From contig CM120646.1 in assembly GCA_051362555.1 (NCBI GenBank), positions 21,018,001 through 21,082,000 on the forward strand: a DNA stretch of 64,000 bases, in the 5' to 3' direction. Positions 1 to 64,000 of this stretch are shown piece after piece. Source of the DNA: Lingula anatina (taxonomy: Eukaryota > Animalia > Brachiopoda). Under the pieces are notes generated by a model. It was given only the letters and a program-made list of their open reading frames with translations. It was not told the origin of the DNA and did not search any database. Each line of letters opens with the position of its first letter. Positions within the stretch are counted from its first letter, which is position 1. The position numbers were made by a program, and so were the translations under genes.

Positions 1-1129
1 CTCCCTATCACAAACCTTTATAAATCTTATTTTATTTGAACAAATCATTTTTAAATGTAGTATGCATAACGGAGGAAATGTTGACACTTTTTGAAAATTT
101 TCATAAAGATATAAACAAATTAAGAAACAAATTTTCTCACCAAATAACTCCTATGAAAAGGCTATGGGAGTCATAATGCTACAGGTAGTAAGATAAATTA
201 TTCTTTCAAACATTATCAAAGTTCACCAAAAATGTCACCACCAAACTTTCAAATGTCAACGAAATATATATCTCACAATGCAAAACGTGTGAAAAACAAT
301 GCCATACTGACTTCATATAAAATAGTTCCCTTTCTTCATGACAGTCCAAATCCAATGTCTATGAATGTAAAAATTTTCCATTGTTTTTCTTTCATTTTGT
401 TTTTGCACCTAATATTTTACTACTAAACTATCAAATATTTCCAATATATTCTTTATAACATTTAGTAAAAGGACAAAAATTGAAATAATCACCACACAAA
501 TATCAAATGAAAGCCTTTTTCATAGTAGAGCCATTGAATAATGAAAAACACATTTTTCATTTTCTTATTTTCACATTAAAATTTTTACCTGCACACTAAC
601 AAAAAGAGCAAACATATCCTTCAATATGCATACTACAATATAAAAGTGATATATTCAAACAAAATAACAATTATTAAATTTTGTGGGAGAGACAAAATTT
701 CATGGGGAGAAATCACATTTTATTATGAAAATTTTACTGAGAAGTCGCATTTTAAGGGAATCAGATTTTCATGCTTCACCAGCCATTCTAAAAAGTTTTC
801 AACATATCTGTTATAATACAGAAGTAATAAATTTCTCAAACTCTTAAAGGAATAATAACTCTTCATTTTGACCAAAAAAATGAATTTTCCTTGAGTAAAC
901 AACAATTTTCCCACACTTACTAATGGTTAATAAATCAATTTTTACATTCAAAGTTACTCCTTGTTTCTCTTAGAGAAAATCTTAACAGTACTGCTATCAA
1001 CGGAGGTCAACATGTCTAAAGACAAGTTCAGATATTATGCAAATAAGTATAATGGCCGTTTTTGTAGTAAAACAGACTACATTTTACTTCAATGAGTTCT
1101 TCACAATGTTTTCATTGTAAATAAAAGAT

Positions 1130-3850
1130 TTCATACAAAGAGTTTTTATCCCTTTAACTCTTCCCTTCAATAGGATTTTACACACACTTACACATCACAA
1201 CTTTTACATCACACCAAAGCTAAGGCATTTCTCATACAAAACAGGTGTTGTACATATTATTTACCAACTTCAAATATAAATTTCATTGCATAATTTCCAG
1301 TATGGAAATATTTCTTTACAAAACTTCATCTTCACAAATAGAATGCCTATAACCATTGAAAATATTTTTCATATTTTTTTATAGTCAGAATTCCACAATT
1401 TTAAAATCCCATCCCTAATCAATGAGTTGTACATGATTTTTTTATTCTGAAATATAAATCTCATACAAAATGTTTTATCTCTTTAAGTCTTACCTTCAAT
1501 AACTGTTAACAAACAACTACACATAACAACCTTTCCATTACACCAAAGCAGAAAAAAATTGGATATAATATATACCAGCTTCATACTTAGAATTTCCAAA
1601 CTTAAAAATCCCATCCTTATTCATTAAAATACTACCTTTGTATCAAAAGCAATCAAAATATATTTCCTTCATTTGCTCACAATAATATAAATGGATAAAG
1701 TGAGCACATTTAATATAATTTAGTATACCAACACCTATTTACAAAACTTCCTTTCACAAATTAAATGCCTAAATTGAAAATATTTTTGAAATTTTATACT
1801 TAAAATTCCACTTCTTTATAATCTCATCTTTTGCATTTCCTATGATATTATAACAGACATGCTGAAACTCTTCATCCAATCACTCTGATTGAGAAATGTG
1901 TCTTGGCTGGTTAACAATTAAACTTGGTCAGTCCACAGAAATGACATTAATTTGAAGAATCGCCATTTTCAATTTACAGTCATCATTTTACATACTTCAC
2001 TAATAAAATAATATAAATCCCAAACTGCTTTTTCCCTTCCATTCAGACTTATCACATTCACAAACAAAGTAAGCTACCCTAATCATTCCAGTAATATCTG
2101 TTTCAAAGGAATAAATAGATTTTCAATTCAACAAAATCCATTCAGTCCAACAAATGTTCACACACACCTACACATCACAATCTTTACACCAAAGGAAAGG
2201 CATTTCTCATAAAAAACAAGTGTTGTACATATTATTTACAAACTTCAAATATAAATTTAATTACATAATTACCAGTATAGAAATATTTCTTTAAATAACT
2301 TCATTTCCACAAATAGAATGCCTATAACCATTGAATATATCTTTCATATTTTTTTATAGATAAAAATTCCACAACTTTAAAATCCCATCTCTGTTGCTTA
2401 AAATACTAACCTTATATAAAAAGAAATCAAATATATTTTCTTGGTTTTATCACATTGCTTAGATATATTTTAAATAAATAACGTGAGTACATTTAATGTA
2501 GTTTCATATTGCAGTACCTATATATATATATGTAAAGAATCATGTTTGTCCTTCATCTAATCACAGATAAAATAAACACATTTAAAATACAATATTAGTA
2601 ACATCACCATAATTGCAGGGATTAATCTTGGTATTCAAAGAAAATATTAAACTTACCCTAATATCTTCTTTTCTGCAAATTAGCTGTTATTTTCCTTCTA
2701 TAAGCTACCACAGTGAATCGTCCACAGAGTGTCCTCTTTGACTAACTTATACTGACATTGAGCCTACTTTTATACACTAAAAACAAAGGCATCCCTTATG
2801 ACCAATGAAATCCACTTTAATTATACTGCACACAATGTTATCAGTTTCATACATATGTAGAGTGTCAGGGAAAACTATATTCACAAAGACACTGCACATA
2901 TGTTTCTCTAGTTTGATATGAAAATTAAACTTTGAAATGTTTTACATAAGACACTATATGACAGTCATTTACAAACTTTATGCAAATAACATTTGACACA
3001 TTGCCATTAACTGTGTGATTGCATGATCCTGTTATACTGCACACAATGTTATCAGTTTCATACATATGTACAGTGTCAGGGAAAACTATGTCCACAAAAA
3101 CACTGAAGATATGTTTCTCTAATTTGATATGCAAATTACACTTTGAAATGTTTTAGATAAGACACAATATGACAGTCATTTATAAAATTTATGCAAAGAA
3201 CATTTGACACATTAATATTAATTGTGTGGTTGCATGATCCTGAGGCTGAGGTAAAAATTACTTAATTCTACTGAACATGAAACCAAATACATGCAGTCTC
3301 AACCTATTACATTTATTATACTTTTAGTTCAATTAAATCCTCTATTCACAATCATACTGCAACCCTAGATTTCATTATATATATATATCACACCTCCTTT
3401 TTCCCCTAACCCCATACATAAAACTTTCAAATGTTTCAGATAAGATACAATGTGGCAGTCATAATGACATTAATACCACAAACAACAACCATACTACCAT
3501 TGATTGTGTTCTTAGATAAAACACAATATGACAATCATTATAAAATTTATGCAAGGAACATCAGACACATTACCATTAACTGTAACTAAGGGTATATGCA
3601 TAACTTTTTCCGCATTTTTTCACTAAAATAGAGGCAATTTATTAAGAAAAAAAAACATTTTTTGTTGATTATGGAACATACAACAAGAAGTACTATTAAA
3701 TTTGCAAGCGAAACCAAATGTATGCAGATTCAACTTATTACATTCATTATAGTTTTAGGTCAATTAAGTCTTCTATTCACAATCATACTGAAAGCTTAAG
3801 GTTAATTATGACTATATTAAAGTTCATTTTTTCACTAACCTCATAAATGA
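1130..3850. repeat. AT-rich intronic region built from diverged internal duplications
   Basis: Block ~1180-1410 recurs at ~2160-2390 and partly at ~1510-1620. A ~211-bp tandem pair starts at 2821 and 3032 (ttatactgcacacaatgttatcagtttcatacatatgt). Block ~3280-3380 recurs at ~3710-3810. Confidence 0.7.
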
Positions 3851-3889
3851 ACTTTAATTAAATTAATCCGCACATAATGTTATTAATTG

Positions 3890-5540
3890 TACCACCAGCG
3901 TTAGCGCTGGCGGTACACATGGTTTCGGTCTCGTCCGGATCGTTCCGCCGGCTCCGCCGGCTCCGCCGGCTCCGCCGGACGGCTACCGTTACCGCTTCTC
4001 CTCCTAGACGGTAAGGCCCCCCATACCCATCTCATGGATTTAGGTCACCTATAATCTCAACTCGTTCCACGTAAAATTTGGGCTTTGTCGGTATTGGGGT
4101 CTGGGTGTGGCACTCATTGCAATGCACCCTTGTCCAAAAATGGCAAAATTAAATGCTAATTATCTACCCTACGGAAGGAGTTACGGGAAAATTTTCTACA
4201 GACGGCTTTCCAAAAGTCATATGTGTAGATTTCAAATATACCCTCGGATTTGACCTTTGACCTTTACTTCAAGGTCAAATGGGCCAAAATTTTCAAAAAA
4301 ATGAAATTTTTTACGAAAAAAAAATTTTTTGCCCTGTTATTCAGACACCACACAGACTTAACCAATAATATTATTGGAAAGTGTTACCCTTCAGGTCATC
4401 TTTCATCTCCGTGAATTTGGGGTCAATCGGTGCATTTTCACAGGAGTAGCGGCCATAAGATACCGAAACTGAAAACTGTCTCTTATTCGGGAACCGTTAA
4501 TGCTAGAGACCCATTCTTTTTTGCATTTTGTAGAGCATGTAAAGCCCAACACTGGAGGTGGTCTCGGTTTTTTTGTATTCCATACGGTTTTCGAGTTACG
4601 CTGTATCAAAAAGTACATATTGGTGGTGAAAGGAAAATGTACGGAAGCCCACTGGTGCCATATGTAGAAAAAAAAATTATCTCGAAATTTCGAGATACTA
4701 TTTTGAAATTTGAACAAAAAAATTTACCACCAGCGTTAGCGCTGGCGGTACACATGGTTTCGGTCCCGTCCGGTCCGTTCCGCCGGCTCCGCCGCCATGT
4801 TACCGTTACCGCTTCTCCTCCTAGACGGTAAGGGCCCCCGTACCCATCTCATGGATTTAGGTCACCTATAATCTCAACTCGTTCCACGTAAAATTTGGGC
4901 TTTGTCGGTATTGGGGTCTGGGTGTGGCACTCATTGCAATGCACCCTTGTCTAAAAATGGCAAAATTAAATGCTAATTATCTACCCTACAGAAGGAGTTA
5001 CGGGAAAAATTTCTATAGACGGCTTTCCAAAAGTCATATGTGTAGATTTCAAATATACCCTCGGATTTGACCTTTGACCTTTACTTCAAGGTCAAATGGG
5101 TCAAAATTTTCAAAAAAATGAAATTTTTTACGAAAAAAAATTTTTTTGCCCTGTTATTCAGACGCCACACAGACTTAACCAATAATATTATTGGAAAGTG
5201 TTACCCTTCAGGTCATCTTTCATCTCCGTGAATTTGGGGTCAATCGGTGCATTTTCACAGGAGTAGCGGCCATAAGATACCGAAACTGAAAACTGTCTCT
5301 AATTCGGGAACCGTTAATGCTAGAGACCCATTCTTTTTTGCATTTTGTAGAGCATGTAAAGCCCAACACTGGAGGTGGTCTCGGTTTTTTTGTATTCCAT
5401 ACGGTTTTCGAGTTACGCTGTATCAGAAAGTACATATTGGTGGTGAAAGGAAAATGTACGGAAGCCGACTGGTGCCATATGTAGAAAAAAAAATTATCTC
5501 GAAATTTCGAGATACTATTTTGAAATTTGAACAAAAAAAA
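3890..5540 (+). repeat. ~820-bp tandem duplication of the HINE 5' region
   Basis: Copy 1 3890-4724, copy 2 from 4725; near-identical ORFs 4403/5220 and 4430/5247 are offset by 817 bp. Confidence 0.93.
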
Positions 5541-5748
5541 TTTTTATCTCGAAATTTCGAGATAGCATTTTGAAATTTGAACAAAAAAAAAATTATCTCG
5601 AAATTTCGAGATAGCATTTTGATATTTGAGCAAAAAAATTTATCTCGAAATTTCGAGATAGTATTTTGAAATTTGAACAAAAAAAATGCTATCTCGAAAT
5701 TTCGAGATAATTTTTTTTTTCAACATATGGCACCAGTCGGCTTCCGTA
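5457..5748. mobile_element. MITE with TACGG..CCGTA termini and 6-bp TSD (IS3EU-like non-autonomous element)
   Basis: TIR tacggaagccgactggtgccatatgt / acatatggcaccagtcggcttccgta; TSD aaaatg at 5451-5456 and 5749-5754; five internal palindromes tatctcgaaatttcgagata. Superfamily assigned from recalled TAY..RTA termini and 6-bp TSD. Confidence 0.8.
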
Positions 5749-5994
5749 AAAATGTGCAGTACGGTAATGGATAATAAATTTTGAACTCCGGAAAAATAAA
5801 ACATAATGCTTGGCAAAGCAGACAACTTGTGGTCAAAAATGACATTATTTTATCAAATTTAAACTTCTGCAACTTCAGAGAACCTCCCATTTCAAGAACT
5901 TTGACCAAAATGACCTTTTCTTTATTTTAATTAATTTTTTCTGTAGGAAATTTATGGCACATTATGGTAACTCCAAAATTATAACATTTAGTCC

Positions 5995-7580
5995 CTTATA
6001 TCTCCAAAACTGGCAGAGATAGGTCCATAGTTACTATTGAAGTTGAATAGGAAGTCATATACTGGCAATCTTACTGTGACCTTGACATTGACCTTTGACC
6101 TACTTTTCACCATGAACTGAACTTTGCAAATTTTGCTTCCCTTTTATCTCCAAAACTGGCAGAGATAGGTCCATAGTTACTATTGAAGTTGAATAGGAAG
6201 TCATATACTGGCAATCTTACTGTGACCTTGAAATTGACCTTTGACCTACTTATCACCATGAACTGAACTTTGCAAATTTTGCTTCCCTTTTATCTCCAAA
6301 ACTGGCAGAGATAGGTCCATAGTTACTATTGAACTTGAATAGGAAGTCATATACTGGCAATTTTACTGTGACCTTGAAATTGACCTTTGACCTACTTTTC
6401 ACCTTGAACTGAACTTTGCAAAATTTGCTTCTCTTTTATCTCCAAAACTGGCAGAGATAGGTCCATAGTTACTATTGAACTTGCATAGGAAGTCATATAC
6501 TGGCAATTTTACTGTGACCTTGAAATTGACCTTTGACCTTCTTTTCACCATGAACTGAACTTTGCAAATTTTGCTTCCCTTTTATCTCCAAAACTGGCAG
6601 AGATAGGTCAATAGTTACTATTGAAGTTGAATAGGAAGTCATATACTGGCAATCTAAATGTGACCTTGAAATTGACCTTTGACCTACTTTTCACCATGAA
6701 CTGAACTTTGCAAATTTTGCTTCCCTTTTATCTCCAAAACTGGCAGAGATAGGTCCATAGTTACTATTGAAGTTGAATAGGAAGTCATATACTGGCAATC
6801 TTACTGTGACCTTGAAATTGACCTTTGACCTACTTTTCACCATGAACTGAACTTTGCAAATTTTGCTTCCCTTTTATCTCCAAAACTGGCAGAGATAGGT
6901 CCATAGTTACTATTGAACTTGAATAGGAAGTCATATACTGGCAATTTTACTGTGACCTTGAAATTGACCTTTGACCTACTTTTCACCTTGAACTGAACTT
7001 TGCAAAATTTGCTTCCCTTTTATCTCCAAAACTGGCAGAGATAGGTCCATAGTTACTATTGAACTTGCATAGGAAGTCATATACTGGCAATTTTACTGTG
7101 ACCTTGAAATTGACCTTTGACCTTCTTTTCACCATGAACTGAACTTTGCAAATTTTGCTTCCCTTTTATCTCCAAAACTGGCAGAGATAGGTCCATAGTT
7201 ACTATTGAAGTTGAATAGGAAGTCATATACTGGCAATCTAAATGTGACCTTGAAATTGACCTTTGACCTACTTTTCACCATGAACTGAACTTTGCAAATT
7301 TTGCTTCCCTTTTATCTCCAAAACTGGCAGAGATAGGTCCATAGTTACTATTGAAGTTGAATAGGAAGTCATATACTGGCAATCTTACTGTGACCTTGAA
7401 ATTGACCTTTGACCTACTTTTCACCATGAACTGAACTTTGCAAATTTTGCTTTCCTTTTATCTCCAAAACTGGCAGAGATAGGTCCATAGTTACTATTGA
7501 AGTTGGATAGGAAGTCATATACTGGCAATTTACTGTGACCTTGAAATTGACCTTTGACCTACCTTACAATGAACTTAACT
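5995..7580 (+). repeat. 146-bp tandem (satellite-like) array, ~11 copies
   Basis: tctccaaaactggcagagatagg recurs at 6001, 6147, 6293, ... 7315, 7461 (exact 146-bp period); contains tgaccttgaaattgacctttgacc motifs. Confidence 0.97.
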
Positions 7581-7816
7581 TTGATTGCACCATTTTTAGT
7601 TATATATATTTTTTGCATATTTTGAAAATTCTTGTTGATTGCATTTTTACAGCTTGTCAAGCACAAGACTGGTGGCTGCACCCCTTATTTTGTGTATGTG
7701 GGGGTCTATACGAATGCGCTTGCTCCAGCTGGTGGTACAATATTCGGAGGCGGTATCGCCTCTCTGATCCTCTAGTTATTATTATTATTATATAAATTAT
7801 AAATTGTGGTCCCTAG

Positions 7817-7933
7817 GAGAAGTTGATGACGAGAATGACATTTCTCAGGACAGAGACTGGTACGACTACTGGAGGCTCCTCTTTGCAAAGATTTCCGTCA
7901 GTGACATCAAACAATTTGAAGAGAACTATAAAG
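7817..7933 (+). CDS. DNAJC9: DnaJ homolog subfamily C member 9, internal exon (first exon visible in window; J-domain exon(s) lie upstream of the window)
   Basis: ccctag|GA GAA GTT... to ...TAT AAA G|gtaaat; translates (G)[38 protein letters not shown], matching the DWxxYWRLLFxKIsxxDIxxFExxYK segment I recognise from DNAJC9. Too short for the ORF track. Splice phase matches the next exon. Confidence 0.93.
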
Positions 7934-8453
7934 GTAAATGTGTCTTTTTCATGATCTTTTTCCAGTTGAAGTAGGTCTAAGCAGTGTTAAAAAAATATAC
8001 AGTAGTTGACCCTGGTGATGAGCCATTCCTTCTTATTTTTTGCTTACAATCCAAAATCACATCCGTGTAAAGTTCTGTCACTGTTTTAAATCAAATATAT
8101 ACAAAGCAACCATGTTACAAACAGGTTTCAGAAGTTTGGTTGAATTTTGATTTGTTCTTAAAGTACAGCACTAGTGCATTGTAGTATATACAGTATGTTA
8201 GATAGTATATTGTAGTTGGATTATTTTATGTTCTTAAAAGTTCCCATGTGAAATGTGTAGTGATTTATATAAAATAAAGTTTGGGAAAATTTTATAATTA
8301 AGTTAATAACCCTACACCTGTCATACAAACTTCAGCTTAACTCACATCTTTTCCACTTCCACACAATATTGTTTGTATCTCTGAAAGTTTGTGACTCAAA
8401 TTTTTACACAAGTTGCTCTCCATATACAGCTCTTAATTATAATATTATCACAG

Positions 8454-8665
8454 AATCTGAAGAGGAATTAAATGACCTGAAAGCAGCCTATGTGGATTAT
8501 GAAGGAGACATGGATGAAATAATAGACAGTGTTTTGTGTGCATCTGTTGAGGATGAACCACGCTTTAGAAACATTCTCACAGAGCTAATAAAAAGGAAAG
8601 AACTGCCAAGTTTTAAAAAGTTTGCAAAAGAGAGCCGTGCCAAAAAGGATGCCAGAAAAAGAAAG
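8454..8665 (+). CDS. DNAJC9: DNAJC9 penultimate coding exon
   Basis: cacag|AA TCT GAA... to ...AGA AAG|gtttgg; (E)SEEELNDLKAAYVDYEGDMDEIIDSVLCASVEDEPRFRNILTELIKRKELPSFKKFAKESRAKKDARKRK, a typical DNAJC9 middle region. Lies inside ORF 8369..8695. Confidence 0.94.
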
Positions 8666-9376
8666 GTTTGGATGTTTAATGTGATGAAAACTTAGTCTAG
8701 TTGTTGAATAGTTTGTATTCAAAAAGATTATGGGAATGGCATGCCAAAGAAAAGGAAAGATAAAATAGCTTTTAAACTTCATTGTAACTAGTTGTCTTCA
8801 TAAAGTGACCAGAAGATTGCATGCTGTCAGGTAAGATTATCAGTGTTAAAACTCGTGGAAGATGTGCACTGTATAAGCTTTAAAATCAAACTTAACCTGC
8901 TCAGTGTTTAAAGTAGGCGCAGTCTTCTGGTCTTCCAAATTCATTTTATAAATCAATTAAAGCAATTAACATTTTAAAAAAGTGTTGTCTGTTTGGGATA
9001 AAGGTGGGATTGAAATCAGGTGGGGTACTGGATGTTACATTTTGGAATAGAGGTAACAATATTTGGACTTGATCACAAGGCCAAGTTTGCCCGGGGTTGG
9101 TACAAGAGTCAGTTTAAATCAACCTTTATCTTAGTTTAAACCAGTTGGGTGAATCAAAACTTTCCCTTTGTTGTCATTTTGCGTGTGGGTGTGTTAACAC
9201 AGTCTTGAATTTGGTGTGTATGTACCTGCATATGTGTAGGTGTGTGTGGGTAAATACTGTCTTGTGTTTGATGTGTGTAGTTCCGTGTGTGTGTGTGTAG
9301 TTCCGTGTGTGTGTGTGTGTACATGCATGTGTGTTCCCACATAAACACTGCCTCATTGTTTCATTTTCCCTCCCAG

Positions 9377-9568
9377 GCGCAGGCAGAGGCCCAGGAGGCA
9401 GAGGAACTTGCCAGTGAACTGGGACTGGATAAGAACAACTCTCTGCAAGCATTGATTAAGAAGAACCAGCAGTCCAGGGAGGAGCAGATGGGCGGTTTTC
9501 TGGCCAGTTTGGAGGCCAAATATGCACAGCCCAAGTCAAAAACATCGAAAGGGAAGAAAGGGAAATGA
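9377..9568 (+). CDS. DNAJC9: DNAJC9 last coding exon (C-terminal histone-binding region)
   Basis: tcccag|GCG CAG GCA GAG... to TGA at 9566-9568; AQAEAQEAEELASELGLDKNNSLQALIKKNQQSREEQMGGFLASLEAKYAQPKSKTSKGKKGK*, with the DNAJC9 C-terminal FLxxLEAKY motif. Phase 0 matches the upstream donor. Confidence 0.94.
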   Translation, partial: AQAEAQEAEELASELGLDKNNSLQALIKKNQQSREEQMGGFLASLEAKYAQPKSKTSKGKKGK

Positions 9569-9589
9569 CTCCAGTCTGCAATTTCTTAT

Positions 9590-9591
<2 letters not shown>

Positions 9592-9632
<41 letters not shown>
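9592..9632 (+). repeat. poly(T) tract in DNAJC9 3' UTR
   Basis: ~41 consecutive T just after the stop codon. Confidence 0.9.
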
Positions 9633-10262
9633 CCTCAAAAGTCATGACCCAGAAAACAGGAAGCAATATGCAGTTTTACACTTTCTTACTATTTCATTGT
9701 ATTTTATAGGTTCTTGGAAGACATTCTTCCAAGCTGTTGCAACATTTCTCCAAGTATGAATCACTTTGTCATTCAGTATGGAACAGGTTACCAGAAGTAC
9801 TGTAGTAATGATTCAATCTTTTTAGTGAGGAAAATGACGAATTTTACAGATACTGTCTTTTTTGAAGTCATAAATTCTTACAATTAGAGCCTTCCTATTG
9901 AGTGGTAACCACTAAAGTGAAAAGCAGGCTACCTTATAGTTTCTATACAGTAAAAGTTGATGCTTTATAGAGATTACTTTTATGATTCAGAAATTATATT
10001 TCTGAAGTATTGATACATTTTCTACATTGAAAAGATCAAGTCATTACCGTAACAAACTCATCAAAATGAGATGCGATGGAAGAAAAGTGTGTATTTGGTA
10101 TTAATGACACATACTTAGATCAAGTTGTAAAAGATAACAAGTTTCAAGTGCTTAATGAAGTCAGACAACAAGACACAAAAACATTGTTACTTCTAGTTGG
10201 ATAAACTATTTTTATTTATCCTTTTTTTTTGCATGTTTTATATACTATTTTAATTCGAGTTA

Positions 10263-10268
10263 AATAAA
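10263..10268 (+). promoter_or_regulatory. candidate polyadenylation signal of DNAJC9
   Basis: AATAAA ~700 bp after the stop, followed by a T-rich tract; a second AATAAA lies at 10322-10327. Confidence 0.45.
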
Positions 10269-10879
10269 CAATGTTATTTTTTCACATACGTATTTGCATT
10301 GCCTTCTGTGCACTGAAAGTGAATAAAACTTGCGTGACATGAAAACCTGAAAATATTTTTTTTACAAATGTAAAGCAATCAAAGCACACAGAAAACCCAT
10401 TACTCTGCTAAGATGTCTCATTTCCCATAAATTACACTGTACTTCATTTATAAGTGCATTATTACCAATCAATTTAAAAGTGGCCCATTTTTGGCCTATG
10501 ATAAAATTTTGAGAATAATCTGCTTTCAACATTCTGAGTTTAAGGCTTTTAACTAACAAACCAACAAAAGTGTCCACGACCTTGGCAGTGCTTATTTATT
10601 GTAAAAAGAGCCCTCAAATAGCTGGGGATTTTTTTTTTCACTTAATCAGGTATCACTGATTAGTAGTGTAAGTTTAACTTTTAAAATGTAGGCCATCTGG
10701 GTCATGATGTGTTAATTTTATTCATAACATAAATATTTATTTTGAAAAATGTCTTGCATAGCAATGTACACAGAGTTAGGCAGAGAAATATCTAGTCACA
10801 CAAAATCTCTGTGGCCCTGGTGTGTGTAAGGCTAGACCCAACCTTCGGACCGTAAAAGAACTTCAACGGTGGCCTTCAT

Positions 10880-11089
10880 TAGCACCTGATACATTTAACC
10901 CATTTACAACAACTGGTACATCTAACGCATTCACAATGCCTGATACATGTAATACATTTACAACACCTGGTACATGTAATACATTCACAACACCTGGTAC
11001 ATCTAACGCATTCACAACACCTGGTACATCTAACGCATTCACAATACCTGGTACATCTAAGTCTAACACATTCACAACACCTGCTACAT
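10880..11089 (+). repeat. 27-bp minisatellite, ~7.5 copies
   Basis: caacacctggtacat(ct/gt)aa(cg/ta)cattca recurs at 10961, 10988, 11015...; explains the TFTTPGTxN ORF. Confidence 0.92.
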
Positions 11090-11276
11090 GAAAGGAAGAC
11101 CGCTTAATCCTGTAATGGTCTCTCTGCCTATCACACGGCTCCCCACGCGTCGTCCCTTGACCTGTTGAATTGAGCCGAGATTTAATTACTGTGCCCCTGC
11201 AGGAACGGCGCGTGGGGAAGCGTGTGAGAGGCGGAGAGACCATTACATAAGCTTAAGCGGTCTTCCTTTCATGTAG
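11084..11276. mobile_element. palindromic MITE/foldback element
   Basis: ctacatgaaaggaagaccgcttaa ... ttaagcggtcttcctttcatgtag (24 bp perfect); imperfect pairing continues ~70-80 bp inward; no clear TSD. Confidence 0.75.
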
Positions 11277-11830
11277 GTCCGCCATATTTAGGTTGTGGCC
11301 TAGCTAGCACTCAGCTCTTCTCATTCTGAATGGCCTCTTATTAGAGAGGCCCCAAATCTGATACAGTGTACACTGTTATATATGTATGTCACCGTTAGTT
11401 GGGCACAGGTCACAGTGACCTAGGTACAAAGGAACACGTACCAACCGACGTATACATGTGCACCTATTGCGTTCCTATAAAATGGAGTTTGCATAGGGCC
11501 TGACTGGCACTTTCACCTTCAACCCCCCTCCCCCCCCCCCCCCCCCGCCCCACCCTCTCCAAATAAAACAGCATATGTGTGGTTCCGCTATGATACTGGT
11601 GATGATGCCGTGCATGTAATGCATAACACAGGTGGCATGTTGTCAAAAGAAAATGCATCATATGGAATCTAATATATAATATTAAACTAGAATCCAATGT
11701 ATTGGATAGTAAGGTATACATGTAATTCACGTGCCAGGTGCCCCGTGTTTTTGCAAATTTCCATATCAGCTATATGAATAGATGTACATGTATTCTTCAT
11801 TTTTTCAGACTACAGAAGATTTATTTTTTC

Positions 11831-11831
<1 letters not shown>

Positions 11832-11904
<73 letters not shown>
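11832..11904. repeat. (TA)n microsatellite
   Basis: ~36 TA units; another (TA)n lies at ~14812-14860. Confidence 0.95.
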
Positions 11905-11907
<3 letters not shown>

Positions 11908-13431
11908 AAATTACAAAGTATGCACCATTAAACTGTCGGTCCGGTAACGTGCTTTTTTAATAGGGTATGAGTTAAGGCAATATTTCGAGAACAGAGTGAA
12001 CGCAAAATTCATCGATTATACAGTAGCTGTAAACACGCAGCCACAGGGTTTAGCCAAGGCAGGGTCGACAGATGTACTGGACATCGATTTGCTCTGGAGA
12101 TATTTATCAAATTAAAAGAGACTATATTGAAATGTTCTGTTCTGTATCCAGATATAAAGTATCAGTATTACAAAGGCAGACAGATGGAGCGGGGGGAGAG
12201 GGGGAGATTGGTATTCTGGAACCGCCAGTACATTCAGACCATTTTGAATTTTCCTTTGATCCACTGACCTAGATAGAGCTATCTGGGTCAAAAATCAGTA
12301 AGGGTTAGTTAATGATCTGTATTTTCTGGCAATGATCTATTATTTCAAACCTAAAGAAGGAGTAGTTTGCCAATACGTTGCCGGACGGTGGTATGTTGCC
12401 TTGTGCAACAAAGTATACATGCAAGGGGCAAATTGATTTTCCAGTCAAAACAATCTACCTCTCTGTCTGCATTTAAGTAAAAACTGTGCACTGTTTGCAT
12501 CAGCGTACCAAGACCAAAATTCCCAAGCTTCATTACTTGTAGCAAGCTTGTAAGGAACAGGAAGACCTCCAGGCTGTAATGCATTCAGTTCATTCAGATA
12601 GCATTATTTTATCAACATGCACTTGATACAATCCGCAACTTGATTTACAACATGTTTTTAATTTTTACAAGGTCATCCTGACCCAGTACTTCCCTACAAT
12701 TAATGAGCAACGTACACGATCACTCATATTGAGTTATGAAATATAAAATGACCCGCTGTCAGGGAGAGGGCATGGGTATCCTATACCCTTTTTACTTGCA
12801 TTCAACAAATTCTTTGCTATGACGTTCAAAAACAAGCCGGTATATTCTTAACCTTTGGCTCAGCCATTCTAAAAGCAGAATGTTTTATAGAAAAGTAGTC
12901 TTTGGAAAGGCTTTCCTATCCCCTCCGCTCTATATGAATCCGTCTGTGGCGCTGGAATTAGCTATTGACCTAGTCGATAACAAAGTTAGAATGAGACAAA
13001 ATTCCCCTGACGGGGCCCTTATCACTGCCCTCTGGTTTTCTGTGAAGATTCATAATGAGTAATCAGACTAGCTGACCACAGGCTATTTCGACGGCACTGG
13101 TATGTGAAAGGAACGCCTGGGGCAAAAACAGGTCTTATTAAAGTAATAAATTAAAATCTTAGAGAGCGTTTCAGTTTTTAAAACGTTATTATGCAACTAG
13201 CTAAAAAAACAACTTTACGCTAGAGACACGCGGTTTCTTGTATGTTTCTTTCTCCGGTTGTATGTGACTTTCGAAAATCACTTGTTGTACAGATAAGGTT
13301 ACCTTTATAATAAAAATGAGCGATTTTTGTCAGAGTATATAGGCTATATAATAAGATACACCTCTCCTCCATTTTATATTCGGCTGTGTTTCAGACTCCT
13401 AAACTGTGAGATTGAGCAAACTAATGATTTA

Positions 13432-13686
13432 GACTGGGTTCTCATCCCTAGATCGATCTCTTAGAGACCATTCCCCGACCATATATTACTAACTTTGGAG
13501 CGAACTATCTCCGAAGTGATTCTCGCTTAATTGCAATTAACTTGGGCGGCTTAGATGTCTCTCACGCCTGCTGAGGCTGATAGGGGTAATCCCAGACGTT
13601 TAAGCCGCTTGGGCTGAAAGCAATTTAGCAAGGGATCCCGTGGAGGTGGACCGATCCTGTTAGATCGGTCTAGGGATGGGAACCTA
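13432..13686. mobile_element. MITE of a locally recurrent palindromic family (PIF/Harbinger-like)
   Basis: ggttctcatccctagatcgatct ... agatcggtctagggatgggaacc; interior is very similar to 30790-31046. Confidence 0.7.
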
Positions 13687-14348
13687 ACGTTGTTTTAAAC
13701 CTGGAAAAGTATTATAACGAAAAACAGTTAAGCTTTGTCGAGTCCGAAAAGCACTTGGGTAAATCATCAATGCATTAATGACGCAAACGGAAGTTTTAAA
13801 ATATTGCAAATACTCTCGAACAACCTCTTTGTCACTGACTAACCCAAGACACAATTAATTAAGTCATTAAGAGCACTGGAAAGAGCAAAAGTGTTTTCGA
13901 CAAAAAACATGCTGTTGCCAAAATCAAAGAGGGTGACAATGAGGACACTGGTACATGTTTGTCAATAGTAATATTGGCCCATCTTCCTAAACACTGTCAC
14001 CGAAGCCCTTTTCCCTCACATCTCCCTCCTCCTCCTTCCCGTTATTTGCCATTTATCGCACCACAAAATTTATTTATTAAATCAGTATGGTAATTCGATG
14101 TTTTTCAATCACAGTGACATGTTTCAATTTTTTTTTCTTGGAAATGATCTCGAAATTGCAGTGCATTCTTTATTCATGTCACCATCAATATGTATGGGGT
14201 TGCATGCACTGGACGACAAGAAAATATATATATTCATTAGTTGACGGAGACCTGTTTTGAAGCACTGACCTTGTTTTATATGCATGGCCAGTTGAGTCGA
14301 TAACTGCTCAAGAAAGTACAGAAGCCGAGAGTGAAGAACCGGGAAAAG

Positions 14349-14406
14349 ATGGAGGCCAAAGTTATCCTTAGTTTTGCAGTTTTGTCGGTCTTTGCAACAC
14401 AATATG
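14349..14406 (+). CDS. Ly6/uPAR-like GPI-anchored protein A, exon 1 (signal peptide)
   Basis: aagATGG start; MEAKVILSFAVLSVFATQY+G|gtgagt. The phase-1 donor joins GA of exon 23242 to give ...TQYGSA|RDC; paralogous exons at 28840 and 44319. Confidence 0.85.
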
Positions 14407-14809
14407 GTGAGTAAAAAAATAAATGCTATTCCTTTGACAGCACCCTATTTCTTAGTGCAGGGGCACAAAAATGTTTTTTCAAGTAAAAAAAAAACGAAGT
14501 TGATCAGGATAGCCTCAGATAGGTTGATTGGAATGTTTAACTCGCAGGATCGTGAAGCACGGAGGGAAAGGATAAATAGCATATATTTTTGTCCTGAATT
14601 TCCTGTTTTCCCACCAATACCTTAACAATATACCTTAACAATATACTTGCCCATGTCCGATCTATGAATAACATAGAATAATACGCACGTACATGTAGGC
14701 TACCTGTGCCCAGATCGCTGTTACATCTGCTTATCAGCGGCATGGATTACAACGTGACAGGGAATTAAAAACGAATTAAAAGATAAAAAGAAAAAAAACC
14801 TAAATGATC

Positions 14810-14864
<55 letters not shown>

Positions 14865-17190
14865 CGTGAAATTTTCTTCTGCGTGTTACGCCAAGCAGTT
14901 GGGTCGCTGCTCTCGCATCTCATGACAAACAGCTGTGATATAAATGCCTAGCATTCATTGAATGTTGCTTTGAGAGAAGAAATGTTTATTCTGCAGTGAA
15001 GATACTGGTACTCTTTTTGCTATTGCAGGTATATTCGTAATGTACCTACAAAATTTGTGATTTGTATGTATAGACATCGGTTGAGTACTAACAGAACTGA
15101 GAAGTATTTATAAAATATAGGCCGAGATTGAAAATCGGCTAGATCGGACTTTTTCCAAAAGCTATATGCAATTTTTTCGCCATTTTCAGCATATATCCAG
15201 TTCAGATAGCACATTAAGTGGAAAACCAATTAACTTATGGTCTTCAAATTACAGGAGTGATCAATATTACTAAATAAAGTAGAGGTAGAGTTCGAAAACC
15301 AGCCTGTTGATATTCCAGAGCTACTACGATTTTCGTTGTCGTAATATCGCTCTTTCTCCACGAACGATGATAAAACCTGCAAGTAACAAACTTACAATTC
15401 TTTTAAATATAACTATAGGACTAATGCGCAAGCCACACTTTAGACTCTTCTTGAAACTTGAAAATACACTGTATTTAACCTTTCGACGTTTTATAACTTC
15501 TTTCACAACTTTTACCGGTCCCAGGCTTCTCACTTAGAGTTAAGAGAACGCAAGGCGAATCTATTGTTTTGATGTTCCAGCAGCTACCAAAACTTGGCAA
15601 AAGACGAAAAATATCGAAATTATTAATCGATAAACAGACATGTAGCAAGGAGAAGGTCCGCTTTCTCAGTGGTGTTCTTGTAATAGTTAACTGAGGAAGT
15701 CTACTTGTAAAAGCAATTATTACTGTATGAAATTTTAATAAGCCAAACTGAGTATGCGGCCTCTGTGTCAGGGAGAGGAAATCGAGATGCCGGAATGAAA
15801 TCTGACGCTCGCTAAATACTCACGAAGAACCTAGGACCCAAAATATATTTATTATTGATACAAAATACATTTATTATAGATGCAAAATACATTTCCTATA
15901 GATACGCACTGATATGACAGATATGCGGACAGACTGATGGATGTATTTATAATAAACAATCAAGTTCACTCTCTTGGGCTGCGGAAGCGAGACAGTTGCC
16001 CTTTTGCCAGAGACAGTTGCCAGAAAGTTTCATAAAATAATTTGGGGAGAATCTTAATTATGTGGTAGTCTTTTCCGTTTTCTCAGTCCTTCAGAAGACT
16101 TACTTTTCCCTCCATCTCTATGATACCACAGGCGGTACAACTCCAACAAACCAATTTTGCCTACGGGTCTCTCAGTACAGTCATCTTACACAACGCAGTC
16201 CTGTGATACATAATGCGTATAATTCTAAGCTCACTAATTTAAAGGTGCACAGGGTTGACTACAGAGAGAGTGAATACCTTTAGCTAAGATCACAGGAGAG
16301 GGCGAGTGCATACCTGTAGCTAAGATCACTGGGTAAAGGGGCAAAGTGGAATCAACAGTCTGCATACATGTACCACCGGTGTAAAATATGGAGGAGTTGG
16401 CAAAGATGTAGGCCTACCATTTTTTTTAAACTGACGAGAAAGAGGTTGAAAGTAATGGGGTTGTGATGATATGACGCCGAACCATCGGGGCTATATAATG
16501 TCCGCTGTGTCTTACTGTGAAATGACGTTTTCTAGATGACCGATGAGTTCAGACCAAGGGGGCTGAAGGGGCGGGGGGGGGGGGGGGGGGGTCACATGCC
16601 ACATCTGAGATAAATCTAGCGTCGTGTCGCGGGATTTGATGGAGTGTGGTCGGCAATAATAACAGATTAGCGACTTTTGTTTCTCCTACGTTCTGTAAAA
16701 TTTCAGCCTACATTGGACAACAGTAAAAATTCACCATGCTGAGAGCGTCATTTTTGTGCTGTTTTCAAAGACGTGGCATTTTTTATGACAAACTATTGGC
16801 GTCACCCTCAATCGCAAAGGGTGATATCCATTAGTTGTTATTCATGGACATCATGCCTGAAAATAAGCGACCCCTGCTTGAATTTTCTGTCCGTCTCATT
16901 GTCTCCTCTACCATTCTCTGGTCACAGTGTTCACAGTCAGGCGCCGGACATTATGCTCCTGAATAATGAACTGCTATCTTCAAGTAGGTTAAGTCGATGG
17001 TACTGAAAGAGAGAGAGACAGAGGCCTCTTAAAGTCTCATAGCCAGATAAGAGAGAGTGGTTTCTTTCTAAGTGTCATCGTTTTATGATACCTTATCCAT
17101 GTAACAGAGCTTGGTTTAGGAATGAAGTCAATTTCCTTACATAAATTCTCTCTGGACAGTAGAGAAAAGGGTACAGAAAATTTGCCCGAG

Positions 17191-17360
17191 CAGGCCCGTA
17201 GCCAGCAATTTCAAAAGGGGGGGTGTCTTTTTTCTGAAAAAGGGGTCCTTTTACCATGCAACCTTCGTGTACCTAGATAAAATTTTACCCAGAGGTGACC
17301 TTTTCCCAGCAAAAAGGAGGGGGGGGGGGGGTCTTTTGAACTCCCCTGGCTGCGGGCCTG
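17191..17360. mobile_element. short MITE with CAGG..CCTG TIRs (hAT-like)
   Basis: caggcccgtagccag / ctggctgcgggcctg; G-run interior; a decayed relative lies at ~28087-28266; TSD not evident. Confidence 0.65.
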
Positions 17361-17441
17361 CAGCGAGACTGTCTTTGAATATCTATTGAAAATCGATCTG
17401 TGGTCCTGATACGTAACATGAACATGTGGGTTTAAGACACG

Positions 17442-17536
17442 AAGTTGTTTTCGCTGGTTGAGGGTTGTAGTCTGTTCAGTGTTACTCTTGAAGTATCACT
17501 GAACAGACTACAACCCTCAACCAGCGAAAACAACTT
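17442..17536. repeat. perfect 40-bp inverted repeat with 15-nt loop
   Basis: aagttgttttcgctggttgagggttgtagtctgttcagtg (17442-17481) is the exact reverse complement of 17497-17536. Confidence 0.95.
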
Positions 17537-18335
17537 AGAGTACCTTTTTCTTAGTATTATTGGTCTGTTTTTAGGTAAGACGCTTCTAACTACCAAGCGA
17601 ATGAACATTTTGCTCAGGACGTTAACGCTTTAAAATTAGGTTTTTAAATATTGAATAGTCAGAGAGTTGGAAAAAAAAACAATTGAAACCAAATAAACAA
17701 TCATTCAGATGTTGCCAATTGAAGTTGTGTGACTTCTTTCGTTTTCTGAAGTCACGAGCAGAAAAATCCGGTTCAATATTATATATAATCATTTATTTAT
17801 TTATAGTTTCGTGCTCGTGACAAGCTTCGTTGTACATTGAACCCATTGTACTACTTATTAATTTTTTTTGCTCAAGTAGCCATAATATGTGCATAATTTT
17901 ACACGTTATCAAAGAACAGGGTTACAATGCAGTGAGTCATGATAGATATCAGGGAATGATTTTATGGGTCCTTTGCAAATGCGTTTATATTTTAGTATGT
18001 ATTAAATAACACAAAGAATGCGTAAATATTGCTCCGCGTCGTGGCTCCAGCTGCTCACAGTGAAAGAATTCTTTGTGCATTAATATGTTTAAAAACAATG
18101 CCTAGCTGTAAAATGCCCAGCAGATTGAATGTAACCCACTGACCTCGTGCCGGCCGAAATGTAGCCCGCATAAGAAATGACCTGCCTGCAGTTACGTGAT
18201 GGACCATGTTCCAGCTGAAAAATTTATGTGATGAAATTTAAGGCAGTTCTATATATCCACCTACTGTTCAGATGTCAATGAAATCTTACTGTCGTGCAGA
18301 TATTAATTTTCTCAGTCATTCAATGCCGTAATGCG

Positions 18336-18338
<3 letters not shown>

Positions 18339-18378
<40 letters not shown>
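18339..18378. repeat. (CT)n microsatellite
   Basis: ~20 CT units. Confidence 0.9.
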
Positions 18379-18382
<4 letters not shown>

Positions 18383-21300
18383 ATCATATTCAACCAAGGT
18401 CAGGAGTTGAGATTAAAAAAAAAGGGGCGGTGATGGATTCTTTGTGCCTGCGATTGTTTAACATAACATTTTACGTCCCAAGTCATGCATTAAAAATTTC
18501 ATCTGGGTCATTGCTGCCATTATTCTCCCTCATTAAACCTTCTTCATTCACAGTAAACTTTTAAATTATGATTCTCCACAACGGCGGAATAATAATGAAA
18601 TTATAAGCAATTCATGCGAACATTGATTAAACTAACACAGAAAAAGATGCCCGGATTCACCATTGGTAAAATGTACTGGGGAGTGTTTACAAACTTTGAA
18701 AAATAAGATAAAATATAAGATAAGATTAATAGAATCCCGCGTTCGCAAGGACAGTTGGAACAAAAAGACTGTATCTGTAACAATTCATCTTTGAAAATGC
18801 CCGTTCCTGTATCTAAGGCATGCATTATTAAAAGCCTGCGATGACTTTTTTCCACGTGCAATGAAATGAATGTGGCAAGTTGCTTGCATACCAGGGCTCT
18901 GATTCACTCATTTTATATTCAATTTAAAAAAAAAATGTGGGCTTTCCGCCGACCTTCAAGAAATTGGTTGCCTGTCCTGTTTCCATCAGTCATAGTTTCG
19001 GACTTCATTCCTGGTTAACTCTACCCAATGGGATATTCAGACGATCCGTACTTGCTTGGGTAAAAAATTAATCTTCCAAAATGACCGAAATTCAATTTGA
19101 ATTTAGAAACAGACAACATTAGTACCGCACGAAAAACATTTTGTATTCTAACACAAGGGCTTCAAACCCCTTGTCTCAATTTGTTTTCCAAAGCCTAAGT
19201 CAAAAAGTCACAAGCACATGCTGTGATAACGATGCAAATTGTATGGTCTGAGAGTTCACAATCCCCTCGTGACTTCTCTTCACGAGGAAGGGCGCCGGTG
19301 AATACAGATTATTATGATGAAGTTAGGGGCGGATACAGAGTTATTTTCTGACTGCCTTCCAAATGATATATTTGTTGATCCATCCTCCATTTGTGACCGT
19401 CTTCCGGTAGAAAAAATTAGATGCCCATCAATGTTAAATTGAAATTTTTTGACCGTCTTTCAGAAGACCAGAATTACTGAATACAGTTGGCACATCTTAA
19501 TTACCTGACATAACTGATGTTTAACACACTCTGCTGCAACGCAATCCTTCTTTATTTCGGAAGTTACAAAGTTTGTGATAGTTTGAAATAAATTTGGAAG
19601 TAAGGTCCGTGCTATAGATTCTGATTATTTATTAATCCAAAATTACCGCAGTAACTTATAGCGGAAGTTACAATGTAACATTAACCACATATGACAATTA
19701 TCAGGGAGGAGTACACTTAACTTCACAGAGTTGGGAAAGAACGCTGCGATTTTGAAGTGGCGGTTAAACAGCCTTGGCATGAAATCGTCTCTCGTGCGCA
19801 CGCTTTCCGCTAAAAATAGGCATCGTGTTTTGCTATATATTCATAAAGTTTGGAAATTGTAACATTAAACGCATATAAAAATTATCAGGGAAGAGTAAAC
19901 TTTCTGAGAGAATCGAAACGGGTCAAAGCATCTGTGATTACACGCTCAGATGATAAGATTTAATTACACCTTGTTGTTTTATGAAAAGCAGTGTGCAGTC
20001 GCCACCCCACTGACAAATATAAAGGGTGTCTGGCGAGGAACGCATTCCCGTTGTCTGCTCGAAATCGCATAGGGTGCGTTACAATAATTTTGTGACAGAC
20101 TACTCAGCGCACTCGGTGATAGAGAGTATCACAGTATTGGGGCCCGGGTTTGTACCTATCCTAAAATTTTTACTTTCACTCAAGATTAATCCGTAATCGA
20201 ATTATCAGATGCCAGGCTTGGCCCAAGCGTTTTGGTGACGATGGAACGCCAAGCCCTTCGGTCACATGATGTTTCTGCAGAGTTGTCGGCCATTGCTTCT
20301 GGCCACTCTTATGTTATCATGATTAAAATAACATAACTACATGTATTGTTAAAAATCATTAGTTCTTTTCTTTCTCTTTATAAAACCGGTATGATTTTTC
20401 ACATAGACGCACGGAATTATCTCGGAACAAAATTTTAACTAAAAAGCCAACGTGGCACGTTATGTGGTGAAACCATCCTAAAAACTCGCGCTCCGGTCAT
20501 CTGAATAGCACCTGCGGAGTCGACGCACAACTTTGGACAGTGATGAATGATGTCACGAAAGAAACGCTTGGACATTATTAGTATAAAAAAACACTTGGAC
20601 CCAACCTAAATTCCTTTCGTGTAGGCTTGTAATGATTTATTTGATTATAAACGCCCTGTGGTAAACGGGTACGTCATAGTACGCTTATCATTCCACGAAG
20701 ATAGCTGTTAATCCGTCAGTAGAGAATTCGAAAGAACGGGCTTGGCCTGGCATTTTTGCTATTTGAATACTAGAGTACACGGCAAATAAAAAGAGACGTT
20801 TAAAACGCTATCGTTATCTTTGTCAGATAGTTCAAATTGCATTGATAGCACGATTTCTATGTACAGACACAGTCTTTTTAATCGCCATTACCTGCCAGGG
20901 TTCGGCATACCAAATGGCGTAACTTACCCTGCCGAAGTGACTTCTGTTGTCGGGGAACTAGGATTTTAGTCTTACTCGCCCGAAAACGCAAGTGACTTGC
21001 TAATAAATTGATCACATGCGTAGCGCCAGAAATCTGATTCAAAACTCACGGATGTTTTCTTGCGGATTATATGTCTATTGATATTATATATTTTAGTGCT
21101 CTCGATTCACGGCGTACGCTGTCTCTCCACGCTCTGTATTCCGTCGTTTCGCTGTATTATATGTACAACCTTCTACGCTATAATTTCATTGTACTGATAC
21201 AAATGTTGTTCCCAAGAAAGCCAGGGAACAGTTTGTCGACTGGACGGCTTTCTTTTTCACATCCTGTTTTAATTTGTCTAAGAAACAAACAAAAATATTT

Positions 21301-23241
21301 TTCTTTTGATTTTTAAAAGCATTCTTCACGCCGAACGCAGTGACAGGCCTGACCTACTTCCGGTACGAAACGCCTGTATATGTCGATGTCAGAGCCAAAC
21401 TTACTGCTGCGGACACCTTCAAACGGCACAGGAGCAAAATTAATTCACATAACAGGCAGTTACACCATATGATCTAAAAAATGCACAGGCAATCCATCAT
21501 TTGCAATCATGGGGAAATTAAATCGGCAGTAAAATCGACTTCATGTGCGATGTGATAAATATACGCCTTATGGACTCGTTGTTTGCATTCGGCAATTTGA
21601 ACAGGTTTGGCATATCGCTGTCATATACATAGTCCATAAGGTCTGGCCGGAAAATTCGCCTTGAAATGAACATGCTGTTCCATGTAAAATAATTGGAGTG
21701 TTATTAATTTCAAATATACGGTACCAAAGTAATTACTTTTGGGTCCTCTAAATTCACACTCCTTGCCAATATGCCATGATTTATACATTTAGACTGGAAC
21801 TTTTTTTTCTTATTAATGTGGTGAGTTGGTCAGACACTAGGAGCAGCCAAATTGACACCTACTCTCTTGTGACCATGCGTTAGTATCATAGGAATGGTAG
21901 AAGAGCGCGATTGAGTACTGGTAAACAACCAAGTCAGTTCCTACAAAAATGGCATGGTCAAATTAGCCGTATTCCCGTCAATATAGGACTTCTTTTTTGG
22001 TTAGATGCATTAAGCTAACACAGTGCAGCAGCAGCAAATATTTTCCTCATCAAGGCTACGTTGCGTGCTGCCGCCTGTTACCGTTTAAAAACAGACTTCA
22101 CTCATCGCTTGATCAGGAATATCTGACCCAATCAACGAAAATAAGAGCTTCGCTATCGCCCTGACATCTGGATGAAAAAATAAACACTACGATTATAGGT
22201 CTGAAGGTCAATCACCTTTGCACCGACAGTCACCATGACGAGTCTTGGCGGAATAAGATTTCCATTGTATATCATAATTTGCATATGCAGACAGTGTCTG
22301 TGTCTATATTTATAATGATCACGCTGTCTATGCCGTCGCTGTCCGAAATATTGCTTAAACCTTTCTTATTTGTTTTCTATTAAGACAGTTTCTCTTTGGA
22401 AATGAGCATGAACGAATTATTTTTACGATAGTTCTGGAAATTTTTGCATGTAATTTGGCGACGGTCAAAAATGCCTAACTGTAATTATTTCAATTTTAAA
22501 TTTGATTTTTTTAGGAAAAAAGCGGGACTCTTTCTTAGTTTGATAGTGGATACGATTGGATTATTTTTGCATTTTTTGTTATGAACAAATTGTTTTGTAC
22601 ACCGATTTTGAAACCATCCCTTTCATTGAGAACTTTTTATATCAAGTTCAAGCTGTAAATAGCGGAGTGGTGTAAAAATTATATGAAGCATTTTCCACCA
22701 AGACCAGAAAATCATGTTCAGATTGCCCCAGTCACTCACGGGTAGGTCTCACAAAATAGAATAACCCGTATGGTGGTCTAAAATTTCAGGCCAAACATAC
22801 GGACCATGTTAGTTTTGAGTAAATTCATAGTTGCACTCAATGATAAAGTTACTATAGTGCATTTATAGGTGAAACAAATTGTAACCATTTATCAATATTA
22901 ATAAGGAGATTGCAGCCGACACTTCGTCATACTTGTATGCCTATCAAATTGCGTTAACTTTCGTCGCCGCACTTTCACCCAATCGACTGAAATTGAACTA
23001 GAGCCCTGAAAGTAGTCCCGTTGTGACTGCTGTGACGAAACAGAGACATCAGGTAACAAAGATTCGCACAGGTTCGGGTTAGCATGACGTAAGTGGGTCG
23101 GAATCTAGGAAAGGTCTAGCCCGTATTTCAGCCGATGCATTACACCGTGCTTAAAGCGCTCATATCATGAAAAATGATCAGGGATTTTTGTCTCTATCAC
23201 GTCACGTCACGTGTAGTTCAAATCTATCCCTCTCTTTCCAG

Positions 23242-23471
23242 GAAGCGCCAGAGACTGCCGATTTTGCATGTTCCTCCACATGCGGTACAGCGGTATGCCT
23301 CAAATTGAGGGCATGAACTGGGACAGCATCCTTCCTTCATCTGTGCCAGGTATGAACGATACTGCTTGCTATGATGGCACCAGTACTGAAACGATGCCTT
23401 GCGGGGATAACCCTTGCACACTGACAGACATGCAAGTGGATATTTCTGCGTCCATGCCGATTAGCCAGGAT
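23242..23471 (+). CDS. Ly6/uPAR-like GPI-anchored protein A, exon 2
   Basis: tctttccag|GA AGC GCC AGA GAC TGC CGA TTT TGC... GAT|gtaagt; 230 nt, encodes Cys1-5; same length and phases in all three paralogs. Confidence 0.92.
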
Positions 23472-24084
23472 GTAAGTATAGGGCCTATTTGTTGTGCCTT
23501 GTTTAATTATTCCTGTCATAAATTTATTTGTTTTTCTGGTTAATACTTTATTTGAAGACTGCTTTGTGAGAATCAACTCGTTAATGACAGAGAAAGGGAG
23601 GGAGATAGAGAGAGGGTGAGGGGTGGAAAGACAGAGGATGGAGCGAGGGGAGGAGGGATATTTGTGGTCACCTTCACGTCTAGACGTTCTGTAAGCTTTA
23701 TTGGCTGTAACATTTTCGACCGTGGCTGTCACAGTACTTGATGAGTTTGATTTAGTTTAGACATGTTCTTGCACTTGGCAATGTAAGCTTAGTTTCAAAT
23801 TATTGGTTGAATAAATTTCTATGTCCAATATCCAAATACATAATGTGAAATTTGAATGACGTCTATAGTTTACGGATCATGAACACATATACATATAAAT
23901 GTTCAGTACCACTCACATCCTCATTGCCATATCCACATGCTTTTCCGACGATGTTCTGGTACAATGGCATGGGTATACCCCTGCCATTCATATATAATAT
24001 CTACAAAATACTAAATGCAAATAGGCCTACACACCCTATTCACATTAGTTTTCAATTTGTCTACTTTCCCTTCGACCTTTTCAG

Positions 24085-24477
24085 CAAACAATCAGTTATT
24101 CGATGACCATGACAATGGTGATGCGCATGTGCGGACAGGCTGGAAGTACAGGGTGCACCCCTATCACCATGGACACCCCAGTTGGACCGCCTCAGCCACC
24201 AAACAACGAACGGCAGACGCTCAGAGAGCAGATATCCCAGCTGGTGCAAAATGCGAACATGTCCATCACCCCCACGATCTCGGGACAGCAATGCGCTTGC
24301 GCTAGCGGTGACAGTTGCAATTCGGCAGCATCCGCTATGTCTCTGGTCGCCGCTGCTTCCACCAGCGCAGCACCAGAGCCCACCAAGGACGGACCTAGTA
24401 ATGACGGACAAGTCCTTCACTTCAGCGCCATCTACAGTTTCTTTTGCATCGCCATCTTTGCTGTTCTTTTAAATTAA
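24085..24477 (+). CDS. Ly6/uPAR-like GPI-anchored protein A, exon 3 (Cys6-10, stalk, hydrophobic tail); full protein 226 aa
   Basis: ttttcag|CAA ACA ATC AGT..., in frame with ORF 24103..24477; QQCACASGDSCN motif, S/T/A-rich stalk, ends AIYSFFCIAIFAVLLN*. Confidence 0.92.
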   Translation, partial: QTISYSMTMTMVMRMCGQAGSTGCTPITMDTPVGPPQPPNNERQTLREQISQLVQNANMSITPTISGQQCACASGDSCNSAASAMSLVAAASTSAAPEPTKDGPSNDGQVLHFSAIYSFFCIAIFAVLLN

Positions 24478-25933
24478 AGACAAGTTAGCCGTAGGCCTAT
24501 TGATAAATTCGTAGGGATACATGTTGCTATCTTTTTATTTAACCCCCCCCCAACAGTAACAAACATTTCAATGTGAATGTTAACGTAAGTAGATTAATAC
24601 ATTTGTTAAGTGAGAAATTCAACTATACATAATTTAGAGTAATTTCATATTGCGTTACCCGCTTTTCAGAGATCTAATCCATATAGATTCACACTGACAG
24701 GTTCACTGATCTTCATTTTTAACAACCATTATTAGTGATCATGCTTTGTAATCGGAGTTTAATTACAGCTGTGAACATAAATTGGATTTATCAGTAGGGG
24801 CTTACATAGTGCAGGTACATGATTAGTTGCTTACATTAGGCCTACATACCAGTGTGTAGGCCTTACTACATGAAGTACCTTTGTAACAAATAATTGAAAG
24901 AAACGTTCTGATTTTTTTGGTTGGGTGAGATTTCATTAAATAGGAAGCTTCTTCCTCTCTTTCGAGTCCTTCCAATTAATGGAATTATTAATGGTGATTT
25001 TACCTCGGTCGATCCTTAGCGTTCCCTTTACACCTGTATTCTTGGAGTTTGATTTTGCATCTTTAGTAGTGCTGATCTCTTTGCAATTAAAAATATTTGA
25101 TGGAATGTAGTCTTAGACGAAGCTATTATTTTAGTGATAAGTGATACGCAGTCATTTTGGACTGAATCTTCATGTACGTGCATTTTTGTCCTATTAGTTA
25201 GAGCAGTATTCAGATGAAAAGGTTCTTTGCAGTTTATATAAAAGTTACAAGCAGGGAGTTTGCTCATTACAAACCTTGAATATCGTACGCGTAGAAAGAA
25301 AACCCGTGGCCATGAAGTTCGATAGCCTTTCAGAGATTGAGATAGTCGAGGCTGATAGCCAGGGTTTTAAACTGGTCAACCCTGTATTGTTATACTTTTA
25401 AGCAAAATTATTTTTTACACTGAGATCTTCCAACGAAGTGGTTTGTCGAAAAGTCCTTATTAGTTGTCAAGAAGTGCTGACCGATGGGTTGTTATGGTAA
25501 CTGTTTTTATGGTTACTCGCTTGCCGCTTTACGGCATTCAATCCTATGATCGTCAGCCATATTGAAAGAAGGAATCCTTATAAGATTTTGTTGTAAACAA
25601 AACTTAAAACAAGATTTTGTTGTAAACAAAACTTAAAACATTGAAAATATCGCGTACAAAGTATGGGGCACTGTTTCGGTTGTTTGTAACTGTATTTTGG
25701 GCATGACCCCGAACTCTAACATAGCAAAATGTGTGGAATTGCAAATGATGGAATGTAACAGATGTGTTGCCGTTGACGTGCCGGCGATGGTTGGGCTTAT
25801 GATCAGGTATTGTCTTTACTGAGAGGCTCTCGTTATACAGGCATGTTCTTCATCGGCGGCACACCGATGATTTTGCACACCAATCGCAATCAAAGGCCAA
25901 TTGCTAAAACGATATGGGTCAAACTTGAAACTA

Positions 25934-26050
25934 AGATCCCATTCCCACAGATTTTAGATCGATTTATCCCTGTGGGGAGTCTCACTAGATTACTGTCAGC
26001 ATAGCCGGCTTAAGCGTCTGTCCCGCCTACTAAAAGCTGTAAGGGGGTAA
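25934..26050. mobile_element. truncated copy of the recurrent palindromic MITE family
   Basis: ccattcccacagattttagatcgatttatccctgtggggagtctcactagattactgtcagc matches 31050-31115 and the reverse complement of 35360-35430. Confidence 0.65.
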
Positions 26051-27065
26051 TTAACTAAAAGTTTACCCCCTAATTAACTAAAAGTCAGAGGCCAAAAACC
26101 TGGATCAAATGTCAGAGCCATTGCTATGGTGTAGTTTACATGTAGAAAGCCACATTGAGCTATAGCTCTGTTCTTCTCAAATGTTTACATCAGTATTAGC
26201 ATTTTGGAGGAATTTAGTCTTCTTTGTCTTTTGTGTTAGCATTATTTTTATTCAGTTAATACGGCCTTAAGACTGGTATTCAAACTATGGTATTTGTTTT
26301 GTTTTTTTAACATGTATCTTGATTATTAAATAAATGTTTTTTTTTCGTGTCGTTGTCTTTCACCTATTTTATGATTGAGTCGACAGAAATTGCCACTAAA
26401 AAGTTACATTAGTTACTAGACATTTTCATCAGTAATCTTAAAGTTTTGTTGACAGATACATCGAAGTTAAGTATTTTTTTGCGACTCTCTCACTCTTAGG
26501 GCCCAGGTAGTGAAGACTACGCTCAACAGGATAAATGCTATACTCTCGGCGGGATGATTCAGTAAACGTTTTTCTAAAAAGTCATGTCGACGTATTTGCT
26601 TTAATTGAAAGAACCCCAGATTTAGTCTCAGAATGCGTTTTTTTTCACGGTTGCGTGAAGAGCAAAGCAGACAGTTTTGTATCCTCAGGTACGCTGCGTG
26701 TTGATTACCACCCACATGCCATTTGCAAATCCCACAAAACAATTAAGGGCAGATCGGCGGTGATTTTAAACATTTGTTAGAGTCATCTTTTAAGAGATCG
26801 ACAGCCAAACGTGTAATTCCCAGTCTCCGTAAGTTAAGATGATGGTCTAGATATATTTAAAGCGTTTCCTCCATAATACAGTGCAGTCATTTTGTCAAAA
26901 GTCAAAACTGTTTATAAATTTTAGCATCCCAGTGTGACACAAATGGTAGTCCTAGGAATGGAAGACCGGACTGAGATCGTTTCAAGACTGGACAGGTTCA
27001 TGGTGACCAGTGAAATTTAAAGCGGGCTGATTTCGACTTTGTCAGCTGCGTCCCTAACCAGCATC

Positions 27066-27423
27066 TACCTGTACCTATACTCTCTACCTAAGCTGGACCT
27101 ACTCTCTACCTATTCTGTACCTACTCTCTGCCTAAGCTGGACCTACTCTCTACCTATTCTGTGCCTACTCTCTACCTATTCTGTACCTACTCTCTGCCTA
27201 TTCTGTACCTACTCTCTACCTATTCTGTACCTACTCTCTGCCTAAGCTGGACCTACTCTCTACCTATTCTGTGCCTACTCTCTACCTATTCTGTACCTAC
27301 TCTCTACCTAAGCTGGACCTACTCTCTGCCTATTCTGTGCCTACTCTCTACCTATTCTGTACCTACTCTCTGCCTAAGCTGGACCTATTCTCTACCTATT
27401 CTGTACCTACTCTCTGCCTAAGC
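27066..27423 (+). repeat. minisatellite of 11-bp modules (22-bp period, two alternative second modules)
   Basis: (t/g)(a/g)cctactctc alternates with either t(a/g)cctattctg or t(a/g)cctaagctg. Confidence 0.93.
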
Positions 27424-28839
27424 CCCCAGAACAAAACCAACAGTCACACTTCGAACACATTTATTAGACCAGAATAACTCACGCTGTCTAATATTAAAAC
27501 AATAAAACTCTAATCGTTGAGTAAAAAAGAAAAGGTGGCGATTGTGCGAGTATTTGGGAAACAAGAGGAGGCGTGTTAATCTGTCAATCTGATTGCATTC
27601 AGCGAGAGTCCCCTCAGAGTTGGAACGATATTTTCATTGGGAATGAGCCCTTATATACGTATACTTTCGCATGGTGCGGCATGCCAACTCACAAACAGTA
27701 CTAGTATCTGCTATCACTATGACTGTCTATTTACTTGTACATTATAAAAAAAATCATACACTGGTACAGAGAGAGTCCTCACGTTACTATGGCCTCCACG
27801 CAAGACGTTTCGTGTTCACGGCGTAACTCCCAAGAATTATAATGGAATCCTTGTTCTCCTCTACCAGGGTCACAGATTGATTTTTATCTAGATATTCATC
27901 GATATATACCTGGCTAATTCGTGACACATTTCGATTCTGTACTGTCTGGGTACAGAAAAGGACACATAATTAGCCAGAGACATATTTGGGGCCTTGGTAA
28001 GGGGTAGTTATGACTTCGGTGGTGTCAGTCATAGGTGCTAATTACGACTTCGAGTAAGTTGCTAATCGCGGCGGATCTAACTATGCCAGGTCCTCAGGCA
28101 GGGAGGGTTCGTGAGGTTCGAAAGAATGGGGCTTTTTGGTCGAAAAAGGTTTACTCAATATCTAAAATCTAATCTAGGTTCTCGTTTCTCTAGTTGAGTC
28201 AACTAAGCGGGGACACTTTTTCAGAAAATAAACTCCCACCCTTCGGAATTGCTGGCCACAAGCCTGTGTATCCTAGCAAATTGTTTTTTTTTTATATATT
28301 ACACTAAAAGAGGGTGACGTAGATTTATGTAACTAACGCCAAAATTGGCTTTATGAAGTGTCTTGGAGAAGAACTAAGGCGTAAGTCAAAGTACTCCGGC
28401 TAGGGATGACGGGTTTTGTGAACTTTGTGCTAAAACCAATGAGGCTTTTTAAAAGTAAAAAGGCTATTAAGTTTAGGAAGTACAAAGATATTGTCTAAAA
28501 AGAAAGGATATCAAAATTAATTAAATGAAAAATTACAATGCCTTTAATTTTACGCCATAGTGTTCCACGATATGCCTCTTTTGATAATCGTTAATTTTTC
28601 TTTCGTATTTGACTGACACATTTCACATCTTATAAATCTTGGATGATTTCTCTTCTTATATTCGTGCCTTCTCCGTCCTTCCGCTTATCACTACATGGTG
28701 TTGGGGTCCGGCCACCGCAAATGTACCACACAACATACATATTTATTAGTTAAATAACACCCTATGTGGCTCCGTGACCTTTCTTAATATAGTTTCAGAC
28801 AGCGAATGGGCCAGTCCCTCCAGTACATTTCAGAAGAAG

Positions 28840-28897
28840 ATGACCGCTAAAGCTTTGGTCAGTTTTGCAGCACTTGTGGCCTTCGCTACACAATATG
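28840..28897 (+). CDS. Ly6/uPAR-like GPI-anchored protein B, exon 1 (signal peptide)
   Basis: MTAKALVSFAALVAFATQY+G|gtaagt; 12/19 aa identical to exon 1 of gene A; same phase-1 donor. Confidence 0.87.
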
Positions 28898-30789
28898 GTA
28901 AGTTTGATTGAAAAAAAGTGAGTAACGCATTTGCGTTGCTTTATTTATTGTTTGTGTTTGTGTTACCTGTCAAAAAGTAATGAAACTTAATTTTTGATCT
29001 AAATTAGGAAAATAGGACCAGTTCTCCCAACCACTTAAAATTTGGCGCCGAATGCTGGTCATCCTTCCAACCTCAATAACTATAGTTGACATTTTCATAC
29101 AACAATAACGGGCATTGTATAAAATTAAAAACATTTAAATTGTGAAGCCGTAGTACTCTCCGTGCTGGTCAGAACACTCCTTCTGTTCCGCTCTGCTGAT
29201 ATGGAAGACTTAATGATTTAGTTCTGCACCTATAGATAAGACCTACGTACGTACAAGTGCGGGGATGCCTCCCCTCCGTATCACACTGAAGATCACCGGA
29301 CAAAGACTATCATTAACTTTAGCACACAGGGACCAAGGGGCAGTTGTATCGTGCAAAGGAGGGCGGTGTATTTAACGTTTTTTCTTCTGTTTTTGGAGAC
29401 GGAAGACGCCGCACGTTACCATAGTAACGCGTATTCGTGCCCATCTTCTTCGGGCGATGAAGCGTTAAACAGGTACAGCGATATCTATTTGGCCACAATC
29501 AAATAACGGGCTTTTATAATTTTAAAAACACAACCAAGTAAGTTAAAAAAGCGAAATGGTAGAAAGACTGAAAATATGCAGAGAGGACTTTAGCCCAGAG
29601 ACTTTTTTAAGTGTTTCTTTCTCTGACACCCCATCTAGCGCGTTTAAAACTTGTAAGACCACCTCAAGAACTAATGTTAGGCATTTTTTTACATGTATTA
29701 ACTTATTTCACATACCCTTTGGACATTAAAATGACCAAGATACAAAGAAATTAGATTGTGAAACACAATGCAATGAATGGCAAGGGAAGAAAAAGGAATT
29801 AACGTTAAACTGACTTTATCGTTGTATGTCGCCATGTAATTAAAACAGTTCAATGAACAGGGGTCACTGCTTTTACCTTTTTAGATGGCTAATGTGTTAG
29901 AGACAAAGTTTTGAATATCGTCTACAAAAGTGACAAAAAGGCATTACTGAAAAAAATCTTCCCTCTTTTCTTCCGAACTAAGGTGAAAATAAAAAATTTA
30001 TTTGAGAAACAAATAATTAAAAATGCACAGCCTAGCATTTCGTGCGTTGCTAAGGCAGTCCTCTCGTGAGACATGGAATCTTAAATAACCTGTCACTGAA
30101 ATTGATGCTTTACGTGTCCTGTCCAGCACTTGCTGGTTACACCTCTGAGAAATGACCTAAGAGATGTAAAAACACATGCCGCCGTTTGTGAAATGTATTA
30201 CCCCATCAAGGTGTTTTAGAGCATTCCTTTCATATCCCACTTTCCTTTGATATCAAATCTGAGTCAACTTCTTCTAGTGCATCACTGAGTGACAGTCAAA
30301 GCTTCTAAAATGACCAGCATCACGTGACGCGGATGAGTTGCGTTTGAAATATGGACGTTGGGTTAGTAGTAATAGTTATAGAGCCCACGCACATGGACGC
30401 AAGGCAGCAAACATACTTAATAGTTCAAGAATGGCTTCGAGAAAATGTGTTTTGATATATATAAAACTCTTCCTGCGTCAGGATAGACCTTCCTTATCTC
30501 TATGTTATCTTTGGGAAAGCGGCTGTATCACAGTAACTACGTTTCCTGAGTCGGACAGACTGATGGATGTCCTTCCGCTAAGATATTTTATTGCGTTATC
30601 GTCACTTTCCAAAATACCCTAAAATATCACTGTAGAGTTCTTAAGTTATATTGATTTTCATTTAATTTACATGCCAACCACTATTTCTCTGTGTGACGTA
30701 AGGCTAGTAAGTGGCTATATTTCCTTGGTATTTCCACATCGCATTAAAATGCAATTATTTCGGTCTTGGAATTATGTAAACGTCTCCAA

Positions 30790-31265
30790 GAGACCATTCC
30801 CAGAGACTATCGTACTAACTTTGGATGGAACTATCTCCAAGGGGATTCTCGCTTTATTGCAATTAACTTAAGCGGCTTAGATGTCTGTCAAGCCTACTGT
30901 AGCTGATAAGGGGTAATTAACAATCGTTTAGCAGCTTTAGCAGGAGTGCCAGACATCTGAGCCACATAAGCTGAAAGCAATTTAGCGAGAAACCCCGTGG
31001 AGATGGGCTGATCCTGTATGATCGATCTAAGGATGGGAACCAAGTCTAAGGGACTATTCCCATAGATATTTGGATCGATCTATCTCCCTGGGGAGTCTCA
31101 CTAAATTGCTGTCAACTTGGCCGGCTTAAATGTCTATCAGGCCTAGTAAAGCGGATTTGGTAGGCGTGACAGACATTTAAGCCAGTTAGTTGATAACAAT
31201 TTAGCGAGACTCCCCGGAGTTAGATCGATCTAGATGGATCGATCTGTGTATGGGAACCCAGTCCA
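30790..31265. mobile_element. two adjacent copies of the recurrent palindromic MITE family in intron 1 of gene B
   Basis: 30790-31046 matches 13464-13686; 31050-31265 is self-complementary (ggggagtctcactaaattg...caatttagcgagactcccc; ggcttaaatgtct/agacatttaagcc). Confidence 0.75.
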
Positions 31266-32511
31266 AAATGAGGTTTATTTCCTACGTAGTGGGTGCACTT
31301 ATGTTATTTATAAAAGGAACAGGAATTTGTAAGTGCACGGAAAATTCGCAAACTTATACGCTCTGATACGACAAATATGATTTCAAGCAGGAATTTATTT
31401 TCCTGTCGTAATCACTAATTAAATCTTGACGACTTATCATATTGCAACCATTATGGATTGGTGAGCAAACGACAGCGGGAAATTCTAGTTCAGAAACACA
31501 AATAAAAAGGTTCTGTCTCTGCGTGTTTAACCTTTGGATGTCATGTGAAATCAAGGCTAGTTAAGAATCCCTCATTAAATGTGGTGCACAATCTCCCATG
31601 GCACATAGGGCCTGTGCGCCAATTTGCCCCTAGGCTTAAAGAAGAAGAGATATACGCCATGTTGATTTCGGCCTTTTCTGATGAGCCTAGTAATAAAAGA
31701 ACTCATAGGCTCCCACAGACCATGATAACAATCAACGGAATACCGTGTATTACTATTTTATAACCTTCAATATCATTATTATACATCATGCATATACTTG
31801 TAAATATCTTAATCTTAATCGCAAACCACAAGATGTGAGTTACTCATCTGATAACAGTAAATATAGGTTACTGGCATTCTATAGTAAATCTTAATTGAAA
31901 CAATTGATCATACCGTAAATGTTGCCTTGACAAGCTAAGGGCGTGACGGTGAATAAGCCCAAGCCAACAGGATCTTTGCTTGTCATATCTAAGCACCCTG
32001 ACTACAAAAACGGCAAGCAAGCACAATACGTTCTATAACATTACCATAGCGTTTTATATAAACCTTATGCTAACGTTGTAGTAACGTTCTGTGTTTTTTT
32101 GAGTATGACACCCTGCCCAAAATTCACAAAGATTAGCATTTTCGTGTCTGCAGACAGTACTGGAATTGCTACTCTGCAACCCGAGGCTCTACCTAGAAAG
32201 CATTTCATTTGAAAGAAAGAGCCTTGATTTCGCATGACATTCAAAGGTTAAACAAGCAGGGACAGAAGCTTTGTATTTGTGTTTCAAAACCAGAATTGTC
32301 CGGTGTAGTTCATTCGAATTCACCAATCCGTAATGGTTGCAAAATCTAAGAATATGATAAGTCGTCGACATTCAATAAGTGTTTAGTATAGGCAAATAGA
32401 TTCCTGCTTGAAATTATATTTGTGGTGGTAAAATGAAGTCAATTGCAAGAAAAGAGTTGTCTGCGATGGCATAAGACGTAACCAATGTTACACAGTGATT
32501 CCTTCTTCCAG

Positions 32512-32741
32512 GAAGTGCCAGAGAATGCAGGTTTTGTCAGTTCATCAACATGCGGTACAGCGGTCTTCCAAAAATAGAGGGCATGGACTTCGATAAGCTG
32601 CTTCCTTCGTCTGTGCCAGGAATGAACGACACGGCTTGTCATGACGGTACCAGTACTGAAACAATGCCCTGCGGGGATAATCCCTGCTTGACGGCAGACT
32701 TGCAAGTAGATATATCGGCGTCTGTCCCCATTGGAGAAGGG
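32512..32741 (+). CDS. Ly6/uPAR-like GPI-anchored protein B, exon 2
   Basis: cttcttccag|GA AGT GCC AGA GAA TGC AGG TTT TGT... GAA GGG|gtaagt; 230 nt; SARECRFCQFINMRYSGLPKIEG...CGDNPC. Confidence 0.92.
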
Positions 32742-33015
32742 GTAAGTTTGACTAATAAAGTGTGTCATTTCTAAAGGGTAAAAGGTTTTTTTCTTTTTTG
32801 AATTATGAGAAATACTGTTTCGATTCTCACTCAAATGGACTATGATCGCTTTTATCACCATTGCGCTATCTAGAGACAATGAAAAGCCCGTTCAAACTAA
32901 GGTGTTATATAAGTGGATTGTCCTCTATATTCGCATTTTCAATTTCTCTTTTTAAAAAGTTTGGCATCAATATTTATATGATCAGGCATTTTTCTTTTGA
33001 TATCTAATGTAACAG

Positions 33016-33420
33016 AACTCGATCAGCTACGGAATGGTTCTGACAATGGTGATGCGCATGTGCGGTACAGCCGGGGCCACGGGTTGCTCCCCTCTCACCA
33101 TGGACACAAGGATGGGACCCCCTCAGGGCCCCAACAACGAACAGCAGACTATCCGCGACTTGCTGGCCCAGATGGCGCAAAATATGAATCAGTCTGTGAC
33201 CCCAGCTTTGTCCGGCCAGCAGTGCATGTGCGACAGTGATGGCTGTAACTCGGCGAAGTCCACCATGTCGCTGGTGGATGTGGCCCCCACTACTACCGCC
33301 GCCGCCACCACGGGGTCACCAGACACGGCCACCAAGGGGGACAAAAACGGCGGAGCTTCTCCGCACAGCGCCATCTATTGTTTCGTATTGATGGTCTTAA
33401 TTGCTGCCTTCAGCATGTGA
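33016..33420 (+). CDS. Ly6/uPAR-like GPI-anchored protein B, exon 3; full protein 230 aa
   Basis: aacag|AAC TCG ATC AGC TAC GGA ATG, in frame with ORF 33034..33420; QQCMCDSDGCN, Thr/Ala stalk, hydrophobic C-terminus AIYCFVLMVLIAAFSM*. Confidence 0.92.
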   Translation, partial: NSISYGMVLTMVMRMCGTAGATGCSPLTMDTRMGPPQGPNNEQQTIRDLLAQMAQNMNQSVTPALSGQQCMCDSDGCNSAKSTMSLVDVAPTTTAAATTGSPDTATKGDKNGGASPHSAIYCFVLMVLIAAFSM

Positions 33421-35212
33421 GGTTGGATTATGTGGATGTAGAAACTGTCTAAATATAGACTAAATATTGTTAGTCAGAAAAATTATATGAATTGGAATAA
33501 TCCAAGGTAGCCCAAGTTTCGCAAATTAGCGTAAAATCAAGCGAGGTTTTGAGGAGAGTTGGATAAGAAACAATTAAGGCGACGAGTGGGGCAACGAATA
33601 AAAACTAACAGAATCTATCGACATACAGGTATATACTGAGTAGTTCTGGTTGTTTTCTTACCTCATTTTCTAGTCTCAGTGCCAACAGTCTTAAACTAGG
33701 ATGGTTTCAATTGATAGATATACCGTAGAAAATCATTAAGGTTATTTTGTGCTCGTTAACTTGGCAATTGGATACATATTGTTGAATAGCACGTAGGTAA
33801 AATGTGGCTAAAGTAAATGTGGGGAGTTTTGTGTAGTACTCATACAATGCAACTTGGTAAGTTGAATATCTGCGCAGTTGAAAATAATATCAAGAATACA
33901 AAGTAAATGAAGGCATTCCGAGACTGTGTTTTTTTAATTCTGGCTATTTTCAACTGTGATTAATAGGGAAATTAATTTGGAACTACTTGTGTCACTGTTA
34001 TAGCTTGTGTCACTGCTCACTAAGTTTAAGGCTAGAAGTTTAGTAGATTATTTCAAGTAAAAACTGTATTTTAAAAAGAATTCATTTACATTTTTGATGT
34101 TACATAAGGAAAAACTTAAATTTAGAGCCTGGTATTCTCGATACACGAGGCCAGCGGACTGACAGTTTTACCCCTATTCTTTATGAATTTGTTTACTCTT
34201 TAAGTGATCTCGATCTCCCTGCATGAGCATTTGCCAACCTTTGATTCACCATATCATGACAGCATTTTACGCCTACTGTTCTTAGTCAAAACAATAAAGA
34301 TTACCACGTCAAAGTTCCAAATAGATGAGCTGCGCCCGTCTACCGATTTTCATTAAAAGTTTATGCGAAATTGTGAAATGAGACGGAGTCGGGATAACGT
34401 CAGACCAATGTCATCTTGCCATCAGAAACTGAAGGGCAGCCATTGTGAAACGATTGTATAGGCCTATGTAAAAGATTTAATTGAATATGGAATTATTACC
34501 GGCTTTCTTTGGTCATCTATCCCCTCTTATAGTGTTCTTTGTAGTGTCAGCGTAATATAATGATATTCATACCGAAATAAACTGTTATTTCAAGGTAAAA
34601 TGCTATTTTGTTGGATGTTCCATTTATCGCACGGATAGGACAACCGCACTGTGCTGTCTCAACTATCGCATTTTAAAAAAATAGCCTTGACTCTAATGCT
34701 CACTCTCTTTTAAGCACACGACTGGATATTTGTTGATTTTTACGAACACCCCCACCCCCACCCCCACCAATTACGCTCTTTGGGCCATTTACTTTTCACA
34801 CCATGTAAGGTGACAATTCTTTTAAAATCGCTGTACGGAGGGGAATGGTATTTATTGACTCTCTTACTGCGTAGGATAGATTCTCCAGCTACTGTCAGAA
34901 GGGAACCCAAGGGAACGTCTCTAATAAAAACTATGAAGAGGGCTTTCGTTAATGACTTTTTAAGTGAGTGCTCAAGTAACATTTTAATTTTTACATTGTT
35001 TGTTTTAATCAATTTTTTTAAATGAGGATGATTATTATTATTATTATCATTATTTGTCATTTTCTTTCCTACTTCAGTTAGATAAACAGCAGCAATATGT
35101 AAGTCAATGATAATAAACTCTTGGTTGCAGAAACACCGGCAAACTATACAATGTACACCAATGAAAATACAAAAGAAATGCACGTCTAAGTACTTGATGC
35201 ACATTATTACAC

Positions 35213-35434
35213 TTAGACCCCATTTCCAGAGATTAGATCGATCTACTTTAGATCGACCTAACTCCCTGGGTGTTCACGCTAAATAGCTGTCAGCCGGGCG
35301 GACACGAAAGTTAATTACCACCTTACAGCTTGTAAAAGTCGGAACGGACATTTAAGCCGGATTATCTGACAGTAATCTAGTGAGACTCCCCGCGGGGATA
35401 GATCGATCTAAAAGCTCAGGGAATACAGCCTTAC
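35213..35434. mobile_element. palindromic MITE, same family, flanked by TTA (PIF/Harbinger-type TSD)
   Basis: tta-gaccccatttccaga...gggaatacagcc-tta; internal agatcgatct motifs and gagactcccc are shared with the other copies. Confidence 0.65.
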
Positions 35435-38340
35435 ATTTACTTTAAATACGTTTAAGCTCAAATTGTTGACACAAAAATAAGCGGTGCCCCCATTGACCTA
35501 CCTGTAAAAGGGGCGTGGCTTCTTGGGGCCTATTAGACTTACTAGTCTTATGAGTGGGGCGTTTTTTTTTTTCAATTACATTTTTGTAGCTATCCTATCT
35601 GTGGATAATTCTGTTGATGAACATCACATAAAAAGTAGGACAGACAAAAGCAGGTTGCTTCTTTTGTTCCTGAAAAAATATGTACCAGTCATTACTTTAA
35701 AATTGTATTTTCTTTGGTCATTTCACCAGTAAATTATTCTTTCCTCGCTTTCGCCGTATTGAAAAAAACATGAACATGTCTTGCTGAATATGCTTATATG
35801 TCTGAATGTTCTTACTTAAAAATCGAAAACATATTAATGCCATAGGCACTGAACATGCTTATGTAAAGTATAAGGGCATTTTAACCGCAGATACACTACC
35901 TCTATTTTGTAACTAAGCATTAGTCATTTTAAAAGCATAGCCAACTGAGAGTAAAAGAGACCTGGGGATTTTTTTCTCGGTGTATGATTACCCAAGAGTA
36001 ATGACTAAAGCCCGATGACCTAGAGGATTGTAGTGAAAATAAGACTACAAATACATAACAGAACAGTAGCTTTAATCTCATATTAATATTTTGCTAAAAG
36101 CGTTAAATGGTGGCTCCACAGGGACGATTAAAAGCCCCTCACGTAATGGGTTCGTGGGATGACTAAGTGTATGCTATCTCCACCTTTGTAAAATTGAACT
36201 AAATGGAAACTCAGCCGCCTCTGCCCATCCAGGGTATAAAAGAACTGCAGCCACATCTCGCCGGGACCATTGCAATTTCATAGGGAATAGATTTTGTTAG
36301 GGTACAGATGTTCATGATCACGTTATGTATTTTATTTTTACTGCCTTATTTATCCCATTGTGAATAACCAGTGAGATGTAAAGAATTGGCAGACAGGCGA
36401 GAGCGCGGCGAAGAGATGAAAAAAGCTGACATAATTCTATATGTAATTTTTGTTTTATGGAATCACTCTCTTGCACACAAGTGCTAATTCTCAATATTTT
36501 GTGCTTCGCCTCTGCATTTCTTTCTATGACGCCACTCCCGGCTATTACTGATCACTCTGAGAAATTCTCCCCACCTCTTGCGGATTTTTAGCACATTTTC
36601 TAGTCTGAAGAGTAGTAACGGTTTTATCACTTTGCCAAATTTGCGCGAACATTCATTGCACTTTCACTTCTTTTTAAATTGCAAATTGTGCATAGAAATA
36701 CCACTTGAGTCATCTAAAAGAGTGTTACCCTCAATAAAGAAACAAACACAGAAAAAAATCGAGAATAAAAAGCTCACACGAGGTCCCTTTAACTGTGCGA
36801 CTACGTGTCAAGGAAGGCGTTTGAAATTTATCCCAAGATAGGACTATATGTCCAATGGGTTCTTTCGGGTGTATTAGGAAGGGAATCAAGCCAGAATTTA
36901 TGTCCTGTCTCGCAACACTTAATGTTCCGTGGTGTAACACCAGGTTGATCTCAGAACTGCGTACTAGTGTAGATATCCCTCTAGAAACAAAATCGGATAC
37001 CAAGATACCAAGCCAGAAAACAGTGTATGTGTTACAAGCCGGTTGATGGTTTTGCGACCGTTTCACACTTGTCTATGCTTTGCGATGAATGCTGATATAA
37101 AATCAAGTAAATATGTTGCGAACAGATTTAAAGCTGTTTTATTAGATAATCCAAAACACCGAAAGAGACGCCAGTGGAAAAAATACAAAACTGTGTAATT
37201 GTCACCATACATGTACGCTAAGGCTTCAAATGTTGTTCGTTTTATCGCTTTGTGTGCATGCAGGTGAACATGAACATTTTCCGGGTATTGTCGCAAATTG
37301 CCTAGATATGCTACTCGTGGAGCCACGGATACAGTATTGTTATATGGCGGTACATCCAAAACATTAAGCACATCAATAAAAACGTGGTTCTGATCAGCCA
37401 AGTACCAGGTCACCGCAAATGCAAACTGCAAATTCGGGTCATGCCTTCCACATATATTGTATTTCAATCATGTATAACCTTTTTTTAAATCCAGTATCTT
37501 TTGTCAACAGCGCACGTCTTTGCCTCCGCCTTTATAACATCAGCAAAATGTCTAATTTTCCTGTAGAGAAGAACTTATCACTTGATCTTATCAACACGGA
37601 AAGGCATATGTGCATAATTTTGCAGATGTGCACCCACAGTAAATATACCTTAGTGAAAAAAAATTGTACAAAGATCAACCCGAGTCAGGTATATATTATG
37701 GTGAGATGAAATAAATTCATACCTGGCCATACAATATGTGATATGGATTCGGTACTGGCGTCATGTTGAACCACGACTTTGTACGCTAAAAACAGTTTTG
37801 CACATGCAATAATATATATTTACTGCCGTATTGTTCACAAAACGTTCTGTATAGTGAGTACTGATACCAGCGACAACACATAGTCAGTTTCCACTGTTGT
37901 TGGGTTCAGTGCCATTTCTCAGGTACGGTTTGCCTGAAACCTTTGGCGACATCTTCACTGCAGACATTGCGCGCTTGCAATAACGGAAATTTCCTAAAGG
38001 GTCCTATAGGACCCTGTCAGAAATTGGCCCATAATTCTAAAGGGTCCTATAAGACATCTGTCCTAAAATTCTTATTCATGTTGTCACCATTGGGCAGTTT
38101 CGATCGACATCAATGCCCAAATTAAGTGATCTTATTTTTGCTTCTTTGTTCTCAACAGTGTCAGTCATATACAGTGTACGTGTAATCCACAGATGAACTC
38201 TCTCCTACTCTTATTCAATTTGTTTGGGATAGAAAAAAAAGAAGCAAACTACTGCTACACGGCATTCTACTCGTGAAAGAGCCCTAGTACATATACATAT
38301 ACATAGACATGGAGGTCAGATGGAAATATGTAACGTTAGT

Positions 38341-38721
38341 TTAAGAGAACATAGCCACAAAAGGAATGATCAGCACGGTGTAGATGGCGGCTCGGAGCGA
38401 CCCTGCCCCCGTTGTGGGTCCAGTTGTAGTGACCGGGGCTTTAGTAGTGGTCATTTCCACCAAGGACATCGCGGACGGTTCCTTGTTACAGCCGTCACCG
38501 TTAGCGCATGCGCACTGCTGTCCAGAGATCGTGGGGGTGATGGACATGTTCGCATTTTGCACCATCTGGGATATCTGGTCTCTGAGCGTTGACTGTTCGT
38601 TGTTTGGTGGTTGGGGCGGTCCCACTTTGGTGTCCATGGTGATAGGGGTACACCCTGTACTTCCGGCCTGTCCGCACATGCGCATCACCATTGTCATGGT
38701 CGTCGTGTAACTGACCGTTTG
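38341..38721 (-). CDS. Ly6/uPAR-like GPI-anchored protein C, exon 3; full protein 223 aa
   Basis: Minus strand ttccag|CAA ACG GTC AGT TAC..., in ORF 38341..38745; QQCACANGDGCN, Thr-rich stalk, AIYTVLIIPFVAMFS*. Confidence 0.92.
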   Translation of the reverse strand, partial: QTVSYTTTMTMVMRMCGQAGSTGCTPITMDTKVGPPQPPNNEQSTLRDQISQMVQNANMSITPTISGQQCACANGDGCNKEPSAMSLVEMTTTKAPVTTTGPTTGAGSLRAAIYTVLIIPFVAMFS

Positions 38722-38909
38722 CTGGAATGAAAGGAAAATAGGCATATTTCAAACGTAGCCACCAATCGAGTTTGCAGGTACATGGATAGGATGGTACCAT
38801 ACCTTCGTGTCATGGGAAGAGCAAACGTCAAAATGACAATGAAGACACATTGCAATTAAAATAAAATCAAACTATAAAGTATTTTTAATAGTTGAAAGAG
38901 TAAACACCG

Positions 38910-40720
38910 ATTATGAAATTATGACACCTGACGGTCTTTGTGTGTGATTAGAAGCTTTCGAACTTCTGATAGAGGTACTCGTTGCTGCCCTGTCATGGAG
39001 GAGTATAGTGAAATACCCCAATGAAGCTTCTGTTTCTTCAGATATTTTTTGATGAGAATTGTGCAACTCATAGAACGTTGCAGTCAATTCGTCATGTGTT
39101 CCCAGACTTTCCATGCAGTTTTCTTTTCCACTTGGGCAAATTGGGATACAGTGTCGCAGTCTATGCAAGTATAAACACTGGACATTCATGTACCAAGATT
39201 TCTGTGAACTAAGTGATGCACATATCTCACTAGCAGGAATGAAGCGGAACTTCTTGCTTATACTAAATGCAACCAAAAGGTCGGCCCTTCCTTGTTGTGG
39301 CAGAACAACTACTGCAAGTACAACTACTGTTCGAACAAAGATCTATTTAAAGCCAAGCATGATGGCATCAGCAGTATGTACCATGATTCTGGAATCTGCT
39401 TCCCAATGGTTTTTGGGAGATAGGTTGGCCATGTGTTGAGCAGGGGCACAGTGTGGGCACAGTGCACATGCTACATTTGTGTTAAGGGTTTCAACAACTC
39501 TGTCTTGTTGTCGTTCATGCGAAGAAACTGTTTCCAGTTCCTTGGTATGGCGCAAGACAACTCCACCCGTCTTCGTTGTGTTGGGCCTCTCCTTCACGAA
39601 GGTAGCATACCGCCCTTTCTCTGGTTCTTGCTTTTAGGCTGTTGTTGAAATACCGGTCTCATGCAACGTCTCCATTTTGAGCCTGATTTTGTTGGCTTTT
39701 GATTTGAGGGAACAAACACCTTTGCAGTGTCGTCACCAAATCTTGCCTCCGCCAGGTGTGGAAATGCTGTGCTGGCGAGTAACGCACCATCCATAATGCT
39801 TACATCTGTTCTTGGCCTTACATGGAGATGAAAATTTCACGTGTTGCTCAAGGCAATCTATAAGGTGAGAATTCTGCCGTGGCAAACGAAGCTGCCCAAA
39901 GAAAGATAGAAATAGTGGAATTGGGTGGTTTTCATTGCTTAAAAAGCTGCCCAAGTCACCATTTCTTGTCTGGCATGCAACAGATACATGTAACCTTGAA
40001 CAGAGAGAAGATTCACTTTGGAAAAAACTGGCCTTTGAGTCGCCTTACAGGAGAGTTGTGCTTGTTTGTTGAACGGTACTGTGTTGTTTATGGTAATGGT
40101 AGCTGTTATTGGCTTTGTATTTGTCAGAAGACGCTCCTTCACGAAGGTTGCATACCGCCCTTTGCCATTTGTTTGTATGGACGTGTGGTACTCAGTTCAT
40201 TCCTTTTCCATTATGTCCAGTAATTGTGGTCTGGAAATGTCTAAACTCTCCTCCTGAAATGGGTTTCCCTTGTCGTCGATTATATTCACCAGTGAATTAA
40301 ATTGTTTGGCAAATATCCTCTGGGTGGCATCAGTTTGCTCATGGCAGTTTGTTTGGCTGCCACTCTCTCTTTTTCCTACAATGGATGCTTCAAACTCCTC
40401 AAATGGGTTCTGGCCCAGGTACAGCCCATCGCAGAAGAGCTTCGTCATCAGGTGTCAGTCCAAACATTCCACCTTCATTTTTCATCACCCCGTTGTTTTG
40501 CTCATGACCATGGTCAATGGCTATCAAGAAAGGCAAATGTTCTTTGAAACTTGTCCAAAACGAGCTTCCCCTTCAGGAATTTTTGAGCAACATCAGCATG
40601 GGTTGCACCAAGGCTACACACGTAAGTTATTACAGGAACAGACATTCATCGGGCGTAATGAGTATAGTTTAGACAAGATATGTGCATCAAGAGCCTTGTG
40701 TACTTACACAGCTTCTTCAG
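38910..40720 (-). mobile_element. decayed Academ (AcademX, transposase + XPG-like nuclease) DNA transposon coding relic in intron 2 of gene C
   Basis: Frameshifted minus-strand fragments in the expected order: NYTHYAR, IDHGHEQNNGVMKNEGGMFGLT..ALLRWAVPGPE, HEQTDATQRIF..GNPFQEES, FVKERL, QTRNGDLGSFLSNENHPIPLFLS, IMDGA, HWEADSRIMVH, VAFSISKKFRFIPASEICASL, FTILLHDR. These resemble motifs I recall from Academ transposase/XPG proteins; many stops and frameshifts. Confidence 0.75.
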
Positions 40721-40881
40721 AGTGATGCTAATATGACAACATAAATTAACATAGATATTAACATACCTGTACATAAAAAAAACAATTTGAGACCATCCTT
40801 TTGCATTGGTTGATAGGAAAATATGTTTATTTGTACTGGTTGCTAGGAAAATGGTGTCTATAGTAACTGCCCTATACTTAC

Positions 40882-41111
40882 ATCTTGGCCAATCGGCGTG
40901 GAGGCAGAAATATCCACTTGCAGATCTGTCAGTGTGCAAGGGTTATCCCCGCAAGGCATCGTTTCAGTACTTGTGCCATCATAGCAAGCTGTATCGTTCA
41001 TCCCTGGCACAGATGAAGGAAGGATGCTATCCCAGTCCATGCCCTCGATTTGAGGCATACCGCTGTACCGCATGTGGAGGAACATGCAAAATCGGCAGTC
41101 TCTGGCGCTTC
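40882..41111 (-). CDS. Ly6/uPAR-like GPI-anchored protein C, exon 2
   Basis: Minus strand ttccag|GA AGC GCC AGA... CAA GAT|gtaagt; 230 nt; 12 nt differences from exon 2 of gene A. Confidence 0.92.
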
Positions 41112-42077
41112 CTGGAATGAAAATCATAATGAAGCGTGATAAAACTCAATCACAGGATAATCGTTAGTTTCCTATGTAAACAACTGTTTCATCTCTGCTT
41201 CATGCCACCAAGAATATCCGACGTATGTTGTATTGCTGTGTATAACATTTAAAAAAAGTTTTATTAAAAAAAAAAAAAGCAAGCAAGCAGAGAAGAGCAT
41301 CATGCGATTTATGCAGTTAAAGGTGGATGGATATTGTTTTCCCAGTCTTAGTTGTATCATGCAGAAATGTTCTTGGAAAATTTTGACCAATTTCCAATAA
41401 CCTTGGACATCCCCCCACCCCCACCCCCACCCCCAGATCCACTCCTGGTAACACTATGACTCAAAGTGTTACACACGCACATCGTAATGATAAGGTTATC
41501 CGAACGCAAATTCTACCTCCATTGTGACCTTTAACTGCCTTAAAGCTAATTCCATTTATTTCTGGTAGCACTGGGAATTTAAAAAAGCCTTTAAATACTG
41601 TTCGTACACCCAAAATTTGACACCCTTCATAGTGCCAGATTCAAGTCACATGTTGCTGAGATACGCTGCATTGTCGGATAGAGTTGAGTCCAATATGGCG
41701 CCTAACATGTCATGGGTGGTTCAAGTGCATTTTCTAAATGCATATTTGAATAAAAACAAACAAGGAGAGTCGCGTTATTGTTATTCAATTCACAGCTGTA
41801 AAATGCATATACGCATAACTCAAAATGTTTAACTGAACCTGCTTTTTTAATTGCCAGTCCCTAAAAACGGTGCAATTCATTTAAGTTTAACAATAACTGC
41901 CTTGTACGGGTTGTCTATTCAGTGTCTATTAGCGGATTTGACGGCTAGCTTTGTAGTGGGTCGCCATATTTGATCCTCGGACTAGTTAGTCTCTATTCTG
42001 AATGGGGCCTTAGACTATTGCACACTATTGTACTCCAGTCAGCTGTTCATGCGCATAAGGTTGCGTGTATATCCCAC

Positions 42078-42746
42078 CACCCTGAGCTTCAGAGATAACT
42101 TGACACTAACCTCTTCACAATAGCCTATCTTCATCGTGTCAAGTTACCTCTGACCACATTCGATTGCCCCCGCCGCCCGCCAATCAAATTTAAAGCCCGC
42201 ACTCAATGACTCATTGAACGATCTAGCCAATGAACGCGAACGAGTCAAAGCGCGCTTTGTTCAAATCCGGACCAATCAGAGATAAGGCTCAATATCAGGG
42301 ACTTACCGTAACCTGTGAGCAGCACGCAAAATACATCATCCCTCAGTAGATAATGATGCAGGGCCTCAAACTGCTCTGGTTTCAATTCCGATATACTTTT
42401 ATTTTGCAAAGAATCAAGAGATAACTTAACACATTATTTTACGTAGTCACTCGTAGAAGACGCCATGCTTTCTTTGTGTACGGTTATGCACTCGGCACTA
42501 CTCGGATGTCTCCGCACTCGACAATAACTTTGTTGTTAGTATGGAGCTTGCGGAATCAGCCGAGGATTACCGATTGACGGTCAACCAATCAGCGTTTTCA
42601 CCAAACTTTGGTGAAAATTTTTGAAACTTGGATTCGATTGGCTTATATAAACTAGGTCAAACTATTTTCGTCAGAGGTAACTTGACACGATGAAGATAGG
42701 CTATTGTGAGGAGGTTAGTGTCAAGTTATCTCTGAAGCTCAGGGTG
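42078..42746 (-). mobile_element. non-autonomous AcademH-like DNA transposon (77-bp TIRs, 9-bp TSD) with RecQ-like helicase fragment
   Basis: TIR caccctgagcttcagagataacttgacac...ttacctctgac (42078-42154) vs 42670-42746, one mismatch; TSD atatcccac at 42069-42077 and 42747-42755. Minus strand from ATG ~42466 reads MASSTSDYVK*CVKLSLDSLQNKSISELKPEQFEALHHYLLRDDVFCVLLTGYGKSLI (Q motif + Walker A). Confidence 0.85.
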
Positions 42747-43929
42747 ATATCCCACTGGCCTGCATAAAAAAGCACTGCTGTTACGACCTTCTGTTTGCGA
42801 AAATGCGGTTTATCACTTTTCACAAATATTTTTCAGATTTGACATTTTTCTGGCTGCCAGGGGCAACAGCCACCAGGTGAAAATATTTACACGTAACAGT
42901 GTAAAAATAACAGCTCTCTGCCAAGCAGTTGTGTAATATACTACACATACAACGTTTTACACATCAACTGAATAACAGTACAATAAAACATACTGTACCA
43001 GTGCGGCAAAAATTCGTAGACCTTGATGCAAGTCTGATGATTGTTTAAATTTCAAAATTTCTACTCTGATTTATTAATTTGTATTCAGAGGGTTGTGTGA
43101 TTACATGAACAAAATATCTCCATTCTGTCCCGACCAAAAACTATGATGGGCATTTTGATGCCGATTACCGTTTAAGGATAGTTAGGAAAATGTAGTAATG
43201 ATGGTGTCAAATTTACGCGTTCGACGAAATTAAATACAGGTTCAATATATGTTATTTTCATTTTCCACCACGGTTCACAGAGCGTTATTGATAAATCTAC
43301 ATGCAGCTTTGCTCGATGCTCAATCCGAACTAATAGCAGATAACCAGCTTCTTCAGAATGCTTATTGATCGCGGCATCCACAGCAGACAATATTGTATTT
43401 CTACAACCGGTTCCATGTGTAGTCTTCAGCGCTGATGGTTAATCCTTAGGCACGAGATCGTAAAAATAAGCTACAACTGACGCTCAATCTAGTTTTGTTT
43501 ACCGTTATACGCATTAGCTTTATACAGTGTATACACGACATAATTTACATCTTGCACCGAGTTAGTTGGTTTTCATTCAAAAGGGTTTGTAGAGTGATTG
43601 TGACTTTTATCAATATTTTCTGTAAAATAATAATAATAATAAAAATATAGAAAAAAATTAGCGTAACTGTTGCCCTTCTCTCACAAGCCACTTTGCTAAA
43701 AAAATCCGAAATTAGTGTAACTTATATCTGGGTATTAACAGAAACCATGGATATCTCTCCATATTACTCTACCATCCTTTCTTTCTCTCTCGTTCGGTGC
43801 TTTTCTCTTACACTGTACAATATTAACCTGCAAACCACAGTGAAACCTAAGACATTGCCAGTCAAATTTCAGTGTACCAAAATTCAGAAACGAACGTTTT
43901 AAAACACCTGTGTCCCTTTTTTATTAAAC

Positions 43930-43944
43930 TTTTAGTGGTCTGTG

Positions 43945-43983
<39 letters not shown>

Positions 43984-44043
43984 TCATCTCTCAATATGCT
44001 CTTCATACCTTTATCCCTTTTCCGTATTAAATTTTAGTGGTCT

Positions 44044-44096
<53 letters not shown>
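43930..44096. repeat. duplicated ttttagtggtctgt + (ATT)n microsatellite
   Basis: Two (ATT)n tracts (~43947-43983 and ~44045-44096), each preceded by ttttagtggtctgt. Confidence 0.85.
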
Positions 44097-44098
<2 letters not shown>

Positions 44099-44258
44099 AT
44101 ATGTTCATCATCTTGGCCTTGCCCATGGCGTTTTCAACACCGCCTGAGCAAACTACCCCGATATGTCATTCTTCACTCCTTCAGACACCACACTGCAGAA
44201 AAATAAAAGATCATGACCATTCGGTGATCGTAAAACGCACAGGAGCTATACTACCTAC

Positions 44259-44319
44259 CATATTCCACTACCAGGGCTACCAAGACTGCAAACTTTAACA
44301 CAATATTGCTGGCTGCCAT
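44259..44319 (-). CDS. Ly6/uPAR-like GPI-anchored protein C, exon 1 (signal peptide)
   Basis: Minus strand ggaaagATG GCA GCC AGC...GAA TAT G|gtaggt; MAASNIVLKFAVLVALVVEY+G; shares FAVL, terminal Y-G and the phase-1 donor with exon 1 of gene A. Confidence 0.85.
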
Positions 44320-44392
44320 CTTTCCTTCCTGTCGGTGCTGCAATGGTATATGCGCCTTAGTTAGAGATCAATGGTGACGAACTGTCAACAGG

Positions 44393-44399
44393 TTTTATA
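44393..44399 (-). promoter_or_regulatory. candidate TATA box of gene C
   Basis: TATAAAA on the minus strand ~74 bp upstream of the gene C ATG. Confidence 0.45.
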
Positions 44400-44902
44400 C
44401 AGCTAATAGTTAATACCATTTCCAGTCAGTTTAAAGCTTGATATATATACAGAATCTTGATGATGCATCCCGGTGTAAGAGCAGTTCTCTGGATTTGATG
44501 AAACCAACACTGTTATTTGTGGAATCAGTTGGGTTGGCATTTTTGCCATAAATTAAAAAAAAACAAGGTACTGCTTTGAAACATAATCGTACAATAAACA
44601 GTCCTTTGATTTCATTTTATAAAATAGGGAAATACTGCCTACAGAAAGTGCACAAGTGAGCAAAGCTGAGGAGTTTGATAGTTGGAAGAGATTCGATAGT
44701 CTGGAGAGGGTTTCAATAACCACTGTATCAGTGCATTGGAACCTGCTAACATGCGCTGTACATATTTGGAGCAAGTATATATACCAGGGTCTTGGGGAAT
44801 TTAATTACATAACATCATTTGCTCCTTTCTATTTTTCAACGGGACATTTATAAAGGGCCCCTTATATAGAAAATATCTATTTGCTGAATCTTTCCATGCT
44901 CC

Positions 44903-45460
44903 TTTTTATGTACAGACACAGATAGCCATCACATATAGCCATCATCTGCGTCTGTCGTCGTCGCCGTTGTCGCCGTCGTGCACTTTTACCGATAACACGA
45001 TAAGTGGAAAACCGTTTTTGCTTTTGGCTTGAAACTTACAGAACTGATGAATATTCATAATACGCAGGTCAAGTTCGAAAATCAGCATGATCGGGCCATT
45101 TTTAGGGAAGTTATGCTATCTTTTTCACTTTTTAAAGCATATATGCAGCACCGATAACACGATAAGTGGAAAACCGTTTTACTTTTTGGCTTGAAACTTA
45201 CAACACTGATGAATATTCATAATCCGAAGGTCAAGTTCGAAATAGCATGATCGGGTCATTTTTAGGGAAGTTACGCTGTTTTTTCACTTTTTTCAACATA
45301 TATGCAACACTGATAACACAATATAAGAAAAACAGATAGGCCAATTGTCATTTTACTCCCAGGAGTAGTCAAACTTACTAAAACGCAGGTTGAGTTCGAA
45401 AATCAGCATAATCGGGCCTTTATTTTAGAAGTTATGCTGTTTTTTCACATTTCCTCAGAT
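44903..45460 (+). mobile_element. HINE/DINE-1-like element 5' end with ~160-bp internal tandem repeats
   Basis: T-run start, gtcgtcgtc microsatellite, units c(c/t)gataacac... at 44989, 45151 and ~45310 containing caagttcgaaaatcagcatgatcggg. Confidence 0.65.
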
Positions 45461-45864
45461 TCAATTCTTAGGCATGTTAACAGTCTCATTATTTAACTAA
45501 TAAGATACATAAATGTGTTTGTTTGATATTTCCTGCATCTTTACAACATTGTTAGTTGATTATGTAAAAATGATGGTAAACTTGTTATCGTGTATTGTGT
45601 AATAAAGTGTCAAAAATGGAAAAAAACTCATATCATTGCAGTTTGTCAGATTCAATCATCCACTATGTTCAGAATCTCAGAATGGAGGAAATTGGACATT
45701 TAACACTGTTGTATTGATATTTTTCCTATCTCATCAATTTTCTTAGTTGGTCATATAAAAATGGCAGTAAAATGTTTATTTTGTTTTATGTTTAAAAAGT
45801 GTTAAAATGGAAATAAGCCCATTTCAGAACAGTGCTGTCTTGTTTACATTTTGGCATTTTTAAG

Positions 45865-46430
45865 ACGTGACTTTGAAGTTCCATGGGCCTGCAGACCTTT
45901 GCTAGTCACGTTTTCTGAATGTTCATGTTACTAATATTCTATTATTAAAAATTGATGGTCATTATGCTGTTAAACATTATGTAATATTGCATCAAAATTT
46001 GAAGAAACCCCTATTTTGGGCACTGCTCCCATGATGACCATTTAAGAAAAATCATGTCAATTACTGTTTTCAAACTTACAGGAAAGAAACATGGGTCTAA
46101 AATACAGCTTCAGTAGGCAATGCAGTCTCTTTGGTAATTTGTTCTGGCAATAAAACATTTTTTTGTGAAAATTTAATTTTTTACTTATTGGCATTTTCAA
46201 GGTGTGACTTTGAAGTTCCATGATCCTGAAGACCTTTGCTTGTCACGTTTTCTGAATGTCCGTGTTACTAATATTCTATTATTAAAAATTGATGGTCATT
46301 ATGCTGTTAAGCATTATGTAATGTTGAATCAAAATAGAAGAAAACACAATTTTTGGTGCTGCTGCCATGATGACCATTATGGGAAAACTGTGTCACTTAT
46401 GACTGTCAAACCTTTAAAAAAGAAACACTG
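45865..46430 (+). repeat. ~337-bp diverged tandem duplication
   Basis: gtgactttgaagttccatg...gtcacgttttctgaatgt...tactaatattctattattaaaaattgatggtcattatgctgtta at ~45868 and ~46204; weaker copies follow to ~48060. Confidence 0.8.
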
Positions 46431-47313
46431 GACTAAAATGCAGAATGAGTTGGAAAAGCAGTCTAATTGGCTTCTTTTTCTGGAAGTTATACATTTGAGT
46501 GAAATATTCATTATCTTTTTGGCATATTCATTGTGGGACTCGGAGCTCCCACGGACATGAAGCCGAATGGTAATCAAATTTTCTACATGTACATGCTATT
46601 TATAGTCAATAATCAAAAATTGGTGATAATTATTCGATAATTTATTATGTAATGTTACATCAAAATTGACAACATTCTTTTTGCACTGCTACTGCAAACA
46701 TTCTGAAAAGAAAACTGTTACTTATTATTATTTTTAACTTACAAGTATGATTTTTAGGATTGGCATGCAGTTCAAATTAGAAAGCCAGGTCAATTGGGTT
46801 ATCATTTATTATTGAATTTATGCACTTTTGTGTGAAATTTTCATTTTTCTCATTCTGGCACTTTCTAAGTAAAAACTTGAACTCTGATGGGCCTGAAGCC
46901 TTATGCTTTTACTTTCGTGGTGTTACCTGTTGTGCATAATTAAAATTTGATGTTGACTGTGCAGTAAAACATAATGTATTATTGCATCAGTATTGGTAGT
47001 CTCCTATTTTGTGCATTATTGTTTTGTGCTTTTCTTAAGATGTGACTTATGGGCCTGAAAGACCTTTGAGAGGTTCAGTCTGTTAATATCCCTTGGGTAT
47101 CATTTAGCTAAAGTCTGAGTTATAAAATCATTTGCCTAATTGATAGGCCATTAAATTTGCCTAATTGATAGGCCATTAAACTCCCAAAAGTTAAGCTCTC
47201 TGCTAGATTAATAATAAGGAAGCAGTGATAATTACGCAGGTTATTATAGGTCTTTCAGGCCCATATATAATAGAAGATTAAAAGTTTGAATAGCAGCTTC
47301 ATTGGAATTATAT

Positions 47314-47547
47314 TTACCTCAGGCTCTGCCAAGGAGGTTATATTTTCACCCCTGTTTGTCTGTCATCAACATAACTCAAAAAGTTATGGACCGATTTTGC
47401 TGAAATTTTCAGGAACTGTCAGAATTGGGCCAAAGAGGACAATGATTTGTTTTTATTGGTGGTCTTTCTCAATAATTAATCAATAATCAATAATAATCAA
47501 CCATTGCTGCCTTGGCAGAGGTCTGCACTCTCGGTGGTTTTCTAGTT
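47314..47547 (+). mobile_element. short non-autonomous Helitron/Helentron (HINE) copy
   Basis: ttacctc..ctctgccaaggagg 5' end, tgtttgtctgt microsatellite, inverted ccttggcagagg near the 3' end, terminal ctagtt. Confidence 0.75.
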
Positions 47548-49619
47548 TTGTTATGTTTTCCTTTACAATTTTTTCTCAAACACTTGCATTTGTGACTTTT
47601 AACTCTCATCCGCTCTCAAGGCTCAGCACATTTTCTGTATTTCCACATAAGCAATTGTATTGTTTTTTATGTCTTTAAACATTATGTAATATTATTTTAT
47701 GCACTGTCATCATTTTTCAGATATTGAGACTTTCATTATGTGACTTTGGTCTCTCATGGTCCTGAAACTGTAATCTTATTGAAGGGGTGGATTGAGACCA
47801 TCTTCTGGGTCTTCCGGAAGACAGTCAGGTTATTAAGTTTATATTGACTGGTATCTATTTTTTTCTGTTGGAAGACCATCAAAATGGAGGATGGATCAAC
47901 ATCTATATATATATATATAGATACTTCGGAATACTGTCAGAAAATATCTCAGGGTCCGCTCCTGTTATTGACCATGTTACCTGTTGTGCATGATTAAAAT
48001 TCAGCGTTGACTGACAGTACTATTATGTATATATAAGCATTATTTATTATTGCATCAAAATTGACAAAATGACCTTTTTTTGCATCTTTATTTTCTGTTT
48101 TTTGTCTGTACATTTGACAGCTTTGCTGCCTTGTTTAGATCTTGAGGGAGACGAACTGCATTTCCCGGGATTGTTTGAAGATAGCAGTCTAGTGCCCAGA
48201 ACATTAACTTGCAGCATATCTATCTTGTTATCGTTTTTTAATGGCATTGTTTTTTTTTTTTACATAAGCCATAACTTAATGCTTTTGTGTCGCTGATCCC
48301 AGATTCATACTTTACTAAGAATTGGTATATATATTTTATATTTCATTTTTATCTTCCATTTCGTCTACTTTTCTATTTGTTTCATTTTTATTTTTATCCT
48401 TGGGTAGGAGTGAGGGGTCATGGATGATAAGAGGTATACTTTTTTGAGAAGCTTTTTACACACACAACCCTCGTTTTGCAAAGTGGGAGTTGTCTCATGC
48501 AATCTCACTCCTTCTCCTCCTCCTCATTTCCTCCTCATCATCATTCCACCATCCTCATCCTCATTTCTTCCTCATCCTCCTCCTCCTCACCATCACCCAG
48601 TACAGACTACATATATAATTTGCGTTTTGCCACTGACGCAAAGGAAACTTTCATCACCGGGGAGAGAGAGAGAGAGAGAGAGAGAGTGAGTCATCTGAAA
48701 GATAAGCTCTGGTGGTGAAGCTTAAATTTGCCCAGGGACGCGAGATGCAATGTGTGCCTGCCGCTGATCGATATTCAACCGTCAAGATCAAACACTGCAA
48801 GACCGCCTGGGTTCTAGTGGATAGTTTTCTCTTTCACGCTATATTTTCTTGTCAGAGACAGAAAACAACAACGCAACCAGAGATTTGATAAATAAGAAAG
48901 AAATAACGTAAGAAAAAACATATCTTATAAAAATATGATTGAATTGCTTTCGTTTATACATGTTTGAAATGATATACATTTATAGAAGATGGGAGCCATC
49001 ACTCTAGTGTGTTTTGACTTTCTCTGATGGGCTTCGTGACGCAACAATATGCGACAAGTACCGGTGGCAACCGTTAATTGCAAACAAGTATCTGTATTGA
49101 TCTGGGAAAAAATAAACCAGTATTCTTTATGCGAATTTTAAGAGATTAGCAGACGAAAATTTAAGATTCGCACGTTGGACTTTGACGTGGTAAGATACGG
49201 TTAATGAATTTTATTTGAGCAGTGACCAACCACTAAACTATCGCTTTGAAACTCATATTGTTCAGCATGCACAAACAGTAACTTTTTGCACGCATTTTTT
49301 AAAATCTTTGCTTGAGACATGCCCCGTGAACGGGCACCTCAATTCCTTTTAGTTTCTTAAGTGACGGGAGTTTTTTTTTCTGAGAATTTTCTGAGTCACT
49401 TTTTTTATCCCGTGATAGCAATGTGCCTCTTTTTATGTGGCACTCCACTTCCCAGGCACTACTACGAGTCAATGAAGATTAAATAAAGTCCTTGCATTTG
49501 ATGATGTTAGCCTTTGGCCGCCATATTAGACCAAAGGAAATACCAAAAACATGCTACTAACAGTTTCAGTATTTTGATCCAAAGTGATAAAAATTTCATG
49601 TTTTTATCACAGGTCTCTT

Positions 49620-49710
49620 CCCAGCAAGCTCAAAACGCTATTATAACGTTACATTAATACAACCCAAAAACGTTATGGTAACGTTATGATAACGTTCTGG
49701 GTTTGTTGGG
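49620..49710. mobile_element. small CCCAG..TTGGG MITE with taacgtt repeats
   Basis: cccagcaagctcaaaacg ... cgttctgggtttgttggg; a decayed relative lies at ~32014-32103. Confidence 0.6.
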
Positions 49711-52700
49711 TAACAACATTTCTGTATGCAAAGTGTGAACTGGAACTGATGCAGTGCCAACTTAGGATCTATAATCTTGTGTTAAGACATCATTACTGCT
49801 CGTCAGAGTCTACAGCTCCCTCACACATTTTAACCCTCCCTCTCCTGGTCTGTCGCTCTCTTGCAAGTACTTGAATTCATTACAGACATATTTATTCAAA
49901 AAAAGAAAAAAAAACGCTCGGGGCGCGAACACTGCATATTACTCACTCGTTACTCACTCCAAGACGTGGTAAATCGCTTTTAGAGTCCGATCTTACTTCT
50001 AATCAATAATTGTATTGGAGATAAATAGACAGACGCACAGACGGCTAGGAATGTCTGGTCTCAGTAGAATAACACATCTTTAAGAAAGCTACATTAACCC
50101 CCCAACTCCCCATCATATCTGGAAATAGAAGCAATGATTTTTGTGAAATTTCTAGAACATAGTATACCATGTTTATCACGTAGAGTTATATGAATACATG
50201 GTTTCCTACTAACGATTCTCCTTTTATGATGTCTTTATATGTTTTTTCTTGTTGTTGTAGATGTTGACGGTTTGTAGTACGAAAGACACTCACAAGAAAA
50301 TAATTGCATCCTAATCGTAAATCTGTGAATCTGACACCGTTCCAGAAATTATTGACTCTGTGACCTCAGTTCAGATAGGATGGCAAAGAAAAATAGCCAA
50401 TGTCAGTTAATTCCGGGAACTTTCTCGTCAAGAAGCCAAAATGCAACGTAAAATGCAACGTCAACAGGAAAGAGAAGCCCCGCGTGCAGTACAGAGCAAC
50501 GCATTGCAAGCCGCTGCACCGCCGTATTGATTGATTTGTATGTGTGTTTGAGTTCGACTGGCAGACAACTCCATTATAGGTCAAGTGACCCGCAAAATTG
50601 AATTGTAATTTGCCAGATACTTATTGCGTTTGCTGGAAGTAGATTTTTATGAAGTATTGATGCAGATTGAGTAACTTATTCATTGGCAGTCTGTTTCTGT
50701 TCGTCTGAGATGTGTGAGGCAATGGTGTCTGGTTGTTATCCCTGGTTTCCGCTGAAAAAAATGCACGATAAAACAACTCAGTATGAATGTTGCATTTGTC
50801 ATTTATTTTAGCTATTAACCAAAATCCAGATCGACTTGCTTCCAACAGGGCGGTGTCATCATTCCTAAACATAAAACACAGTAATCTTATTGATTCATAT
50901 TCTGCTTCTCTCCTCTCTGCCCGGTAGATTTAACGTAATTCCATTAAAAGGGTACTTATGAATCATTTCGTTCAAAAAAAAAAAGCTTAATTCCTTGTTG
51001 CCGCATTTTCATAATTGTCCATTCCTTTCCCCTCGTGATTTAGTCAGTGGTCAAGTGGTATAAACAAATAGGTGCTTCCTGAAATAGGGCTCTATGAGAA
51101 GAATACCGACGCTACAGTGGCCCTTTTTGACCAATGTTGTATTTTATTATTTATTTTATTATCAAATACATATTATACAAATTTTAATAAGTTTTGGCTG
51201 GGGTCCAGTTGACTTTAAATTTTATCGGCGCATTTTGACATATATATTTTTAGCTATTCAGTACAATTCAATTTTAATTTAAAAGTATAAAACTCTTTGA
51301 TACATATATCTGACTTATTTATCCTGTTATTCATAAATTCAAACCCATGACATTTTAGTACTGAGTATTGTAAACTCAGCCGGTGGTAAAAGCAGTGAGA
51401 AACAGCGAACCATCCTCCATCCCTTCCTTTTTTGTAACTTTAACTCTGTTTAATTTTTGACCATTACCTCCCTCTGAATTTATCCAAACCCATTTGCTTT
51501 TTGATTATGAGATTGGTAAAGAGACAACTGGACGCACGTGGCTCACACACATGTATGTTATCCAACGTTCCTGGTCAAATTGCCTTGAATACAAATTGCT
51601 ATGCTGAATACCCGGAATGTGACCTATTATATGTAAGCCAATCTCTTGGCTATTCTAATAATGAAGACTTCAGTGTATTGTCGAGATTGCTACCGGTACA
51701 GTTATTGCAAACTATCGATTGGAACTCTGAAGTAAATGACAGAATTCAACAAGAACAGTTGTATGCCTGTAAATTCACAGAATGCGGGAAGGGCATGTAT
51801 CTAAGTTACTGAGAATTTCCAAATTTCAAACCTTCGTCTTAACAGTGGGCTGTTATTCACTGTTCATTATTTATAATTGTAATTGGCCATATCTATTCAC
51901 ATATGCTTCTTCACAGCTGGCATTTTCTTTTATTTCTGTTATAGCAAAATCAATATATCTCTGTAATTTCTTTTTATATTCTTCCTCTTCTTCTTATGAT
52001 TATTATCATCATTATTTGACCAATTTAAAGATTTATTGCTGTACTCTTCGTATATACAATTTTCTATTCTCTTCTGAATAAATATTTCCTTTGTCTTTAA
52101 GGTAATGTTTTTATATATTTTTTTAAATGAAGGCGAAAACATTGGCGAAATGAAGGTGTGGAATTTAGCTATGTTATGAAAAGCAATTAACACAGTGTTG
52201 TATGTATGACACATGTATTAGATCTTAACCGACTCTTGGAAAGATCAACAATGCAGGGTTCTGTGTACATTATAGTGGTCAGTTTCACTGGGATGATTAT
52301 ACTCAGATATTAGCCTACAAACACCCAGATTTGAACCAAAAATCAATACTTCACTGTTCCTTTAAATTTTCAACACGCGCTACTCTGGGTCAAACAGCAG
52401 AAAAACGTGATTTTATTTTGTTAAAATGCTCCACACGGCTTTAAAGAAGCGTCTGTCAGTTGTTATCTCGGGGGTTGGGGGGGGGGGGTAGGGGGTAGAC
52501 AGAGAGACCTGTTAACTGGGGAGAAAATTATTGCATATTTCCTATGTTTAAATGATAGAATTCTTAATCTGTTCAGATAACTGCTACATAACGTGCCATA
52601 AGCACAAAAACAGCTCGCAAATTGCTTTTTGTAATGTGTCGAAGCCGAACGAAAAATTTCCCCGAATCAATGCAGGGTTTATTTAACACGCATCTTATTG

Positions 52701-53109
52701 GTTTTAATGTGCGAAGTAAAGAGAAATCAGTTGCCTCTTTATCAGTTGAATATACACATCCATTAATGCAGGCTGTAGAGCCGCATTTGGCAACCAAATA
52801 AAAACGTGAATTTGCAACCATTTTTTCATTTGTCACTGAAACAGTATTATTTTAGAGATAGATGTGGGATCGGGATGTGGAACCGGTTTCAAAATGCGGT
52901 TCTACAGGGCGCTTGTGTTTTCTCCTTCTTGACGAAGACGCTGACCGTGTTCAGCAAGGTTTGATATTTATTGCGGTAGAGAAGATTACTGTCGATAAAC
53001 ACCGTCTGTGAAATGAAAATGACCTGAAGTCCTTCAGCTTGGTTTTAAGTTTAGGGCTTAGTTACACCCTCTTTTCTCAATAAGCGTCCGCGCTCAATCA
53101 AACACAAAC

Positions 53110-53132
53110 TCACACACACACACACGCACGCA

Positions 53133-53164
<32 letters not shown>

Positions 53165-53174
53165 CACACACACA
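53110..53174. repeat. compound (CA)n/(CACG)n microsatellite
   Basis: Seen directly. Confidence 0.9.
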
Positions 53175-54546
53175 GCCCCTAAAAGCAATGGAACTTGCAG
53201 TTAAACGAGGTGTGTACGGACTACGCATTGCGGCAGACGTGTTGTTGCGATTGCGGTAGTTGAGATGGCCCGCGAGTTTAATCGCATCTGTAGAAACGCA
53301 ATGTCCAGCACACTTATCGAGATCGCAATTAGCAACATATTAGTACAGCTGCTTTCGTCGCAAAAAATAATATCCACCTGTTTTTCTCTCTAAAATTTGA
53401 CGTTTTAACTAAAATCACCTTTAACCCGGTCACATTAAATTATCTTTTGTTTATGTAAGTTTTTTTTGCATGACCTAGGCTCCGTGGCAAGTCAACGTCC
53501 GCCCTTACCCTGGGTGAGGTTACCATGCTCACAATGAACGCAGTGTCTTGCCACGTCTGTCACGCCCCAACGTATTATAAGAAGGCCAACAAAACGCTCT
53601 GTTTAGTTTTTTACTACTTAAGCGTCTGGTCTTACCATTACAATATTACGCACGACAGAAGAGGAAATAGAGAGACGGGAACAAGTCTCTGTGGAATTTG
53701 TGTATGCACGTGCGCACGTGAATGCGTGTGTGCAGGTGTTGAGAACTGGATTCCTACAGGTCTGAAAAAAATAGTAGAAAAATAGAGGAGGGTTATGTCC
53801 TCTGTCACCCAGTCACCGCCACTATATTCCTATACTTTTCAAATTCTATTTTCCTTATTAGATCCAGATGTAACTTTTGTTAAAATAGTATCATTTGAAC
53901 AGGTAAAATTGTCTCGTCCTAGATTTTGACGCAGTTACGTCACGCTAATCCTAACCTGTATGTATCCCCTGTTACACGAGATTGCAGGTTCTTTGCAATG
54001 GTATCTGCGAACACAGACTGTAAGGCTTCTATTTCTTAGATAAGGAGGACTCACCAGTTTTACATTAGCACTGGACGTAATAGTTCAAAATAAATTCGAA
54101 TAATAGTTCATGCGTTTTAAATTATCGCAGGCAGGAGACTCGACATGTAAGGAGCATAAGTTTGTCAGTGCAAAACTGTCCTTGCTGACAACTAATATTG
54201 TTTTCTTCCAATTTCGTTGTTTATGTCCCAGTATTACTGTAAGGACCTTCTGGAAATGTATTTGGCAGCGCGCAGACGATCAGTTTCGGCACCGGAGGCT
54301 ATCGTCTGCAGGTGCAATCCCTGTGACATGTGATTTACTTATCGGTCTCAACGCTTAAACGACTCTGTCTGCTCCACAGTGAACCCTCTCACGGATTTCC
54401 GTATTTATTTTAAGATATTTTTTGTAGAAAAGAAAGGTTTTTCATGTTTGTAGTCTGCGACTGGGCGACGCGAGAAGAGGATGGCCCATAATAGCGTTTC
54501 CTGCACCCACCCTCCCTCTCTCCCTCTCTCTCTCTTTCTCTCCCTC

Positions 54547-54592
<46 letters not shown>

Positions 54593-56857
54593 ACAAGGTC
54601 AATTCAAGACAGTGGCAGTTTTGTTCCGCACTGTATCGGCTGTTATGTATCTTGAATTTGTTTTATTGAGGAAAACATATCTTACATCTTTTTAGGACCG
54701 GACCCTCTCACTTTCATCTTAGCACGTGATCAGATGATTTGAGGTTAAAGTTTTTGCGCTTAACTTCTTAAGGACACAGTTAAGGTTCGCTGGGTTTATT
54801 AGGGGAAGGAGACGGATCCTTAAGTATCAGAGAAAAGGCGGGAAATGGTCTGGTAGTTCGGATATCTTTGTGGATATACACCTTAAGCTACAGGGGCATA
54901 TTGTCAGGGGGTTGGTCGGGTTACTACGGTCGGGTAACTCATTCCTCGACTATTCCGCATCTGTATGCCTTTTTTCTTTCTTTTTTTCACTTCTTGTTAG
55001 CCTGGGTTTAACGTATAGCTTAAATAACAATAATTTGGGTGTTTCTCTGGTTTATGATCATGGTGGTTAAAAGTGTGACCTGTAGGCATGCCGGATTTCT
55101 TGCATACAAAATCTCCCCCTGGCCTTCTGTCTATCTACCCTTTGAAAAAGCTAACCCAGGGGCGTCCGTCTTGTTCCCTTTTCAAAAACGAAAAGATCGA
55201 TTTGTACTTTCAACACTTCAAACTGGCGAAACTTTTTTCTTTTGTCCACACACCCTTTCGTGTGAACCAGGAGCAGCCGGTGAAATCACTATGGGCTTCT
55301 CCCTTTACAGGTGCACCGGTATTGTAAATCATGCAATTAGCTATTAATTTGCAACACATTGCATTTGCTTCGGTGTTGACAGCAAAGCTCTTACACTCCC
55401 TATCCTTTCCAGGCATAAATGTGTTCCTAGATATAATGGCGATGATTGCCTTTGGTCTTTCGTGCTTTTTTCTTTCTGTTAAACCGCCTGTAAAGTCGGC
55501 AGTGCGCTGGCCTTCGGCCTTGATCAAAGCGCCCCTGATGAAATTGGACAGCGTTCTTGAAGTTCGCACCACGCGCAAGGCAGACGATCGGGACTACTTT
55601 AATGGTTTTCTTTGAAAAGCTCTTAACAGCCAATGACTTTTACACATTGCATTCTCTTACGTGTCGTCCGTCTTTTTTTTTATTATCAAATAATGCCAGC
55701 TTTCACATCAATGAAGGTTTGGTAAAGTTTCGTCAAAGACTGTGCGTGGGAATGTGTCCGAAGATGTCAAAAACAATCTGTATTTGTATATATTTCCTGA
55801 CAGCAAATGACCATTAAGGACACGTTAGATAGCATGGTATATCAGCCACCAAAATATCTGACAAAAAAAAATAGATAAATTATACAAAAATGCATCATGA
55901 CGTTATCTACAGACCATAACGTGTTGAATTAAACTGAAATAAATAAAGCAAAGAACCAAATGGATATTCCATGTTTTCTACTCAACACTTTGACCTTGAC
56001 CCCACCTCCCCGCGTGCTGTTCACCGTGACATGGTTCCCGGGTCCCGTATGTTTAGGCCATTCACCTATCCTTATTCACCTCAAACTGTTCCATGCCAGC
56101 CTTTTCGTCAGCTAGGTTTACGGCGGCAACTTTGATCTTTTTTCAGACAAAAACAAATGACGTATCAGATTTCTGTCTCAACGCTGGGATACTAGGAATT
56201 AAGTCTATCTAAGGCCGCTTTGGGCAATTGATATCATATCTACATGTACATGTATGTAATTTGGTCATCGTGTTTTGGGAAGAAAACTCTTTTTAAAATG
56301 CCCTTTTAAGTTAATTTATCGGCGACTTAGACCTTATCTTCATTGCGGTCATTGCCTTTTTAATTGTGACATACACTATAGGCGGATCCTGGATTTCGGC
56401 CACGGATTTTGATCTCCGTCTTTTAAAGAACAAGGAAACGAATGTCGCCGTTTCGCGCGTTCACTGTTTTTTCTTAAAACACTCGGAGACATATCCACGA
56501 CAAACACCGCCAAGGGCAAGCACTGAATGTGCGTCCTTCTCTGAACAATAGGGACATAAGTTACTCATTTTATTCATGTCACTTTACAAAATAGTGCTGC
56601 ACCACCCCCTTTGAAGGAGCAACCAAGTCACGTGACCTACCTGCCATACCCCATAGGTACGTCACCTATAATCCGCTGCGTTCTCAACCCAACAGTGCCG
56701 CATGTTAATATTATGTACACTTTTCTCATCAGAGATTTTTGTCATGAATTAGCCAGAGACATATCTGTGAATGTCTAGTAAAGAATCCATATGTGACCCT
56801 GGAAGAAGGTACCCACCGATTAAGGCTTTCCAACCCCTTTCACCCCCACCCCTACTC

Positions 56858-57131
56858 CAGTGGCGGATTTAGCGGGGTGTAAGGATGGGGGGGGGGGGGG
56901 GGTCCTGACCCCCCTTCTATTTCTGAAAAAAATCACACCAATGGTCTCCTCTTGAAATTAGAATTTTGACTAGTTGAATCATAATTCTACCGTACCACAT
57001 GGCACTTTCGCGCTCTTAAAAAAATGTTTTTCGGGGCCCTTCAGCTGACTCCAAACCCCACGCCAAATGGGGGGGGGGGGTCGGTTTCGCATCCCCGGAT
57101 CCCCCTTCCAATAATCCTGGATCCGTCCCTG
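56858..57131. mobile_element. MITE with CAG(T/G)G(G/A)CGGAT TIRs and 5-bp TSD (hAT5-like)
   Basis: cagtggcggat ... atccgtccctg; tactc on both sides (56853-56857, 57132-57136). Confidence 0.7.
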
Positions 57132-58749
57132 TACTCTCAACCGTCTCCTCTCCCACTCATTTCACCTGGTTTTCACCCAAAACCAATATAGAACTGCCAA
57201 CGAGGTCATAGGCATGCTCTTAAAATATTTACCAGTAGTGCACAGATTACAAGCTATGTTTGATTATTTTAGGGTCCCACATGAAGAAGTTTGTATCAAA
57301 GTTTCACTCTTCTGGAACCATGAATAATAAAAAATAATTCATCGTCCAACCCCAAAAAGGAACATACAGGGTACGTTACTGTTACAAATGCAAAACGTCC
57401 AGCTGTGAAAATGTTTTATTCACTTTGAAAATTCAATCATCATTGGTTTTGGTTCTCTCATTTATCTCCTACAAGTATAACGATGTAAAAAAATCATGAT
57501 GATCTTCTGTAAAAAGCAGTTAATTTTTTGAGCGACTTTAGTTTGCTTGTCACTGAATATTATAAAAGGGGGAAAATACACCCTACTGATAGTAGAATAA
57601 GCATTAAATAAACTATTTTCCATTCGTGCTCCAAATATAATATCAGAAATATCGAACTATTATGGAATCACAATATATTTTTCAGTCAGCAACTGAAAAC
57701 CCTGTTTCCTATTGCACCAAGTATTTTGGCAAGATGAAACTTTTTGACAATTTGTCTGGGAGACATACGTTACGTGTATTAGCCATGACGCAAACCCCTT
57801 TGCGTTACAGTTTAAATATTTATAAAAACATCCTTACGTCACATATAATTTACCATGACTAAATAAATACAAAATATATCGGAAAGCAATATAAAAATAT
57901 ATGGCCTTGAACATAAATTACCGGAACATACGTTACCATTTAGGCCACTTACATAATGTATAGACCTGGTAAAATGTAGATGTAAAATTGAAACAGCCGT
58001 GAATTTTTTGTTCTAGACACATATTTTCTTAAAAAGTTGAATACAACTTCAATCTCATTCAATTTTATTTTTTGATTTACTAGCATGTGATGTGCACCTC
58101 TGTATTGAGTTTGGGTGTTTTACGGGCGTCAAGTTTCAGTGTCGTTTTCCATTAGCCGTCCGTTACGTAATAAACAGATATAAATCTTATCAGAACGAAC
58201 ATCGGTCTAACCTCAACCCAATAAACCCCAGACACAACATTTTGCGCCGTTCACTGTTTTTTCTTCGTTACCGCCGCCTGTGCCATCTGTCATTCTTTAA
58301 CTGCTATCTCGGTGCGTGCAATTTTTCAATCATGAACGCGGGGTTATTGTAATTCGATTTAAGCATCATTGTCTCCGTATTAAATACATTTTGCATTTAA
58401 TTGGGAGCTAAGCCACACACTGTATCAGTAAAATGCTAGCAATGTCTTAGGAATTCACTTTTATTAATGAATTCTGTCCTCTTCACGAACTGACTCAGCT
58501 TACATGGGCAATTTCCTGTAGAATAACAATTTATAATTTCTTAGCGAGAAACACGATTTCGATTTGACATTGGAAATAAGGGTTTGAAAAAAAAAAAAAA
58601 AAAGAAAAAGAAAATGGTCACTATTAACGAGCAGATTTAATTCTATTTTTTAACTTTTTTGAATGACGACAAAAACTCCTATTTCTCTAAATATAGCAGT
58701 AAAAATCTCATTCTTTAACTGTCCATTTAGTATGATACATACACGTTTC

Positions 58750-58751
<2 letters not shown>

Positions 58752-58794
<43 letters not shown>
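58752..58794 (+). repeat. poly(A) tract
   Basis: ~43 consecutive A. Confidence 0.9.
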
Positions 58795-58799
<5 letters not shown>

Positions 58800-61700
58800 G
58801 CGTTCTGCCCTAAATTTCATGGTAATCAACGTAACAACCGTATTACTGGTTGATATCTGGCTTTAAACAGTGTTTATCTACAGCGTTGAATCACTTGTCC
58901 TTTATTTTGAGACAAACCCCACTGCGAATTGATCTGTCTACGTTACTTGTTACCGTGCTAAGAATAACGTTTCCTTCATTTGCGTCCAATTTTAAGTTTC
59001 TGGAAGGTAGTTTCCGATAGAAGAGGCGATAGGCGATATGTTGTTAAAATAGCATTTTTGCCGTCGCCACGGTGATAGAATTACTCCTAAGCAACTACTG
59101 GTATTGCTTTGACCAAGTGGCGGAGGTAATAGGGTCAGAGACGTTAATTCGTCTGTCTGTTTGTCCACCCGGCTGGCTTTCTGTTACTACCGGAAGCGGG
59201 ATAACTGTATACATTTTGGATCTTTGAACTAATCTGAGACAAAAACCGCTTATTTTTTATTTTGGAATCTGGATGCTCATGGGGGATAGAGTGCCCAGTT
59301 GGTCCTGTTGGTCAATGGCCTGGGTGACCTGTCCATTAGCTAAGTTATCCGGGGGTCATCTGTTCATATCTTAATACATGTAATTGCCACTTGGTATTAT
59401 GCACTTTTTTCTTTGTACTTATGCTGCGTTTTTGTTTTTTTTTTTCAGAGTACCATTTTCATTCTTAAATGCAAGGACGCTGCCACCAGTGGCTGCACTG
59501 GTACATGTATGTCGCCAAAGATTCATTTCACTTTAGGGGGGAAATATTCTAGACGCTAAACACTTTAGCACGAGGATGCTGACACTTAGTGTAAAACGAA
59601 GGTTACCTCTGTAGTTCATTTTTTTCTCCTTTAACTTCAAATTGGGTCTTTCCTTGCTGTCACCGTGATAGCAGCGTCGAAATAAGTTGACCCCTCTGTT
59701 TTTTTTTACCCAAGAATGTCAACCTACCTTTCTTAGATGGATATTACTTTAAGCGAATAAACAACCCAAACGTTTTCAATTTGAAAATGGATAATTTAGC
59801 GTCTGTTAAGAAAACTCCTGCTGACTTAATAGATTAGTTCAACGCCGTTTACTCTAAAGTCAAGGCTATTTATTAAGGGCTTTCAGAAATGGTGCCCTCC
59901 TTCAGTGCTTTGTTGCCCCTTGTAAATGTTATCAAGGGCTTTGCCAAAATTGCCTGTCAGCAACTATAGTAGCACGAGTATAAAAACCACTAGGGTCAAG
60001 TTGACCTGCGATACTTTGTCCTTAAGTCGACACATCCAGACTTCAGACGTGTTAGGTACTCTGTGGCGGGGCAAAGCATCGTCGACAGAGACTCAACGCT
60101 GCGGTCGATTAACGTCTTCAGCCTTGTCGTTTTCGGGAAAAGTATGACCTGTCAGGCAAAAACTTGTGTTTCCATCTCTTGCAAATGCTATTTCCGCATT
60201 TTTCCTAGATGAAATTAAAGACAAGTCCCCATGAGACGCAAGCACACATGTATTTCGAACCGAGTGGAATAGTTGAGGGTGTCTCATTGTAAAAAAACAG
60301 GGAAAAGGTACGACCAACAAATCATGATTTGGAAGTAAGCGTCCACATTTTGTGTCCTCGAAATAAGATGAATACATTTTTGTATTCTGATATTTCTGGT
60401 TCAATAAATCTTAGTCGGATAATCGCAGATAAAAATGAGATTTGAAACCAATCAGCATGAAGTTTTTCAAAAACAAATGTTGCTTTTAATATTTTGCTAG
60501 ACTGTTACGAAAGTTCCCCTTACATAACTGTCAAAGTAGACTTAAAGCAATTATTACTCTGCACTTAATGTCGCTTTCCTATAATCTGGCAATTACTTAA
60601 TGTGGAGGGAACCCAAAGCGGAAGGGCGTAGTAAATCTACCAAGTATGTACATAAGTTAACCTTACATCATAAATCAACCAAGTTTAGAATGATTTGTTA
60701 GGTAATAAACCATTTGTTACTTCGTATAATGCCTGAACGTAAATATCTATATGCAGGGAATAATTTTACAGATAACACTTTCCTCAAAATACACTGCAGC
60801 TTATTCAGGTGGTTTTTATAAATGAAGGTTTTTTATTTTGTCAATTGTTTCCTTCGTTTCTACAGTAGCCATATTGCAGTGTCATCAAACTTCCTTCCTA
60901 TGTAAGCGAGGTGAAACTTTTTTGCCTAAAGATCACTTTATTTTTTAATTTTTTTCGATATTGTTCATGATATAATTTATCACACTGATCATGTGCGTTT
61001 TGTGAACTGTAAAACGGGTAACCACTTTTTAGCTTCTTGCCATCAGGCAGCAGTTGCAACTAGTTAACGTAGAAGTAATGGGTTGGATACAAGATCAGGA
61101 CGTCAGCATCTAACCTCTAACCCCTCGAATATAATGGAATGGAAAACACAAGATGGTTTTCAAAATAGCACCGTTTGTGTCTTGGTATGGTATGTAAACG
61201 AAGACAGAAACAGTCAATTCCCTGGGCATATTGTCCGAATGACTTGAGAAAAATCTTACTTTTCACTCAGATCGTACTTATCTAAAGCGGCATTTTGGCA
61301 CAACAATAAATGTCAGTCTGCAAAACTGTTTTGTTCAAAGCTTAGGCAATGCTTTTTCTTTTCTGCCTGCGACCATGATATTGTCAGACGCATTGCGTCT
61401 CCATTACCTCAGCCAAACTCGAACAAGCCAATTATCTGATGGAACATTTGCAGCTGTCATTCAAAAGTCTGCTTGCTACATACATGTAGCATTCGAGTTA
61501 CTTATAGATCAGTCCATATCTCAATAAGAATTGATGAGTAAATTTTAATTCGAGTTATTTTTTTTTATTAAAGGAAAATGCCTATGTGTGACAGCGAACA
61601 GACCATTTCCTTCCAACTAAAGTCATGTGGTCGATTCAAGCGAGGTAGGCATGTTCACGTGAGCTTTAAAAAAGAGCTGATGGAAAATGAAATAGAAAAC

Positions 61701-63546
61701 TTATTCTCCCACACATAACCCTACATGTGCAGTGAGCGTGAATCTCACATAAAACGAAGCCCGATCAAAGAAAATACTTTTTATCAACAGGTGTATATAC
61801 ATGGGCGGTACATGTGTAATGGTGCTCTGTTGGTTTAATGTTATGTGCCATTATGGCGTTTTCGTATAATTAAACATTTCTCATTAGCGCGATCCTTTAT
61901 TCGTTATTCACAAAGAGGAAATTAGATTAAAGTAAAGGAAGAAAAATAAGTGTATAATTTACTAACGACAGATGGAGCAAGTGCTCTGTGCATTTGCCGT
62001 AAATAAGTATGAGCGTTTTCCACTTTTCCCTTTTTTTCTTTTCTTTTATAAAAAGTACGCAATTGTTTTATGTTGCTTTTTTTGTCTTTTTGAATCTTTG
62101 TTTTACAAATATATTGTCAGCTTTTACGGCATATGGTACTCAAGTGGTCTGAACTGTACCAATTAAATAAATCCACAATCATTGTTTGCGAGAAAGGGGC
62201 CGCCGGGGTTCCTAGGTTAAACTGGAATGTTCGGGAGTTAAAAACGGGCGGAGAAGACTCCAAAATGAAACGTCATATATATCTCAAAATACACACATTG
62301 GGTTCTTTGAAGAAACAAGACGAACATCTGGACTTTTCGAACAGGAATAGTTGTAACTGAAGCCACGTGACGCGACACTGCGACAGACGGTTTCTCGAAA
62401 TTCGGTGGCTCACAATTCCTAATTGCCGCCTATTACCTGTTTCGGCTGTTAGTATAAAATCAAATTTCCGGAAGCAAGTGAATTAACCCCCTTCTAAAGG
62501 TCGCTTGGCGGTCTCTCTGAAGTTTACTACGTCTTCCGTTGCTGATTATTTGTTTCGAATAAAACACACTCTTTGTAAAAACCGTGCTCGGGGGCCAGAA
62601 GGCTGAGTTTAAATAGACCTTTGACTTGTTACGTTAGAACACGAGGCATAGAATGTTCCGCGGGCTTGTGTAACTGAACAAAAAAAAAAAAAAAATACTT
62701 GCAAGGGGTGGAGAAAATACCAACGATTTTTTTCACTTCCTGATGCCGAGGTTGTTCTTAACGAAGATGACTTTATTGTATATCTTGACAGCTGGTGCGA
62801 ATTGAGAGGTGATTTAGTGATTTAAGAAGACGTAAAAATGAGTTTTTATCTTGAATATAATGCCCATGTAGGCCTATGCATGTGCAAGTTGGTAAACTCT
62901 TCAGACAATGAGCATGCTGAACGTGTTCAATTAATGCTTAAATAGCCTGATACATACGCGACATTTCGAAATAACACTCGTCTTGACAAATCGACAGTCA
63001 TTAGTAATACTTATCTTCCTAATTTTTTCTCCTTATATAACAAATTTGGTTGAATTGACCCTCAAGACAGAAACGCATTAACTTTTACTGTATGGAGATA
63101 TATCATGGACTTTACAATCATAATACTAAAAAGAAATAAAATGAAATAGAATAAAATAAAATAAAATAAAATGAAAATCTCAAAGAATTTACTGTGGCGC
63201 ATTTTATGAAAAGAGAGAATTTACAGTGACCGATATCTTAACCCCCCACCCCCACCCCAATATGTTTCTAAAGAGGGGAAAGCAGTACAACTGGCCACCG
63301 TTTCTGCAGTATTGAAATAAAGACCCCAGAGGCTCGGGACTCGAACCAATGGCCTTTCCTACTCTTCTTGTATCTTTTTCTGAACTGTATATCCGCCACA
63401 GTCTTCTTCGCTGGCCACAAAAGTAAATATAAGCTATCATTCAATATTGCCGTACAAATAGGGCCTACTTTTGTGAAATGTTTGTTGAGAAATATTAAAA
63501 TTGATCTAAGAAAGCGCGGAGTCGCCCCATTGTGCACAATACTCTC

Positions 63547-63785
63547 AGTCTAGGTCCCAACTACGTTCTGGACGCACGGTTTTTAGGTTCCTTGCCTCCG
63601 GCTAGGACGTAGCTAGATCGCACGTAGCGGCTGTTGATCATGTCGAAAAGTTTCTACTTGCTGTATGCGTCCTCCCAAAAGTCGCACGATGGACGTGCTC
63701 CTCACGCACGAACTCCCACGTTTGCCCCATTTTTTTGGCCGTAGACCACACGTAGCAGCCCGTACGTTCGGTTGGGACCTAGGCT
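63547..63785. mobile_element. MITE with ag(t/c)ctaggtcccaac TIRs
   Basis: agtctaggtcccaac (63547-63561) / gttgggacctaggct (63771-63785); interior rich in acgt. Confidence 0.6.
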
Positions 63786-64000
63786 TTAGCGTTGAGATCT
63801 TTTGAAACCGAGAAAGACAGGGGAGAACTTTGAGGTCATCTCTGTGGTCAAACAATTAGCTATCCTCTGTATTCTTATCACATTATTACGGACATATTTG
63901 ACATTTTTCTTCTAGAAAAATAACCGCGTGAGTGGATGAAGAAATGGCGGCGCCTTTTCACGCCACAAGAAACATTTGTTTTAAAATAGTAATTCTTTAA

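What the first reader, a model, noticed from the sequence alone, without database searches (positions are those of the whole stretch)
14349..44319. Cluster of three genes for an atypical, expanded Ly6/uPAR (three-finger) GPI-type surface protein family
Seen: three intact 3-exon genes (A +, B +, C -) with identical intron phases (1, 0) and an invariant 230-nt exon 2, giving 226/230/223-aa proteins. Each has a signal peptide ending YGSA, 10 Cys spaced C-x2-C-x33-C-x10-C-x4-C-x33-C-x7-C-x45-C-x-C-x4/5-CN, a conserved S(A/T)MSLV motif, an S/T/A stalk and a hydrophobic tail. Established: CxxC at the mature N-terminus, a terminal C-x-C..CN, this exon layout and a GPI signal define Ly6/LU proteins such as quiver/sleepless and Lynx1, whose domain is normally only about 70-100 aa. 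Inference: here the domain is ~150 aa because all three fingers carry large insertions, suggesting a lineage-specific family with a new binding surface (channel/receptor modulator, immune or matrix protein). The ORF track shows none of these genes whole.
Basis: partly seen in the sequence, partly recalled or inferred. Interest (0 to 1): 0.8.

Follow-up and report, generated by a model that had tools for sequence, protein, structure and literature searches.

The report
Oversized three-finger proteins in a brachiopod
Three neighbouring genes of the lamp shell Lingula, two of them seen spliced in RNA, encode likely membrane-anchored Ly6-type "three-finger" surface proteins whose domain is nearly twice the usual size and whose extra parts are predicted to pair two copies together; this is an unusual variant of a well-known family, and its binding partner is still unidentified.

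Summary
The three 3-exon models translate as stated and match RefSeq "uncharacterized" Lingula anatina proteins. RNA reads span both junctions of A and exon 1/2 of C; B is almost unexpressed in the 7 runs laid. The LU/Ly6 reading is likely. There are ten Cys ending in CN, and intron 2 sits at the tip of the predicted second hairpin. LU structures take the top four fold-search rows, at low Z. Pfam sees nothing. The domain is 150-157 aa against the usual 60-100. Two further paralogues exist; no credible relative outside Lingula was found, but brachiopod sampling is thin. New here: (1) ESMFold2 predicts a homodimer built from the inserted finger segments (0.46 vs best control 0.02); (2) the domain is under purifying selection (dN/dS 0.15-0.19); (3) A and C share the domain but not signal exon, introns or tail, likely through gene conversion. 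Best reading: a GPI-anchored, probably dimeric surface adaptor for a conserved host partner. Lingula already has 101 catalogued three-finger proteins, so this is a new variant of a known kind. Interest 0.4.

The parts
14349..14406 (+). Gene A exon 1 CDS (signal peptide), followed by a phase-1 intron of 8835 nt
   Evidence: junction reads in 4 of 4 runs
23242..23471 (+). Gene A exon 2 (230 nt): Cys1-5, finger 1, first strand of finger 2
24085..24477 (+). Gene A exon 3 CDS: Cys6-10, finger 3 with helix, CN, S/T/A stalk, GPI-type tail, stop TAA at 24475-24477; RNA depth continues into the bin ending 25436
28840..28897 (+). Gene B exon 1 CDS (signal peptide)
   Evidence: protein identical to RefSeq XP_013385217; junction reads not seen
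32512..32741 (+). Gene B exon 2 (230 nt)
33016..33420 (+). Gene B exon 3 CDS, stop TGA at 33418-33420
44259..44319 (-). Gene C exon 1 CDS (signal peptide, 61 nt)
   Evidence: 28 junction reads in X7
40882..41111 (-). Gene C exon 2 (230 nt)
38341..38721 (-). Gene C exon 3 CDS, stop TAA at 38343-38341
   Evidence: indirect junction reads
23233..23484 (+). Likely gene-conversion tract 1: 94.8% identical over 252 nt to 41120-40869 (inverted), including about 10 nt of intron on each side
24048..24347 (+). Likely gene-conversion tract 2: 84.7% identical over 300 nt to 38754-38459 (inverted), ending just after the CN motif

Best explanation
These three intact paralogous genes encode likely GPI-anchored Ly6/uPAR (three-finger) surface proteins whose 150-residue domain is predicted to form a dimer through its lengthened fingers, and which likely act as non-enzymatic adaptors for a conserved protein of the animal's own cell surface. 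Steps and their status: (1) SHOWN: A and C are spliced and expressed, differently between samples; B is intact but nearly silent in the runs laid. (2) INFERRED from hydropathy: a signal peptide of about 22 residues is cut and the hydrophobic tail is swapped for a GPI anchor 20-24 residues from the end. (3) INFERRED from family knowledge: ten cysteines pair 1-5, 2-3, 4-6, 7-8, 9-10 into the LU core, held off the membrane by a 22-31-residue S/T-rich stalk, with an N-glycan site just before Cys3 kept in all five paralogues. (4) PREDICTED: the 33-, 33- and 45-residue fingers are not floppy loops. Finger 2 is a long hairpin of two 16-residue strands, finger 3 carries an amphipathic helix, and the tip of finger 1 of one copy packs on the other copy's sheet and helix. 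(5) INFERRED by analogy with insect Ly6 proteins: the dimer helps traffic, assemble or tune a partner membrane or matrix protein in a differentiated tissue. (6) INFERRED: gene conversion between the inverted copies A and C keeps their domains alike while signal exon, introns and tail diverge. Odds by step: LU-type fold 0.88, GPI anchor 0.85, A-C conversion 0.8, dimer 0.45, adaptor for a conserved self partner 0.55.
For: LU type: 10 of 10 Cys and CN are invariant in 5 of 5 paralogues down to 31% identity. Intron 2 falls at residue 96|97, the tip of the predicted hairpin 78-93/97-112, where Leth et al. place it in LU genes (PMC6600238 section 4). In one search, LU proteins take ranks 1-4 of 48,161 chains: CD177 Z 4.9, rmsd 3.9, 86 aligned; CD177 second entry 4.9; TEX101 4.4; GPIHBP1 3.9. 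C4.4A and Lypd6b follow at ranks 10-11, all aligned across the whole domain. The Atlas's nearest named clusters are QVR/Ly6, by features 0.89 and by structure TM 0.54 over 99 residues (leads only). Dimer: ESMFold2 score 0.46 (runs 0.46/0.39/0.49), best of 3 controls 0.02, contacts agree at least 79%, partner pLDDT at least 75. The mark was reached by 21 of 30 solved pairs and 0 of 23 single chains in microbes; in eukaryotes by 17 of 29 pairs (animals 7 of 16; 1 of 7 without an older solved relative) and 0 of 30 single chains. 43 of 48 interface residues lie in the three lengthened fingers, and 15 of 46 are hydrophobic in all five paralogues against 12 of 93 elsewhere (p 0.011). No PDB sequence relative was found that the model could recall. 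Conserved partner: dN/dS over the domain is 0.15, 0.19, 0.17; over single fingers 0.05-0.37. Conversion: 106 of 138 informative sites group A with C inside the domain against 22 of 88 outside (p 2e-14). A-C introns align no better than shuffles (score 52 vs mean 53; simulated duplicates at the domain's divergence score 469-662).
Against: The fold evidence is weak in absolute terms. AlphaFold2 pLDDT is 50 and 53. The best Z, 4.9, is below the tool's typical chance best of 7-8. With the second model CD177 (Z 3.5) ties with a trypanosome VSG. No Pfam LU-clan family was hit at E up to 10. Disulfide pairing was not read from coordinates. The predicted interface is not more conserved than the rest (8 of 46 vs 18 of 93 invariant, p 1.0), the finger-1 tip differs in the distant paralogues, and it includes the invariant N-glycan site, which could clash. 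A lone copy folds nearly as confidently beside control partners (pLDDT 69-72), so the contact could be intramolecular. LU homodimers of other geometry are solved (PMC7053344), so a pass from memory is not excluded. Only B was modelled as a dimer. No partner, tissue or phenotype is known. The stalk alignment behind part of the conversion test is uncertain.
Confidence: 0.5

Rival explanations
1. The fold and anchor are as above, but the protein is a monomer: the finger-1 tip folds back on its own sheet, and the predicted dimer is a swapped version of that contact. The insertions then only add a second layer to an enlarged LU domain.
For: The lone copy reaches pLDDT 69-72 beside unrelated partners. 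The interface is hydrophobic but not extra-conserved, as an internal core might be. Most single-LU proteins act as single domains (PMC7053344 passages).
Against: The dimer passed the tool's mark with a margin of 0.44 over the controls. 0 of 30 eukaryotic single-chain proteins reached the mark in the calibration. pLDDT rose to 75-77 in the dimer.
Confidence: 0.35
2. They are Quiver/Sleepless- or Lynx-like modulators of ion channels (Shaker-type K+ channels or nicotinic receptors) in nerve or muscle. This is a special case of the adaptor reading.
For: The nearest Atlas clusters are QVR-labelled. Purifying selection fits a conserved channel partner. Quiver has both activities (PMC6600238 passage).
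Against: No Pfam QVR match. The domain is acidic (net -7 to -9) with 1 aromatic residue in finger 2 and none in finger 3 of A, B, C, whereas nicotinic-receptor binders use basic and aromatic finger-2 tips (recalled, not tested). The Atlas scores lie under its 0.9 bar.
Confidence: 0.15
3. They are recognition proteins in an arms race (immunity, allorecognition, or gamete recognition like fish Bouncer), with the long fingers as variable binding surfaces.
For: The gene cluster and the lack of relatives outside Lingula fit a fast-turnover family. Reads from some runs differ at many sites.
Against: dN/dS is 0.15-0.19 over the domain and at most 0.37 in any finger. A and C are being made alike, not different. 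Finger lengths are the same in A, B and C.
Confidence: 0.1
4. They are shell- or chitin-matrix proteins, or Retroactive-like cuticle factors.
For: Lingula has 31 chitin synthases and novel shell proteins (PMC4595640 passages). Retroactive is an Ly6 protein needed for cuticle (PMC3561106). The domain is acidic.
Against: 0 of 6 accessions searched occur in a supplement that holds the Lingula shell proteome under RefSeq accessions (a GPI protein could be missed). Retroactive's two aromatic residues per loop are lacking: fingers 1/2/3 hold 3/1/0 in A, B, C, and no aromatic position is invariant.
Confidence: 0.1
5. The proteins are not LU domains at all: an unrelated disulfide-rich alpha/beta fold with a chance resemblance in its terminal cysteine motifs.
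For: No Pfam, PDB-sequence or Foldseek match. The models are low-confidence. The part distal to the core also resembles ACT-like alpha/beta layers at Z 2.5-3.
Against: Cys count, CxxC start, CN end, intron position at the hairpin-2 tip, LU proteins heading the fold search and QVR heading the Atlas all point the same way.
Confidence: 0.07

Closest known systems
Ly6/uPAR (LU, three-finger) superfamily, single-domain GPI-anchored type (CD59, LYNX1, GPIHBP1)
   Same: Three-exon gene with the signal peptide on exon 1, an intron at the tip of loop 2 and the GPI signal on exon 3; ten Cys; Asn after Cys10; small gene cluster; strand E region free to form a helix (PMC6600238 section 4).
   Different: The domain is 150-157 aa instead of 60-90. 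All three fingers are two to five times longer than in CD59 (CD59 spacings recalled). Cys8 and Cys9 are separated by one residue rather than adjacent as in the vertebrate CCxxxxCN motif. Intron 2 is phase 0. A dimer through the inserted parts is predicted.
Quiver/Sleepless-like invertebrate Ly6 proteins (Pfam PF17064 QVR)
   Same: Nearest named clusters in the ESM Atlas by features (0.87-0.89) and by structure (TM 0.54 over 99 residues); C-x-C...CN ending; signal and GPI layout.
   Different: No match to the QVR model at E up to 10. The insect domain is about 100 aa (PMC4476152). No evidence here for action on channels.
Insect Ly6 clusters (Boudin, Crooked, Coiled, Retroactive, Clusters III and V)
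   Same: Lineage-restricted clustered duplicates, purifying selection, divergent expression between paralogues, roles as accessory factors of surface complexes (PMC4476152, PMC3561106 passages).
   Different: The insect study found no chimeric paralogues, whereas A and C here are mosaic. The loops are much longer and poor in aromatic residues.
Paired LU assemblies: C4.4A, CD177, TEX101, and homodimeric three-finger proteins
   Same: Best fold-search rows (CD177, TEX101, C4.4A). LU domains burying a hydrophobic sheet face against a second LU domain are known (PMC7053344).
   Different: Those pair two domains within one chain face to face, or pair edge strands, or swap the first strand with disulfides. 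Here a single-domain protein is predicted to pair by laying an inserted finger-1 tip on the partner's lengthened finger-2 sheet and finger-3 helix.
Unnamed 180-aa mollusc cluster in the ESM Atlas (85 members)
   Same: Feature score 0.89 with 183 of 256 features shared, and TM 0.51 over 123 residues, the longest aligned stretch among the single-domain-sized hits.
   Different: No sequence match was found in the HMMER searches, so homology of the insertions is untested.

Membership tests
Ly6/uPAR (LU) superfamily | Ten conserved cysteines, beginning CxxC | tested here: met
   10 of 10 invariant in 5 of 5 paralogues
Ly6/uPAR (LU) superfamily | Non-glycosylated Asn directly after Cys10 | tested here: met
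   CN in 5 of 5; that Asn is in no sequon list
Ly6/uPAR (LU) superfamily | Three exons: signal exon, then a domain split by an intron at the tip of loop 2 | tested here: met
   Intron 1 is phase 1 at the end of the signal peptide; intron 2 lies at residue 96|97, between predicted strands 78-93 and 97-112. Intron 2 is phase 0; the review speaks of generally phase-1 flanking introns.
Ly6/uPAR (LU) superfamily | Disulfides 1-5, 2-3, 4-6, 7-8, 9-10 | not testable with these tools
   The folding tools returned no coordinates; the spacing is compatible with the pattern
Ly6/uPAR (LU) superfamily | Three beta-hairpin fingers from a disulfide core | tested here: inconclusive
   Three hairpin-like regions are predicted at pLDDT 50-53; LU proteins rank 1-4 at Z 3.9-4.9 and rank 1 and 3 at Z 3.3-3.5 among unrelated ties; Foldseek gave nothing
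Ly6/uPAR (LU) superfamily | Domain of 60-90 residues (about 100 in insects) | tested here: not met
   150, 151, 151, 153 and 157 residues from Cys1 to the Asn; hence filed as a variant, not a canonical member
Ly6/uPAR (LU) superfamily | Signal peptide and GPI-anchor signal | tested here: inconclusive
   Hydrophobic at both ends, 0-1 charged residues in the last 20, small-residue omega candidates 16-24 from the end; SignalP and PredGPI not available
Pfam QVR (PF17064) and other LU-clan models | HMM score at or above the curated cut-off | tested here: not met
   No LU-clan hit at E up to 10 for exon pieces, full-length proteins or mature domains
Quiver/Lynx channel modulators | Binds and modulates Shaker or nicotinic receptors | not testable with these tools
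   Needs electrophysiology
Retroactive-type Ly6 proteins | Two conserved aromatic residues in each loop | tested here: not met
   3/1/0 aromatic residues in fingers 1/2/3 of A, B, C; none invariant (feature from PMC3561106)

The most novel reading that the evidence does not exclude
A new architecture of the three-finger fold: the lengthened fingers build an obligate finger-1-swapped dimer, so single-domain GPI proteins pair into a composite surface. Paralogues could then pair as homo- or heterodimers, in cis or between cells, and gene conversion between A and C would keep their interfaces compatible while their expression and stalks diverge. Such enlarged LU proteins would be a class that profile-based censuses miss across lophotrochozoans.
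Probability: 0.2. Interest if true: 0.62.

Novelty: new variant of a known kind. Interest (0 to 1): 0.4.

Why it matters
LU domains are described as compact 60-100-residue scaffolds, and invertebrate censuses find them with Pfam profiles. These proteins keep the cysteine knot, the CN ending and the intron position but nearly double the domain and escape the profiles. The catalogue of three-finger proteins in lophotrochozoans is therefore probably incomplete, and the scaffold can carry a whole extra layer. The predicted dimer gives a concrete, cheap test of what the insertions are for. The A/C mosaic is a clean case of likely gene conversion limited to the domain-coding exons. It does not answer a long-standing question, and no partner is known.

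Tried and rejected
No whole genome is held for this window, so the family could not be counted genome-wide. Pfam scans gave only sub-threshold rows (Glyco_hydro_14, DUF5354, DUF6462, PHR and others), rejected as chance, except DUF5354, whose weak match covers the terminal C-x-C..CN and is an unverified lead. PDB by sequence gave 0 hits and 5 chance rows at E 0.8-1.6. Foldseek against PDB gave no match at E 0.001 for either model. P0007, a 3490-aa bacterial repeat protein at E 2e-6, was dropped: the match is to a 14-fold repeat, and Pfam shows unrelated domains. The cropped AlphaFold2 model was no better than the full-length one (53 vs 50). No RNA holder was listed by index; species-label runs were laid instead, 7 of 9. 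147 ORFs of 48 aa or more in 44.4-64 kb gave no Pfam hit; the 101 ORFs upstream of gene A were listed but, apart from two, not scanned. Rfam gave none. Three look-ups in earlier findings returned nothing. Ten literature searches listed no paper on these genes or on LU domains of this size; six gene or protein identifiers occur in 0 papers. The supplement of PMC13719153, which lists the 101 Lingula three-finger proteins, could not be read, so whether these genes are in it is open. A recent whole-gene duplication of A and C was considered and judged less likely than conversion.

Full report
1. Observation. Joining the exons at the stated coordinates gives open frames of 226 (A, +), 230 (B, +) and 223 aa (C, -). 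All introns are GT-AG, the phases are 1 and 0, and exon 2 is 230 nt in each gene. Cys spacing is 2-33-10-4-33-7-45-1-5/4/5 followed by Asn. The terminal pattern C-x-C-x(3-6)-CN occurs 3 times in all six frames of the window, once per gene, and tblastn finds no fourth copy. Intron 1 is 8835, 3614 and 3147 nt; intron 2 is 613, 274 and 2160 nt.

2. Identity. A search with exon 3 of B returned a Lingula anatina (brachiopod) RefSeq protein. Model B equals XP_013385217 at 230/230 and C matches XP_013403447 at 221/223. A differs from XP_013385219 at 2 of 226 residues (read side by side). All are named 'uncharacterized protein'. phmmer over 1.84 billion representatives gave 4 hits at E up to 0.001: the A cluster, two more Lingula proteins (P0006 = XP_013412041, P0008 = XP_013411944) and a bacterial repeat protein that I dropped. 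P0006 and P0008 are 31% and 27% identical to B and keep all ten Cys, the CN and the finger lengths (29-45 residues). A profile of these sequences found the same 5 proteins among 7,991 candidates scored. The family therefore has at least five genes in Lingula and no detected member elsewhere. That limit is soft: a 2026 census of 387 invertebrate genomes held one brachiopod genome (PMC13719153, parts 1-3 of 4 read).

3. Expression. Seven of 9 listed RNA runs were laid, 6-30% of each. A's first junction has 51, 14, 35 and 45 reads in X7, X8, X9, X2; its second has 4, 6, 6 and 59. The stranded run X2 reads the expected strand. C's first junction has 28 reads in X7 and 0 in X1, X3, X4. A joint at A's second junction with eight other letters (27, 18, 15 reads in X7-X9) matches the start of C-type exon 3, which I infer to be C's second junction. 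Reads of X1 and X3 that lay on C's exon 2 carry A's letter at 8 of 8 listed sites, so these samples express A. Depth over B's exons is under 1 in all 7 runs, and its junctions are not among the rows shown; 92 joint rows were not displayed. B rests on its open frame, purifying selection and the matching RefSeq model. The paralogues thus differ in expression; tissues are not given.

4. Is it an LU domain? Leth et al. define the domain by 60-90 residues, ten Cys bonded 1-5, 2-3, 4-6, 7-8, 9-10, an Asn after Cys10, three hairpins, and a three-exon gene whose domain-splitting intron lies at the tip of loop 2 (PMC6600238, section 4 read whole, other passages). Cys count, CN and gene layout are met. 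AlphaFold2, on only 5-6 sequences, gives low confidence (pLDDT 50 and 53) but places strands at 27-41/55-62, 78-93/97-112 and 160-168 with a helix at 142-153. Intron 2 falls at residue 96|97, the tip of the second hairpin, a fact independent of the model. Against 48,161 solved chains, the full-length model ranks LU proteins 1-4 (CD177 Z 4.9, rmsd 3.9, 86 aligned; a second CD177 entry 4.9; TEX101 4.4; GPIHBP1 3.9), with C4.4A and Lypd6b at 10-11. These Z values are under the tool's usual chance best. With the cropped model CD177 (3.5) ties with a VSG, and Foldseek finds nothing. The ESM Atlas returns QVR/Ly6 clusters by features (0.87-0.89, under its 0.9 bar) and by structure (TM 0.54 over 99 residues). 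Pfam gives no LU-clan hit at E up to 10. Each line is weak; together they make LU ancestry likely (about 0.88). The size criterion is not met: 150-157 residues.

5. What the insertions may do. ESMFold2 folded two copies of B's mature domain three times: score 0.46 (0.46, 0.39, 0.49), best of 3 controls 0.02, contact agreement at least 79%, partner pLDDT at least 75. In the calibration the mark was reached by 21 of 30 solved pairs and 0 of 23 single chains (microbes). In eukaryotes it was reached by 17 of 29 pairs (animals 7 of 16, but 1 of 7 without an older solved relative) and 0 of 30 single chains. The interface lays the finger-1 tip (B residues 47-59) on alternating residues of the partner's finger-1 and finger-2 strands and on the finger-3 helix; 43 of 48 interface residues lie in the lengthened fingers. 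They are more often hydrophobic in all five paralogues (15 of 46 vs 12 of 93, p 0.011) but not more often invariant (8 of 46 vs 18 of 93). The finger-1 tip differs in the distant paralogues, and the invariant glycosylation site N58 sits at the edge. A lone copy reached pLDDT 69-72 in the controls, so the same contact could form within one chain. Solved LU pairings use other geometries (PMC7053344 passages), and PDB holds no sequence relative. I put the dimer at 0.45.

6. Evolution. dN/dS over the domain is 0.15 (A-B), 0.19 (A-C) and 0.17 (B-C); single fingers give 0.05-0.37 (Nei-Gojobori; dS with B is above 1 and imprecise). The genes are mosaic. Of 138 informative sites in the domain, 106 group A with C; outside it, 22 of 88 do (p 2e-14; exon 1 alone 7 of 26, p 2e-6). 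Within exon 3, A-C synonymous differences are 14 of 52 sites in the domain and 28 of 36 in the stalk and tail (p 3e-6; the stalk alignment is uncertain). A-C introns align no better than shuffles, while a simulated duplicate at the domain's divergence scores ten times higher. The shared tracts stop about 10 nt into the introns around exon 2 and just after the CN motif. In run X7, which has both A-type and C-type exon 1 junctions, 7 of 8 well-covered diagnostic exon-2 sites show one letter in at least 89% of reads. Gene conversion between the inverted copies is the simplest account (0.8); a recent duplication with wholesale intron and tail turnover is the alternative.

7. Function. No partner is shown. 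Purifying selection and homogenisation argue for a conserved partner of the animal's own and against an arms race. A shell-matrix role is weakened: 0 of 6 accessions occur in a supplement that lists the Lingula shell proteome by RefSeq accession (PMC13425148, supplement searches only). Retroactive-type aromatic residues are lacking (PMC3561106 passages). Channel modulation like Quiver remains possible but has no specific support. Insect Ly6 proteins act in adhesion-complex assembly, cuticle formation and neuronal tuning, and expand as lineage-specific clusters under purifying selection with divergent expression (PMC4476152 passages). I commit to a GPI-anchored, probably dimeric adaptor that helps traffic, assemble or tune a host surface protein in a differentiated tissue.

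8. Novelty. Clusters of divergent Ly6 genes are ordinary, and Lingula already has 101 three-finger proteins by Pfam search. Whether these genes are among them is open, as the supplement could not be read; the lack of any Pfam LU-clan hit here suggests they were missed. Ten paper searches listed nothing on these genes or on LU domains of 150 residues; subscription journals are largely not covered. A starfish survey describes most single-LU proteins as up to about 150 residues in total (PMC11595613 passages). The genome paper's one supplement held as text has no Ly6 terms (PMC4595640). An unnamed 180-aa mollusc cluster suggests enlarged forms occur elsewhere. Verdict: a real, expressed, new variant of a known kind; interest 0.4, and about 0.6 if the insertion-built dimer is confirmed.

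Noticed in passing
window 8273-9568 (+): 3' exons of a DNAJC9-like gene, the upstream neighbour of the cluster (Pfam HTH_DNAJC9, E 1e-26).
   Followed up: partly
window 5992-7583: Tandem array of a 146-bp unit, 10.9 copies, 96% matches.
   Followed up: no
window 3885-5542 and 5457-5748: An 841-bp direct duplication at 95% identity, followed by a 290-bp palindromic stretch built of 49-bp units; it could be real or an assembly feature.
   Followed up: no
window 17191-17314, 25934-26057, 30809-31263, 35212-35430, 41914-42720: Short interspersed, partly palindromic repeats that collect most RNA reads laid on the region; the reads run on into other sequence, so they probably come from copies in other transcripts. 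MITE-like by inference.
   Followed up: no
RNA runs X7-X9 laid on window 23242-24330: These runs carry transcripts with A's exon 1 and with C's exon 1. Yet in X7, at 7 of 8 well-covered exon-2 sites where the window's A and C differ, at least 89% of reads show a single letter. This fits recent homogenisation of the two domains; the runs also differ from the window at many sites.
   Followed up: partly
proteins P0001 and P0004: RefSeq holds 198-aa forms of B and A that start at an internal Met and lack the signal peptide and Cys1-2, probably 5'-incomplete models. The copies of A on two scaffolds are identical over 198 aa, which suggests a haplotype duplicate.
   Followed up: partly
mature domains of A, B, C: They are rich in methionine (13-15 per domain) against 2-5 in the distant paralogues; several of these Met lie in the predicted interface.
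   Followed up: no
ESM Atlas: An unnamed 85-member, 180-aa, mostly mollusc cluster resembles these proteins over 123 residues and may be another enlarged LU family.
   Followed up: no
window 44400-64000: No Pfam match in 147 ORFs of 48 aa or more and no Rfam match; the region holds 159-bp and roughly 340-bp degenerate repeats at 45024-46669.
   Followed up: partly
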